The notes under the pieces: model-generated
Database searches by the model: none
What the model was told of the DNA's origin: nothing
Seen by the model: only the letters and a program-made list of their open reading frames with translations
Assembly (NCBI GenBank): GCA_039621445.1
Contig: CP154954.1
Coordinates: 26,300,954-26,364,953, forward strand
Direction of reading: 5' to 3'
Origin: Euglena gracilis
Lineage: Eukaryota
Length of the DNA stretch: 64,000 nt
In this document: piece by piece, positions 1-64,000 of the stretch
How the letters are laid out: every line of letters starts with the position of its first letter
Numbering within the stretch: the first letter of the stretch is position 1
Program-made: the position numbers and the translations under genes

Positions 1-301
1 CGTCGTCACGGTGAAGAAGACCCCCCACCCAACTAAAGCGGGGTATGTGCCTGGCAGCCACTTGGTGGACAGCGTCGTAAACGAAGTCAGTCCCGCCAGG
101 CTCTGGCCACCTCCACGCACACAGACAAAAAGGGCCAGAGGCGAAAAGCAGCGCCAGGCCAGAATAAGAGATAAAAGGCGTCAAACCAAAAGCCGCAGTG
201 CAGACAAGGGGGGAGATGTTCCTTTGGAGGACATTCTTATCTCAGCTTCCTTTCATCATCTTTTGGAACCCATTTCCATTCAGAGCTCTGCTTCTGCCCC
301 C

Positions 302-673
302 ACCCCAACCGGAACGCCGTCCGCCACACCGTCCGCGACGCCAACCGGCACACCCTCCGCCACGCCGTCCGGCACCCCCACCACCACCCCATCCGCCACC
401 CCAACCGCCACTCCAACCGCCACCCCTTCCGGCACGCCCACCACCACCCCATCCGCCACGCCCACCGGCACGCCTTCCGCCACGCCGTCCGCCACGCCCA
501 CCGCCACACCGTCCGTAACGCCCTCCGGCACACCAACAACGACGCCCTCGGCCACTCCGACAGGCACGCCCTCCGCGACGCCGTCTGGCACCCCCACCAG
601 CACACCGTCGGCGACGCCCACCGGCACACCGTCTGCCACGCCGAGTGGGACCCCAACTGCCACCCCTTCAGCT
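302..673 (+). CDS. TPSA-repeat exon 1 (372 nt, phase 0/0)
   Basis: Acceptor gctctgcttCTGccccc|ACC; donor GCT|gccCAGgacggagc. Confidence 0.85.
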
Positions 674-2304
674 GCCCAGGACGGAGCCCTATTGCTGTGT
701 CGTATCCTCCCCCGCTCGGCGGATTGATATCCGCAAATTTCCCACAATTTCTGCAATTTTCCGCAATTTGCGCGATTTTCCGCAATTTCCCCGCAATTTC
801 CACAAATTTTCTGCAATTTCCCCGCATTTTCCCCCCTTTCTGCAGTTTTCTTTGCATGAACCTGAAATGCAAAGGTAAAATGAGTTCTGGCCACTTCTTG
901 AGCGTTTCATAAGGGCATCCAGGTGCTTTTTTTGCTTACCTCCCTCAAATAATACCCCCCCGGGTATTATTTTTTTTTTCGCCCGAAGTCCCGGCCCGAG
1001 GGGGGGGGTATTATTTGGGGGGTAATGGCACCCCAAAATTTTCCAAATCTTTGAAGCCCCGCAGGACCCAAAATAGTATCCAAAACCCCCTTTGGGGTCT
1101 TTTTTTTTCTTCTTCTTTTTCATGAAATTTGGCATTTTTGGCGGCCAGACGATCCATAAAAAATATTTTTTTTCGTAATTTGTTGTCAGAGATTGTGATT
1201 CTTGGGTCGTTGGCCCGAAATTGGGGGGGGGGGTATTAATTCGGTCCCCGAAATCGGACCCCGAGGGGGGGGGCTGGGGGGGTGCTATTGGGGGGAGTGT
1301 TTATTTTGTTGCATGCTTGCCAAAATTTGCCAAATTTTGCAAATTTTGAACAAATTTTGGCAAATTTTTGGCCTGTTTGTAGTGTTTTCCCCGAGTTCTG
1401 CTGGGAAATAATTTCGGACTGAGAAAATTTTAAATCCTGACCATATTCAACCTGATAACAAAGTTCTTGTCATTTTTTTTTGCCATTTTTGGATGCTTCA
1501 TCCAAGGAATTCCATATTTCCAGAATCAGCATGTTCCCAAAATTACAAAAATTCCTTTTCTTGGACCTTTTTGTTGGAAAGAATGTGAATAACGGCTCAA
1601 AATTTACATCTATGTTGCAAAATGGCCAAATTTGTGCAATTTTTTTGAAGTCCCTTCCAGAGGAAGTGTGCCAACCCCCAAACCTGCAACTCCCGCAGTT
1701 TTTCCACAATTTTCCCACAGTTCTTCCAAAGACCTTTCATATCAATTCCCTCCCTGCTCCCTGCCAATTCCTCCGTTGGGGAAATCACTCAACTTATTTC
1801 CCTTGGTTTTAAACCTGCTTTTTTCCCTTTGGGCAGATGGCAAGTTGAATAATCATTTTGGTTGTTTGGTGGGCCGACCAGTCAGGCTTTGGGAAACCCC
1901 CAAACATAAGCGGCACCCTTAAACTACCCTCCTCCCCCCTCTATGTCCAACAACCCCCCAATGTCGAACGCCCCCCCCCCCCCCCCGGTTGAAGGACACT
2001 TTCTTCGGAGGTTTGGCCTGGTGCTGAGCGCCGGGCCGAAAAATTTTGTACCCAAAATCGGCCAAAAATCGGCCAAATGCCAATTTTTGTACTTTTTTTT
2101 TGAGCAAAACAATATCAAATTGCCCAAATTTTTGGCGCAAAGCACAGGGCGTAAAGAAAAGATTGACCTTATTTGGGTCCCGGGAGCCCTCCAACCTTTT
2201 TTTTAGACCCTTTTAGACCCCCCAAATGCAACTCAACCCACACGGTGTGTTTCGTTTCTTCGCTGTTTATATTTAGTATTATATGGTATATATAGTATTG
2301 TGTG

Positions 2305-2392
<88 letters not shown>

Positions 2393-5300
2393 TCACACAC
2401 ACATATTCACAGGCCGTATGTTTGGGATGTGTATTCCCTGGGGACGATTGTATCATTTCTTACCCTCCCTGCAGTTCCTTTCAAGTCACACCACCTTAAG
2501 AGCTCTGACTTAGGCGGCGCGAATTGCCCAAATTTTTTGCGATTTTTTGCACGCTTGGGGTGCGCGGGTTTCCGTTTACGAAACTCACTGTTATGTGCTC
2601 GAAATTTTGAGAGGATGGCACCAGCACAAAAATTTGGGTCGTTTTGAGTCCATTTTAGGCATTTTGACAAAGTGGCGATTTTGAGAATTTATGGTCGTTT
2701 TAGGGGGGGTTTTGGAAAACACCCCCCTGGAACGCCCTGAAATTTTGAAAAACAGAAAACAGCCGGAGAACACCTGGCCACTGGAGCCCCGGTTGTTTGG
2801 CGATGTTGCTGGACCCCCCCCCCTCTGGAGGGGGGGTGACACAGTGTGGCAGGTGAAGAAGAGGCAACCGCTTAAGCAACCCGCGCATTTTTGAACCTCT
2901 CGTGAGTGCCGATGTCCAGTGACGGGGGAGGTGAACACACAGCACTGCCCAACAGATGCTACAATTTCTTGGAAGAGATGTTTTAAGCGGTAAATCGCGC
3001 AAAATGAGTTTTTGTGATGAAGAGATGCTGGCCTAACGGAGGGGACTGGACTGGGAATAACGTTAAAAACGAGGTTACACGGTTTACTGTGTACAGAAGT
3101 GATGATTCCTCAGGCGGAAACCCGCGCAGAAGGGTTTGAGAAAGAGAACAGTTCGTGTTTGTGGATGACACGTGGGAGCGGGAAGTGGGAACGCGCAGAA
3201 ACCTCCAGAAGTGGGTCATCACGTGAAGTTGTTAATGAACAAGTTTGGGGGAGAGGGAGGGGATTTTGGGTCGTTATTGAACGATGGCAGTGCGCGGTTA
3301 TCCGCGTACTTCGCTTTTAGTTTGCGCGGGTTTCCGCACAGATGAGGTTTGGGCGGAAACCCGCGTGGAGCTTGTTGCTGTCCTGATGGGTTGTGTTTTG
3401 TGATGTTTTGGTGTCCCAAAGTGTCGGTGTCAGTGGTGACGTGTGGCGACATCGTTTTTGACAGTTGGGCGGGACAGGTTGAAAGGGAGCTGTGGCTGCT
3501 GCGCCGTGACAGCAAGCAACCGAGCAGGCGGAAACCCGCCTGGCATTTGAGCAGGAGGTGGACACCCTCCTCTGCAATTCGGACGCAGTAATGTTCCCCC
3601 TGGCCAGTGGTGAAGGGGTGGCTGCAGGGACAGCAGTGGAACGCACGTGTCAGTTGCCAGGCCGGGTGAGCTGCGGTAGAGAAGATGTTTTGTTACCGTC
3701 CCGAAAAACGGCCAAAAAACTGAGGTTGATTTCTCAGGAGGAACAAAAGCACCTCCCAGGGCCCTCCTCCTGGAACCCAACGGTCTTGGTGTCCCAAAGT
3801 CAGGGTTTGGGGAAGGCTGACGAAGAAGTGATTCAAGATATGGACGGAGAAACTCCTGTTTCAGCAGTTGGTGGCAGCAGTCGAACAATTTCGGGGGGTT
3901 TTCGGAAGAAGTCCTCCAGATTCTGAGAAAATCAAGGCCTTTTCAATTGTTTTTTGAAACAGTGTTACAGCATTTTTCCTTTGAAAAGCCGCAGTTTTTG
4001 CTGAATTTCAGGCAAAATGCCCAAACCACCTCTTTTTTTCTGGCTCTTCTTCCTTTGGGGTCGGCAACATGCCTCCGGAGGAGGGAACGGTGGTCTCCAC
4101 CGTCAGAAGCCGTGTGGGAGGGGGATAAACCAGAAGGCGGTCGTTCTCAACCAACGCCGGGTCAATGTTTGACCCGGTGCATCTGGCTTCCATCCATGTA
4201 ACCACCCTCAGCACAAGTGTGTCCGGTCTTTCTGGAGACCACCCCTGCTCTGAGTGCCCAAGTTTAAGGGCTGGCCGTCTCTCCTCGGTTGGTCAACCCC
4301 TGCTGGCGCAATCTCCTCTCCCTGGTTTCCGTAAACCTCCACCCCTCAAACTCACCACAACACGCCAGACACCATTCAGTTACAAACTGCCTGGCGACCT
4401 GGCAACAAAGTCTGTCGTCCGTGTCCTCCGCAAAGATTCACGCCTGTGACTTGTGTCACAAGTAGGGTTGCAAAACTTTGCCAACAAACCAGCACAGTTT
4501 ATTTCTAGGGTGGTTTCCATCTTCCACCCCCATCCCATCGTCCACAAATGCTTTGCTTTTTCTGCTCACCCTTAACCCGGCCACACGGATTCCCGCTTAC
4601 ACCCAGTCGCCTTACACTCACCACGTATACACACATACCAGGCGGATTCCCTCCCACCAGTCATCAACTGTTTGTGTTATTGTACGCGGTAATCCGCCAT
4701 GCTTTGTTCTCACTTTTAGGCGGTAATCCGCGTTACAAGTTCAATCTACGCGGATATCCGCCTAACATTTAACTCCGTCGTCTGACACCTCTTCTTTCGT
4801 TTTACGCGGTTATCCGCACACACTTGCAATGTTCATTCGTCTCTCAAATACTGTTATTAACGTAAACCATGGACGCACAGCCCCATGTCACACCCATTCA
4901 AAGTTGGTGTTTTTCCAGCCATTTCAAACCGTTCTAGTACACTCCCAAATCACACAACTCACACACAATCGGAAATCGGCTAAGCGGAATACCGCGCAAA
5001 ACCACTTCTGTTAAATTTTGGCCCAAAGCCGCCACACACCCCTCTCAGCTCAAATCTTTTTGCCCTTTTAGGTGTTTTTAAAACAGCCAAAAAAAACGCC
5101 AAAAAACGCAAAAAATCGGTTGGGCAATTCGCGCCGCCTAAGTCTGAGCGCTGGGGGTGGCAGATGGCCAAAAGGACATTTGTGTGGGGCATTTGGAGAG
5201 CGGAAGATTCTGCCACTTTTTTTTTGTGTGCCTTGGAACCTTTGGGTAACAAGGGGGAACATTTCCATCCCATGAAACTCTGGGGACTCAGAAAAGAAAG

Positions 5301-8300
5301 AATTGGAAGTCATTTACACAATTTTCTTTACGGAATTGCACCAGTGCACCAGTCATCTCGGCGTTCATACATCCTCGTCATTCTTGTGAGTCGATTTTTC
5401 GCTTCTCGGAAATACATTGCATAATCGGGTGACAACATTTACGTTCCATTCTTTTTATAACTAATTGCACATCCTGCATCCATCCATCAAATAAAAGAGT
5501 ATTGTTTGCCCACTGCTAAAAAAGAGTTATGGCAACGCCTTCGTCGAACACCTGATTTACATGTCTGACCAACAACACAAAGGTCTGCATGAAAAGGACC
5601 CCAAACACACAATTTCTGTTGCCATAGTTTAACGCCTTTTTTTTTAGTGTTTCAAAATGCTTGTGTTCAACGTTTTCCCAGAGTGAGCCTGAAGGGAACC
5701 TGGCAGTTTCCCATCTGGGAAGTTGTCAGGTCCCTGGTACCAGCCAATCTGTCACAGCAGGAAGTTGTCAGGATTTCCGGTGCCATGCATCATTTTAGCT
5801 GGAGGACATCCCATCCCCCACCAGGATGGAGGGGGGGCTTTTTCCAGCGTCGAACCGCCCTCCCCCCATTGACGAGTTTTAGCTATTTTCCAGCTGCCAT
5901 TTAATTTTTATTTTTGGGGTGTAATCAATGGGATAAAAATGGGGAGGAGATGGGTCGGAAATGGGCGGGCCAGGATAATTTTCGGTCAAACAATCGACTT
6001 CTTGCATAATTGGCTGTTTTTTGGGGACATTTTTGCAGTTTCGATTTTTGCCACCCATGTCGTCGTCCCCGGGTCGGGGCTCGTTTCAGCCCTGTGGGGG
6101 GGGGGGGGGTCAGCTAGCAGCCTTTTCCCAACCAGCCCATATGTTCCAGCCTCTCAGCTGGACCCCCCTGGATGGTTTAGCGACGCCCTGTTCTGGTCTC
6201 GTACCGACCTCTCAGGTGACAGCTTCCGGGGGGGGGGGTAGGTGAAATTAGGTTTGCCTTTGTCCCCAGGAGGGGGGTTCTTGACCAGATTCCAAGTGGG
6301 TGTACTCGCGGGACAGGGCTGCCCCATGAGGTGCCTTCGGGCCTAGGACAGACCCACCCACAAGTTCCTTCCCAACTCAGGGGACTCGTCCGAACCACAC
6401 CTGCTGGGGTCATGGACTGGAGTTACCAGAGCGAGGTCACGGTGAAGAAGACCCCCCACCCAACTAAAGTGGAGTATGTGCCTGGCAGCCACGTGGTGGA
6501 CATGGTGGACAGCGTCGTAAACGAAGTCAGTCCCGCCAGGCTCCGGCCACCTCCACGCACACAGACAAAAAGGGCCAGAGGCGAAAAGCAGCGCCAGGCC
6601 AGAATAAGGGATAACAGGCGTCAAACCAATAGCCACATTGCAGACAAGGGGGGAGATATTCGTTTGGAGGACATTCTTATCTCAGCTTCCTTTCATGATC
6701 TTCTGGAACCCATTTCCATTCAGAGCTCTGCTTCTGCCCCCACCCCAACTGGCACGCCCTCCGCCACACCGTCCACGACGCCAACCGGCACACCCTCCGC
6801 CACGCCGTCCGGCACCCCCACCACCACCCCATCCGCCACCCCAACCGCCACTCCAACCGCCACCCCTTCCGGCACGCCCACCACCACCCCATCCGCCACG
6901 CCCACCGGCACGCCTTCCGCCACACCGTCCGCCACGCCCACCGCCACCCCGTCCGTGACGCCCTCCGGCACACCAACAACGACGCCCTCGGCCACTCCGA
7001 CAGGCACGCCCTCCGCGACGCCGTCTGGCACCCCCACCAGCACACCGTCGGCGACGCCCACCGGCACACCGTCCGCCACGCCAAGTGGGACCCCAACTGC
7101 CACCCCTTCAGCTGCCCAGGACGGAGCCCCATTGCTGTGTCGTATCCTCCCCCGCTCGGCGGATTGATATCCGCAAATTTCCCACAATTTCTGCAATTTT
7201 CCGCAATTTGCGCGATTTCCGCAATTTCCCCGCAATTTCCACAAATTTTCTGCAATTTCCCCGCATTTTCCCCCCTTTCTGCAGTTTTCTTCGACTGAAC
7301 CTGAAATGCAAAGGTAAAATGAGTTCCGGTCACTTCTCGAACGTTTCATAAGGGCATCCAGGTGCTTTTTTTGCTTACCTCCCTCAAATAATACCCCCCC
7401 CGGGTATTATTTTTTTTTTCGCTCGAAGTCCCGGCCCGAGGGGGGGGGTGTTATTTGGGGGGTAATGGCACCCCAAAATTTTCCAAATCTTTGAAGCCCC
7501 GCAGGACCCAAAATAGTACCCAAAACCCCCTTTGGGGTATTTTTTTTTCTTCACTTTTTCATGAAATTTGGCATTTTTGTCGGCGAGACGATTCAGAAAA
7601 ATATTTTTTTTTCTAATTTTGTTGTCAGGGTTTGTTATTTTTGGGCCCTTGGCCCGAAATTGGGGGGGGGGGGTATTAATTCGGTCCCCGAAATCGGACC
7701 CCGAGGGGGGGTTGGGGGGGTGCTATTGGGGGGAGTGTTTATTTTGTTGCATGCTTGCCAAAATTTGCCAAAATTTGCAAATTTTGAACAAATTTTGGCA
7801 AATTTTTGGCCTGTTTGTAGTGTTTTCCCCGAGTTCTGCTGGGAAATAATTTCGGACTGAGAAAATTTTTCATCCTGACCATAGTCTACCTGATAACAAA
7901 GTTTTTGTCATTTTTTTGCCATTTTTGGATGCTTCATCCAAGGAATTCCATATTTCCAGAATCAGCATGTTCCCAAAATTACAAAAACTCATTTTCTTGG
8001 ACCTTTTTGTTGGAAAGAATGTGAATAACGGCTCAAAATTTACATCTATGTTGCAAAATGGCCAAATTTGTGCAATTTTTTGAAGTCCCTTCCAGAGGAA
8101 GTGTGCCAACCCCCAAACCTGCAACTCCCGCAGTTTTTCCACAATTTTCCCACAGTTCTTCCGAAGACCTTTCATATCAATTCCCTCCCTGCTCCCTGCC
8201 AATTCCCTCTTTGGGGAAATCACTCAACTTACTTCCCTTGGTTTTAAGCCTGCCTTTTTCCCTTCGGGCAGATGGCAAGTTGAATAATCATTTTGGTTGT

Positions 8301-11300
8301 TTGGTGGGCCGACCAGTCAGGCTTTGGGAAACCCCCACACATAAGCGGCACCCTTAAACTACCCTCCTCCCCCCTCTATGTCCAACAACCCCCCAATGTC
8401 GAACGCCCCCCCCCCCCCGGTTGAATGACACTTTTTTCAGAGGTTTGGCCTGGCGCTGAGCGCCGGACCGAAAAATTTTGTACCCAAAATCGACCAAAAA
8501 TCGGCCAAATGCCAATTTTGGTACTTTTTTTTGAGCAAAACAATACCAAATTTCCCAAATTTTTGGCGCAAAGCACAGGGCGTAAAGAAAAGATTGACCT
8601 TATTTGGGTCCCGGGTGCCCTCCAACCTTTTTTTTTTAGACCCTTTTAGACCCCCCACATGCAACTCAACCCACGGCGTGTTTCGTTTCTTCGCTGTTTA
8701 TATTTAGTATTATATGTTATATATAGTATTATATGTTATATATATTCACACACATATTCACAGGCCGTATGTTTGGGATGTGTACTCCCTGGGGACGATT
8801 GTATAGAGCAAAATTATCAAATTGTCCAATATTTTCAGCGCAAAGCGCGGAAGGAAAATTTGACTTTGGGGGTCCTGGGTGCCCTCCAACATTTTTTTTT
8901 TTTTAGACCCCTGGTCCAACAACCGACCCCCTGGTTGGTTGTCACCCTTCTGGCCAGAACCCTATTGCAACGGGGAGTTCTGAACCCCATGGGGTCCCCT
9001 TGGTTTAATGTGGGGGTCTATTGTCTAACGTCGGCATATTTTGAGGAATTCTGTATTTTTAGGCAAAGGGTCATGGTTGTGGTTGCCTTTAAGAGCGATG
9101 TAGGTTGGGGTTCAGCCAAAGTTGGGAGGTTAGGGGGTTCTGTCGAAACTGGGCCAAAATTTGGATTTAGTTAAGCCTAATACTAGCCTACATCTGGGCC
9201 CACCTGGCCTAAATTCCAGCCCAAGCCCAGTCCAAACCCTAAACATGATCCTATCCCTCACAATTAACCAAAACCCTAAGGAGCAGGGATGCTGTATCAC
9301 ACATTTGTTTGGGGAAGTAAAAGGAAATTGAATTCGGTCCCTGTTGTGAAAAACGCCAGGTGGTCTAATCCCCCCAATCGTTCACTTACTGGAGACCCCC
9401 CCCCAAGGGCAGTAGTTTAAGGCTGCCACAAATGCAACTCAACCCACAGCGTGTTTCGCTTCTTTGCTGTTTATGCATATGTTCGCACATACACACATAC
9501 ACATACATTCACAGGCCATATGTTTGGGACGTGTATTCCTGGTGACGATTGTATCATTTCTCACCCTCCCTGGAGTTCTTTTCAAGTCACACCATCTTAA
9601 AACCTCCGAGCGCTGGGGGTGGCAGATGGCCAAAAGGACATTTGTGTAGGGACTTTGGAGAGCGGAAAATTCTGCCATTTTTTGTTGCCTTGGTACCTTG
9701 GGGTAACAGTGAGAGCTTTTTTTCACATCTGAAGCGTTTTGGACCCATTTCCAATTCAGAGCTCTGCTTCTGCCCCCACCCCAACTGGCACGCCCTCCGC
9801 CACACCGTCCGCGACGCCAACTGGCACACCCTCCGCCACGCCGTCCGGCACCCCCACCACCACCCCATCCGCCACCCCAACCACCACTCCAACCGCCACC
9901 CCTTCCGGCACGCCCACCACCACCCCATCCGCCACGCCCACCGGCACGCCTTCCGCCACACCGTCCGCCACGCCCACCGCCACCCCGTCCGCGACGCCCT
10001 CCGGCACACCAACAACGACGCCCTCGGCCACTCCGACAGGCACGCCCTCCGCGACGCCGTCTGGCACCCCCACCAGCACACCGTCGGCGACGCCCACCGG
10101 CACACCGTCCGCCACGCCGAGTGGGACCCCAACTGCCACGCCATCTGTTTCGGGCGTTGCAAACTGCCAACAGCTTTTTTTGGGTTGTGTTTGGGGCAGC
10201 AGACACAAGGCCTGGGATAGAACCGCCAGAAGAATTTTTTCCAATTCTTGCTTTCTTTCTTTTTAAATCAAAAGCTTTTGAAAATAAAAGGGACCGATCC
10301 TCCTTGAGATTGCTGGAATTATTGACTGGTTTGCGAGAGGACACAACCTGGGGGAAGCCGTCAACTTCTTGTATCATGAGCCTGGTTTTGGCACCTTGGG
10401 GTGAGGTGAAATTTCTTGGAATGAAATGCAGAAACACAGGCGGAAACTTGCGATTTGTGAAAATTTGTGAAAAGAATATAAGTAACGTGGTTTTTGGGGC
10501 AATGGGCTTTCCCTGATTTTCCCCTGCTGCAAGTGCTGGAAAAAATCTTCCCCCAGTTGCCTTTTGTGGTTTTGTTTTAGGATTCTGCCTGGTCCAACCC
10601 TCCCCTTTGATGGGTCCAGGCACTGATTTTTTTTGGGATTAGCTTAAATTGTGAGGACATCCCAAGTCTTTTTTCCTGACTTGACCCACTCCTCCCAACC
10701 CTAACCCTAGCCTGACTCTGGCGTTTTGAACCTTGGGCATTGAAGTATCCTCCGGGATGACCCCCCACGCCTATCACTCTCCCTCAAAGATTCCTGTCCA
10801 CAGTGATCGCCACCACCACAATTACCATCACGACGTCATTGTCATTTAGTACTGTGCACACAGTCTGCAGAGACGGAAGCGCAGAGGGAGATACGTCCAC
10901 CCACCTCGGAAGTGTCCAGTCCCCAGGTCGCAGGGTCAACCCCCCGCGGAGGAGTTTGCCTCCAAAACCCTTTCACAGAAAGGCGTTCGCACGTCCGTTT
11001 TTTGGCATCTGGCCCCGGGGGAGTTGACCTCCCACCGTAGGCAGGTCCCCCAGTTGTCTCCAGCGGCAGGAAACGTACGAGAGTCCAGTTTCCCGGTGAT
11101 ATTAGTTCCTCGGAGGGAAAGGCAGTGAGCTGGTACGGCAGGTAAGGTCGCTGGCGGCGGTTTGCGCCGCCCAAGTCTGCCACCCCCACCGGCACGCCGT
11201 CGGCCACGCCGTCGGCAACCCCGACCGCCACGCCCTCAGCGACGCCCTCCGGCACTCCCACCACCACTCCCTCCGCAACCCCAACAGGCACGCCCTCGGC

Positions 11301-14300
11301 CACACCGTCCGCCACGCCCACCAGCACGCCGTCGGCGACCCCAACTGCCACGCCATCCGCCACGCCATCTGCCACGCCCACGGCCACTCCTTCAGCCAGC
11401 CAGGACGGAACCCCACCCCACTATGTCACATCCCCCCACCCCCGATGTGCATTTTTTTGGATGGGGAGGGTTTGGACTGTCAAGGCAGGGACGTCGGGTT
11501 CCCAGTTTGTGTCCATGTCTCTCCTGTTAAACCTACCCCCCCTCTCTGCAGAGCAGAATGGGAATTGGCCGAACAGCCAGGGTGGGGGGGTCGACCCCCC
11601 CCGCCACCTCTTCCCGTATTTCCGGGAGCACCAATTTTTGGACCCAAAAAAATTTCCCACCGCCTTCGGCGCCAGGGGTTTTTTCACCCATTTTGGGACC
11701 CATACGGGGGGTCCCCCCCAACACCCCCTAAAACCATTTTTTCAGCCTTCCAAAATTTCAACATTTTCTCAAAATTTTGATTTTGAGAGGTTTTTGAAGA
11801 AAAAAATGCAATTGAAAATCCAAAAAGTTCCAAGAGAAAAATGTCAGTAAGATTTGACTGTGCCAAAATTCGGTCCATTTTTTTTGACCTTCGTTTTTTT
11901 TTACCCCCCTCCTAAAAGTACCAATTTTTAAACCTGAAATTTTTGAGGTTTTTTTTGTGGAAAAAATGTGGTTTTCCATAAAAAAAATAATGCATTTTGG
12001 GTTCCTTTTTTCAATTTTTTTTTAAAAAGTTTCCCCCAGCAACATCCCAAAATTGGTGAAAATGCTGTGGTGGGTGGGGGGGTCGACCCCCCCACCAGGC
12101 CTTCCCGTTCTGCCCCCCTCCCCCGGGAAACTGTCATGCCCCAGGTACTAACCAACCTGCAAGGGTAATTTTCGTTAATTTTCTCTTTCTCTTCAAATCT
12201 CCTACCCGGGAAACTTCCAGGGTTCTTGGTACTGGCCAACCTGTCATGATTGGAAGTTGTCAGGGTCTCCGGTACTGGCCAACCTGTCAGGTGACGGTTC
12301 CCCCCCGGGGGAGGGGGGTATTCTCATTTTCCAGTTAGGTTATGTTTCACTCCCCGTGGACTTCTTGTGAAGGTGGCTTTCAGGCGTTCCAAGTCAGCAA
12401 GGCACTGAGGGCGAGCCCCCCCCCCCCTTGCGATGAGGCAGCACCCTGGCCGGGCTGGGGGCTCCTTAAAGAAATCTGCATACCTTCAAAGTGCAACAAT
12501 TCTTTTTGCATTTTGACCCTCCCTTCCCCTAACCTCTCCCACCCCCACCCCCATTCCGCCCCTCAGTTGAGATTTCGTCTGACTCACCTGGGTGTCCCTT
12601 TCGCAGGGAATGCTTTGGGGGCGAAGACGGGGCTGAACGGGGCCTCATTCCAAGCTTCATGGTTGTACCGATTGCCAAGGGCAGGGGAGTTGGTCGCAGC
12701 GTCCTCAAGGTGCTTGACATTGCCAAATGTCCAGCAAGACTTTGGTGCAACTGAGAAAATTGGGTGATCAAAAGAACTCTGTCCCGCTCAGAATACTTCG
12801 CCAAACTGGGTCACCAGTTGTGCTTATTCGGGGGGTCTGTTTCTGCATCCACCCCCACTGGCACGCCGACCGTCACGCCGTCGGCAACCCCAACAGGCAC
12901 GCCCTCGGCCACACCGTCCGCCACGCCCACCAGCACGCCGTCGGCGACGCCCACCGCCACACCATCCGCCACGCCATCCGCCACGCCCACGGCCACCCCT
13001 TCAGCCACCCAGGACGGAGCCCCCCTCTTCTGGTTTCTCTTTTTTTTGCCACACTGGAGCACACACACACCCATCTCTTTAATGTTTTGCCTCTGGGGTG
13101 GGTTGGGGGCTGATGCAGACATCCCACTGAGTATCCGGGGGCAGAGCGATCAGGGAACACACAATTCTGTCAGTGCAATCCATGTGCGAAGTCTCTTGTT
13201 CGTCATCGTTTTTGTTGGGGAGTTCAAAGCTGATAGCTTTGTAATTTTCGAGTGGAAAGGAACCAAATGCTCTCTACCCAGAAGAGGACCAGGTACCCTT
13301 ATCCTGTAAAATTCCTAGAAAGAACCTGTTTTGGTATCCTGTCAAGCCAAGAGACACCTTCCCAAAGGAAAGGGTTAGAGGAGGAGAAGGAACGGAATAT
13401 TTTTTTCAGAGCCAGAAAAATAACGCATTGGACTCCTGAAGCTCTGCTTCTGACCCCACCCCCACCGGCACACCCTCTGCCACGCCCTCGGCCACTCCGA
13501 CAGCCACCCCATCTGCCACACCGTCTGGCACCCCAACCGCCACGCCTTCTGCCACCCCAACAGCCACCCCCTCCGCCACACCCTCCAGTACGCCCACTGC
13601 CACACCATCGGCCACGCCCACCGCCACGCCGTCGGCCACGCCGTCCGCCACTCCCACGGCCACCCCCTCCGCCACACCGTCCGGCACGCCGACTGTCACG
13701 CCGTCGGCAACCCCGACCGCCACGCCCTCGGCCACACCATCCGCCACGCCGACCGTCACGCCGTCGGCAACGCCCACCTCCACGCCATCCGCCACGCCAT
13801 CCGCCACGCCCACGGCCACCCCTTCAGCTGCCCAGGACAGATCCATCCTCTCCTGGTTCCTCGCAACAATGACAATCTTTTGGTAGCTTGCCTGCCCCGC
13901 CACTAATCATGCTTGAATGCCGTTAAGTACTGCTGAACATTTTTGAAACGCCGCAGAACACTCCCGAACATGAGTGCACAGGCACATAAACATACACAGT
14001 TTGGAGAGTTGTTTGTATTCTGTTGTTGATCGCTGAAAATGAGCATCTGTTTCAGTTGTGTTCAACGACTGAACGGGACAGATGTATCCAGAGACATGGC
14101 ACGAACCCAGTAACCCTATCCCTCCTACCCCCCCTACCCCCCCTTCCCCCTGCCCCTCCAAATCCCCCCCTTTCCCCCTACCCCCCCACCAGCAACCCGC
14201 TGTTTGCTGTTTCCCTCATCTCGTACTACCTTTTCCCTCTTCTTCCAGACTTGAGGACAGAAGTTTGGAAGATTTTTTTTCTATTCATTTTCTTATCAAA

Positions 14301-15672
14301 GACACTACCAAAAAATGAAATAAGAGGCAATGGGCTCCAAGTTGAACACTGTTTTTCGATCCCGAAGCTCTGCCTCTGCCCCCACCCCCACCGGCACACC
14401 CTCCACCACACCCTCGGCAACCCCGACAACCACCCCATCTGCCACACCGTCCGGCACGCCGACCATCACGCCGTCGGCAACCCCGACCGCCACGCCCTCG
14501 GCCACACCGTCCGCCACGCCGACCGTCACGCCGTCGGCGACGCCCACCTCCACGCCATCCGCCACGCCATCCGCCACCCCCACGGCCACCCCTTCAGCTG
14601 CCCAGGACGGAGCCACCCTCTCCTGGCTGCCTGGTTTCTCTTTTTTTTTGCAAAACTGGAGCACGGAAACATCTCTTTAATGTTTTCCAGACCCTTTGGG
14701 GGTGCTTCTACAGATGGCGTGGTGAATAGCTGGGGCCAGAGCGATCAGGGAACACACGATTCTGTCAGTGCGATCCATGTGTGGGATTGAGCCAGAGAAT
14801 CTCTTATTCGTCATCGTTTGTGGTGGAGTTCGATGCTGATATTTCTGTATTTCTGCAATTTTCGAGTGGAAAAGAACCACATGCTCACTACCCAGAAGAA
14901 GAGGAAGGAGCAGTCGACCAGTACCCTTATCCTGATAAATTCCCAGAAAGAACTGGTTTTGGTATCCTGTCAAATCAGGAGACAGCTTTCCAGAGGGGAG
15001 GGTTGGAGAGGGGGAAAACGAAAGGAATTTTTTTTCTACAGAACCAGAAAAGTCACAAATTGGGAACTCCCGAAGCTTTGCCTCTGCCTCCACCCCTACC
15101 GGCACACCCTCCGCCACGCCCTCGGCCACTCCGACCGCCACCCCATCTGCCACACCGTCCGGCACGCCGACCATCACGCCGTCGGCAACCCCGACCGCCA
15201 CGCCCTCGGCCACACCGTCCACCACGCCCACCAGCACGCCGTCGGCGACCCCAACTGCCACGCCATCCGCCACGCCATCTGCCACGCCCACGGCCACCCC
15301 TTCAGCTGCCCAGAACAGATCCATCCTCTCCTGGTTCCTGGCACAACGACAATCTTTCGGCAGCTGGTCGCCCCCGACACTAATCATGCTTGAATGCCGT
15401 TAAGCAATGCCGCAAATGGTCCAGGGTGTCTGTACGAGATATGCAACGCCGATTCAAAGCACAGTGGTGGGGCGAACTGAATCAACCCACCAGTGGTATT
15501 GCCTACTGTATTGGCAGTGTTCAGGAGGGCTATGTACAGAAGGGAGCGCAACGTACAGATGGGTAAACCCCATGGGCAGGTTAGCAGTGTTCAGGATGGG
15601 GAGGGTTTGGAAAATATACTGAACGTTTTTGCAACACCGCAAAACACTCCCTAATATGAGTGCACAGGCACG

Positions 15673-15761
<89 letters not shown>

Positions 15762-15806
15762 ACCCACCCACCCACCCACCCACACCCAACCACACACACA
15801 CACACA

Positions 15807-15858
<52 letters not shown>

Positions 15859-15902
15859 TGCACGCACGCACACACACACACACACACACACGTACACACG
15901 TA

Positions 15903-15950
<48 letters not shown>

Positions 15951-18900
15951 CATACACACTGTTTGTATTCTGTTGCTGATCGCTGAAAATCAACTGTGAT
16001 TTCAGCGACTGAGCAGGGCAGATGTATTGTGAGGCATGGCACGAACCCAGGACCCCCCCCTGCTCCATTCTACCTCCTACCCCCCCCTGCCCCCCTCAAA
16101 CCCCCAAATAACGGGGCAGTGCCCTTTGGGTGGGCATTGCCCAAATAACGGGGCAGGGGGCAGAGCAAAAACATAGTTCCAATAGTGGGGTACTCCCAGT
16201 TTTTTTTTTGGTCCAAGAAGTTAGTGACGGCGAAAATGTTCCACAGCACTTACCTGCCGTGAGTGTTTCGCAGTAGGCTTTGGGGGAGGGACAGAAGAGA
16301 CAGATGGTGCAAGTGGAATCAGGGATGGGTCAAAATCATGTTCAAGGTCTCGGATTTCAGGTTTGCAGCGACATCAGAGGATGTGTCACTCATCACAAAA
16401 GGTCTGTGAGGGAATACCATGATGATTGGTAGAGCCCAAATAACGGGTCGGGGGGAAGGCCAAAAATATGGTGCCAGTTACAAGGCACCTCGCCCTGTTA
16501 CTCGGGGGGTTTTACCCCCTATCCCTGCCCCCCTTGCCCCCCTTGGCCCTCCAGCCCCCCCCTGTCTTTTCCCTCTTCTTCCAACTTGAGGACAGAAGGT
16601 ATTTTATTTATTTTTATTACTTTTCTTATCAATCTCGCAACGACAAAAAATGAATTAAGAGGCAATCGGCTCCAAGTTGAACACTATTTTTCGATCCCGA
16701 AGCTCTGCTTCTGCCCCCACCCCCACCGGCACACCCTCTGCCACGCCCTCGGCCACTCCGACAGCCACCCCCTCCGCCACACCGTCTGGCACCCCAACCG
16801 CCACGCCTTCTGCCACCCCAACAGCCACCCCCTCCGCCACGCCCTCCGGCACACCCACTGCCACACCATCGGCCACGCCCACCGCCACGCCCTCGGCAAC
16901 GCCGTCCGCCACTCCCACAGCCACCCCATCTGCCACACCGTCCGGCACGCCGACCGTCACGCCGTCGGCAACCCCGACCGCCACGCCCTCGGCCACACCA
17001 TCCGCAACGCCCACCAGCACGCCGTCGGCAACGCCCACCTCCACGCCATCCGCCACGCCATCTGCCACGCCCACGGCCACCCCTTCAGCTGCCCAGGACA
17101 GAGTTTCAGCTTGAGAATTGACGATGTCTGCTTTGGTCTACTTCCCCACCCCACCTCCTGCCAGTTGATGTTAGTACAAGGTTGTTTTCGGCTCACAGTT
17201 TGCCAAGTTATTTGGCCATTAACATATATAAATGAATATGATAAATATAATATATAAATATATATATATACATATTATGTGATGTAAAATATTATATTAT
17301 GTAATAAACCCCCCCCCAAAAAATAAGACCGGGGGTCCATTTCATGGGTCGGTTGCTGGAAAGCCCGAGGGGGGGTCTTATTCATGGGGGGGGTCCATTT
17401 TATGGATTTTTGCTGGAAAAAATTTTCGACCCCCAAAATGTCCAAAAATGACCCCTCAAAATACCACTTTTCGAAAAATTTGGCGCTTTGCGCCAGACAA
17501 ATAGGGTAAAATATGCTGAATTGTGTGAAAACAGTCCCAAAATAGCAGATTTACCCCCCCCAAAAAGTCCCATTTTTCAAAATTCCGGCGCTTCGCGCCG
17601 GCAGGGGAGGTCTTATTCATGGGGGGGGTCCATTTCATGGATTTTTGCTCGGACCGGCCAGGGGGGTCTTATTTTTGGGGGGGTCCATTTTATGGGGGGG
17701 GTCTTATTTTGGGGGGGGGGTTATGATATTATGTATATATTGTATAATTGTAATATTATATTATGTTTAATATTATATTCTGTAAAATATTATATAATGT
17801 AATAATATAAATAAATAAATTGGCAGTCCACAGCTTTAAACGGTTGCAAACCAAAATACGCCCTGGCGTTGTAATTAAATTGTGCTGCAGTTTGAGTTGA
17901 GCATGAGTCCACCAATGGGGGAACAGAATTCTCTTCACAGTACGAAGCAGCAGAAGCAGCAGCAGCAGCAGCAGCAGCAGTCGCAGCAGAAAATAAAACA
18001 CAGCACCAGCAGAAGAAGACAGCCTGCATAAATGTAAACATCCACATATGCTGGGTTCAATGAAGATGAATATATGCAAACATGAGTAAGCAAAACAACC
18101 TTGGGGAAAGGTTGTTCAGCGGAGAGCTCGCCGTCTCCTGGCAAATGTCAGAGAAATCTGGTGTTTGGGGGAGCTGCCATTTTTGCGATTTTGGCACCCC
18201 CGCCTGTATTGTAAAATAAACCCGTCAACGGCATTAAATTCCACAAAATTGGTTTGTGTGAGATTTTCATCAGAGACGTAAATAGGGGAGACAGAAGGGG
18301 TCCCTTGTGTCCAGCAGCAGGCTAAGAGCAAGGTGCTTTAAGCAGTTTTGTGTGTTTTTCTCCCTTTGAAATAAGCCACATTTTGGCCTCATGTTTCTAT
18401 TTTATTTATTTGCCTGCTAATAGGAAATGTAAATTTATGGGAATTTAAATTCCTATTTATTTATTACCATTTAATTTATGGGAAACGGAAGTTATGGGAA
18501 TTATAAATTCCTATTAATTAAAAATTTGTTCACTTATTGAACGCAAATCAGCCCCCCCCCCCCCACTGCTCCAACATTGTTATGATCAGTTTATCCATCG
18601 CCGACTCTGCTTCTGCCCCCACCCCAACCCCGACGCCGTCCGCCACACCGTCCGCCACGCCCACGGCCACCCCCTCGGCAACACCCACCGCCACACCCTC
18701 AGCTACGCCGTCCGCCACCCCCACCGCCACGCCCTCGGCCACACCGTCCGCCACGCCCACCGCTACACCGTCCGCCACCCCCACGGCCACACCTTCGGCC
18801 ACGCCGTCCGCCACGCCCAGCGCCACGCCGTCCGCGACGCCCAGTCCCACCCCGACCGCCACTCCCTCCGCGACCCCCACGGCCACGCCGTCCGCCACGC

Positions 18901-21900
18901 CTTCCGCCACGCCCTCGGCCACGCCATCCGCCACCCCAACCCCCACGCCCACCGCCACGCCCTCCTCCACCCCCACCGCAACCCCATCAGCAACGCCGTC
19001 TGCCACTCCCTCTGCCACGCCTTCAGCCACGCCAACGGTCACTCCCTCCGCCGCGCAGGGGTGGCTTGTTCTTTTGAAGCGCGAAGTGCTGGCTTGTGGT
19101 TGCTCACCGACCACCCCCAAATGAAAGCCGCAGCAGGCATTATTCTTCAGACCTGGTTTTTGGTCAGGTCTGGTTTTTGTTGTTTTTTTTTGGACCGACC
19201 TCACCCCCCTCCTCCAAGAGACACTGTGGTGTTGGCAAATAACAGCAGTTTTATGCAGTTTCGGTGCTATTTGGACAAGATTTTTTGTCGAATTGTTCAC
19301 TTTGAGAAATGGCATTTTGTTGTGGATTTGATGAACAGAATCAGATCCTGCCCCAAAGCAATTTCAAACGTTTTGGAAGAGCTTTTCTGGGGAAAAAGAC
19401 AATGTTTCCAAAAATGTGGCGTTGGGTGCGTTGGGTGTAGGTTTAGGGCATTTCTTCAGCCAGACCCACAAACCTACCCCTGGGCGGGAGTCCAGACAGC
19501 CGGCACGTTTCCCATCCTGCAGCCCGGCTGGGCTGTGGACCCCCCTGGAGGGGGGTCGAGTGGGAGAAAAGTTATTGCAGCCCGGCAAAGCTGGACGTCA
19601 AATATGGCCAGAACGGCCATTTCTGAGCATTTTTGAGGTTTTTTTGGGGGGGGTTTCACCCCCAAATTTTGGCTGAAAAATTCAACCCAACTGGATTTGG
19701 GCCTTTTGTTTTTGGGTGCGTGCCGGGTCCAGCCTGGGGACCCCCCCCCCAGACCCCTCCCACGTCCTGGGGGTGGATCCAGCCAGCACCTTTTTTCTCT
19801 ACGCACACCTTTTTCCAGCCAGCCGGTTGATCCCCCTTTGGGGGTCCTTTTGAAATTCCCTGGTTCGGAACTGTTTTGTTGACACACCGTGTTGTCAACA
19901 CCCCCATGCCACGTCCCATTCAGGAACGTTGGGCGGGTGAGTTACCAAGGTTTGTATTTTGTTTTACTCTTCTACAATTTTGTTCTCCCATTCTGTTGGC
20001 CCCAAACAATAATTCTCTGCCCCTTCAGAACCCACATTATCTTATGCTCATATTTGGCAAAAAAGCATCAAGACCTAGCGAAAAAATGTCATTGTGGTAT
20101 CTAACATAGCCCCTTGGCAAGTTTACAGCTTTCAGTGATGAGGGGAGTATTTCGAAGATGCACCTGTTTTGCCTCAAATCATATTTTGAGGACACCTTAT
20201 GCATATAAAGGAGGAATAAAAACACTAAAAGGGAAACTGTGCAAACACACCATAACAAACCGTCGGGTGTTTCAATTCATACTGCCACTCGGTCATAGGG
20301 TTAATGGAAGAGCAGCACTTTCCCCCATTCAAGTTCCTCATGTGGCATTCAAGATTTTTCACCTCTGTCTCCACCCCATCCGCCACACCCTCAGCTACCC
20401 CGTCTGCCACCCCCACCGCCACGCCCTCGGCCACACCGTCCGCCACGCCCACCGCCACCCCATCCGCCACCCCCACGGCCACACCTTCGGCCACGCCGTC
20501 CGCCACGCCCAGCGCCACGCCGTCCGCGACGCCCAGTCCCACCCCGACCGCCACTCCCTCCGCGACCCCCACGGCCACGCCGTCCGCCACACCTTCCGCC
20601 ACGCCCTCGGCCACGCCATCCGCCACCCCAAAAAGGTACCTATTAATAAAAGCAAATCACCATTGCGCTATCAGATTCAGAATGCATGGATACATATGGT
20701 TTTTGTTTGTGTCCCCCTTTTCCCTGGTGGCAAGCTTCGCTCTTACCCATAAAGGGATAAGAGCTCAGCGACCCCTCCACACCCTCCCATATTATGCCCA
20801 GGGCAGAACGGGAATCGGCCGAACAGCCAGGGTGGTGGGTGGGGTGGGGGGTCGACCACCCTCCCACCCCTGCATGGTGGGTGGGGTGTCGACCCACCCC
20901 CCACCTCTTCCCAAAAGAATGCACCCGGTGCCTTCGGTGCCGGGTGCATTTTGGACCCATTTTGGGACCCATGTGGGTGGTCCTCCCAAAACCCCCAAAC
21001 CCCCATTTTTTCACACCTTCCAAAATTTCACATTTTCTCGAAAGTTTGGTTTTTGAAGCAAGAAATGCTGTTGAAAGTCCAAAAAGTTCCAAGAGAAAAA
21101 CGTCAGTAAAATTTGACTGTGCCAAAATTGGGTCCAATTTTTTTGGCGTTTGTTTTTTTCACCCCCTCCTAAAAAGGACCAATTTTTAAACCTGAATTTT
21201 TTTTGATTCTTTGCGAAAAAAACGTGGTTTTCATCAAAAAATCATGTAATTTGGGTTCATTTTTTCAGGAAAAAAATTCAAAAAATTTCCCCGACCAAAA
21301 TCCCCGTTTTCCTAAAAATGGTGAAAATGCCGTGGTGGGTTGGGGGGTCGACCTACCCCAGGTGAAGGGGGTGGACGGGTGCGAACCACAGCCCCCCCCC
21401 CCCCGCTGGGTCTTAAAAAAACCGCCGTTGTGATAAATCTGCCCAAACAATTCTAAAAGGCATAACCCCTCCTGTCTTATGTCTTTTGTCATGCCAAAAT
21501 AAAATTTAGGATGTTACCGAGGATGTTTATTCTTGGAGATTTCTGCACGCTTTTTTTGAGTGTACAAATTGTGTTCAAAACCATTTAGCCCTAAACTGAG
21601 GCCGTGTAAATTGCCCCAACAATGGTGAATGTTTAAGCGGAAAAGGAAGCGGAAACAAAAAATTTTAGACAGCGATGACACGTTTCCTGCTTCATTTATT
21701 CAAATTTTTGTGGTTTTCTTTGCTAATTTCGACTTTTGGTCAAAGTATTGGGGCCCCTTTTTGCTCACCTTGGCGTCTGAAAGAAGTCAGTCACTCTAAG
21801 CCAGTCCTCCGACAGAAACAGTCCAAAAACGCTCCCAGTTCTGCTTCATTTCGAGGCGTCTGGAGGGCCTTGAGACCTTAAAAGAAGGGGAAGCGGATAT

Positions 21901-24900
21901 CTTCAAAATTGCTTCTTTTTTGGGACGCCGACGAGTGGATAGGAGGGATCGGCGGAGGTAAGGAGAGCACGCACAGCCACCCCCCCCCCGAATTTTCCAA
22001 ATAGCCACGAGGAAGCGGAAATTCGCTTCCTCGTGACCATTCCAATTTAATAGTTGTTCCGTGTGAGGGCAGGAAACACCTCATACCGTTGCATATGCCC
22101 ACTTGAAAACCTGGGCTGTGCAAAATGGACGCTCACTGGCGGTGGGGATGCCAACAAGCGGTGCCGGCACCGCTGGGGCACCGCTTGGCACCGCTGGGGC
22201 ACCGCTGGGGCACCGCTGGGGCACCGCTTGACACTGCTGGCACCGCTTGACACCGCTGGGGCACCGCTTGGCACCACTGGGACAGGAACCCATGGAATAA
22301 TACTGAGGGAAAAAAAAACGGGGATATCCCATAAGAAAGCATGAAAGCATCTCGTTGTGACATAAACATTTGTGGCCATCAAAAAAACCTGTATAAAACA
22401 AAAGGCACATGGAAAAATTTTTGCAAGGGTTCCCCCTAAAAAAAGAAAGCCTTCTGTCCCAGCGGTGTCAAGCGGTGCCAGCGGTGTCGGCACCGCTTTT
22501 TAGGCATCCCCGGTGAGAGGTCACCCGCTGTGTTTGTGCTGTGACGGAAGCAAAGAATTGCTGCCCCCCCCAAAGATAAAGAGAGAGCGGAAGCTGAAGC
22601 CAAAACTGAGGAAGAAAGGCACTGGAGTCTAATTGAGGGAGGACCAGTCACACTTCGACTCATGGCTCAAAGTGGGACCCCAATCATTTCAGACTCTGCC
22701 ATCGATTTCTTGACCAAAAATCTCACCCGGAGAAATGGTGGAGTCGGAATTGGGGGGGGGTTAATCCGGCCCAGTTTGGACCCTTCACGGATGAGTAAAC
22801 CCCACCCCCACTTAAAACTCCCTACTTATACCCCCCTCGGGCCGACCAACCAAACCGGATCCTATAAACCCCGGGGGGTTTATAAGTAGGGGGGGTTTAA
22901 CTCGGGCCTGTGGGCAGTTGGGGGTTAACCAGAGGTGATTCGGAAAATATAAATCCAGTCGCTCGCAACTGCAAAAGAAATTCTTGGAACGGGCTCATGG
23001 TGATAGTCCGCTGGTTCCCCTACCTACCCGGCGGGGGGAGGGCGGGGGGGTTCAACCCCCCTTTTCCCCAGTGGCCCAAAGTGACCCAAAATGCATGGGT
23101 TTCGAGCCAAAAACTGGGGGGGGGGGGGCGAAAAACGCTCATACTCGGCTCAAAAACAGTTTTTATGGATCTACGAGGCTCAAAAAAGATGGCATTTGGG
23201 ATTTTTTTTGACTTCTTTGACCTAATTCAGCGGGGAGTTACACAGAAAACAAAATGTGGTTAGGTTGGGCTTTTAAAAGGCTTTAATTTAGGACTTTTCC
23301 TTTGATTTTGCTTCATTTTCGAGATATCTGGAAAAAAAACTGATTTTTTTTGTCCCGAAAACGGCTAAGTTTGAAACAAGCCGAAACTGTGCAAAATGGC
23401 CAAATTTGGTCCAAAAAAATGGCCATAACTCGGGCTACACGAAGAGTTGGGGATAAAGTACACCATTTTTGGATAGGGTATTCCAAGGGCTTCATTTTTG
23501 CTCTGCGGACATTTTCTTTTATTTTGCTTCATTTTCGAGTTATTTTGAGAATATTGTCCCCCCCCAAACATCCCGAAATGGCCGTTTTGGACCACAAAAG
23601 CGTGCCAGAACACAGGCCAGGCGTGTTGGTAACAAAAATGACGTTTGGGGGGTGATGGAGGACCTTCATTTGGTCTGACAGACACTTCCGGAATAATGTT
23701 CGTTTTCTCAAGATTTTGTAAAAATCGATTATTTTTTTAATACCAAAAATCTCACCCCGGAGAGATATTTCAGAGTCTGAACTGGGGGGGGGGGGGTGGC
23801 TAATCCTGACCAGTTTGGACCCTTCGCGAGTGAGTAACTTGGGCCTGGCGGGCAGTTGGGGGTTAACCAGAGGTGGGTTGGAAACTCGGGATCTAGTTAC
23901 TCGCGACTGCAAAAAAAAATAACTCCGTGAACGGGGCCAGGGTCATGGTGATAGTCCGCTGGTTCCCCTACCTACCCAGCAGGGGGAGGGCGGGCTCCAA
24001 CTCCCGGGTGGGGGGGGTTCAACCCCCCCCACCAGGCCTTCCCGTTCTGCCCTGCCCATACCCCATCCCCCCCATACCCCCGTACCCTGCCCCATGCGGC
24101 TGCACATCCGCGTGGCAGTTGATGTTTTTTCTGATGCATCATTTCCTGGGCAAATCACACGACATATTGAACTGTCGGAGTGCTCGGGGGGGGGGGGGCA
24201 AGAAGAATAAACCTCAACTGTGTACCGACTTATTGTGTGGGCAGATCGCGCGATTTATGAAACCGTTCCCCAAATGAGCCCCAGAGTATTGCAACACATA
24301 TCCAAATAACACGTCAGTGTTCACTGCCGTTGTGGGATAACTGCAAGGAGCCATTGGAAAGTGCATCACGGATCCCCCCTTTTTCAGCCAACCTCATCAA
24401 CAACATCCCCATACCCTTCCCCCCACCCAAACCCCCACACACCTTCCATACCCGAGGTATGAAGGCCCCACTTTATGTGATATGTGCAAAACTCAGTTGG
24501 GCAATTTAACAGCAAATCTAAAATCAAAGTGGGCCAACTTGCCCAACATGGCCCAACATGGTGGCCCATCGCGATTGGGTACCTGGCCCCAACAGCCACC
24601 CCCTCCGCCACACCCTCCGGCACGCCAACCGCTACACCATCGGCCACGCCCACCGCCACGCCGTCGGCCACGCCGTCCGCCACTCCGACAGCCACCCCTT
24701 CCGCCACACCGTCCAGCACACCCTCCGCCACGCCGTCGGCAACCCCGACCGCCACGCCCTCGGCCACACCGTCCGCCACGCCCACCAGCACGCCGTCGGC
24801 GACGCCCACCGCCACGCCATCCGCCACGCCATCCGCCACGCCCACGGCCACTCCTTCAGCTGCCCAGGACAGAGCCCCCCCCTCCTGGTTCCTGGCACAA

Positions 24901-27900
24901 GGGCAGCTTTTGGTACCTGGCCTCCCCGACCAGCAATCATGCTTGAGCACCATTAAACACCACTGAATATTTCCCAACTCAAATGCGCAGGCACCCACAC
25001 ACACACAACCAGTGGAAATTTGTTCGTTTTCAGTTGTTGATTGTCGCTGAAAATGAACACCGATTTCATTTTCAGTTGTGTTCAATGATTAAACACAACA
25101 GATCTATTGTCGTCAGTTTCTTTTTCCGTTTTTTCGGAGCGTCGCCCACCTCAAACCATGCCAGACGGGGCTTTTTCATTTCATCTGCCTGTCATCTGTC
25201 GTCATTCTTTCTGGCTTTCCTGCTTTTAGCAAGCAATCCTGGAATTCCAAATTGATGACTCACTTTTTTTTGCCCCGTCTCACTGTTGCCCCAGTGAAGT
25301 TGCCCCAGAGTCTGGTGAGGCATTTTGAACCTTTGCTTCAGCATGTCAGACTGCGGTGCTCAATTTCATTTTTTTTTGATCCGCACTGCCCCAGGTTTGG
25401 TGAAATTGGGCCCGTGGTTTTGGTGGTCAAGCACAGGGTTGTAAAGAAGGGGAATCAAATCTTGTGAGAAATGGTGCCATCTTTTACCTCTCCTTCCAGA
25501 AGTTTAGTGCAGAAGGGATTATTTTCCTCAAAATCTCCACATCAAAAAGTGAATTAAGAGATGATTGGCTCAGAGCTCAACACTACTCTCAACGCTTTTT
25601 TCTCAGTATGCTCTTCTCATTTAGATTATGTTCAACGCTACTTTTCGATCCCAAAGCTCTGCTTCTGACCCCACCCCCACCGGCACACCCTCTGCCACGC
25701 CCTCGGCAACCCCGACAGGCACCCCATCCGCCACACCATCTGGCACCCCAACCGCCACGCCTTCCGCCACCCCAACAGCCACTCCCTCCGCCACACCCTC
25801 CGGCACGCCAACCGCCACACCTTCGGCCACGCCCTCGGCCACGCCATCGGCCACGCCGTCCGCCACCCCCACAGCCACCCCATCTGCCACACCGTCCAGC
25901 ACACCCTCCGCCACGCCGTCGGCAACCCCGACCGCCACGCCCTCGGCCACACCGTCCGCCACGCCCACCAGCACGCCGTCGGCGACGCCCACCGCCACAC
26001 CATCCGCCACGCCATCCGCCACGCCCACGGCCACCCCTTCAGCCAGCCAGGTTGAAAGCCATCAATGTCATTTTTCTGCTTTTGCAAATATTTTGAAGAA
26101 TTTGTTCACATTTAAGTCACAGTCATAAGTTTCGTTTTCTGCAGCATAAACTTCATCTGGAAAGATGTGCTGGTTGTTGTTGTGCAGAACTTTGTACGAA
26201 AATTTCAGGTTGATCCCCTGTCTATGACAGAGCCCACCCATCTCCGATGCAAACGATTCTGCCTCTAGATCCCCATTTCTTGTGGCCTCTTCTTCACTGA
26301 CCACCCCATTCCTGCCGATCACCCCCGTTTTGTATGAACATATGAATCTGCTGGTTGGTATGAATTGACTAGGAGACCAGTTTCTGATGATAAGAGGCAA
26401 TTGTCGGTAAATAGAGGCAAAGTTTTTATGGAATGAAAAATATGACTGCCAACAGGGGCAGAGCGAGGTTGTTTGCAATTGGTTTATCCCGTCCACACTT
26501 CTGCTTAAGGGTTCGCATTCCCCAGGGGCTATTGCAGCCGTCCAAATTGGCAAGTGGAAATCACCTAGTGGACCTCCTGGGTGGTGATCTGCTAGCATGC
26601 TAGCAGGGCTAGCTGGTGGAAATTTTTCCCAGTGGCCTGTGCAAAGCTTTTTGGACCCCCAACACCCCAAAAAAATGTGTTTTGGCGGTTTGGTGAAACA
26701 GCAAAACAACAAACATTTTGGTGGAACAAAATCAGCCCAAAAGCATTAAAAACCTCATTTTCACCTCGGTGCACAGCACCAGATGAAAAAAGTTTTTCCT
26801 GTTGAGGACTCCCAGACCCCCCCCCCCTGGGGTCCCCCCCCCTGGGGTCTAGCCAGTGGCTTCTTCTAGTTGCTGTTAAAGTGGCCAAGTAGTGGACCCC
26901 TCCCCTGGATCCTAAAACAAAAGCCTGCTCCCATCTATTTACTTCAAAGGTATGCCAGTTGTAACGTGTCTGATGCAAAATGCGTAAAATTATATCAGCA
27001 AGAATATTTATAAGTATATTTTGTTGATATATGCAGTTGCATTTCATCCCCTCCCCAAAGCTGGTTTAAACTGACTGGGCTGGGAAATAAGCGTGGAGAC
27101 ATTGCAAAGGCAAGCCAACGAAAGGGAGCAAAAGGGAGAAACCCAGAATCTATCCTGCATTTGGCAAATGGCATTTAGCCAGTGGTTGGCACATATGTCT
27201 GTTGTTGGTTCTGCCCCGGGACTTTCGCTGCTGGTTTTCAGGGTCAAGGGACATTTTGGTATGCCACCGTTGCTTGTGTCTGGAGCTTCTCTCCTGCAAC
27301 CACCCCCACCACCACTCCCTCGGCAACCCCCTCCAGCACGCCGACGGCCACCCCGTCAGCAACGCCCTCCCCGACGCCCACCAGCACGCCGTCGGCAACG
27401 CCCACGACCACACCGTCCGCCACGCCCTCTGGAACGCCCACGGCAACCCCTTCAGCCACCCAGGGCAGAGCCAGTCTGCCTGTCCCTCTTTCATATTCTG
27501 TGTGGCATCCATCGCGCCCAGGCTTCTTTTTAAGTCAGAAGACCCCCCCGGGGGTGGGTGGGTGGGTCCGGGCCGGACCCCCATGGGGGGGGGGGTCCCA
27601 CGCAGGAGGCGCCAGGTATACCTTTTCGGCGCGAAGTGCGAAAATTTTTGAAAATTGCCTTTAACGGGCCCGATTTTGGGGTCCCCCCCCCCGGGTCCCG
27701 CGCCACCCTGGGTGGGTGGGGGGGACCCCCCTCCGGGGGTCTTAAAAAGAAGCCTGATCGCGCCTGCCTCAAGATTCGTCTTTTTGGCAAGGTCGATGAG
27801 CAAGGTAATGCAAGAGAAATGAAGTTTTGTAAAAAAAAGCAACTTTGAAAGTGTGTGGGCAAGTGATAGGCTGCTGCAGGTAAGGTTGTGTAAAAACCGC

Positions 27901-30900
27901 AAAAAGACCCTGAACTTTTGAGAAAGCAATTTTTTGTCCCCAATCAAGGTGATAACACCAAGCGTTGAAGTGGGATAAAAGCCATGTTTTCAGAAAGAAA
28001 ACCCAGACCAATGGAAGAATTTCGTATTAATATGTTTGTTTTAGTTAGTTTGGTGGCCCTCTGGGCTTTGCTGGTTTTAATGTGACTTTTTGCCATCATT
28101 GCATACATACATCTCTTTAAGGACCCCCGGGGGGGGGGTTGCTGGGCTAGGGCTAGAATATTGGGTTGCTAGAAACCTGGCATAGCTGCCCCCCCTTTCT
28201 TCCCGCGGGGGGGGGGGGGGTGGACCCCCCCCAAGGACCCGAAACTCCATGGACTGGAAATCGGAAAAATGCCCAAAAAATACCTGCAAGACACAGTTTG
28301 AATATAATGACGCTGAAACCCCCCAAAAAGGCCCCAAACGCCCCCCCAAACCACTGCATGCTGTATATGGCTTCCACAATGCTGCATGTGCCACATTAGA
28401 TACCTCGTGCTGTGCATTGGGTTTGTGCTAACTTAACAAGATTTAAACAAGCCCTCTTGTGCATACATTTTTAAATGTATTTTTCAATTTTTATCACTGG
28501 AACATGCATTCAGCTTACCTCTAACGTGCATGGCTAGCAGGGCTAGCAGCACCCCCCCCGGGGGGGGGGTGCTGCTGCGGCTGGGCTGGGCCCAAATCGG
28601 GGCTGGCTGCAGCCGCCCCCCCCGGGGGGGGGGGGTTCGCAAAACCTTAGAGAGATGTATGATTGCATAGTGTGCATTTGCAACTTCACATATGTGTGTG
28701 CAAACATGTTCGGGTCCATGTCCATCTCTTTTTTCCAACAGTATTGGCAGCCTCATACTGCTGGGACCCCCAAGGACCAACTCCCAATGTTATGGGGGTT
28801 AATAGTATGAAGCTGCCACAATGCTACATGTGCACACATTAGATACCTCGTTGCTGCATTGGGTTTGTGCTAATGAAGATTTAACAAAGCCCTCTTGTGC
28901 ACCCATTTTTATGTATTTTCAAATTCTTATCACTGGAACAGGCATTCAGTTCCTCTAACGTGCATTATTGAATTTTACAATCTGGAGGGTGGCTCCACCC
29001 CCCCCCCCCCCCCCGCCTGTACTGAGTGGTACCCCCCCCAGAGGGGTTCCTCTATTTATGGCACAATGCATGGAAAAAAATTTTTGACCCAGATCGAACC
29101 CTGGGGGAGCTTCAAAAATAAAATACTCCCCTTCTGATGCAGTCATTGTGCATTGGTGTCCGTCAGGGAGTGGCGGGGACACATTCTGCGTAAGGATGAC
29201 TCCAGGGAGGCGAAAGGTCCCCTGCAGGGCACTTTTGAAGCCAGGCACGCTGACTGTTCTCCCGGCGGCCAAACCTTTGTTCAAGCTTCTGCCTGTCTGT
29301 TGGGTCCAGCAGAACATTTCGAGAGTATTTCCTCGGGATGCTCTCCCATGCCCCCACCCCAACCCTGACGCCGTCCACCACACCGTCCACCACGCCCACG
29401 GCCACCCCCTCGGCAACACCCACCGCCACACCCTCAGCGACGCCGTCCGCCACCCCCACCGCCACGCCCTCGGCCACACCGTCCGCCACGCCTACCGCCA
29501 CCCCGTCCGCCACCCCCACGGCCACACCCTCAGCCACGCCGTCCGCCACGCCCAGCGCCACGCCGTCTGCGACGCCCAGTCCCACCCCGACCGCCACGCC
29601 CTCCGCGACTCCTACGGCCACGCCGTCCACTTTTCAGGGCCCCAACCTCCCCCGGGTGCCATTCTCGTTGTCAGATCTCTCCCTTTCACAAAGCTTCAGT
29701 CACTCTGCATTTTGTCCGTCCTTCCCTGCTAACCTCCAGTTGAAGCATAGTATTGTTTCTTCGGAGGTCGGTGCTCTGCCCCCACCCCAACCAACACGCC
29801 CTCTGCAACCCCATCCAGTACCCCTACAAGCACCCCGTCCGCCACCCCAACCGCTACCCCAACCGCCAGTCCCTCCGCCACACCCACAGACACGCCGACC
29901 AGCACCCCATCGGGCACCCCAACCACCACCCCAACCGCCACCCCAACCCTGACACCAACGGCCACCCCGTCCGCCACCCCAACAAGTACCCCGTCCGCGA
30001 CCCCCTCCGGCACGCCAACTGCCACGCCGTCCGCCACACCGTCCGGAACCCTGTCGGCCACCCCATCCGCCACGCCCACCGTCACCCCCTCGACCACCCC
30101 CTCCGGCACCCCCACCACCACTCTGTCGGCCACTCCCACTGGCACGCCGTCTGCCACACTGTCCAGTACTCTATCCGCCACCCCAACGGCCACCCTGACT
30201 GACACCCCCTCCGCCACCCCACACAGGGGGCCGCCGCCAGCACGGTAGCCTCCGGCTCCCGTTCATAGTGTACAGCAGTCTGTAGCCGACAAAGCGCGGG
30301 GGATAAGGAAGTACCTCCCCCCTTTTCCAACAACCGGCCTTCTCCAACGACCCCCCCGGTCAATAGCGGTCTTTTTCCAGGTGATCTTTTTTTCACCGGT
30401 TGTTTTCTTTTTTCTTTTTTTCCACCACATTTTGTTTCGACCTCGGTCTTGTCTAACGACCACCCCCCGGTCAGTAGCGATATTTAGTGGTCGTTGGACA
30501 ACCACCAATAGCGTTTTTTTTTTGGCCAGCGAGAAGTTACCTCTCGACCCATGAACCCCCAAACTGACCAAATATAAGTAAGCAAGTAAGTAAGTAAGTA
30601 AATAAGTAAGTAAATAAGTAAGTAAGTAAATAAATAAATAACACCCTCAAATATAACCCCCCACCAAATGTGAAAAACCCCCTTGTCACGTTGGAAATTT
30701 ATCATCTACACACCAATGATCTTGTGACTGGAGTCTGATGGCAACACAAACAAGGGGGGTTATATTGTAAAGGGCATTGCATTTGCCCTGACACAAGAAC
30801 AGGGACTAAAAAAGAAATATGTGTACACCATTCGGCCCCCTCATGTTGCCATTTCAGTCAATTTCAGCCTGGTACAAAAAAAGCACCCAAAATGGCAGTT

Positions 30901-32224
30901 CGAAGACGGCCATGTCACTGCTGAAAATGAAATCTCCTGTGCTTTTTTGCCTTGATGCAAAAGATTGGACCAAAACAAATTTTTTTGCTCATTCAACCTT
31001 GGGACCAATCATCTTCAATACCCAGTCCATTGTTTGTGTGGGCGAAGTTGGTGGGGGAATTCTTGGGGAAAAAAAACCCTTTTCTTCACAAAATTTGCTG
31101 GTTCTCAAATGTCTGGCAAAAGGCAGCGTCTTTTTGTTTGTTTTCCTGGTCGACCAAAAATTGTGAACCATTTTTTTGCCTGAAATCCGACACCCAAAAG
31201 GGTCGTCCTATCCCACCCCTCCCCTTCCTTCTTGTAAGGTGTCACCTGGTTTCTGGTAGCGGATCTCTAATTACTTTTATGGGCAGATGTAAGACCCCAT
31301 CGTGGCCGCTGCAACGACCTTCGCAATCTTTTTTTTATAACCTCCCCACCCACATCGCTGCCATGTCGGTCCCCCCATTTTGAGAGAGGCTCCATTGGTT
31401 GGTTGGTTGGTCAACCAAACGGACAGGCCGCTTTCCCCTGCCTCCGACCTCCACATCGACCGTTTCCCCGACCCCCACCGACACGGCATCCACCACCGAC
31501 ACCGCCACCCCAACCTCGACCCCGACCCCCAGCGCTTCTGCCACCGCAACGCCCACCTCCACCCCCTCCGAGACGGACACCGCCACTCCAACCGCCACCG
31601 AGTCCCCCACCCCCACTCCAAGGGGCGCGGCGCTTGGGACAGGAGTCCCCCCAGCAAGCACCTTTCTGGGTGGTGGGCGGGGGGGCATTGCGTGGCGTGG
31701 CGCTCCCGCTGACTCGCACCACCACATTGACCGCAACACCGTCGGCCACCGGCACCCCTACGCCCACTGCCACTCCCACCGAGACACTGACACCCACCGG
31801 CACCGACACGCAGACGCCGACTGACACCTCGAGCCGGACCGGCACCGGCACCCGAACCCGCACCATCACTTCCACGCCGACCCCCACCGGCACACCAACT
31901 GCCACCCAAACCCCAACAGTGACCCCGAGCCGTAGCAAGACCATCTCGGGCACCCCGACGCCCACCACCAGCGCCACCCCGACCAAGACCCGCACGCGGA
32001 GCCAGACCCCCACCATCACCGTGACCCGGTCCCGGACCATGTCCCCCACCCCGTCCTACACCGTCACCAGCACGCCGACGGCGACGCCCACCAGGACCAG
32101 CACCATCACCCCGACCTCGACCACGACGAGTACTGCAACAACGACGCGGTCTTCGACAGCCACTCGCACCAGAACTTGGACAAGTGTGTGTGTAAGTGTG
32201 GTTGGGTGGGTGGGTTGGTTTGTC

Positions 32225-32266
<42 letters not shown>

Positions 32267-35200
32267 CGCGCGCGAGTGTGGTGCACGCTTTTTTTTGCGC
32301 GCCTATGGATAACAAGTGCACGTTGTGAATTCAGATGCACCGTGTGTTAAAATCAATATGGTGTACATATCTGTATGTCTGTCTTTATATTTTGTATGTT
32401 TGGACAACAGAAGTTCACATAACCCCCCCCAAACAACACCCCCCCCCCCCGTGTGTTATTTGGGCACCCGAACTGGGGCCCCAGGGGGGGGGGTGTTATT
32501 TGGGGGGGGTGCTATTTTCACATGTAAAACCAAAGGAAAACAGGGGGGGTGTTATTTGGGCGAATCGGCCCCCGAGGGGGGTGGTGTGTTATTTGGGGGG
32601 GGGGGGTTGTTTGGTAGGGGGTTTACTCAATGTCATTTTTTTGAGTGAGGCATTTGCTCAGGATCTCATTGGACAGATCGCCTCCAGTTCTGGATTTCAG
32701 TGAGAGATTACCCAGTGTAGATTTCTTTATCCCTCCCCAGAAGTTGAAGAAGCCCGCACCAGCTCATTTGGTGATTATTTTGAAGTTCATATTTTTATTT
32801 TTCTTTGAATGTGAGAAATAATGGCGATGCCCCTACAACGCTTTTGCGTCAAAAGTTGCAGCATATGATGACGATGGCTGGCTGCCCAGCAAGGCGCAGG
32901 TGAATCCTCAAGAGGTAACCCTTGGTCATAGCTTCCTTTCTCCATGGCAAGATGGCAAGGGCTTCCTTTTCACATGACGAGTTTTTTTTTTCTGCAGAGG
33001 TTGTATTTTATGTTTGACTGAGTCAACATTTATATTTGTGCCCATGGGTTGTGGTTTTTACATGAAGACAGGGAGTGAGCTGGTGGAGGAGAGTAGGGAA
33101 AGAAAGCAGACATAAACCTCACTTTCAGCTTTCTGGGCAAAGGAACATTGCCCTTTGAAATAGTTCTTGTGGAAGGCAGGCGCAAAACACTGAAAACGTT
33201 GGCACACATACACAAAATAACCGTCATTTGACCCCTTGGAAAAGGCACCGGTTGCCGAGGCTTTTAAGACCTTCAACGCCTTTCCTTTTTGCGCATTTGT
33301 GCTGCTGTTGGTCCCAGGGCGGCGGGTGATGGGAGTGTATTGTTTTTTGGGGGCATGTGTCTGTTTAGTTCAAAGACCCCCCGGGGGGGGTGGCCTGGGC
33401 CGGATCCCCATGGGCCCCGGAGGCCTGGGTGTGGGTTTTGGTGCAAAGCACCAAAGGTTTTTTTTTGGGAAATGCCCTTAGGCAGCCCGATCTTTTGAAG
33501 GGTCCCCCCAGGAGAGTCCGACGGTTGGGGGTCCAAAAAAAAACCTGGGGAGGGGCGGTGGTTTCTCGCTGGTGGCCGATTTCCTCCCGTTCTGTGCCTC
33601 CATCCCCGCTGCCGGGGCCACTCGTTTCTCTCCAGCCACGCAGACGTTCATCCCGACGTACACGCCGACCCTGTCCCAGTCCCGTACCCCGACTCGCACC
33701 CGTAGCGCGACCATCACCCGCTCCGTGACGACCACCCGCAGCGCCACGCTCACCGCCACCTCGTCCTCCACCCGCTCCACCTCCATCACCTCCACCGCCA
33801 CTCCCAGTACAACGTCCAGGCTGGCTCGTCTGTGTCCTCGGGATGTGTGCCCAGGGGAGTTGCATTTGCTTTTTTCTTGCACCTTGGTGAGAAGATTTTG
33901 AAGGGAATCGGGTGCGCATTTGTCTGGATCTCTGCCAGCCAAGTTTGGGTATCTCACCACACATATGAAGTGAACAACAAACATTTCCCAAAAAAAACAA
34001 AGTCCAAAGTACAACTGGAGCCATGAATTGCTGGATATTCTGTCGGAAGTCGCTGGATGCATCGGGGCGCCAGAAAATTTTTATCTTACCTCCCCCCCCC
34101 CCCGGGAAACTGTCATGCCCGAGAACCTGTCAGGGTCCCGCCCGGGAAACTGTCAGGGTCCCCGGTACCGGCCAACCTGTCAGTATAGGAAGTTGTCAGG
34201 GTCCCCAGTACTGGCCAACCTGTCAGGTGACAGTTTCCCGGAGGGGGGGGGGTAGGTATTTAAAAATGAACCTGGCCATAAGGTTTTTGTGAGTGGCATA
34301 GCTGCTGCCAATCCGGCATGTTACGGCATGGATAGATGGAGGTGGCGGCGGGGCCGGCATGAGCACCGAGTACCACAGCAAGGCGGCTGGGCACGGACAC
34401 CCACAAAACATGCATTTGCAGTGGGCAGGGGGGAGTGTCCCATGCTGTGCCGGGTGTGTGGAGAGAAACCCCGCAGGGTCTTAATAAGTGGCCTGGTCCG
34501 AACGTTGTCCCACACACATTGTCGCTGACATTTTGATAAATGACTAGTTTTGTGCCTGACCAAAAATTTTTGCACCCAAAGTCCCAAAGTTGTCCAAATG
34601 TTCATTTTGGGGCACAACTCTGTCAAAAATGCCGAAAAATTTCTGGGATGAAGTGCCTGAATGAATAATTTGACCTTGGGGGAGTATCGTCGCAAAGCCG
34701 GAGGGTACCCATCCCTCCGGGTCCCAATCATGTGGTGGAGGAGGTTAGGTGGTAGGGGCTGTGGACCCCCTGGATGTGTGAGGGGGGTCTGGACTGGGCC
34801 AGAAGCAAATTTAGTGCCGGCCATAAACAGACAAGGCTTACCAAGAAGCCTTAGTGCAACTGAGGGGGTCGGACCCCCCCCCCACCCTGCGCGCTAGAAA
34901 ATGCAAAAAAACGCCTTTTTTTCATCACCTTTGAGCATGTTACTCATTTTTTTTTGATGTTTTGGTGTTTTTCGTCTAGAAAAAATGTTCAAACTTTTCA
35001 AAAAATGAGCATTTTTGGATTCATTCTCAAAGAAAAACCAGGGACTTTTGAACAATTTTGGTCTGTTTTCCAGCTCTTTGCCCGTCTATAAAGCCAAGAA
35101 TTTTCCTGCCCCCATCAATTTCGAGGTAGGAGGTGGGGGTCTGCCCTCCCCCCCCCTTCGTGTCGGGAGGGGGTCCGACCCTCCCCCAAGGCTTCCCATC

Positions 35201-36544
35201 TATCCCTGTCGGGGGGGGGGGTCCAGCCAGCCAGCAGCCTTTTTCCAGTGTTTGCCCAAGAAAGCGGCCAATTACGCAAAAAAAACAACAACAACCGTTT
35301 TTAACTCCAAAATCAACGCCCTGGGAAGCACAAGTTGGGAGTTTGTTGCTCCGGACTGCCTTCCCCCATGGTCAGGGGGGCACCCCCCCACCCCAGACAT
35401 CCTCCTCATATAGAATGCCAGCGACAGGACGGTTTCCAAAAACACGCGCTACAGGGCTCCCCAAAGGTCTTTGTGGTTTGTGAACCCGAAGCTTGAGGAC
35501 GGCTTTGTGCTCACTGGCGACGATGTGTGGGGGGGAACTGTCCTCCCCCCCGGAGCACATGGGGGGCCTCATTCTGAACCCTGCCTGCCGCCAATGCGTG
35601 TTTTTTTTTGTACGTGTTCATGTCCAGCCGTCTTGCTGTGGTGCTTGGTGCTCGTGACAGCACAATTGAAGCCCCATCCTTCAGGTGGTGTGATCCATTT
35701 CATAGCCTCAAACCTTTTGGTCATTTCCGGCTTCGCAGCTCACCGGAAACTTCCGGCTGGGTTTGATCTTTAAGGCGTCTTGCTATGCCCAACAGAGTAT
35801 TCATGGCCCCAACCGTGTTTCCTCCGTGTCCCAAAGCAATGGGTGTGCCGTCTGGTGGAAAACCTTGAACTCTCTGAAGCATTCCTCCGAACCTGTGCCA
35901 ATAAAATTATGATATTGCATGAAGGAAAACAGCCCAAGACATGTTGGGAGGATCTCCCTCCCGGTCCCAAAATTGCGTCAAAGCCTGAAAGGCCTTGCCA
36001 CACCGTGACAGATTTCCAAGTTTTGCCTCAATATAATGCGATATTTTCAGAGAACTTGTTTTCTGCGTTGGTCTTCCTTGACAACAGAAGACAGAGAAGA
36101 GGCTACTTTGTGGGGCACATCCACCCCCAGTGGTTGAAAATCTTGAAATCATCCAAAAGGTCATGCAATCAAGGGTCATTTCAAGACATTGGAAAGACAT
36201 TGGAAACTAAATGCAAAGGTTTATCATTTGGGGATGCTGACACAAGGTGTGCTGGGGGGTGTGCCACAGAGTGTGCGGCACACTCTGTGGCTGACCGGGA
36301 GGCAGATACAAAAAAAAAAAAAAACAAAAAAAAAAAAAAAAAAAAAAAAACTAATAAAAAAATAAAAAAAAAAACACAAAAAAAAAAAAAAAAAAAAAAA
36401 CATATAAAAATAAAAAATTTATAAAACCAAATTAAAAAAAATCAACAAAATCAAAAAAAAAAAAAAAAAAAAAAAAACAAAAAAAAAAACAAAAAAAAAA
36501 ATAAAAAAAAACAAAAAAAATAAAAAAAACAAATAATAAAAAAA

Positions 36545-36618
<74 letters not shown>

Positions 36619-39600
36619 AAAAAAAAAAAAAAAAAACTTAAAAAAAAAAAAAAAAAAAACAACTAATGCAAAGGTTTATCATTTGGGGGATGCTGACCAC
36701 AAGGTGTGTTCCGGATTCGTCCGATCCTTCTCGGCTTTTGCTTGAAGATTAAAGCAGCTTTTTTTTCAATCATTTGAAAAGGCACAAAGGCTAACCCACT
36801 AATTAATGACGCCAAATTCTATGCTTCGTGTTGCGCTTTGTTGCGGAGCTTCGCGTTTCACGTTGCACATTTCAACCGCGTTTTCCGTCAACGGGCCGGC
36901 CACTTCAGGCCATGCCCTTGTGAGGGTTGTCGTCGGCGCCCGCCTGCCCCCGACCACCGCCACCCTGACCGACACCGCCACCATGACTCTGACCGTCGTA
37001 CCCACCACGACCCCCACCCCGACCGCGACCGCCACCGGGACCCACACCCGCAGCGCCACGCCGACCAGCACGGCCACCGGCCTCCTCACCGACACCAACA
37101 CCCCGACTCGCAGCCGGAGCGAGAGCCGCACGTGGACCATCACCGCCAGCGGCACTGCCACGGCCTCGGCGTCCGCCACCGCCACCGCCTCCGCCACTGT
37201 GACCACGCTGTCCTTTTGAGGCCACCACTACACAGAATCGTCGCGTGTTTGATCACAGCGCCGCCAAACTTTTACACAGCGTCCAACCAGCGTGAAGACA
37301 GGTCCATTTGTTGATTCAATTTCTTGTGGCTGGAGAACAGTGGAGCGAGCATTTTGCTCACCAATGGAAAATTTAATCTACAAGATTTCATTTCAATTCA
37401 TGCAACAATGCTTCTGCCTTAGAGAGAGAGAGAGACCAAATCCATTTGAAGGGATTGAGGTTTTGCATACTCCTGCTCCGTTTGAGAAGATTGAAAGGAA
37501 TTTGCAGCGAAAAGAAGTTAAGGTTGACAAGCTCATGACTGTCCCGCACACAAGCTGGAATTCCTCAGAAATCCCCTGGCTGGGGTGCCCCCGCGGGGCT
37601 GTCTGTTTTGTTGTGACCGGTCCGGTTGATCCGAGTTGGTGGAGAAGCTGGCGTGGCGGGCGACCCATACCCCCTCCGCCACCATCACCAGCACCGAGAC
37701 CCCCAGCATCATCCGGCTCAGCGGCATTTCCCCTGGGTTTGTTTGCTCTTCCCTTTGATTTCCCCGCACCTTGTTGCTGGTGTTTTCCGTGCCGTGCCTG
37801 CAGAGGGACTGGGGCCCCAGACTGTCTGTCTGAGGCCTCCCCCACTGTAAACCCCCCCCAAATAACGCACCCCTCGGTGTGTTATTTGGGCACCCGAGCT
37901 GGGGCCCCAGGGGGGGGTGTGTTATTTGGGGGGAGATGTTATTTTTTTCATGGAAAACCAAAGGAAAACAGGGGGGGGGGTGTTATTTGGGCGCTCGAAA
38001 TCGGCCCCCGAGGGGGGGGGGGTGTTATTTGGGAGGGGGGTTTACCTCCCCAGCGGTCGGTGCATAGTTGTTTCCGCAGAAGGGGGCAAAAAATGCCCCT
38101 TGTGCCCCTTGTGCCCTTGGAACAGTGCACTCAGAAAGGAGAACAGTAAACCCCCCAAATAACACCCCCCCAAATAACACCCCCCCCCAAATAACACACC
38201 CCCCCTCGGGGGCCGATTTCGAGCGCCCAAATAACACACCCCTCCTGTTTTCCTTTGGTTTTCCATGTAAAAATAACCCCCCCAAATAACACACCCCCCC
38301 CCCTGGGGCCCCAGTTCGGATGCCCAAATAACACACCGGGGGGGGGGGGGTTATTTGGGGGGGTTTAAAAATGCTCCAGGGGCAGTCTTCTTTAAAACTG
38401 GGACCCCCCCCCCGGCGGGGGTGGGGGCTGGGGGTGGGGGAACATTGGGTCAGAGGGGCTGAGTGGTGGGTGACTCGATGGGCCAGGGGGGTCCTGCCCA
38501 AAGGGATGGTTTGAGCTGAAAGTTATGATGCCCCCCTGGATGGTTCGGGGGTTTCCCTTTGAGGACCGGCTGCTCAGAGCCCCGGATTTTCGATGAAATG
38601 GCCAAAGGCCATGAAAAGGGTTTTTGGACGATGTCTTTCGATGGGGTTTTCTGCGACCCCGTACCCCGGTCCCTCCCATGGCCCACCCCAACCTGGATGG
38701 AGGGGACCCCAGGGGTCTTAAAATTGAAAGGAAAGCTGGCCTCGGGGCTCCGGGGGGGGGGGGGGCGATAAGTTGAACGGGAGAAATGGTGTGGAAAATA
38801 TGGGTGAAATCTTGTCTGGTATTTTTCTGTAGTTTTAAGGATCCGTCCAGGATCTTTCCCTGCAAATTTAAGGAAAGCCTGGTTTCCTCCAGTGAACGCT
38901 CAAAAGATTCCTTTTCCTTTTCCTTTTTCTTTTCCTTTTCTTTTCCTTCGGCGTTTCGAGCCGATTCTTTGGAAGGTGTTTACCCCCCTCCAAATTACCT
39001 GTTCAGAAGGTATTTTGGTCATACAAAATGAAAGAATTTCTCTTCTTTTTTCTTTCTTTCAATTTGGAATTTAGGATTTGACCGATTTTTGAATTTCTAT
39101 TTTGAGAAAACCATGCGATTTTGATGTTAATTCTGAATGCTTTTTCTGAAAAATGGGTTCGCAAGGTTCTTTCGGCAATCACTGTTCCTGGCCATTTTAA
39201 GCCCGCATCCAAGGTTTCCCCCGGATTTCAAGGCTCCTTCCCATGTTTTCCCCGCCAGATTTTTTGCTGTCAGCCAGAGTTGACCTGTCAGCCTATTCCC
39301 CCTCCTCTGCAGCTGTGTCTTGCACTGGACGTGCCCACCGTACGGGCAAATCCGACCGGAGGGCCCACTTGTGGGGGAGGGGCAGCGGGTCGGGTCCCCT
39401 GCTGCGCCGCCGCCCGCAGGAACGGGGCTGTGCTGCCCCGCCAGGGGGCCATCTGGGTGTTCACGTTCGACCGCGCCGTCCAGCTCCGCGGCGGGACCGC
39501 CAACCCCAACGCCCTCGCCCGCCTGTTCATGGGCGGCGTCACGTTCGCGACGTTCCCCGCGACGGACAGCAGTTTCAGCGTCAGCGGCCGAAGCCCAGGC

Positions 39601-42600
39601 AACCCCGTTGGGGACGTTCGTTGCATGCAAACACCCCACACAAAGAAATATTTTATTATTGAACCTTTTACGCTGTAATACCATGTCCCCCCATTATTCT
39701 CCCCGGATGTTCATTTTCCCCCCTGCCTCCCCGTGCCTGAAAAAGTGGGGAGGGGGACTTTCTGGTGTTGCACCGCAGAGCAGCGCAGGGGGATTGCTTA
39801 TCATTGGCACATGCGGTACATGGCTGGCCACAGTTACGAAACAGGAAACGGGGGAAAAGGACAAACAACCAAAAGTGCCTCGCCGTATGTGTCGTTGTAG
39901 TGGGATGTGTGCCCTCAACTGATGAGACGGGTCGAAAGAAAAGAAACAAAACTCGACCAAAAGTTGCACGGAGTGGGGGGCGCCTGCCGCCAGGTAACGT
40001 GGACGTATCCCGGCACGTTGATGGCGGCCGTCACGATGCAGCTGCTGCTGGACGCGGGCTTCGTCGGGGAGGCCGCCAACCGCTCCGGCTACTTCCTCCG
40101 GCCAGGACACCCCTCCCAGGTGGGGGTGGGGAGGTGGTGCGCAGGCGGCATGGCCCGCACACCGAGGCAAGGGTTGGGGTCGGCCAAACTCCAGGTCCAG
40201 CCAAATTCCAAGTTTTATTTTGTCCTGGGCAGACAGCGAACCCGAGCTTGGGGTAGGAGCATGGGGGAGCCGCGGGAAGTGTGGGGGTGTGGGCGGGGTC
40301 ACGTGCGCCAGAGATCCTCAGCGGTTTGCACTGTCCCGTCACCGTCCTGGGGTCTGGTTTGATTGGCGGGCCACCTGTTGGTGGGTTGGTGGTCTGTTGG
40401 GGGAGGGGTCCGACCCCGGGGGAGGGGGGCCCTGCCGCCAGGCCGGCCCGTTCCAGTACGCCACGGAGGGGCTGCCCTTCGACGCCACGGACAACTACAC
40501 CCTGGCCCTGACCAGCCGGGTGGCCGACTTCTCCGCCAGCGCCTTCTGCGCCGTCCTGCAGCAGGTGTGGGGGGGCCGGCGGGGCGGGGCGGCCGGCAGG
40601 GGTGGGGCGGAAGTCAGCCCGCAGCTCACGGTGGGCTGGCTGTCCTGGTCCCTGCCACATGTGCCCCGGTCTAAAAGCCAAACGGCGTTCTGCCATTTTC
40701 CGCGCGCCGCGGTCCACCCCACCCATGTCTGTCTGGGGCCCACACGTCAAGTTGCGTCGTTTGGGGCGGTGTTCTTTTTTCGACTCTCTTGTGAGGAAGG
40801 GGTTGCAGCAGCACCAGGGTAGCAGGAGGGGCATGCTTTTTCTTTGGACTGTTTATTTTGTTGGACCATTGAAATGATGTTCCAGAGAAGTTGTTCATGG
40901 GTGTCTCATAGCCTCCCCCCAAAAATAGGCACCCCCAAAATAAGACCCCTCCCCAAATAAGACACCTCTGGGCCGATCGAGCAAAAATACAAATATTAGA
41001 CCCCCATACATAAGACCCCCCCCCTGACGGCGAGCGCCGGGTACAGTGAATTTTTTTGAATTTTTTTTTTCATTTTTCACCTGAAAAAGTACCCAAACCC
41101 CAATTTCATACACAAAAATGGCGAAATTATGAAAATTTTCGGATTTTTGAAGTGAAAAAAAACATGGGAAATCTCAACATGTACCAATTTACACGTGGCG
41201 CGAAGCGCCAGAAAATATAACTGTTTTTGGGAACCTGAGGAATAATGCTTTTTTTCGGTCCAGGTCGGTCCAGAAAAAATAGGACCTCCTCTGGAGGTTT
41301 CCAGCAACGGACCCAAAAGTAGGACCCGGGTCTTATTTTTTTTGGTGGGGTTATCTTCTGGGGTTAAAAGTTAAAATGAACACAGAATGTTATAATATGT
41401 TGTATGTTTTTCATTATTCACAATACACCGTACAAGATTACAATTATTTTAAACATACATTTTATGATAAAGAAAATAATGGAAAATGAAAATTAAAGTT
41501 AGCAAAGACAAAAACCCTCACAGGGGTTGCATAGGGACTGAAACCTTTATGTGCATTCCCCAAAAAAACGCCTGCTTTTCAGAGGGCTGTCTTTTGGGTG
41601 GGAAAGTTTGCATCCCTTTTGCGAATGGCTGTTTTGATTTGAGGGCATTTGTAGATTATTTACTTCCCCTTCCCAGTTCCGGGCCAAAGGTCTCAACAAT
41701 TCGAGAATTCGGAAGATGGATGCTCTCGTTGAGTCCCCCTGTCTTCATCCTCGGTCATCGGCACTGATCCGTTAGCCCTTTTTGAGGCAGTATGGTGTGG
41801 GCTGTGTTTGCAATGGGAATATCCTGGCTGTTATGCTTTCCTCAATTACCTTTAGGAGGGTGCTAATGCGTTGCTCACGCTTAGTGTGTTGCCAATACCT
41901 TTGACAAAATAAATAAAAATAAATAAATAGATAAATTAAAAATATATTTTTAATAATAGTGATCTCGCAGGGCCCAGTGTGTTTCTCATTTTCCAATGGG
42001 GGCCCCCAAAACGAGGCCGGGGATGCCCCCACTGGAATTTCGACCTCCCTCTGCAGCAATCCACAACACACAAAGAAAGGCAGCAACAGTATTTTGACTG
42101 TTTGTTTGTTATTTTGACAGTTGAAGCGCTTCAACTGCATCGCCATTTGAAGTGAAGCCCACTGTCAACCCCGGTTGCAACCCTGGAAAGAGGCTAAACC
42201 CCCTCCCCCTAAAAGTGCTGCGGGGCCAATGGAGCTGCAGGTCCAAGTAGTGCTGCACCCCCCCCCCCGCCGGATGAAGCGAGTGTCCAATAGTGCTGCA
42301 CCCCCCAAAACATAGCAATGTGAAATGCGTAGGAGATGCACAAGGCATGACACGTTATGCCTTGTGCATCTGCATTTGTCGCGTGACACTGCTGAAGCGG
42401 AAGCAGGCCAATCAAATAGGCTGGGGGCACCGGAGTGCACCTCGCTAGCCTCAGAGTCGGACAGTGAGCAGGCAAAAAGGGTGCCTGTGGTGATAGGCCA
42501 GGACCAAGAGGCACCCAGTCCAACAGCAACCCCCCCCCACTTATAAACCCGCTGGGGCTTATAGGATCCGGTTTGGTTGGTCAGCCGAAGGGGGAGGTTT

Positions 42601-45600
42601 TAGAGGTGGGAGGGGAGGTTTGTAGGTCCCGGAATTGGTGAAAACCCGACCCCCAAAATGACCCTGAAACCCCCGAAATTGGCAATTTTGGCAAATTTGG
42701 TAAAAAAAATGACATTTTGATGATGGTCAGTTTTTGGGTGGTATGTGGCCGAAAAAAAATCGTCCCCGGCCGTTTTCATTTTTCTTCCCGGGGGGGGGGG
42801 GTGTGGGGTAGGGTTTACGGCAGGGTCCAAATAGTGCTGCACCTCCCGCCGCCAGAGGCAGCCGTCCAATAGTGCTGCAGTGCAATACTGTTTGGGGGGG
42901 GTTTACAGGCGTTGGCGGGCCGGGGCTCAGGTGGTGCTGAACATGGACTGTGCCAGCCTGCAGCTGACTGTGCAGCCCTCCGTGGCCATCCTCCGCTTCC
43001 GCATCGTTAAGCTGGCGTACAATACGTCTGACCACATCGAGGACTTGCTCAACGACGTGTGGCACCGCTGCCCCCGTCCAATTGTTTTTTTGCCCTCGAC
43101 GTTTCTGCAACTGCTTTGTTTTGCTGACCTTTATTTCCTTTCAGTGTGCAGAAACAACCAATTCATTCAACTGGGTGAGTAAGAAGCTGAATTTTCACAC
43201 AAAAAGGCATTGAAAAGCATCTCCTTTCAATGCTTCCCCTTTGGAGTTGAATTCACCCGGTATGAATCAGGCATTTTTCTTGGGTGCACCATTTGGTTCA
43301 CTGCGCGGCAGGCGTACGCGAGCGGGCTCCTCAACCAGCTTCTGAGTGCCCAAAGCTTGGGAACCATCCTGCCCGGCTCCTGGGTCCAGCAAACCGCAAG
43401 CATCAAGAACATGCCCTATCTGGAGGTGTGTGTGAAGTGTGTAGTTGAATGGAGCTGCCTATTTTTGGCGAAAAAGCACGTGGGCGGGGTGAGACACCCA
43501 CAGGAATGTCAGATGCCTGCAAAAATGCACACTAAACTCAATGCACAAGCTGCCTCTCAACCGTCTGGATATGTCAAAGAAAAAATCATTTCTTCAAAAA
43601 TGAAAACCTGCAGCCTTCTTCTTGCCCCCCAGGGCCAAGGAGAAGTCTGAAATGGAAGGTGCCAGCCAAAACAAGACCCCCATGCCAAATTGTCCCCCGC
43701 CCCAGACTGCCATTTGGGTTCCAAAGCAGCCCTTTCGGGCCATTTGAGCCATTCAAGGCCTTCTGGGTGAGGGCAGTGACTGACCTGACTGACCTCTTTG
43801 TTTTGAAACACAACATGCAGGCAGCCGGCAAGGGGAGCAAAGTTAGGTTTGATGGGGCGTTCAAATGGGCTTAACTGCCAGTCTGCGGGCATTCTCTTTA
43901 TCTCGAGGATTCTGAATGAATGTAGTTGCCCACGAGGTATTTTTTTTTCTGGGACAAAACAAATTGATTTTCAGAAGCAATGAAAATTGAAAAGAAATTG
44001 CCGCGAAAGCGAACAAAGGTGAAAGCACTCCGGCCTAAAAAAAACAAATGGAACAAACCCAAGAAAGCTGTTAAAACTGGGCATGTCGCTGTGATCATCG
44101 ACATGGTCAAACTGGATGTTGACGACGACATTCATTCACAGGGAGTGCATCCCACGATCCCTCCACGACCCCCCATCCCTCCCAGGGTTGTATGGGAAGC
44201 TCCGCAGACATGAGGTAGGTGGTAGCCCCCCCCCTGTTTTGGAAGGGGGTCCCACCACCCCTCCTCCTCTGCGGCGGCAAAAAAAATCTTCCGGCGCTTC
44301 GCTTCGGGTGTGTATTTTAGGGCCCTCTTGAGACTCAATATGAAATTTCGCACTCAACGGCAAGAAGTTCCGGCTACCGAAAACTGGAGGTCGGAGGGGT
44401 CCTCCACCCCCCCCCCCTCCTCCGAGATTCCCATACAAGCCTGCCCCCCCCCGATCCACACATGATTTTCCTGGATCCCAGTAGGCACTAAAATGGCAGC
44501 TAATGAGGAAGTTGCCCCAAATTAGAAATCACAACACCGCTTGCCCATGAACCACAGCTTTCACGTCAGGAACTAAACCATAAGGTAATTTACTTCCACA
44601 GGCGGTCAAACAGTCCCCAAAGTTAATCTGTGCCCAGCTAGTGAGCCCGACCACCACAAGGGGTGACCACCTGTTGACACAACGCCTCATTTCAGCGCGA
44701 ACAACCGGAAAGTTTTTTTGCCTTTTTGGGTTTTAATTTTCTGCGAGTCGACAAACCAAATCGAAATCCATTGCGGACCGAGTTGTGCCAAATTTGCGCC
44801 GAGCCTTGGCTTTTTTTTGTCAAAAGGGTGGCCGAATGTCGTCGAAAATGGGGACCTCACTTCCCGCCTACGTTTTGAACCATTTTTGGTTCGCCCGATC
44901 CCAGCTCTAACCCTTAATTTTAGGCGGCATGCCAGGGTACTGCGGCCATCGGATTCTTTGGGTACTGACAGGGACAAAGGACCCAGGCATTTGGGGAGGA
45001 TACCGTGGTGTTGATTTGCACAATTGGAATTTTGCTTGAAAACGCTGTGCTTATTTTTCCTTGTTTTATTTTCTTCTGAATTTCTTAATTATGTTTGGAT
45101 CCACGGGGACAAATAAAAGAAGCGCCCGGCACCGCCTTTTTAAAGTATTTTTGGATTACAAGGACTGACCCAATCCTGTGGCAAAGTTATCGAAAATGGG
45201 GGGAGAACGAAAATGGGCGGAAATGGGCTTCTTACATATATTCCCAGGGAGCTTGGGGGGGGGGCAGGGTTTCCCCCAAAAATCGGGCCTCCCGGCGCTT
45301 CGCACCAGAACCCATACCCAAGTGTGGGACCCGGGGGGTTTTGCCACAGACATACCCCTCCCTTCCGCCTCCCCCCAGAGGGTCTTCCAGGTTAAAAAAA
45401 AATAAGAAGCCTGTCCGGAAAATGCAGCAAATTTGCGGATACCTCCGCCTCAGGGAGGGGGTGGCTTGGCGGGGAATCGACCCCTCCCTTCCCCCACCGC
45501 AGCATTTCGCAAAGAGAAAAGCCTTCGGCAGGCGCCGAAGGCACCGAAGGAAAATCTTGAACTAAAATGTGTTCAGAAAAACGGGAGGGCCTGGTGAGGG

Positions 45601-48600
45601 GGGTCAGCCCCATACCATTGCTTAACACCTGTCCCCCCCCAGGGGGGGTGACTGACTGGTTTTTTTCAGAGTGAGTGACTGGTTTTCTGGCCAAGAGCCC
45701 CCCCCCCCGGGGGCGGGGGCCGAAAATGAAAAAGTGGTTGGCCTGGCGCCAAAGGCACCGGAAATTTTTGGATTTTTTGGGGGAATTTTTTTGGCAATAT
45801 TGCCTTGCCAACATGAGCGCATTCAAGAGTGGCCGATCCCCCCCAAACTGGGGGGTAAAGTGACTGACTGGGTTTTTTGGGAAAAGTGACTGACTGGTTT
45901 TTTCCGAGTGGAAAGTGACCCCCCTCCCCCCCCCCCTGGGTCGCCAAGCAATGGTATGGTCCGCCCCGCCCACCCACCACCCATAAGGTTTCTGTAATTC
46001 CTGTACAGACCTGCCCAAGGTTGTGGTTTTCAGCAACCAACCCAGAAATTGGTCTCGATTTTTTAAGATGGGGTGTTGTGAGGCTTTTTTGGATGGGGGA
46101 AATGAGGGCGTCGAAGTTGCGTTTTTTTTAATGACTTTTTTGCTTTTTGATTGCGGTAATTTTTTGGTGAACACACCAGCTGAATGCCTGATGCCAGATT
46201 GGGGGTGGGGGGAGGGGGGAGGGTGGGGTCATATTTTCGGTCTGAATTTTACGCCTGGCCCTTGTTCCACTGTGTCTCGAAGGCATGTGAAAGAGTGTCT
46301 TTGCACCTCTGAAGCGCTCATTTTAATGTGTTCTGCGGACATTAATACCAATAACCCTTGCTTCCTTGGTTGCGTATCATGTGTTCATTAAGGAAAATTT
46401 GTGTTCAAGTGTGTTCAACAAAAAAAGTTGTGTTCTCCTGTGTTGCCAAAATTTTTTTTATGTTCACATGTGTTCACCAAAATTTTTGTTCGCAAAAAAA
46501 TACTAAACCCCTGACAACTGGGCACCGTTCAGAGGTACGGGGAAGTGAAATGGACCCAGTCCAGCGTCACCTTTTTCTGTATACAAGGTAATGTACTGGA
46601 CAGCATAACATTGTGGGATACAATTGATGTGATGACGCGCAAAGCGGAAAGCCGCTTCGTTTGACTTAATGTCCCTGTGTATACAGATGCACATCACGAC
46701 GTTTCAAACGTTCTAACGGATTGTATGACCACTAACCCTATTTACTTCGTCTTTGACCTTCTCTGAGAACGATTCGTCCCCAGACTGGCAGCGCAAGGCA
46801 GGGAGCCACTGGGCTGCCGAGTGCCTGCTTCCACTGCTTGCGGCCTCGGCAGCCCACAGTGACCACCGACACCGGCGGTGGCCAACGGCAGTGTCGGGTG
46901 AAGAGGACATGGATAAGTGGACTCTCCTCCTTTTTTTTTGTGTTCTATCTGTGTACGTGTCGTTCAAATCAAATGGTTTACAGTATTTGCATATGGGCAA
47001 CATATGAAAATATTTTGAGTTGGAGGCGGTTTTCCGCTTCATTCGTAATAAATATGTATTTGCATACGATTCTGGCATGCAGTTTTTTGAAAACAGTTGT
47101 CATCGGACAGTGGCGCAATAAACAGTAAGGAATTCAGATGCATTTAAGTTATCTGGTTTTGTGTCACTCCTACATTTTATTATTTTCCTGTTGGCTAGAA
47201 TTGAGCATCTGGGCTTTATGAAGCAGAAAGCTGCTTCGTCCGGTATTATACCTAAAAAGCTTGTATTTTTTGTAGATGATCAAGTTTCGAAATTTTGGGC
47301 TTTTTGTTTGCTTTATTGACCATTTTCGGACGCAGATTAAATTTCCATTGGCAATTTACGCCGCCTAAGAAAAAGGTTTTGACACTCGTGAAATATTTGC
47401 TTATGTGAGCGTTGAGAATAGGTCTCACCTTTTCGATGCATCTTGGTCTTTTGGAATTTGCTGAAAAGTTGCCATCAAACCAAATTTGAGTTTGCTTTTT
47501 TTCCCGCTAACCTGCACTGATTCTTCTCACCAATGACCTTTTCACCCCTAACTTTAACTTTTTACTTTGGAGCATGGGCCAAAGCGCCAATTTTCAGCCT
47601 GCAGCTGTTTCCGGCCTCGGACCCCCCCTCCCCCCCATCCCATCGACGAGTTTTATTAATCATTTTGCAGTTGCCTGAAGGGCGGCTGGGAGGTGATGCA
47701 TTTTTGGCTTTCAGGGGTTCAAAAATGGGCCAAAATGGGTTGGAAAAGGGCCAAACTGCTCAAAACTGGGGTCAAAGGTTCAATTTTTTTTTGTTCTTTT
47801 TTGTGTTCACCTTCTTTGTGAACACACTAAGGGCTGGCATCCTCCAACGCGATGCTGCCACGCAGGTCGCCCTCAACCCCAAGACGGCGGGGCTCATGAC
47901 GGTGGCCACGCTGAACATCACGCTGAGCTCCCCGCTGGTGAGCGGCGAGCTGCTGGAGGTGACGTTCCCACCGTCGATGACGCTGTTGGGCCCCCCCGAC
48001 CTGTCAGTCGCCCTCGGCAACGTCACGAACTACAGCAGCCGTATGCTTCTCCCCCAACCCTCCCGCCTCATAGGGGGTCTCCCCCCACTCGGGTTGGCCA
48101 CTTTGGGGGGGGGGGGGGTGAAGGTGTATCCCTTATGGTGACGAAGAAAAATGGGATATGATATGATATGATATGATATGATATGATATGGTATGATATG
48201 ATATGATATGATATGATATGACATGATATGATATGATATGATATGGAATGATATGATGAGGATAACATGGGACATGAAATATAGAAAAAGAAGCACAAAA
48301 AATTCAACTTGGAGATTCCCCTGAAAAAAGGTCAATTTTTGGGGGGACTTTGAATTAGTAGCGTCCGCCGCAGGTGTCCCTGTGTGATGTCATGGCCTGA
48401 GCACGACTGGGCCTTCATTTCGCTCTTGAGAAATGTCCATTGTGGAAATTATCGCCGCCCGTTGAAAATCCATTGTTTTTTTAAAAAAAAATTCACTTTA
48501 TCTTAATTTATATTGTCGCATCCCATATTTCTTTAGGGTTAGGGAATGTATTTTGTATTGTATTTGGACTCAAAATGTTTCTGAAAAGAAGTTCGAGATG

Positions 48601-51600
48601 TTTGGGGAGCTCAGGCAAATTCTTTTCCAGCCTAGTAATTTGCCTCTCGGGGTAGGTTCCGAAGGTGTCCAACCCACTTGAACCGACCAACAAAAGTCAA
48701 AAGGCAGCTCCCAACTATTGCCCCCCCCCCAGGGGGCATATAGTTGGGAGGGGGGGGTCAAAAAATTTTTTGCGTTATTGATGGAATAGGGTTTGGGTTA
48801 CGACTTAGGGTTAGGGTTAGGCCGAACTTATAGACGGCTGTTAGGTGTACAAGTTAGGCCTGAAGTAAGGCCGAATTCGTAACCCTAACCCTGCTCCATC
48901 ATCAACGCAAAAAAAATTTAACCCCCCCCTCCCAACTATTTTGCCGCCCCCTAGGGGGGCATATAGTTGGGAGCCAGTCAAAAATGGGATTCTCAAAATG
49001 TGGTTAAAGTTGGTTTTCTGTCATTGAAAGCTGACCTCCAGGCTTTCCAACTTCTTTTATAATCATCAGCCACGTTTGTCGCAAGAATGGTTGATTGCAC
49101 TCATTTCCCTTGGGGAAAAAATGGGTTGGTTCCTGATATCAAATCTGTGGATGCATAAGGAGCAATGTCCATCAATGCACAAGTGACAATGCAACTGGTG
49201 ACAATGTCCGATCGCGCAAGACGGAAAGTTTGATTTTTTGGGGAAAAGCCGGCCCCAGTGTCCATCACCGTTACCGCCTCTCCACTCCACGGTCCACCAG
49301 GGCCCCCTTTTGCTTGTAAAGTGGGGGTCGTGGAGAATATGACACAGATGCCTGGGCTCACCATCATGGGAAGCTTGTCGGTATCGAGGTATTTGGTGGG
49401 GGGGAGCCGAGCACCCCCTCCCCCCCCCCTAGATGTTAAAGAAGGGTGTCTGGACCCCCACCCCTCCTCTTCGCAGCTGTGCACCGGAAAATAAGCAAAA
49501 ACAATTTTATACTCACTTTGAGCATTTTGCCCTTTTTTTTTGATGTTTTGGTGTTTTCCACAAAGAAGATCTTCAAAAATTTTCTATTTCATTAAGCTTT
49601 TTTTGGATTTGTTTTCAAAAGAAAAATCAGGAATTTCCCAAAACTTTGGGCCTGGTATCCCTCTTTGCCCATCCGCAAACCCGAAAGTTTCCGGGCTCAT
49701 GCCAGTTCCGAGGTTGGGGAGGGCAACCCCCCCCCTCCATGTCAGGAGGGGGGTCCCACCTTCCCCCCTCCCTCAAGGCTTTCATTCCTGACCATCCTTG
49801 TGGAAAAGCAGTGGATGGGAAAGGTTTGACGGCGTCCCAGAGCTGGAGCGGGGTGTCAGGAGCACCGCATGCCAGTGGTTGACGCTCATTTCATGGCTGG
49901 CAACGACCACAGCGGGGGCGGGGGGTGTGACAGTTGATCAAATGATCAAATGTTCTGTTCGCCTCGGGACGCTTGCCGGGGGCGAGGATGCCCCTCCAAA
50001 GCGTTGCATTCAGGCCATGTTTCGGCGGTGTTTCTGGTCGAGCCTTTGGGAAGCAGCTGACGTTGGTGTTCTTCATTGGTTGCAGCAGCGTTGGCGGTGG
50101 TTGTTGATTTAAGTTTGTTTCACTTTTCTTTTGTTTTGGGCCGTGCACGTTCCGCCCCCGTTATTTTTTTTGTGCCATCCCCCGCCCCCCTTCCCCCCCC
50201 CCCCCGCAGCCTGCGCCGCCCGCCTCGGCACGGCGGGCGTCAGCCTCGTCATCGAAACCGCCACCTGCGACTTCTTTTCCGTGTTCCCTGCGGCGCAGCG
50301 GCTGCGACCCGCTGTGTGGGTCCTGCAGGGGCTTGTCATGCCAGCCTGTATGCCTGGCCTGCTTGTCTCCCTCCCTCCGCCTGCCCCCCCCCCCCGCCCG
50401 CCCACCCCTCGCCGTTTGGGCTGAAGGGCCACCCTCAGCCTGCCATGGAGTGCGCTGCGAAAGGGTTGGGCCCAATCGTCCGTCGACGCGAGAGGTGCTG
50501 TTGGGTGACGAAGTGGAGGCACTCCAAGGGGTAACGCAGCACGCAGAGCGTGTCTTTTAGTTGGCACTTGGGAGTTGCCGGCCCTGCTGTTCTTGGGGTC
50601 TGCAATTGCGTTTTCAGTTCCACAAATGGGTTGGAGAGCCCATCCCAAGATCTCCATCAGATCATCCATCAGATACGCAGTTTCTTACGGATTCAAAAAG
50701 CCATTTCAATTTGTGTCATTTTTTTTTCACCGTCTTTTGTGCATCTTTGCGCGGGTTTTCTGATGCTCCCTGCGCAGTGATAAAACGAACGCTCCCCGCA
50801 CAGCAACAAAGTGTGGTGGAATTTCTCTGCGAATTACCCGGGGTGCCGTGGAAGCAGTGCCTGCTGGTACCTGGTTCATCTCTCCCTTATAAAAGTCCCA
50901 AGATAGGGTTTGTTGTGTTACCTCAAGCTGGAAAGAACCATCAAATTACTTTCCAGACCTCAGAGGAGGCGACATTTCTGTCCTCCGTGGTAGACACACC
51001 CCTTCGAAATGGGGGCAGGCACATTTTGGCCATTTCGTCCTTTTGGTCCAGAATAGGGCTGTTCAGGAAAGGGTGGTGGTGGGGGGAGGGGCGACCACCA
51101 GACCCTCCTACACTTCAGGGGCGACACTCCTTGGGTCAGAATTCGCCCATTCATCGGGATCGGGCAGGGCGTTGTGGGAAGGCCTGGTGGGGAGGGGGGC
51201 AGGCCTGCCCACCACCACAGCGCCATGCGAAGCAGAGCTGCCATAGCCATGGCATGGGGTATGAGACGTCGTTGACGAGGAGCGCTCTGGATGTAGTTTG
51301 GGGGTATTGGGGGGTGCAGCAGGTTCAGCGAATGAAGCCAAAATGTCCAGATGCATTTTACCCAGAACAGAGAATACACCCAGAACAGAGATTTTTTTCC
51401 AGCTCACCAGGGGGGGGGTCGGGCTGAGTGGGTACCCCCCGAGAGACGGGGGTTTCCTCTATTTTCAGCGCAAAGAGCCCCTTGAACTGGGTCCCCCCGA
51501 GCCCCCCTCTCGGGCCCCCCAAGGGTGTGCGTGGGTCGGTCCGGACCCCCTCCCCCTGGTCCTAATAAAACGTCTGGCCAAAAATGCCCCGTTTGCGTCG

Positions 51601-53967
51601 CGATTCCTTTAAGTGGGTGCCTCGATGGACAGCCAGGGAGGTCCATATGGACATCTTTTCTTTCAAAGCACCGCCCTTGGCCCTAAGGGCCGGCCTTCGC
51701 CTGGGCTGGGGCTCAAAGGGTGGGAGAATGTGAAGAAAAAAAAACACATTTTTTGACGGTTTGACGAAATGGCGATGGTCCCAGGTTGCCAGAAATATTT
51801 TTTCCAGGTGTCCACCTTTTTTGGCCAAAATATGGTGATATGGCGCTTTTTTTGACATTTCCTTTTCCGGATTTATGGTGTGGTGGTGTAGTGGTGGTGG
51901 GACGGGATTTTTTCCCGCTCAGGAGGACGGGATTTTTTTCCGCTCAGGAGGACGGGATTTTTTTCCGCTCAGGACCGCCACTGTCCAGACATTCCTGCAA
52001 CCGCACCGGGCGCATATGCACCGCTGCCCCCCCCCCTGCCCGCAGCGTGCAGCAACTTCGGTATCGGGTTCATAGCGCCGTACACGGTGAAGCGCTACCA
52101 GTCGGACAACACCACGTTGTTGGACTTCATTGTGGCGGACCCCCTCATGGATGGATGCCTCGCCCAGACGGTGCACCCCCCCCCAGAGTGCTGACCTGTC
52201 CAATGAGTGCCCTGGAAAGCGGCGGTCCCCACATCTCCGGAGGACCCCACAATTGAGGGGATGCGGAGTGCCCAGTCAATGACTGCAGCTCACACGCCAA
52301 TACCAAAAGAAAAATGCAGCAGCAGGTTGCCCATGGCTTCGTATCCCGTTGAAGCTGCAGTGTCAATGACGATGTCACCCTCAGGAAATTTCTTGATTTG
52401 GGAGGGGAGCTGAATTTGAGCTGAATTTGGTTGGGAAAGGACTTTCCAGGGCAACCTTCTACACCCGGGAACCTTTTCCAAGTATTGTCTGTTGATTAAA
52501 TTGAAATCTTTGGGAATCGATATGTCTGGATGATGTTTTCATCAGGAAATGAACGCAAATGTTGGGCATTTGGGGGCTGGCCTCTGGACACATACTCGTC
52601 AACCTGGTTTCATACATTTGTAATTGGCTGAAGGCACTCCAACCTGATTTCTGCCAAACAAAGAAAGCAATTGGGGAGGGCGAATGGGGGGGGGGGTCGG
52701 ACAGGGAGTCAACTGCATGAAGCCAAGACTGCAGGTCCAGCCTGGAGGAACATTTCTGGGGAGATAGGTATGAGCTTGGGCTGCCTGCTTGCTCCATTGC
52801 ATGCCGTTGTTCTTCACCAGTGGGTAATGACTAAACCCCTGAATGGGGAGGACATTTGGGGTTTACAAACACCCTCTCTTGGGGCAAGATTTCATATGTA
52901 TGCTGCAAAATACTGTTCATCAACCAGGCATACTTTTTAAGTCATTTTTGTAATTAAAAACTTCAAGGCATTTTAAGGTACCTTTTATGGTTTTTTAAGG
53001 CATTTTGAGGCATTTTTAAGGTGCTATTTCCCACAGTGTTCCCACAGTCCAGGCGTTGAACGAACTTCTTTTTGATTTTGCATGTGGTTAAAAAAGCCCA
53101 TTTTTTGAGTCTTGGTTGGATAGGCAATGTTACAGGGATGCCAAAATCATATTCTTCGTGGAGTTGGTTTATTTTTGCCGAGATGTGATTTGTTGTTGTT
53201 GTTTTTTTTGCTCGGTCGGAGAGAATTCTGCCAGTCCGAATTTTTATGGCATTTTAAAGCATTTGGCCACAAATTTTGAGGCGCATTTTTCAGGCACTTT
53301 AAGGTGTTCTGAGGCACCTTAAAACCAATGCCTGGCAGCGACGGTGACGGCCATGGCTGACCCCGTGACGGTGCGGGCCAGTGCGGTCATTCTCGGCCCC
53401 ACCACGCATGGCACCACTCGACCCTCCCCCCCCCCCCTGCCCCGCAGATCACGCCGGTCACGCTGCCGCCGGAGCTGCAGGGCGGGTCGTGGTTCTCCTT
53501 CACGCCGGCCACCGGCATCGCCTCCGCCGACCTCACGCTGCTGTTCTCCGGCTTCTTGTTCAGTGCCATCAGCCAGACTGCCGGAGGTGTCCTCTGGTGG
53601 CAAACCCCCCAATTTGTTGCGACAAAGCAGAGCGGCACGGGAAACCATGGTCTAAAAATGTGCGGCATATAGCGCACCGATGAGGACAGACCTGAAATGC
53701 AGTCATGCACCTGGTGAGCCATCTTGTATCGCATGCCTTGTGGTCAGTATGTGTCATATACCTTGTGGTCGGTCATCCGTGGGCCTCGTTGTGTAAAATG
53801 TCTGCCATCTGTGGCTTCCAATAAAGGAGGCATGCTTTGAGTTGTCACGAGCTTGATTGACTGCCAATTGGATCGTATCATGCTTCCCACACCATCCAGC
53901 CCCTTCTATTAGAGGACATATGCAAGCATGCTCGCGCACTCGCACGCGTGCGCACGCACGCGCGCGC

Positions 53968-54001
<34 letters not shown>

Positions 54002-54096
54002 GCACGCACGCACACGCACGCACGCACGCACGCTTGCACGCACACACACACACACACACACACACGCACGCACGCACGCACGCACACACGCACACA

Positions 54097-54152
<56 letters not shown>

Positions 54153-57100
54153 GGGGGAGGCTTGCCATAATTGGGTGTTGGTCATTGGAGGACACCAAAT
54201 TTTTTCTGGGTTATCCCTCCAGCTTTCTGCTGTCAGATGCCAACGTTGTCCTCCTGGAAGGATGCTAAGTAATGTCCCTCAGGAATATTATTCAGTTTGA
54301 TGGACTCCACCCGGGGTAGTGTTATTTTGGGGAAATGGGGGGGGGGGCACCTGGGGGGATGTTATTTGGAAAGGTATCATTTGGCGGTGCAACATTGCAA
54401 CATCCACACCACATGCATTCTGGCGCACACCGTACCTTCATATTGAGGAGAGTCATGGGAGGAGTGTGAAGGTCAACAACGAGATTTTTAGAGAACGAAG
54501 TCTGGACAGTGGTGGGCATGCCAAGGTCCCCTGTGTCAAATTCAACCTGATTTGGGCAGGAGTACCCACAAAGGGTTGGCGCACGTCCAATTTACAAACG
54601 CGAGTCTGTTGGTGTGAGACCCAGCTGTTTGCTTCATCCATGCCTGTCTTTAAACGTGGGTTGGTTGCAATGGGTATAAACGGTGTCTGGGTGTGCCAAG
54701 ATGGGTCGCTCCACAAAAACAAAAATAAGAAGAGCAAAGTCATAAGTCGTCCACTCTAGCGCACTCACCTTGTCCGGAACCACCCACATATGCATCACCA
54801 CAAAAACGTCCAGGGGGATGGCCCCACAGCGTCATCCACCTCACACAATGGCACTTGTGGAAGGCAGTGGAGCCCCGGGCCTCATCAGCCCCCCCCTTCC
54901 TGGGACTCTCAGGGGTCGTGTACGCCAAGGTGTCCGCCGTCCCGGACAACTCTTGCAACGGCTACGCCTACAGTCCCGCCCGGGACCTCATCGTCAGCCC
55001 CAGCACCAAGTGTGTGTGCGCCGGACCCTCGCGACACCCACCGCGCGCCCGACGACGGCGATGGCGACGGCCCATGGGGTTTTGTTGAGCCGGGGGGTCC
55101 AGCCTCCCAGCCAAGCCAGGTTGTCCCGCCAGCCAGCACCTTTTGTCCAGCCAGCAGTCGGAGATTTTTTTGAAGTTTCGTGACCGAGGGGAGGGAGGGA
55201 AGGGAGGGAGGGTGGGTCCCGGCCGAGCCCAACCCCCCAGGGGGGTGGGGGGGGGGGGTCGGGCGGAATGGGTTCCCCGCCAGAGGCGGGTTTTCTTCTA
55301 TTTTCGACGTGAAGCTTTGTATATTTTTTTGATCCCAAAATTGACCCCCTAAAAGTGTCCCGAGCCCCCCCCCCCGCGGCCCCCAGCCCAGGGGGTGGGT
55401 GGGTGGGTGCCCCGGGTTCTAAAAAAACCTCTTCCAGCAGGCCACAGCCAGTCAGCGCGGGGACCCACCCCCGAGGTCCTTAAGAAAACCCTGACGATGC
55501 CCCCTTCTTGTGGAACTCGGGGTCCGGGGGGATGGCATTGAATGAAGGGGCCCATGTTCCCAGGCAACTCAGTCCGGGCTGGTGAGGCGCATTGTTCCCG
55601 AATCCCTGCGGGCCCGGCTCTTCCCAGGAACTTGGAGCAAACCTTGTGCGACGAGTTGCCCCCCCCCCCCGCCCCGTTGCCGATGGGCGTGGTCGCTGCT
55701 CTGCCAGCTGCAGTGTGTGGGCCCCGCACTGCTGGAGCCGCCGATGCCCCCCCCCCTCGCAGGATGGTGACGGTGAATATTGCCCAGAGCGGGGAGTACA
55801 ACGTGTGCGTCAAGGTGCTCACCACCTGGCAGCTGGCGCCGATGAACCTGGTGGTGCAGCCCGCCCCCGGTGTGAGGGGCCTGTGACGCCCCCTGAGGAG
55901 GAGTGGGTTGGGGGGGGGGACGCACACTGCACAGCCGTGACGGCGATCAGACACCTCTCCCCTTCTCCTGAATCACATCAGGCTTTAAAGAAGAAAAAAA
56001 CCACGGAAGACCCAAGGGGGGGGGGTTCGGGACCGAGCCAATCCCCCCAGGGGGTCCCGTGGTGAGTTTTGGCGCCGAAATTTTTTGAAATATGCCTTCA
56101 GATGGCACGTGCAGGGTGGGGGCTAAACAGAAGCCTGCTCCGCATACTGGGGGGGGGGGGGGGGGGACTGGGGACTTGAACAAGACTTGTTGTGGGAAGA
56201 TTCTGGCAAAAATTTGCCCAGTATTTCCCCCCCTCTTTCAAGTTCTGTCCAGTATTTTTTCTGCCAATTTTTTAAAAATTCCGATTTCCTCTGGTGAATT
56301 TCTCAGTGGTTTGTGCCGATTGTTAAAATGTGTTTTTGTTTCATATCACCTCTCAGGAGGAGTGTGGATCATCCAAATGAAAGAAAGTTTTTTTTGCTTC
56401 ATCATTTTGGAAGTTGGAGTTCAGGATTTCACCAATTTTTGAATATTGGATCTGGTATTACCGGGATTTCGATGTGAATTCTGACTGAATTTCCCTGAAA
56501 AATGGGTTCACGGGATTTTCCATCTAGAATTTTTCCCAGCCGTTTTCAGCGGCCGTCCAGATTTTCTTCCTGGAACTTCAACGATTCGTCCAATAATTTT
56601 TCCTAGCATGATTTTCCCCATCAGCAATTGTTCCTGTTCAGACCCCCCCCCCCCCGCTTCACAAATGCATTCGCGCATGACGGCGCCCCCACCTCACCAG
56701 TGTTTTCCCGTCCAGATGTGGGCTCCATCGTGGGCGGCGGCAGCACCTCGGGTTCCCCATCCAGGGGCTCCGCTTCGGTGGCAATCCATACCACCCGGCC
56801 CCCCTTGTCCATCTATGTCGCGGGGGGGGGGGGGGCAGCTTCCCAAAGAAAATGAAAACAAGAAGGCGTTGGCGGGCTGGATTGGCAGCCACAGCACGCC
56901 CGCAGTGGGGGACACGCAAAACACAAACCCACAACCACAGCAAGCCAGATGGAGAGCCTTGTCCGCCCATTCGTGTTTCTTTCCTTCTGCGCGACCGGGC
57001 CGCAAACCTGCCAACCTTTCGAAGGCCTTCCGCCAATCCACTGATGGGCTCGCACGTCTGCCGACAGGACGTCTGGAAATGTCAGCTTCGGGCAAATGCC

Positions 57101-59425
57101 GGCCACCCGGTCGGCCGGTGCCGGCGAGGAGGGAGGCGGGGCCCTGGCTGGGGTGAGCTCGGAGTCGCCCTCCAGCTCGAACAGCCCTGCCATCATCATC
57201 ACCTCGACCCAGCCCATCTTCTATGGCTACTCGTCGTGCGGCTTGCTGTTGACCGCTCAACCAAGCCTGTGCGGCTGCTACGCCATCGGTGTGCTCGGTT
57301 TGCCGATGACGAAGAAATTCAACACTGCGCAAATTTGGTTTTATGCATTTCTGGTGTTTGGGTAATTTTGAAGATTTTTCAAAATTCGAAATTTCATGAA
57401 TTCAAGACATTTCCTGGCAGATGTCAAAAGAGTCACCGGACAGAACCCCGTAAACCTGCAGACATTGAACACACGCAAACACAATCGTGCTTAGCCACCC
57501 TTTTTTGCATGTTTTGTGGGTTTTTTTTTGTGTTGTGCTTTTTGAGGATCCATGTTGCGCCACCCCCCCCCCTGGTTGTGTGGTGTGCAAATGGGGTACA
57601 GTCCGTGCCGATCGTGGGGCGGCTGGCGGGCCGGCGGCCGGCTCACCCTGCCCTCCCCTGCGCGTGCCGGGCGGGGGTCCGTTACGCATCCGAGAGGCCC
57701 TCCGCCCCGTCCCCTCCCCAACAGGCACCGCGGCCGACAGCGGCTCGTCCCAGCTGCCGGCGGACCTCCCGTCGGAGGTCTTCTTCAGCATGCTCCAGCC
57801 CAGGCCGCGGCAGGACGCACCCGTGTGCGAGGGGGGCAGAGGGGGGTCTCGCAGTAGCCCTTTGGGGACTGGGGCCTGCGTGATAATGGGGATGGAACTG
57901 TGACTGTCAGGAGGAGGAGGCAGTGGAATGGGAGGGAGTGAATGAATGTAAGGGTAGTAATAATGCAATTCAATAATGATATAATGTTAATATAATCCAT
58001 ACATGATATTCATGACCTCATGTGCTAATTCACAATCTCCTGAATGACAGCATATGGTATGATATGATATAAAATGACATGACATGATATGATATGATAT
58101 GACATGATATGATATGATATGATATGATATGATATGATATGATATGATACGATATGATATGACATGATATAACATTGTACAATGTAATAGCACATGAGCA
58201 CATAGCGTGGGGGATGAGGTTTCCAAGGGTGGGTGGGCCGGTTTGAACTTTTGGACCCCCCAGGGCTTCCCCAGGGTTGGGGATTGCTGTGGGGTTGGCT
58301 GCTGGGGGATTTTTGAAGTTTTTTTTTTTGGCTGATTTCAGTGGTTTTGGGCTGGTGAGCCTTTGGAACCCCCCCCCCCCCACAAAAGGGTTGGGTTGGG
58401 CTTTCGAAGAAAAGAAAAGTGGGTGGGTTGGATTTCATTTCATTCCCTGGGGTTGCCAACAAAATTTATGGTCGAGGTAAGAAGCAGGTTTGACCTATGA
58501 GACATCTCGGGTGGTCACAATTTCAATTATTTGTGAGAGTTTCAAAAAAAATTCCTGCTGCGTCATTCGGTAATGTTTTCTTCATTCCGATGGAATTCGA
58601 TTTCACACAAAAATTATTTCTTTCTTTTGAAACTTTTGTGGTTGTCGCTCGAAATAAAACCTCCCAAGTTTCTTTTGTAGATTCCAGTTGGAGTTGATCC
58701 AATGTCAAGAAAAAGAAGTCTATCCCCAACGCCTTGTATTTGCATATTGCAGTTGCAACAAAAAAAACTCTTTGACCTCTTTAATCTGTGAGCACCCAGC
58801 TCACAACTACTTTCACGTTGCATGAATGATCAAGTGCATTGTTGGTATGAAAGGATTTTAAGGCAATTTTACCCTTCACGGATAAGAAAAATGACCGAAA
58901 ATGGCCGAAAATGGCCGAAAATGGCGAAAATCTGGGGTCGACTTTTGCTGCTTGATCCTGATGGGTGATCTTCACCCAAAAAATATTCTTCGGGGTTGCC
59001 AGCTTTTCGTTCAAAATTCCCCATGTGTTCTTGACACAGATACCTGACCCACCACCTCCTGGGCAGACAGTCAACCCCCCCCACCCCTCCACCAGCTTCC
59101 CACACGCCCACCCCCGCGTCACCTCCAAACACCCAAGCGGCGCCCAAACAAAGGGGACGGAAGGGGAACAGGAGGAGGGCCTCGAAGCCGTGGGATGCCC
59201 CGGATGAGCAAACAAGTCATCGCCGGCTGCTGCACAAGCGAGCCGTTCCGCACGTGTGTGCCCCCCCCCCCCGACCCCGCTTTGAGACATCATGGTTTAG
59301 GCCACCCCCAGCCCACCGTGCATGTGCTGTGGCCAGCCCCCCCCCCCCCGCCCCGCTGTCCCCCTCCCAGGCAGTCGCCGCTGCCGGCGGACAGCACCGT
59401 GGGAGGGGTGTGGGGCACGTGCTAT
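302..59425 (+). CDS. Giant multi-exon gene, partial at both ends: mucin-like surface/secreted protein with a ~2000-aa TPSA/TPT stalk followed by a Cys-containing extracellular-like region
   Basis: GC- and CpG-rich coding islands join in frame when introns are removed using NNNCAG...CTGNNNNN or GT...AG borders; phases match at almost every junction from 302 to 44135 and from 52735 to 59253. Confidence 0.85.
729..850 (+). repeat. Degenerate ~11-bp tandem repeat (CCGCAATTTT/C), also at ~7169-7290
   Basis: Visible tandem units. Confidence 0.75.
2308..2392. repeat. (TA)n microsatellite
   Basis: Direct reading. Confidence 0.95.
2509..5142. mobile_element. 2.6-kb non-autonomous TIR element with a 5-bp TSD (TCTGA)
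   Basis: Perfect TIR CTTAGGCGGCGCGAATTGCCCAA; empty paralogous site at ~9590-9620. Confidence 0.85.
6742..7113 (+). CDS. TPSA-repeat exon 2 (372 nt)
   Basis: Same borders as exon 1; near-identical copy. Confidence 0.85.
9778..10146 (+). CDS. TPSA-repeat exon 3 (~369 nt)
   Basis: CTGccccc|ACC acceptor; donor arm tcgggcgttgcaaac pairs with gtttgcgccgcccaa at 11160-11174; exact cut is ambiguous within a TCTG direct repeat. Confidence 0.8.
11179..11397 (+). CDS. TPSA-repeat exon 4 (~219 nt)
   Basis: Donor GCC|agcCAGgacggaaccccc. Confidence 0.8.
11549..12115. mobile_element. MITE of the GCAGAACGGGAA/TTCCCGTTCTGCCC family
   Basis: TIRs present; ~550 bp homologous to 20799-21360; another right end at ~24034-24054. 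Confidence 0.7.
12851..13006 (+). CDS. TPSA-repeat exon 5 (156 nt)
   Basis: gggggtctgtttCTGcatcc|ACC ... GCC|accCAGgacggagc. Confidence 0.85.
13458..13829 (+). CDS. TPSA-repeat exon 6 (372 nt)
   Basis: gctctgcttCTGacccc|ACC ... GCT|gccCAGgacag. Confidence 0.85.
14384..14599 (+). CDS. TPSA-repeat exon 7 (216 nt)
   Basis: gctctgcctCTGccccc|ACC ... GCT|gccCAGgacggagc. Confidence 0.85.
15092..15307 (+). CDS. TPSA-repeat exon 8 (216 nt)
   Basis: gctttgcctCTGcctcc|ACC ... GCT|gccCAGaacag. Confidence 0.85.
15675..15959. repeat. Compound (CA)n/(CACC)n/(CACG)n microsatellite
   Basis: Direct reading. Confidence 0.95.
16719..17090 (+). CDS. TPSA-repeat exon 9 (372 nt)
   Basis: gctctgcttCTGccccc|ACC ... 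GCT|gccCAGgacagagtt. Confidence 0.85.
17307..17721. mobile_element. TA-flanked MITE (CCCCCAAAAAATAAGACC family)
   Basis: TIRs and TA flanks; relative at 40911-41351. Confidence 0.75.
18621..19052 (+). CDS. TPSA-repeat exon 10 (432 nt)
   Basis: gactctgcttCTGccccc|ACC ... GCC|gcgCAGgggtgg. Confidence 0.85.
20373..20629 (+). CDS. TPSA-repeat exon 11 (257 nt)
   Basis: tcacctCTGtctcc|ACC ... CC|aaaAAGgtacc. Confidence 0.8.
22144..22511. mobile_element. Foldback MITE with tandem GGCACCGCT(G/T)G subterminal repeats
   Basis: TIR GGGGATGCC...GGCATCCCC flanked by GGT on both sides. Confidence 0.7.
22798..22897. mobile_element. 100-bp TA-flanked MITE
   Basis: Absent from the paralogous repeat at ~23832 (gagTAacttggg); inverted relative at ~42530-42620. 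Confidence 0.75.
24591..24861 (+). CDS. TPSA-repeat exon 12 (271 nt)
   Basis: ggtacCTGgcccc|A ACA completes the Pro codon left by exon 11; donor GCT|gccCAGgacagagc. Confidence 0.8.
25673..26044 (+). CDS. TPSA-repeat exon 13 (372 nt)
   Basis: gctctgcttCTGacccc|ACC ... GCC|agcCAGgttgaaagc. Confidence 0.85.
27302..27457 (+). CDS. TPSA-repeat exon 14 (156 nt)
   Basis: gcttctctcCTGcaacc|ACC ... GCC|accCAGggcagagc. Confidence 0.85.
27519..27756. mobile_element. hAT-like MITE with CAG...CTG termini and an 8-bp TSD (ATCGCGCC)
   Basis: TIR CAGGCTTCTTTTTAAG / CTTAAAAAGAAGCCTG; TSD at 27511-27518 and 27757-27764. Confidence 0.9.
29356..29631 (+). CDS. TPSA-repeat exon 15 (276 nt)
   Basis: gctctcccATGccccc|ACC ... 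ACT|tttCAGggcccaacctcc. Confidence 0.8.
29784..30220 (+). CDS. TPSA-repeat exon 16 (437 nt)
   Basis: ggaggtcggtgctCTGccccc|ACC ... CC|acaCAGgggg. Confidence 0.8.
31446..31616 (+). CDS. Thr-rich exon 17
   Basis: cccCTGcctcc|G ACC; followed by a 97-nt intron with a ggggcgc/gcgctcc stem whose removal restores the frame. Confidence 0.75.
31714..32183 (+). CDS. Thr-rich exon 18
   Basis: [17 protein letters not shown]...RTWT; GT donor at 32184, phase 1. Confidence 0.8.
32422..32623. mobile_element. TA-flanked MITE (CCAAATAACACC family)
   Basis: Homologous to 37850-38042 and 38149-38365. Confidence 0.75.
33636..33813 (+). CDS. Thr-rich exon 19
   Basis: ttctctccAG| acceptor, phase 1; donor AC|gtcCAGgctggc. 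Confidence 0.8.
34089..34252. mobile_element. TA-flanked MITE (CCGGGAAACTGTCA family)
   Basis: TIRs; internal GGCCAACCTGTCAG repeats; relatives at ~12114-12318 and ~5700-6238. Confidence 0.8.
36310..36660 (+). repeat. ~350-nt A-rich tract flanked by a ~47-bp direct repeat
   Basis: Direct reading; repeat copies at 36205-36251 and 36661-36708. Confidence 0.85.
36952..37200 (+). CDS. Thr-rich exon 20 (3' border +/-2 nt)
   Basis: gcccgcCTGccccc|G ACC; donor arm ccacgctg pairs with tggcgtgg at ~37649-37656. Confidence 0.75.
37662..37736 (+). CDS. Exon 21, end of the stalk ([25 protein letters not shown])
   Basis: Codon-like Thr-rich frame; GT donor at 37737, phase 2. Confidence 0.7.
37850..38042. 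mobile_element. TA-flanked MITE (CCAAATAACACC family)
   Basis: TIR AACCCCC..AAATAAC / GTTATTT..GGGGGTT with TA on both sides. Confidence 0.8.
38149..38365. mobile_element. TA-flanked MITE, inverted copy of 37850-38042
   Basis: Internal sequence is the reverse complement of the neighbouring copy. Confidence 0.8.
39313..39339 (+). CDS. 27-nt exon (CVLHWTCP)
   Basis: ctgcAG| ... |GTacgg; phase 2/2 matches both neighbours. Confidence 0.65.
39420..39592 (+). CDS. Exon [22 protein letters not shown]...SFSVSGR
   Basis: AG acceptor; donor A|gccCAGgcaacccc; strong GC3 bias. Confidence 0.8.
39992..40099 (+). CDS. Exon [35 protein letters not shown]
   Basis: ggggcgcCTGccgcc| acceptor; donor C|ggcCAGgacacccctccc. 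Confidence 0.8.
40440..40564 (+). CDS. Exon [41 protein letters not shown]
   Basis: gggaggggggccCTGccgcc| acceptor; GT donor. Confidence 0.8.
40911..41351. mobile_element. TA-flanked MITE (AAAATAAGACC family)
   Basis: Degenerate TIRs and TA flanks. Confidence 0.6.
42931..43056 (+). CDS. Exon [42 protein letters not shown]
   Basis: AG/GT borders, phase 0. Confidence 0.75.
43312..43425 (+). CDS. Exon [38 protein letters not shown]
   Basis: AG/GT borders, phase 0. Confidence 0.75.
43706..43723 (+). CDS. 18-nt microexon (TAIWVP)
   Basis: cccAG| acceptor; donor |aagCAGccctttcgggccattt pairs with aaatgg..ccc..gaaagCTGttaaa| at ~44046-44075. Confidence 0.55.
44076..44135 (+). CDS. Exon [20 protein letters not shown]
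   Basis: Nonconventional borders on both sides; donor |tcaCAGgga pairs with tccCTGtg at 46672-46679. Confidence 0.6.
44183..44443. mobile_element. hAT-like MITE with CAG...CTG termini
   Basis: TIR CAGGGTTGTATGGGAA / TTCCCATACAAGCCTG; TSD degenerate. Confidence 0.65.
46683..46897 (+). CDS. Probable exon with apparent indels or two in-frame TGA (..[21 protein letters not shown])
   Basis: CTGtgtat| acceptor and GT donor whose phase 2 matches the next exon; interior frame is disrupted. Confidence 0.45.
47832..48040 (+). CDS. Exon [52 protein letters not shown]...NYSS
   Basis: AG/GT borders; strong GC3 bias; N-x-T/S sequons. Confidence 0.8.
48155..48258. repeat. (ATATG)n pentanucleotide repeat
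   Basis: Direct reading. Confidence 0.9.
48707..48974. repeat. Foldback element containing TTAGGG/CCCTAA repeats
   Basis: GCTCCCAACTA...TAGTTGGGAGC termini; long inverted inner arms. Confidence 0.7.
50210..50292 (+). CDS. Exon [27 protein letters not shown] (3' border uncertain)
   Basis: Polypyrimidine + gcAG acceptor; phase 1 matches the 48040 donor. Confidence 0.65.
50778..50842 (+). CDS. Tentative small exon ([21 protein letters not shown])
   Basis: AG/GT borders; phase chains to the next two exons; upstream join unresolved. Confidence 0.35.
50957..50989 (+). CDS. Tentative small exon ([10 protein letters not shown])
   Basis: ttccAG| ... |GTagac, phase 1/1. Confidence 0.4.
51899..51974 (+). 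repeat. Three tandem copies of a ~25-bp unit (GGACGGGATTTTTTCCGCTCAGGA)
   Basis: Direct reading. Confidence 0.85.
52046..52170 (+). CDS. Exon [38 protein letters not shown] (3' border uncertain)
   Basis: Polypyrimidine + gcAG acceptor; coding-like frame. Confidence 0.6.
52735..52767 (+). CDS. Tentative small exon ([10 protein letters not shown])
   Basis: gcAG| ... |GTatga; phase 1 matches 53339. Confidence 0.45.
   Translation, partial: VQPGGTFLGR
53339..53385 (+). CDS. Exon [15 protein letters not shown]
   Basis: AG/GT borders; phase 0 into the next exon. Confidence 0.55.
53448..53570 (+). CDS. Exon [41 protein letters not shown]
   Basis: AG acceptor; donor |agcCAGactgccggagg pairs with cctccagcttTCTG at ~54216-54229. 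Confidence 0.7.
53931..54148. repeat. Compound (CA)n/(CG)n/(CACG)n/(GA)n microsatellite
   Basis: Direct reading. Confidence 0.95.
54235..54268 (+). CDS. Small exon [11 protein letters not shown]
   Basis: CTGctgtc| acceptor; GT donor, phase 1 matches 54913. Confidence 0.5.
54913..55009 (+). CDS. Exon [31 protein letters not shown]
   Basis: AG/GT borders, phase 1/2. Confidence 0.75.
55763..55869 (+). CDS. Exon [35 protein letters not shown]
   Basis: AG/GT borders, phase 2/1; GxYxVC beta-strand motif. Confidence 0.8.
56716..56758 (+). CDS. Exon [13 protein letters not shown]
   Basis: AG acceptor; donor |atcCAGgggctccgcttc pairs with gaggcggggccCTG. Confidence 0.7.
57152..57288 (+). CDS. Exon [45 protein letters not shown]
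   Basis: CTGgctgg| acceptor; GT donor, phase 1. Confidence 0.8.
57725..57802 (+). CDS. Exon [25 protein letters not shown] (3' border tentative)
   Basis: acAG| acceptor, phase 1; donor arm cgcggca pairs with tgccccg at 59196-59202. Confidence 0.7.
58052..58170. repeat. (ATATG)n pentanucleotide repeat
   Basis: Direct reading. Confidence 0.9.
59208..59253 (+). CDS. Exon [14 protein letters not shown]
   Basis: Stem-defined acceptor; GT donor. Confidence 0.55.
59371..59425 (+). CDS. Tentative exon [18 protein letters not shown] (3' border unknown)
   Basis: cctcccAG| acceptor, phase 2. Confidence 0.4.
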
Positions 59426-60929
59426 TAGGCCGCCCCCTCCCGATGAAGGCCCGCCGCCCCCCGGGCCGCGCAAGCAATGCTCCCCTTCAACCGACGGCGT
59501 ACGGGATCTGGACTCCCCCTGGGTTGGTGTTGCTCACCCACTTCTGTCGTGTGACAAGAATTGTAACCCTCCTGGGCATGGCCTTCATGTTTGTGTATGT
59601 CGGCTGTATTGAAACTGAATTGTCCATGGGATCGTTTGTTTTGATCAGTGTTCTGTTCCCTGGAGCCCAGAATAATAATAATTAGAATGAGAATAATAGA
59701 TGACGTTGAGTACAATGTTCAACCCCCCCCCGAACCAAGAGTTGGCAGGAATTCCAGGTATTTGTTAGGGGGTTGCCCGCAAATTTTAGTCACAAATAAT
59801 CACAACTCATCACAAATAACGGCAAATAAACGCAAAAAAGGCAGAATCTTTTAGGAGCTCACCTGGGATGTACATTTTCGGCTGGAGAGGACTTCGAAAG
59901 ATTTTCGGTTTTTTTTTGCGCCGCTTTTTTTGAGCGTCCGTGTTGCGTCCCCCCCCCCATCCTTTCGGGGGGAGAATCCAGCTGCGGGCGGACTCGGCTG
60001 TGCTCGATTCTGGCAGTCCCTCCCCCCTGAGGGCCTAAACCCCCTCCAAAATTATTTGGCAGAGAAACCTGGTTTTGACCTTCCCCCTTCACGCGACACC
60101 TCGGGCTACGCACTTTACCCTTGCGAGCAATGGACACACTAATATTTAAACCTAGCGGATTCCTTTCGCCCCCCCACGTTTGGGGCAACCGGCGGGGAGC
60201 TCTGACTCCATAGGGTCGCATGCCTTTGCTCGCCCGGCGTGTGTTGTTTGGATTGTTGCTGCGTTTGATTAGGCCAGTCCCGGCTACGTACTCCTCGGGC
60301 AAGCCGAGAAGGAGGAAGGGACACCGAGGTGCGAAGCACAGTACGCATCATTGTCCCTGCGTGCCTCTGTAGTCGCCGTCGGCTGTCCTGCGAGCCAAGC
60401 TTTGTGTGCCCTTGGGCGTGGTTTAGGGGACACCGAGGAGGGCAGACATTCATTTGGAGGCCATGCCCTCGTGTCCGTCCTGGACGGAAAGATAGGGAAG
60501 GTCCGCTCGCTGGGTTAGGTCCTTCGCCATTAGGCCGAATAGAAGGAGGGTCGGATGATATTCAAAAATAGGATAACACCAGTAGGAGCGCCCCGCCCCC
60601 CCCTCCTTCTCGCGTGGTCGACCCGTGGAGCGCACTTTTTTTTTTTTTTTTTCCACTGAGCGGGTCTTCCCCCCCCACCCTTCCCCCCGCCCCCCTGGCC
60701 CCCGCCTCATCTTCTGGACCGATGGGCGTTTGTGAAAGTGAAGACAAATGTTGTTCTTAAAGGGGTGTGGGGGGGTATGGCTGGGGTCGGGGCCTCCCCA
60801 ATGATGTCTTTGTGCTTCCCCCTCGGTGTCCCTTCCTCCCTTCTCGGCTTGCCTCGAGGGAGTACGAGACACCTCGGGCTCCGCACTTTGCCATTGTGAG
60901 GCCAGATTTTTCACTGAAAATAGGGGGGC

Positions 60930-61830
60930 CAGGACATTCTCCAAAGAACCTTGGGCACCAAGTCTTTGATAATGGGCTGTAAAAGCCTCCACCCCCTTCC
61001 ATTGACCAATTTCACAAACTTCTTGGGCAGAAAGGCCCAATTTTTTTAGCAAACCAACCCCTGCCCCTCTGGTGGAGTGGGGTCCCCAAACCTGGGGGGG
61101 TACCCCCTGCTTGGTCAAAAAGTCTTTGGTGATAGAAGCAATGGTATCTGCCTTAATGGCTTTGTAGGGGGGTTTTAACGTAATTAAAAGGGGGCCCCCC
61201 GGTTTCATAAAGAAACGTGTTGCTGCCACATAAGACAACATTAAATGAAAGGGGCTGATTTGGGGGCACTGGGGAATGGAGACAACTCTCTCCCACTTGT
61301 GGAGTTTTTGACCTTTACGTTTAATTTTGATGTAGGGTGCCCCCCCCCCAACACACTGGTGGTTCTTTGGACCTGTGCCAAATCTGAACTTCTGTATAAA
61401 CAGAGGATTCGTGAACAGAAAATGAGTTGTGTACGCAATGTACATATATCAGAGGGCAGGGGGGACTGTGGCAGCCCCAGGAGGATTGGGAGGGGATCCC
61501 AGAATGCACCATATTTCTCCAGATTTTGGTTCCAAGGCCTTTTATAAGGTGCCAACATGGCATGGAACCTCAGGCCCCCAAAGCCAGGGATCAATAGCAT
61601 AGCACTGTATGCATTGCGTGCTTGGGCCTTTGAAAATTGGAACAGTTGAATTAAAGCGTCAACCACTTGGTCAGTGGTGGCTTCAGGGGGGGTAGCCCCA
61701 TTTTTTCCAGAATCACCCATAAAAGCGTAAAGGCACTTTGGTACCTTTTCAAACTGGGGTTTCTTCCCAGGAAATCGTTAATGGTTGAATTTTGTATTTG
61801 TTTCCCCTCCAAAATTTGCCTGGCCACCTG
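60930..61830 (-). CDS. Tyrosine recombinase (phage-integrase family), split by homopolymer frameshifts
   Basis: LYRSSDL (R), KRKG (K), HSTR (HxxR), GQW, AHY (catalytic Y). Confidence 0.85.
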
Positions 61831-61859
61831 GGGGGTGGCATTTTTTCCCCCCTGCAATT

Positions 61860-62200
61860 GGTGAACATACCCTTGTAAGGGGTGATTTTCAGGCAGGGGG
61901 TCCCTGGTATTTTCATTTTTATTAATTGGGGCCACCATGTGGCTGAATCCCAGTAGGGGGTGACCATCAAAACTTTGGTTTGTGGAAACATTTTTAACCT
62001 GGGGAGAAATTTTTGAATTACAGACCAGGGGGGGGTTTGCATAAAGTCCTCCCATGTTGTCTAGTGGACATTGCAATGCATCCACTGCTGTGGCTCCCCA
62101 GTGGGGCCACCTGGCCACAAATTGTGGCAGTTTTTTGTTGCCTGGTGAGGCAAAAAGGTCTGTTTTCAGGTTTATGTAATTTTTGAACTGCTGCCTCAGC
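61860..62200 (-). CDS. DIRS DNA N6-adenine methyltransferase-like domain
   Basis: DLFAS..NKKLPQF, AVDAL, YANPP(W), VTPYW..TWWPQL; frameshift at the G run 62028-62035. Confidence 0.8.
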
Positions 62201-62249
62201 CATTGAAAAAGTTGGGGGACCAGGGAATAATCCCCCCTGTCCATTTCCC

Positions 62250-63986
62250 ACCTGCTTATGGGGTCTTCCAGGCATTCCTGTGAAGGAACCCACTTTACTT
62301 GTAGGTTTATGTTGTGTTCCATGCACCATTTGAAAAAGGGTCTCAGCATGGAATTGAAGGGGTCTTTTCTGCCCCCCCCCCTTTTGTTAAGTAATAGTAA
62401 ATTACTTGATTGTCCACTGACAGGGACACAGTTTCTCCTGGCTGGCTGAGGCTTTGAACTGTGCTTATTGCTGCACTTAATTCCTTGACATTTATGTGCA
62501 AAATGGAGTTTTCTCTCCAAAATTCTTGCACAATTTTTCCTGTTCGAATGTCCAGCCCCCCCCCCCAGGCATGGGTGCTGCTGTCTGAGTGCAACTCTCT
62601 GGTTGCACTTTGGGGGAAGGGTCTGCCCCCCCATGTGTCCAGCAGAAGTTTTATTTCTCTTAATTGGTCCTTTATTCTTTGAGAAATGGGGTGTTTTGAG
62701 TCCCAGGGGGCTGTGGAATTTTCCACCAAAAAATTTGCCAGGGCATCCGTAAAGGCCCTTAGAAAGGGCAGGGCCCTTAGATTGCATCTGATTTGGCCCA
62801 AAATGGCAGCCAGTTGCCTTTTTGACGTGTAATCTTTTTTCACTATTTTTCCCAGCTCCTTTTTTGCTGTTTTTATTTTCTGGGGGGGCACCTGTAATTT
62901 TCCCTCTTGGAAGTTTAGCTGAAATCCAAGATGATTTACGATTTGGGTGGGCTGCAGGGTGGACTTTTTTACATTGATTTTGAATCCTGATTTGATTAAA
63001 TCCCTGACCACTGTGTTCAGGTGATTTTGTAAGATGTTTTGTGTTGGGGCCACCAGTAAAATGTCGTCCAGGTAAATAAATACCTGGATGCCCTTTCTCC
63101 TCCACAGCTTTTCGAATGTCTTCGTTACTGACATAAAAATTTGGGGCATTACATTTAGGCCAAAACAGCCTGCCTGGAATTCCCAGGTCTGCCCCCCCAC
63201 CTGATGTCTTAGAAAGGGCCTTAGGGCCTGGCTTACTGGGATGTGGAAGTAAGCATCCTTCAGGTCTATTTTTGCTGCCCAGTGGCCTTTTTCTAACACT
63301 GGAAAAATGTGCTGGATGCGATCCAGCTTGAAAGGTTTCACTTGGAATCGTTGATTTATTTCCCTGCAATCGCTTATTAATCTCCATTTTGTCTGCTCCC
63401 CTTCTGGTTTCGAAATCAGAAACCAGGGGATTAGGTGCTGGGTGGTTGAATCCCTCACCCTCTTTACGGATCCAGATTTTTCGTAATCCAGCAGTATTTT
63501 TTCTGCTTGGTGCAGGTTCAAATTTGCCCTGGGTTTTGGGTGGGTGGACAATTTTGGTGGTTTTACCCAAGGGGGTTGAATGCCATCCCTGATTAGTTGA
63601 CATGTTGTTGGGGGGGCATTTTTTGTCCACCATTTCAGGCTCTTTTGCAGCCTCTGATGGAGGGGGGTGTCTCCCCATTTTTCCTCCATGCAATTGATTT
63701 CTTGGATCAGATGATTGTGGGGGGGCTGGGCTGGAGATGTTGGACCTTTTAGGCTTTTTTGCAGCCTTTGATGGAGGGGGGTGTCTCCCCTTATTTCCTC
63801 CAGTGAATTTATTTTCTGGATAAGATGATTCTGGGGGGGCTGGGTTGGGGGTGTTGGACATTGCACCCCTAGGTCCCCTAGGGCTTGGGCCCTTGGAAAA
63901 AGAAATTTTTTCTGGGGGGATGTGCATGCACTCTCTCCATCTCTGCTCATCTCTCTGGATGATCTTGTTGTTGGGAGACATACCAT
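62250..63986 (-). CDS. DIRS reverse transcriptase + RNase H (frameshift at the C run 62372-62381)
   Basis: KWRLISDCREIN, KIDLKDAYFHIP, FGLNVMP, YLDDILL; RNase H motifs HSDSS..AWG, HINVKELSA, VDNQ, then KWVPSQECLEDPISR in the shifted frame. Confidence 0.9.
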
Positions 63987-64000
63987 AGGGCTTAAGGCCC

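Follow-up and report, generated by a model that had tools for sequence, protein, structure and literature searches.

The plus strand between positions 302 and 37219 of the window, by which we mean the whole analyzed stretch of 64,000 nucleotides of Euglena gracilis DNA, probably carries the 3′-terminal ~37 kb of a single protein-coding gene, the 5′ end of which would lie beyond the window. Its coding sequence would be distributed over at least 20 exons of 156–481 nt each, separated by 19 introns of 91–6068 nt which are mostly nonconventional, and splicing would create a single open frame of ~1986 codons for a Thr/Pro-rich product that, judged from its sequence, may serve as the backbone of a surface or secreted glycoprotein. 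The locus is fairly ordinary for Euglena because nonconventional introns with borders other than GT-AG make up the majority in this genus, with 71.8% reported for E. agilis (Nomura et al., 2025, PMC12501133). Both the intron class and the kind of protein are already known and nothing is overturned.

Proposed exon-intron structure of the locus

Sixteen blocks encoding the repeated tetrapeptide (T/S)P(T/S)X, here called TPSA blocks, are found from 302 to 30221 in varying frames, and in each of them Tandem Repeats Finder detects a period of 12, 24, 36, or 60 nt with 64–84% matches. Beyond the blocks, four Thr-rich open reading frame (ORF) pieces follow at 31.4–31.6, 31.7–32.2, 33.6–33.8, and 36.95–37.2 kb, and all blocks and pieces are located on the plus strand. 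The spliced model contains 20 exons with 5961 nt, i.e., 1986 codons without internal stops, and it ends with the TGA at 37217–37219 following the last residues ...ATVTTLSF. This is close to the ~21 exons, ~6.0 kb, and ~2000 aa proposed in an initial annotation of this DNA. The span of 302..37736 suggested there is correct at its 5′ side, as 302 is the exact start of the first block, but its end at 37736 was not reproduced, the model ending at 37219. A small Thr-rich ORF reaching 37755 is attachable only via a weak GT donor. At the other side the gene is truncated by the 5′ edge of the window, with the start codon and, if present, a signal peptide located upstream.

The window opens with the 3′ end of an intron (1..301), which corresponds to the terminal ~300 nt of the intron that precedes exon 2 and ends with CTGCCCCC|ACC, its 5′ end being located upstream of the window. 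Exon 1 (302..673) comprises 124 codons of TPSA repeats and is followed by a nonconventional intron of 6068 nt (674..6741; GCCCAG...CTGCCCCC|A) with 5/5 register pairs, the removal of which gives the in-frame join TPSA|TPTG to exon 2 (6742..7113; 124 codons), a recent duplicate of exon 1. Bases 5–2315 and 6436–8745 are 95% identical, and the modules probably originated from repeated tandem duplication of exon-plus-intron units. Exon 3 (9778..10146; 123 codons) is followed by a GT...AG intron (10147–11175) with the join TPS|SATPTG, whose ends pair too, the cognate duplex of −23.2 being the best of its row and column. Exons 4 (11176..11397), 5 (12851..13006), 6 (13458..13829), 7 (14384..14599), 8 (15092..15307), and 9 (16719..17090) contain 74, 52, 124, 72, 72, and 124 codons, respectively. 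Exon 10 (18621..19052; 144 codons) precedes an intron with the borders GCGCAG...CTGTCTCC|A and nine contiguous register pairs. Exon 11 (20373..20629) and exon 12 (24591..24861) are joined in frame across a variant intron (20630–24590; AAAAAG...CTGGCCCC|A) whose 5′ trinucleotide has a single altered base. Exon 13 (25673..26044; 124 codons) is separated by a nonconventional intron, which extends from 26045 to the exon start at 27302, from exon 14 (27302..27457; 52 codons), and a second variant intron (27458–29355; ACCCAG...ATGCCCCC|A), whose 3′ trinucleotide is altered at one base and which has 9/12 register pairs, leads to exon 15 (29356..29631; 92 codons). The shortest code-compliant intron comprises 152 nt (29632–29783; TTTCAG...CTGCCCCC|A; duplex −23.5), and exon 16 (29784..30220) is followed by a nonconventional intron from 30221 to the exon start at 31446 (CAG..CTG N5; −21.3). 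The later exons are of a different character: exon 17 (31446..31619) is Thr-rich and less periodic with an uncertain 3′ boundary, and exon 18 (31711..32191) is TxT/TRT-rich with an uncertain 5′ boundary. A GTAAGT...CAG intron (32192–33643) lies 3′ of exon 18, and exon 19 (33644..33813) is connected to the last exon (36952..37219) across a nonconventional intron of 3138 nt (33814..36951; GTCCAG...CTGCCCCC|G; duplex −17.9; 5/5 register pairs), inside which Tandem Repeats Finder identified an A-rich tract at 36310–36659. Duplicated exon-intron units retain only ~18 + 13 bases of the intron ends, the rest having diverged.

Proposed splice junctions and pairing of the intron ends

The splicing code of Euglena nonconventional introns was defined by knock-in mutagenesis as 5′-N3CDG-/-CH′GN5-6|R (Nomura et al., 2025, PMC12501133). 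An exact fit of the form N3-CAG...CTG-N5|purine, together with an in-frame and stop-free join, was found in 14 of the 19 gaps, while the other five comprise two that are one base off with the helix in register, two GT-AG introns, and an ambiguous one. Three junctions are accordingly doubtful, namely the two with a trinucleotide substitution and the ambiguous one at ~31620–31710, where a relaxed search returned 42 in-frame solutions and 31620/31711 was taken as the most seamless. The earlier proposal that excision of NNNCAG...CTGNNNNN joins TPSA|TPT seamlessly applies to the 14 gaps, and the assertions that the introns are mostly non-GT-AG (16/19 being of nonconventional type) and show the geometry of euglenid nonconventional introns are borne out by the code and by the pairing of each intron end with its own partner described below.

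Seen from the blocks, CAG is placed at +4..+6 past the block end in 13/16 cases and CTG at −8..−6 ahead of the block start in 13/16. Sixteen of the 19 modelled introns terminate in CC and not in AG, their borders being other than GT/GC...AG. CAG occupies +4..+6 in 15/19 introns, the exceptions being the intron at 20630 with AAG, both GT-AG introns, and the ambiguous one, and at the 3′ side CTG-N5 is present in 15/19, with ATG before 29356. A purine opens the downstream exon at all 16 junctions of the nonconventional type (A in 14, G in 2). For E. gracilis the consensus CCAGG / CCTG was reported (Gao et al., 2024, PMC11170887), and CCAGG is found at +3..+7 in 11 of 17 introns. Among all pairs of positions separated by 60–7000 nt, 413697 comply with the code, a chance frequency of ~9e-4, and the 14/19 fits at edges defined by composition are therefore far beyond chance, with the reservation that the junctions are non-independent because many exons are paralogous copies. 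Ab initio scans for compliant pairs with strong duplexes or for permissive helices were unspecific on both strands (~14400 candidates with at least nine permissive pairs on the plus strand, ~21400 on the minus strand), so that the argument for the introns rests on the pre-defined block edges.

The second line of evidence is the complementarity of the intron ends. In the canonical register 80/90 positions are paired, compared to 25–47/90 upon a shift by 1–3 positions and to 1.83 of 5 for random pairs. Cognate ends have a mean duplex energy of −15.75 kcal/mol versus −12.06 for non-cognate ends, and the observed cognate total was reached by 0/20000 permutations; the same result was obtained for the 11 sequence-divergent introns (−17.45 versus −12.03; 0/20000 permutations). 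The 10+U7+10 fold energy is non-zero for 17/17 introns, while it is zero for 35% of random pairs. Both the register and the permutation tests agree with the end pairing characteristic of euglenid nonconventional introns, and the partner-specific complementary ends of divergent introns provide independent evolutionary support for the helix requirement. A helix formed between the two ends would bring the splice junctions together, and the nonconventional splicing machinery would excise the 16 introns, each presumably with three free bases and CAG at the 5′ side, CTG and five free bases at the 3′ side, and a purine next; two further introns would be GT-AG and one is ambiguous. The 3- and 5-base spacers, CAG/CTG, the purine start, the pairing register, the euglenid host, and the occurrence of GT-AG introns alongside in one gene are all shared with known euglenid nonconventional introns, from which the introns of this locus do not differ in kind; two of them carry a substitution in a trinucleotide essential in the reporter. 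One GT-AG and one GTAAGT intron with strongly pairing ends correspond to the ‘intermediate’ type described in the older literature (PMC4770533, PMC3935182).

The two variant introns with a trinucleotide substitution raise the question if the array is still one gene. That it has instead broken up at 20630 and 27458, into two or three genes in tandem or as a decaying pseudogene, is unlikely in our view but deserves consideration. AAG (20630–24590) and ATG (27458–29355) replace CAG and CTG, and single substitutions within these trinucleotides each abolished splicing of the reporter (Nomura et al., 2025, PMC12501133); read-through past exon 11 stays open for 141 codons including a hydrophobic stretch. 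Moreover, none of the exons or junctions was covered by a transcript-derived protein when exon 18 was searched against longer proteins and cluster representatives and exon 6 against longer proteins, where the matches were generic low-complexity ones of ≤~81% identity over short parts, mostly bacterial and in no case to a Euglena transcript; the database searched for the spliced product does contain E. gracilis transcripts. Against a broken array, no stop or frameshift interrupts the 1986 modelled codons, dN/dS is low even among the youngest duplicates (0.06 at dS 0.068), and the blocks largely lack start codons of their own (see below). Both variant introns retain a nine-pair helix in the canonical register, which in the 20630–24590 intron is contiguous from +5:−7. 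Among the 19 3′ ends, none pairs better with the 5′ end at 20630 than its own partner does, although this partner pairs better with six other 5′ ends. Finally, the strict signature is present in just 61.2% of the annotated nonconventional introns of E. agilis and 38.8% do without it (Nomura et al., 2025, PMC12501133). The one-gene reading is preferred, and the two introns, which violate the trinucleotide rule, offer a natural test of it: if the AAG...CTG and CAG...ATG variants are spliced in vivo, an extended in-register helix would compensate for a broken trinucleotide and the code would be widened.

Conventional spliceosomal introns of the GT-AG or GC-AG type, located slightly inside or outside the blocks, are very improbable. 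In-frame GC..AG or GT..AG pairs do exist near many gaps (e.g., GC at 674 and AG at 6724), and two gaps fit GT-AG best. However, the AG before AGCTCTGC is present only in three recent copies, the remaining paralogues having GA or AA at this place, whereas CTGNNNNN, eight bases downstream of that AG site, is conserved. Candidate GC donors lie inside the repeat and have no donor consensus, the gap 17091–18620 contains no in-frame GT/GC-AG pair in the ranges searched, and it is the complementary intron ends that are conserved in the flanks. Dinoflagellate-style GA donors (CAG|GA...AG|) were rejected as well, as most blocks have no preceding AG and the sole AG gives a 16-nt, out-of-frame lead.

Coding character of the blocks

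The scattered TPSA ORFs were proposed not to represent separate genes, and this view is supported. An in-frame ATG after the preceding stop is absent from 10/16 blocks and a stop is reached 7–150 codons past the block end in 16/16, which argues for exons and against separate genes, and the missing ATGs also speak against the broken array discussed above. The differences among the six paralogous 372-nt exons are concentrated at codon position 3 (e.g., 8/10/65), showing that the blocks are coding. For 14/15 paralogous pairs dN/dS amounts to 0.06–0.16, and to 0.39 for a pair with just nine differences, while four of the other five frames give values of 2.0–13.2 and the wobble-aligned antisense frame gives 0.09–0.21, higher than the sense frame in every case. 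Serine is encoded by 274 codons, 245 of them TCN and 29 AGY. That the blocks are non-coding 12-nt minisatellites scattered through repetitive DNA, as might be assumed from their strict 12-nt periodicity, the ORFs open on both strands across them, and the repeat-rich genome, is extremely improbable given that the copies differ from one another at every third base and conserve the amino acids, that Ser is retained across TCN/AGY switches, that all 16 blocks share a single orientation, and that their flanks obey a strand-specific splicing code.

For genome annotation this means that low-complexity genes split by nonconventional introns escape GT-AG-based gene finders and are hard to assemble from short-read transcriptomes; this locus shows that codon-position statistics and the published code together suffice to recover them from the DNA sequence.

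Predicted product and further content of the window

The modelled product consists of 37% Thr, 22.5% Pro, 16% Ser, and 16% Ala (91.7% Pro/Ala/Ser/Thr), with 437 TP dipeptides, about every fourth residue, compared to 8 SP, 0 AP, and 0 PP. It contains one Cys, neither an N-glycosylation sequon nor a globular domain was found in the 1986-codon model, and its C-terminal tail ...ATVTTLSF is not clearly hydrophobic. An extended, disordered conformation is to be expected for such a chain. Its composition suggests a glycoprotein backbone, secreted or at the surface, which might be mucin-like or arabinogalactan-protein (AGP)-like.

With animal mucin PTS domains the product shares a very long low-complexity Thr/Pro/Ser repeat (76% P+T+S over 1986 codons) without sequons or fold. 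In contrast to animal mucins, Ala is as common as Ser, and Pfam detected no VWD, Cys-knot, or SEA domains among the 150 longest ORFs; the Cys-rich flanking domains of gel-forming mucins (VWD, CK) could still be encoded in the upstream 5′ part. Animal PTS regions are usually encoded by one large exon, whereas this product is cut ~19 times. Classical AGPs are recognized by a Pro+Ala+Ser+Thr content of at least half of all residues. As in classical AGPs and hydroxyproline-rich glycoproteins (HRGPs) of plants and green algae, this content is far above half and non-contiguous Pro is present in X-Pro glycomotifs; unlike in classical AGPs, these are almost only Thr-Pro, and typical classical AGPs are ~10 times shorter. 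Kinetoplastid surface mucins and Leishmania proteophosphoglycans are euglenozoan proteins with Thr- or Ser-rich repeats carrying O-linked or phosphodiester-linked glycans. The likeness to them is one of composition only, and kinetoplastid genes do not, to our knowledge, have such introns; a Trypan_PARP match (11.9 bits versus a cut-off of 100) is meaningless. The XPTX tetrapeptide periodicity is shared with Pfam PF04886 (PT disordered repeat), and many database matches to the exons carry PF04886, but its cut-off was not reached in the five exons scanned (12.9 versus 26.2 bits in one, no match in the other four).

Extracts of E. gracilis were described to contain epitopes recognized by anti-AGP (JIM13) and anti-extensin (LM1, LM3) antibodies. 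Beta-elimination is described to give no O-glycan signal from E. gracilis proteins, and Euglena membranes are reported to possess GlcNAc-1-phosphate transferase activity (PMC5745450). The former result speaks against the heavily O-glycosylated stalk that the initial annotation offered as an inference and that stays hypothetical here. The encoded protein is a candidate for the backbone of surface or mucilage glycoconjugates, of which little is known in Euglena. A more far-reaching reading, which we offer with little confidence, is that it encodes the protein core of such a glycoconjugate, a giant PAST backbone with alkali-stable (hydroxyproline-linked) or phosphodiester-linked glycans, and that its ~16 paralogous nonconventional introns form a natural mutagenesis series; glycans of this kind would account for the AGP and extensin epitopes despite the lack of release by beta-elimination. 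Such a protein is undescribed in the literature searched on Euglena mucin, mucilage glycoprotein, and O-glycans, a scope that did not extend to older mucus work in subscription journals.

One eukaryotic match from the protein searches, the TRINITY-named transcript P0049, has a signal-peptide-like start, ~500 Thr-rich residues in the style of the late exons, and a C-terminal domain; it was rejected as a transcript of this gene, as its tblastn matches to the window were all of low complexity and left the C-terminal half unmatched. Rfam returned no match at gathering score within the window, and Rfam and Pfam scans found neither rRNA nor a conserved housekeeping gene there. A weak ZIP match to a transporter loop region, far below the cut-off, was judged spurious. 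The only Pfam domain among the 150 longest ORFs and 77 plus-strand ORFs in 50–61 kb is RVT_1, in an ORF at 62346–63998 on the minus strand. Its best match is the Euglena gracilis transcript eukprot:EG_transcript_6737, with 89% identity over 61% of the query, the identifier prefix being found alongside the name Euglena gracilis in 10 papers, and this match of a retroelement reverse transcriptase indirectly supports a euglenid host.

Predicted gene structure and intron junctions

On the + strand, sixteen blocks of a four-residue (T/S)P(T/S)X repeat, each comprising 52 to 146 codons, lie within positions 302-30221 and make use of all three reading frames. The blocks are followed at their 3' side by four Thr-rich, less periodic ORF pieces on the same strand (31.4-31.6, 31.7-32.2, 33.6-33.8, and 36.95-37.2 kb). 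Bases 5-2315 represent a 95% copy of bases 6436-8745, so bases 1-301 would be an intron end and the gene start is predicted upstream of the window. Joining the 20 exons by their coordinates results in a model of 5961 nt and 1986 codons with 0 internal stops, which terminates at the TGA at 37217-37219. This agrees with the initial annotation, which had proposed a continuous frame of ~6.0 kb encoding ~2000 amino acids, while its 3' end at 37736 was not reproduced.

For decades, euglenids have been known to carry nonconventional introns, and a Euglena gene split mostly by such introns is normal. The code, as set out in PMC12501133 and PMC11170887, comprises a CAG three bases into the intron, a CTG followed by five (or six) end bases, a purine at the start of the following exon, and pairing of the intron ends; it was defined experimentally, and PMC12501133 gives a share of 71.8% nonconventional introns for E. 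agilis. Introns of this class are also expected to give rise to circular RNAs (PMC12501133). Near each gap, every pair leaving the frame open was enumerated, both code-compliant and GT/GC-AG. An exactly code-compliant pair was found directly at the repeat boundary for 14 of the 19 junctions, in frame and with seamless joins such as TPSA|TPTG, which bears out the earlier proposal of mostly non-GT-AG introns of euglenid nonconventional geometry with TPSA|TPT joins. Two compliant junctions link non-paralogous exons, namely 30221/31446 (..[13 protein letters not shown]..) and 33814/36952 (..TATPST|TTTATLT..). GT-AG is the best reading for two junctions, 10147-11175 and 32192-33643, the latter beginning with GTAAGT; two others are one base off within the trinucleotide (20630-24590, AAG...CTG; 27458-29355, CAG...ATG), and one, a short gap near 31620-31710, allows too many alternative solutions. 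The motif CCAGG, the E. gracilis consensus at +3 to +7 according to PMC11170887, occupies these positions in 11/17 introns.

Duplex energies were calculated for the first versus the last 20-22 bases of each intron. Cognate ends average about -15.8 kcal/mol, compared with -12.1 kcal/mol for non-cognate combinations of the same ends and -7.7 kcal/mol (SD 4.3) for random 22-mer pairs from the window, and the observed total energy was not reached once when the 3' ends were permuted 20000 times. For the 11 introns with ends diverged from the main family the cognate pairing also beats the permuted pairing (-17.45 vs. -12.03 kcal/mol; 0/20000 permutations), and therefore their ends suit their own partners, a fit that would amount to compensatory change. 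Partner-specific intron ends are thus also predicted to connect each block to its successor. Of 90 positions, 80 are paired in the canonical register, which runs inward from +4 with -6; registers shifted by 1-3 bases pair 25-47/90, and random pairs reach 1.83 of 5. In the 10+U7+10 test, following the method as outlined in PMC11170887, all 17 introns yielded a non-zero energy, compared with a zero energy in 35% of random pairs. The ends of the two GT-AG introns are strongly complementary as well (-23.2 kcal/mol for 10147-11175 and -21.5 kcal/mol for 32192-33643), each pairing best in its row and column of the matrix of cognate and non-cognate combinations, and in this they resemble the euglenid 'intermediate' introns. 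Code and helix alone are not specific, since permissive scans for both returned ~14400 candidates on the + strand and ~21400 on the - strand; the junction evidence gains its weight because the matches fall on edges fixed beforehand by the amino-acid composition.

The two junctions carrying trinucleotide substitutions, 20630-24590 and 27458-29355, could be real breaks, and the locus could then consist of split genes or a pseudogene, because in a published reporter splicing was lost with every single-base change to CAG or CTG (PMC12501133). This reading is opposed by the intact 1986-codon modelled frame, by low dN/dS values even between young duplicates, and by the E. agilis annotation, in which 38.8% of the nonconventional introns lack the strict signature (PMC12501133). 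Both introns, moreover, retain nine pairs in the canonical register. The splicing of the 20-exon model is a prediction. Repeats of this kind assemble poorly from short reads, and hence it is weak evidence against expression that protein searches of a database containing E. gracilis transcripts returned no transcript-derived protein from the locus.

Coding status of the repeat blocks

Tandem Repeats Finder, applied to each block, reported periods of 12, 24, 36, and 60 nt with matches of only 64-84%, showing that the repeat is far better preserved in protein than in DNA. Six blocks have a length of exactly 372 nt and can be aligned gap-free, and the differences among them are concentrated at third codon positions in the TPSA frame (e.g., 8/10/65 at positions 1/2/3). 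The dN/dS is 0.06-0.16 in 14 of the 15 pairs of these blocks; the remaining pair shows 0.39, a value derived from only 9 differences. For seven pairs compared in six frames, the values were 0.07-0.16 in the sense frame, 0.09-0.21 in the wobble-sharing antisense frame, which exceeded the sense frame in all seven pairs, and 2.0-13.2 in the other four frames. The Ser codons (n = 274) comprise 245 TCN and 29 AGY, a mix that is consistent with selection acting at the amino-acid level. The third-position differences, the low sense-frame dN/dS, and the use of both TCN and AGY for Ser rule out a non-coding minisatellite. Judged from these substitution patterns, the blocks are coding in the TPSA frame.

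They are furthermore not separate genes, in agreement with the initial annotation of the short TPSAT ORFs: ten of the 16, including one that is open to the window edge, lack an in-frame ATG in the stretch from the upstream stop to the block, and all 16 reach a stop 7 to 150 codons past the block end. Diverged paralogues conserve only ~18 bases before and ~13 bases after the block, and their remaining flanks are unalignable.

The modelled product and its possible role

The modelled product consists of 37.1% Thr, 22.5% Pro, 16.4% Ser, and 15.8% Ala (91.7% Pro+Ala+Ser+Thr), with 437 Thr-Pro, 8 Ser-Pro, and neither Ala-Pro nor Pro-Pro dipeptides, 0 N-X-S/T sequons, and a single Cys. It shares its composition with mucin PTS domains and with classical arabinogalactan proteins (AGPs). 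None of the family models fits it; the PT repeat scored 12.9 bits, below its cut-off of 26.2, in a single exon out of the five scanned. A search of openly accessible papers on Euglena mucin-like proteins, mucilage glycoproteins, and O-glycans found no description of such a protein, which adds an unannotated new member to the broad Pro/Thr/Ser-rich repeat class.

Its most likely role, which we put forward tentatively, is that of an extended glycoprotein backbone at the surface or secreted. According to PMC5745450, beta-elimination of E. gracilis released no material with an O-glycan signature, as restated in a review table (PMC7773692), while CDTA extracts contained epitopes for anti-AGP (JIM13) and anti-extensin (LM1, LM3) antibodies, and GlcNAc-1-phosphate transferase activity was reported. 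For such a backbone, alkali-stable or phosphodiester linkages would be at least as likely as mucin-type O-glycans. The eukaryotic, transcript-derived database protein P0049 (1093 residues) has a signal-peptide-like start, ~500 TRT/TPT-rich residues that closely resemble exons 18-20, and a C-terminal half free of repeats.

Other elements of the window

The window has a G+C content of ~52%; RNA family searches returned no match in it and Pfam scans of its ORFs no conserved cellular gene. A retroelement occupies 60453-63999 on the - strand. Its ORF at 62346-63998 carries RVT_1 (2.3e-21) and best matches the E. gracilis transcript product eukprot:EG_transcript_6737 (89% identity over 61% of the query), the next-best matches showing 50-64% identity. 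The prefix of this identifier occurs alongside the name Euglena gracilis in ten papers, and the match, taken with the intron type, assigns the window to E. gracilis or a near relative within Euglena. A second long ORF of 782 codons (61654-63999, -) overlaps it in another frame and leaves the window, and a 332-codon ORF without family match lies downstream (60453-61448, -).

A dispersed repeat of ~200 bp (85-88% identity) is present at 32420-32625, 37848-38044, and 38160-38367, the latter two copies being mutually inverted, ~130 bp apart, and located just 3' of the modelled stop codon. A repeat of ~430 bp (79.5% identity) lies in two different introns of the gene (11662-12094 and 20930-21360), and both copies yield similar peptide strings when translated in the frame of the upstream exon. 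Further intronic elements are an A-rich tract of 350 bp (36310-36659), (AT)43 at 2308-2392, and an 11/21-nt tandem repeat at 22166-22281. Finally, (CACA)n microsatellites are found at 15675-15959 (71 copies, intronic) and at 53922-54114, the latter tract being spanned by an ORF (53857-54297) with a weak ZIP-transporter Pfam match.

Follow-up and report, generated by a model that had tools for sequence, protein, structure and literature searches.

The origin of the nonconventional (NC) introns of euglenids, and the way in which they are removed, have been a standing question since the 1990s. A MITE origin of these introns, together with TSD-like repeats at their junctions, is already published. 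It has been suggested since 2013, at a time when no transposable elements were known in euglenids (PMC3935182), and no source element for it is named in the literature examined. The sequence-only reading of the DNA studied here called the proposal one made in general terms. Print is more specific, as a 2024 review already names CAG/CTG as the TIR and the junction repeats as TSD-like (PMC11282704). The window, a stretch of 64,000 nucleotides of Euglena gracilis (contig CP154954.1), carries a small element, MITE1, within a putative NC-type intron, and raises the question whether such an element, taken with one copy of its target-site duplication (TSD), is the kind of unit that NC splicing removes. 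We assign a probability of about 0.6 to the reading that MITE1 is genuine, and that the element plus one TSD makes a unit ready for NC splicing, which would put the MITE-origin hypothesis in quantitative terms.

MITE1 and other TIR elements in the window

MITE1 spans positions 27519 to 27756, measures 238 bp, is non-coding and has CAG...CTG termini; no strand is assigned. The first 16 nt, CAGGCTTCTTTTTAAG (left TIR, 27519–27534, plus strand), are the exact reverse complement of the last 16 (right TIR, 27741–27756, minus strand; 16/16), and each TIR consists of the CAG/CTG end and a 13-bp complementary extension. Exact matches to CAGGCTTCTTTTTAAG in the window are confined to the two arms. The element holds G/C-run palindromes and has no coding capacity. 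The element is flanked by two unstranded copies of the 8-bp sequence ATCGCGCC, at 27511–27518 and 27757–27764, identical at 8/8 positions. The length of the duplication is exactly 8: when k-mers beside the termini are compared for k = 4–12, identity is complete (8/8) at k = 8, at most 3 positions match at the other values up to 11, and 7/12 at k = 12. Among 193 CAG...CTG pairs in the window (inverted repeat of at least 11/14) MITE1 alone has 8/8 flanks, the runners-up reaching 5/8. When termini of any kind are admitted (424 inverted-repeat pairs), 8/8 flanks are found in MITE1 and MITE2 only, and 7/8 in MITE3. Pairs with flanks matching at 7/8 or better average 0.13 in 60 Markov-1 simulated windows, with a maximum of 2. 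A chance origin of the MITE1 TIR and TSD is very unlikely.

The element is multi-copy. Summed contig depth at position 27638 is 5558 and 629 in two DNA runs in which single-copy contig depth is ~50 and ~25; the 25–100 times higher value at the centre of MITE1 is evidence of many copies, and is not a copy count. Joints 27537>27658 and 27547>27736 in the DNA runs point to deletion variants of MITE1 elsewhere in the genome, one of which would measure ~50 bp, and at a further joint a different repeat abuts base 27519. No second full copy was found by BLAST in the 64-kb window, the best partial match covering 63 nt at 76%, and JGI metagenome contigs, scanned twice with exact patterns, contained 0 matches. 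Both results would suit the reading that MITE1 is not mobile and either owes its palindrome and direct repeat to chance or is an artefact of the assembly. Against it stand the 16/16 TIR with 8/8 TSD, unique among the 193 and 424 candidate pairs and absent from the simulations, the many matching contigs and deletion variants in two independent DNA runs, and the related architecture of MITE2; this reading is hardly credible. The flanks of MITE1 have no paralog within the window usable as an empty site, no empty-site joint and none with TIR/TSD structure was seen among the 15 joints examined of 640, and no Rfam family is hit at gathering score. The segment 27519–27756 is a genuine MITE, a TIR DNA transposon of the non-autonomous kind whose insertion duplicated 8 bp, as had been proposed from the letters; at its present locus it is an ordinary nested insertion.

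The window holds at least three TIR elements with 8-bp flanking repeats. MITE2 (28098–28669 with its TSDs, no strand assigned) is an element of 556 bp at 28106–28661, bordered by the TSD ATTGCATA (8/8). Its TIR, CATACATCTCT(T/C)TAAG, pairs at 15/16 positions, the last 10 TIR bases match those of MITE1 at 9/10, and the joint 28158>28637 is present in both DNA runs. MITE3 (45603–45966 with its flanks, likewise unstranded) measures 348 bp (45611–45958), with TIR CATACCATTGCTT (14/16) and flanks GTCAGCCC and GTCCGCCC matching at 7/8. Both elements start with CATAC, their termini being CAT/ATG, not CAG/CTG.

The assignment of these elements to a superfamily bears on where a source of introns might be sought. 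A CAG start and an 8-bp TSD are typical of hAT elements, which have the terminal motif YARNG and the target consensus nTnnnnAn. The start of MITE1, CAGGC, fits four of the five positions of this motif as commonly given and misses the fifth, and the CATAC of MITE2 and MITE3 does not fit. Position 2 is T in each of the three TSDs; the A of position 7 is missing from all of them. The window has 194 ORFs of 120 aa or longer, and Pfam revealed no transposase domain in the 150 that were scanned (the longest ones passing a low-complexity filter), nor in a separate set of 10 long ORFs, nor in 10 ORFs of a 3256-bp element described below. The hits were RVT_1 (1 ORF), Yae1_N (4), Zip (1) and DUF7130 (1), RVT_1 being the sole mobile-element hit. 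A hAT transposase with matching TIRs was thus not found among the scanned ORFs of the window. E. gracilis is known to carry Merlin elements that make 8-bp TSDs; Merlin TSDs measure 8–9 bp, and the TIRs have a conserved terminal 5'-GG (PMC8101967). MITE1 has the Merlin TSD length and lacks the terminal GG, the window elements starting with CAGG or CATAC. The alternative that the family is not hAT, being Merlin or another superfamily with 8-bp TSDs through which any link with NC introns would run, is a real possibility, at somewhat less than even odds. It draws on the lack of a hAT domain in the 150 scanned ORFs, on the mismatch of CAGGC at the fifth position and on the CATAC starts; the CAG start with 8-bp TSD and the T at TSD position 2 in all three speak for hAT, the A expected at position 7 being found in none, and the absence of a GG start in MITE1–3 speaks against Merlin (PMC8101967). 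The hAT assignment drawn in the sequence-only reading is not secured; the Merlin elements of E. gracilis also make 8-bp TSDs.

The putative host intron and the predicted excision unit

MITE1 probably sits in non-coding DNA that separates two exon-like units of a tandem-repeat gene rich in Thr, Pro, Ser and Ala, and paralogy suggests that this spacer is one of 11 copies of a single euglenid-type NC intron. This putative host intron (27458–29355, plus strand, 1898 nt) begins with ACC CAG GGCAGAGC and has ATG near its 3' end, where the other 10 paralogs have CTG, so that the gene copy may be defective. Paralogy ends 15–16 nt inside the intron, and nothing else in the window matches the interior. 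The remaining family members lie at 674–6741, 7114–9777, 11398–12850 (plus strand, the one cited in the earlier reading), 13007–13457, 13830–14383, 14600–15091, 15308–16718, 17091–18620, 24862–25672 and 26045–27301. Their interiors are unalignable, CAG is found in 11/11 and CTG in 10/11, and in all 11 both junctions read pyrimidine/purine and the acceptor exon keeps A..C.

In a raw RNA run mapped over 11001–31000, a stretch that includes MITE1 while the introns at 40100, 44136, 53571 and 56759 lie outside it, no splice joints were found (196 reads, 187 only partly on the stretch). A contig run labelled as putative RNA also covers the putative introns, and therefore looks like DNA. The placement of MITE1 inside an intron thus has paralogy on its side, and no RNA splice joints over 11001–31000.

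The predicted NC-type excision unit (27516–27761, plus strand, 246 nt) reads GCC + CAG...CTG + ATCGC. The TSD reads ATCGC/GCC, its two parts supplying a donor spacer of 3 nt (GCC) and an acceptor spacer of 5 nt (ATCGC). CAG falls at +4 to +6 and CTG at -8 to -6, the ends being joined by a predicted stem; C precedes the unit, and G, the acceptor exon purine, and C are the first and third bases after it. In the predicted RNA fold of the unit (-154.2 kcal/mol, z -3.76) the two 16-nt ends are base-paired. By eye, the code features of MITE1 plus one TSD are present on the opposite strand as well.

The NC splicing code has been defined by knock-ins in Euglena, in which CAG/CTG, spacers of 3 and 5 nt, an acceptor purine and a paired stem suffice for splicing (PMC12501133). 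The same work reports that synthetic 50-bp introns with the code and 12-bp complementarity are spliced, that the donor spacer tolerates no length change, that single changes in CAG or CTG abolish splicing, and that the acceptor purine is functionally required; it calls the motifs 'relatively weakly conserved' (PMC12501133). In E. gracilis the consensus is CCAGG at +3 to +7 and CCTG at -9 to -6 (PMC11170887). The MITE1 unit matches this consensus and the knock-in code in every element tested. Because it combines the CAG/CTG ends, a 13-bp complementary extension and the TSD ATCGC/GCC, the segment 27516–27761 carries every feature sufficient for NC splicing. Judged on its letters, MITE1 with one TSD copy satisfies the whole published code, so that scarless removal of the unit from an exon is a reasonable prediction.

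Insertion of the MITE would duplicate an 8-bp target, and 3 nt + element + 5 nt would be the element plus one TSD copy. With 27516–27761 excised, a single TSD copy would remain, just as the target stood before insertion. Since removal would restore that target, a MITE1-like element that landed in an exon would be expected to do no harm and to turn into an NC intron. The spacers of 3 and 5 nt would together be one 8-bp TSD, and the mirrored junction rules (a pyrimidine/purine step at both junctions, each with C as the third base behind it) would reflect a single target site present in two copies. The arithmetic 3 + 5 = 8 = TSD was not found in the literature searched.

Flanks of putative introns and the origin of NC introns

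We tentatively extend the proposal to all euglenid NC introns, as a possibility at less than even odds. They would be CAG/CTG TIR transposons plus one 8-bp TSD copy; the cuts would fall 3 nt upstream and 5 nt downstream of the stem because only 8 restores the target; the junction rules would be the preferred target site read twice; and MITE1-like families would still be making introns, in either orientation. If true, this explains the spacer lengths of 3 and 5 as well as the single consensus at both junctions. Several published details are compatible with an 8-bp TSD. A newly gained gapC intron of E. agilis has eight-nucleotide direct repeats (PMC4770533), one tubB intron has nine possible positions, and the junction rules mirror each other in the expected register, involving the last base before and the first and third after each junction (PMC3935182, PMC4770533). 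Short junction repeats are found in 84.4% of E. agilis introns (PMC12501133).

The rival is coincidence: MITE1 would be an ordinary insertion in non-coding DNA, the equality of TSD 8 and spacers 3 + 5 would have no causal meaning, and junction repeats would come from double-strand-break repair, from microhomology or from a splicing machinery with the same need for pyrimidine/purine at its two cut sites. Double-strand-break repair is what the authors of the gapC work themselves proposed for the 8-nt repeats (PMC4770533). The acceptor purine being required, selection rather than inheritance could make the junctions symmetric; the weak conservation of the motifs also counts for coincidence (PMC12501133). 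On the other side, several independent published details (gapC repeats, nine positions, mirrored rules) give 8 in the right register, and MITE1 agrees with the code in all elements tested. DNA transposons in general make TSDs of about 2 to 11 bp. Over this range a chance match of TSD length would occur roughly once in six cases. Coincidence further gains from two results in the window, the absence of an in-register excess of flank identity, detailed below, and the fact that two of the three elements with 8-bp TSDs lack CAG/CTG. We consider it rather unlikely.

The six pairs of flanking 8-mers quoted earlier (introns at 11398, 26045, 20630, 44136, 53571 and 40100) are all correct on re-reading. 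The further claim of a frequent likeness between the 8-mer upstream of CAG and the one downstream of CTG does not rise above chance when identity is compared with control registers within the window. An unbiased scan of 151 pairs found 9 with flanks matching at 5/8 or better, 6.7 being expected from shifted registers, and 3 pairs against 1.6 expected when an inverted repeat of at least 12 is imposed. Flanks in the 11-paralog family match at 4/8 in 6 members, 3/8 in 1, 5/8 in 1 and 6/8 in 3. The cited introns at 11398 and 26045 are 2 of the 11 members of this one family, in which the majority form is 4/8 and the context C-rich. The 3' end taken for intron 44136 comes with a poor inverted repeat (7/14); among 74 alternative CTGs, 28 would serve equally well, and the end looks to have been picked by its flank.

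The ORFs flanking the introns at 40100, 44136 and 53571 are short, and unconvincing as coding context.

A different footprint is offered by the putative intron at 20630–24590 (intron B, plus strand), which reads AAA + AAGGTACC...GGTACCTG + GCCCC, with flanks ACCCCAAA and GCCCCAAC. AAG replaces the expected CAG. Three paralogs lack an intron at this site, and in these ACCCCAAC is present once. In-silico NC splicing of intron B gives one ungapped block across the junction when aligned to the three (155/179, 155/180 and 156/180). The intron-less paralogs support a putative scarless insertion of intron B with an in-register repeat of 6–8 nt; an 8-bp repeat needs two substitutions, a 6-bp repeat fits without any. 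Nested in intron B is the 3256-bp TIR element (20799–24054, no strand assigned), CAG-ended, with TIR CAGGGCAGAACGGGAA (16/16). No clean 8-bp TSD was found for it, none of its 10 ORFs is recognisable by Pfam, and in the DNA runs its other copies have loose ends at 20797 and 24054.

Two of the three elements with 8-bp TSDs end in CAT/ATG, and the CAG-ended 3256-bp element has no clean TSD; both observations run against a MITE origin of NC introns.

No intron consisting of the MITE1 family, of which there is a single full copy, was seen in the window. The suggestion that such families generate introns is partly supported, as a testable refinement of a known hypothesis. The multi-copy MITE with its 8-bp TSD, its agreement with the NC code and the footprint of intron B are on its side, and the window 8-mers at chance level and the lack of an intron made of MITE1 are not. 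The ends and TSD of MITE1, an element resident in this window, match a splicing code defined by experiment, which gives the idea of a MITE origin a sharp, testable form. If that reading fails, MITE1 is one more transposon in a repeat-rich genome.

Comparison with known systems

The unit 27516–27761 and the euglenid NC introns, as described by Milanowski et al. (2014, 2016) and in the 2025 PNAS paper on the splicing code (PMC12501133), have in common the positions of CAG and CTG, the stem, the spacers, the pyrimidine/purine junctions, and C at position 3 of the intron and of the exon that follows. Unlike the described introns, the unit lies inside a putative intron rather than between exons, can be recognised as a multi-copy repeat and has a perfect TSD, and its excision is only predicted.

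MITE1 shares with hAT MITEs the 8-bp TSD, a short TIR starting with CAG and the lack of coding capacity, all familiar hAT features; it departs from the usual hAT consensus at the fifth terminal base and at TSD position 7, and no hAT transposase was found in the scanned ORFs. The Merlin elements of E. gracilis are euglenid DNA transposons which, like MITE1, make 8-bp TSDs, and their TIRs are near-perfect; they start with GG, whereas MITE1–3 start with CAG or CAT (PMC8101967).

Two further systems are described in the 2024 review. In the introners of Micromonas and Aureococcus, as is predicted for the MITE1 unit, a TIR element plus part of its TSD forms the removable unit; introners have spliceosomal GY-AG sites and 3-nt TSDs (PMC11282704), whereas the signals of the MITE1 unit would be CAG/CTG stems and an 8-bp TSD split 3 + 5. 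The MITE-derived introns of Fritillaria borealis resemble the case proposed here in being non-GT-AG, in having TIRs and TSDs, and in occupying species-specific positions (PMC11282704). Their removal is thought to proceed through an adapted U2 spliceosome, whereas euglenid NC introns leave as circles (PMC11282704, PMC12501133).

The MITE1 element and other inverted-repeat units

According to the sequence-only reading, a MITE with CAG/CTG termini and a perfect 8-bp TSD lies at 27511-27764, and the sequence matches this description. The octamer ATCGCGCC at 27511-27518 (repeat family D4) recurs, 100% identical, at 27757-27764. The two copies bound a 238-bp unit, MITE1 (27519-27756), whose TIR is formed by the first 16 nt, CAGGCTTCTTTTTAAG, and their exact reverse complement in the last 16; past base 16 the arms part by an indel, and lead into C-run/G-run palindromes. 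When k nt left and right of the element are compared (k = 4-12), the flanks match at 8/8 for k = 8, at three positions or fewer for other lengths up to 11, and at 7/12 for k = 12. Among 193 CAG...CTG pairs in the window (spacing 40-4000 nt, inverted-repeat identity at least 11/14) MITE1 alone has 8/8 flanks, the runners-up being eight pairs at 5/8, and 60 windows simulated under a Markov-1 model contained on average 0.13 inverted-repeat pairs (maximum 2) whose flanks match at 7/8 or better. A chance origin of TIR and TSD is therefore not credible; MITE1 and its 8-bp TSD are real.

One full copy of MITE1 resides in the window (next-best BLAST match 63 nt at 76%), where the exact 16-mer TIR is found in the two arms only. 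The family is clearly repeated in the genome. Copy-number evidence was taken from Logan contigs of two DNA runs, X1 and X8, placed on 11001-31000. Single-copy contig word depth is ~44-66 (X1) and 10-35 (X8); summed contig depths at the centre of MITE1 (27638), which are not copy numbers, are 5558 and 629, respectively. Contigs joining 27537 to 27658, and 27547 to 27736, are present in both runs and are MITE1 copies elsewhere with internal deletions; the latter variant would be an element of ~50 bp. Other contigs join 20775 straight to 27519, another repeat abutting the first base of MITE1. The shorter sides of MITE1-related joints measure 19-21 letters, consistent with matches ending at the TIR ends. 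Two exact-pattern scans of metagenome contigs gave no match to the MITE1 pattern.

Scanning the window for inverted repeats with any termini (outer 8 nt perfect, at least 13/16 overall) returned 424 pairs. Flanks of 8/8 mark two of them, MITE1 and MITE2 (28106-28661; 556 bp, TIR CATACATCTCT(T/C)TAAG, TSD ATTGCATA); flanks of 7/8 mark MITE3 (45611-45958; 348 bp, TIR CATACCATTGCTT, flanks GTCAGCCC/GTCCGCCC) and a further pair, discarded as a G-run artefact. At 2507-5144 lies a 2638-bp element with a perfect 25-bp TIR, GACTTAGGCGGCGCGAATTGCCCAA, and 8-mer flanks matching at 6/8. In all four elements the flank repeat appears at k = 8 only. Pairs at 7/8 or better are 4, against 2.15 expected from shifted registers, which is not far above; the control matches stem from low-complexity loci, so the case for 8-bp TSDs rests on the individual elements. 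Among the TIR elements seen in the window, the recurrent TSD length is 8 bp. MITE1 and MITE2 have 9/10 last TIR bases in common and are laid out alike, a C/G palindrome coming after the TIR; MITE2 and MITE3 end in CAT...ATG, and lack CAG...CTG. Positions 265-426 of MITE2, an internal segment (28370-28531), share 85% identity with 28812-28965, just downstream of the element. A 261-bp unit at 44183-44443 has the TIR CAGG(G/C)TTGTATGGGAA, complementary at 13/14 first positions, and C-rich flanks matching at 5/8; the first 7 nt of one arm are the CAGGCTT of MITE1.

The 8-bp TSD and the CAG start, which we take to be hAT-like features, suggest that MITE1 may belong to the hAT superfamily. The hAT transposase to be looked for according to the sequence-only reading did not emerge: Pfam found no transposase domain in 150 of the 194 window ORFs of at least 120 aa, the only mobile-element match being RVT_1 in one ORF, and no match of any kind in 10 ORFs of a 3256-bp element at 20799-24054. 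The region 60450-63999, on the minus strand, is a retrotransposon remnant in which one long ORF matches RVT_1 (E 2.3e-21). ORF 60453-61448 includes, by eye, a tyrosine-recombinase-like HSTRG...Y stretch, from which the remnant may be DIRS-like; the 782-aa ORF 61654-63999 has no Pfam match of its own. Merlin elements of E. gracilis have 8-bp TSDs, like MITE1, but their TIRs begin with GG (PMC8101967), and that of MITE1 with CAG.

The host gene and its putative introns

The window's first 32 kb consist of exon-like units in tandem, C-rich and on the plus strand, which encode Thr/Pro/Ser/Ala repeats. Eleven units end in CTTCAGCY, after which come three nt and CAGGACRGAGCC; the units downstream begin, with ACC, after AGCTCTGCTT CTG CCCCC. 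The eleven spacers appear to be paralogous copies of one putative intron, and fit the published junction model of euglenid nonconventional (NC) introns, which is the sole basis for the intron call. In all 11, CAG stands at +4..+6, the 5' junction has a pyrimidine on its upstream and a purine on its downstream side, and the last intron base is a pyrimidine, with A..C at the acceptor exon. CTG is found at -8..-6 in 10/11. The exception is the copy hosting MITE1 (27458-29355), which has ATG at 29348-29350; in the light of published mutagenesis it may not splice, and this part of the repeat gene may be defective. Paralogy ends 15-16 nt inside this host intron, the interior of which has no other match in the window, so intron ends look constrained and interiors seem to be turning over.

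MITE1 had been placed inside an intron. The paralogous junctions, fitting the NC model, favor this placement. On 11001-31000 a raw RNA run gave 196 reads, 187 of them matching only in part, and no splice joints. A contig run of doubtful RNA nature also covers pieces of putative introns. An Rfam search found no family.

Segments 5-2315 and 6436-8745 are a ~2.3-kb segmental duplication of 95% identity, taking in an exon-like unit and an intron start. The spacers between exon-like units are full of very high-copy repeats, many on C-run/G-run palindromes, and in 11001-31000 the summed DNA contig depth is 10^4-10^5 in intron-like bins versus ~50 in exon-like bins.

Intron flanks and a filled site

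The 8 nt before CAG had been said often to resemble the 8 nt after CTG. The six flank pairs quoted are all correct, and weak as evidence. Introns starting at 11398 and 26045 are two of the eleven paralogs, and thus count as one event; paralog flanks match at 4/8 in six copies, 3/8 in one, 5/8 in one and 6/8 in three, and their majority form, CAGCTGCC / CCCCCACC, is very C-rich. The inverted repeat at the 3' CTG chosen for intron 44136 (7/14) is equalled by 28/74 alternative CTGs, and its flank seems to have decided the choice of this end. In introns 20630, 53571 and 40100 no other CTG among the 61, 63 and 92 alternatives makes as good an inverted-repeat partner as the one chosen; 2/61, 5/63 and 4/92 of these alternatives equal or exceed the observed flank matches (6, 5 and 5). 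These three matches are suggestive, but they are cases selected in the sequence-only reading, and 40100 and 53571 have a doubtful coding context. In an unbiased test, 151 non-low-complexity CAG...CTG pairs (inverted repeat at least 11/14) were compared with 20 shifted registers per pair. In-register flanks of at least 5/8 were found in 9/151 pairs versus 6.7 expected (3 versus 1.6 at inverted-repeat identity of at least 12, 2 versus 0.9 at 13 or more). No excess of in-register identity is demonstrable in the window by this test and, with most paralogs at 4/8, the general resemblance is not borne out by in-window statistics.

The putative intron 20630-24590 (intron B) reads ...GCC[ACCCCAAA]AAGGTACC...GGTACCTG[GCCCCAAC]AGCC..., and GCCACCCCAACAGCC runs uninterrupted through three paralogous units, those near 13552, 16813 and 25767. 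Spliced in silico by NC geometry, it yields a product which aligns to the three paralogs in a single ungapped block over the junction (155/179, 155/180, 156/180). A GT...AG reading (20630-20637, 24583-24595), one base off, could also be made; it would add one base, as counted on the sequence, and the sequence of the paralogs is restored by the NC reading only. Intron B resembles the 'intermediate' introns of the literature. The comparison is one of a filled with an empty site, intron B representing an insertion, or the paralogs a precise loss. Its predicted removal would be scarless, with an in-register repeat on both sides, perfect over 6 bp and mismatched at two end positions if taken as 8 bp; in place of CAG, intron B has AAG as first triplet. 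Nested in intron B is the 3256-bp element (20799-24054), which has a perfect 16-bp TIR, CAGGGCAGAACGGGAA; a clean 8-bp TSD was not found for it. For its other copies, contigs and reads stop at 20797 and 24054, and joints tying its ends to repeats at 11758-12080 suggest shorter derivatives.

A proposed MITE origin and the NC splicing code

A MITE origin was proposed by Milanowski et al. 2013/14 (PMC3935182), and is repeated in passages of PMC6221363, PMC12501133 and PMC12621601; in a passage of a 2024 review CAG/CTG are labelled as TIR, and junction repeats as TSD-like (PMC11282704). Our literature search found no printed statement that 3+5 equals an 8-bp TSD, no named euglenid element with MITE1-type ends, and no paper joining 'nonconventional intron' and '8-bp'; a repeat-family analysis is absent from the main text of PMC12501133. 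Published details agree well with 3+5 = 8. In one E. agilis strain, a newly gained gapC intron is described as having eight-nucleotide direct repeats, explained by the authors by double-strand-break repair (passages of PMC4770533). For a tubB intron there are up to nine possible positions (PMC3935182), which is the expectation from an 8-nt repeat. Passages of PMC3935182, PMC4770533 and PMC11170887 give a pyrimidine as last base of upstream exon and intron, a purine as first base of intron and downstream exon, and C as the downstream exon's third base and, for E. gracilis, also at intron +3. Read in the TSD register, the rules at one junction repeat those at the other; the symmetry could equally be a requirement of the cutting machinery. 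The 8-bp reading draws support from a single comparison of paralogs and from several published findings, and we rate it as refining, in testable form, a hypothesis already known. To the explanation as a whole, from a genuine MITE1 with its 8-bp TSD to a predicted NC-type unit, we assign a probability of about 0.6; that NC introns as a class are such elements plus one TSD is a tentative extension, which we consider less likely than not.

The NC geometry, 3 nt + CAG...CTG + 5 nt, was shown experimentally. According to passages of PMC12501133, splicing is lost on single changes in CAG or CTG, neither +1 nor -1 is tolerated in the donor spacer, a length of 5 is preferred in the acceptor spacer, the acceptor exon must start with a purine, and fully synthetic 50-bp units obeying the rules get spliced. 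The E. gracilis consensus has CCAGG at +3..+7 and CCTG at -9..-6 (PMC11170887). From 27515, MITE1 and its TSD read C / GCC CAGG ... CCTG ATCGC / GCC (slashes denote junctions), with C, as in the consensus, both at +3 and as third base past the unit. The reverse strand also fits the code as read (GGCGC / GAT CAG...). In the predicted fold (-154.2 kcal/mol, z -3.76) the 16-nt ends pair with each other, and 0/200 shuffles fold as well. From published experiments it can soundly be predicted that MITE1 plus TSD would be a ready-made NC intron: all elements of the splicing code, as found in PMC11170887 and in passages of PMC12501133, are present.
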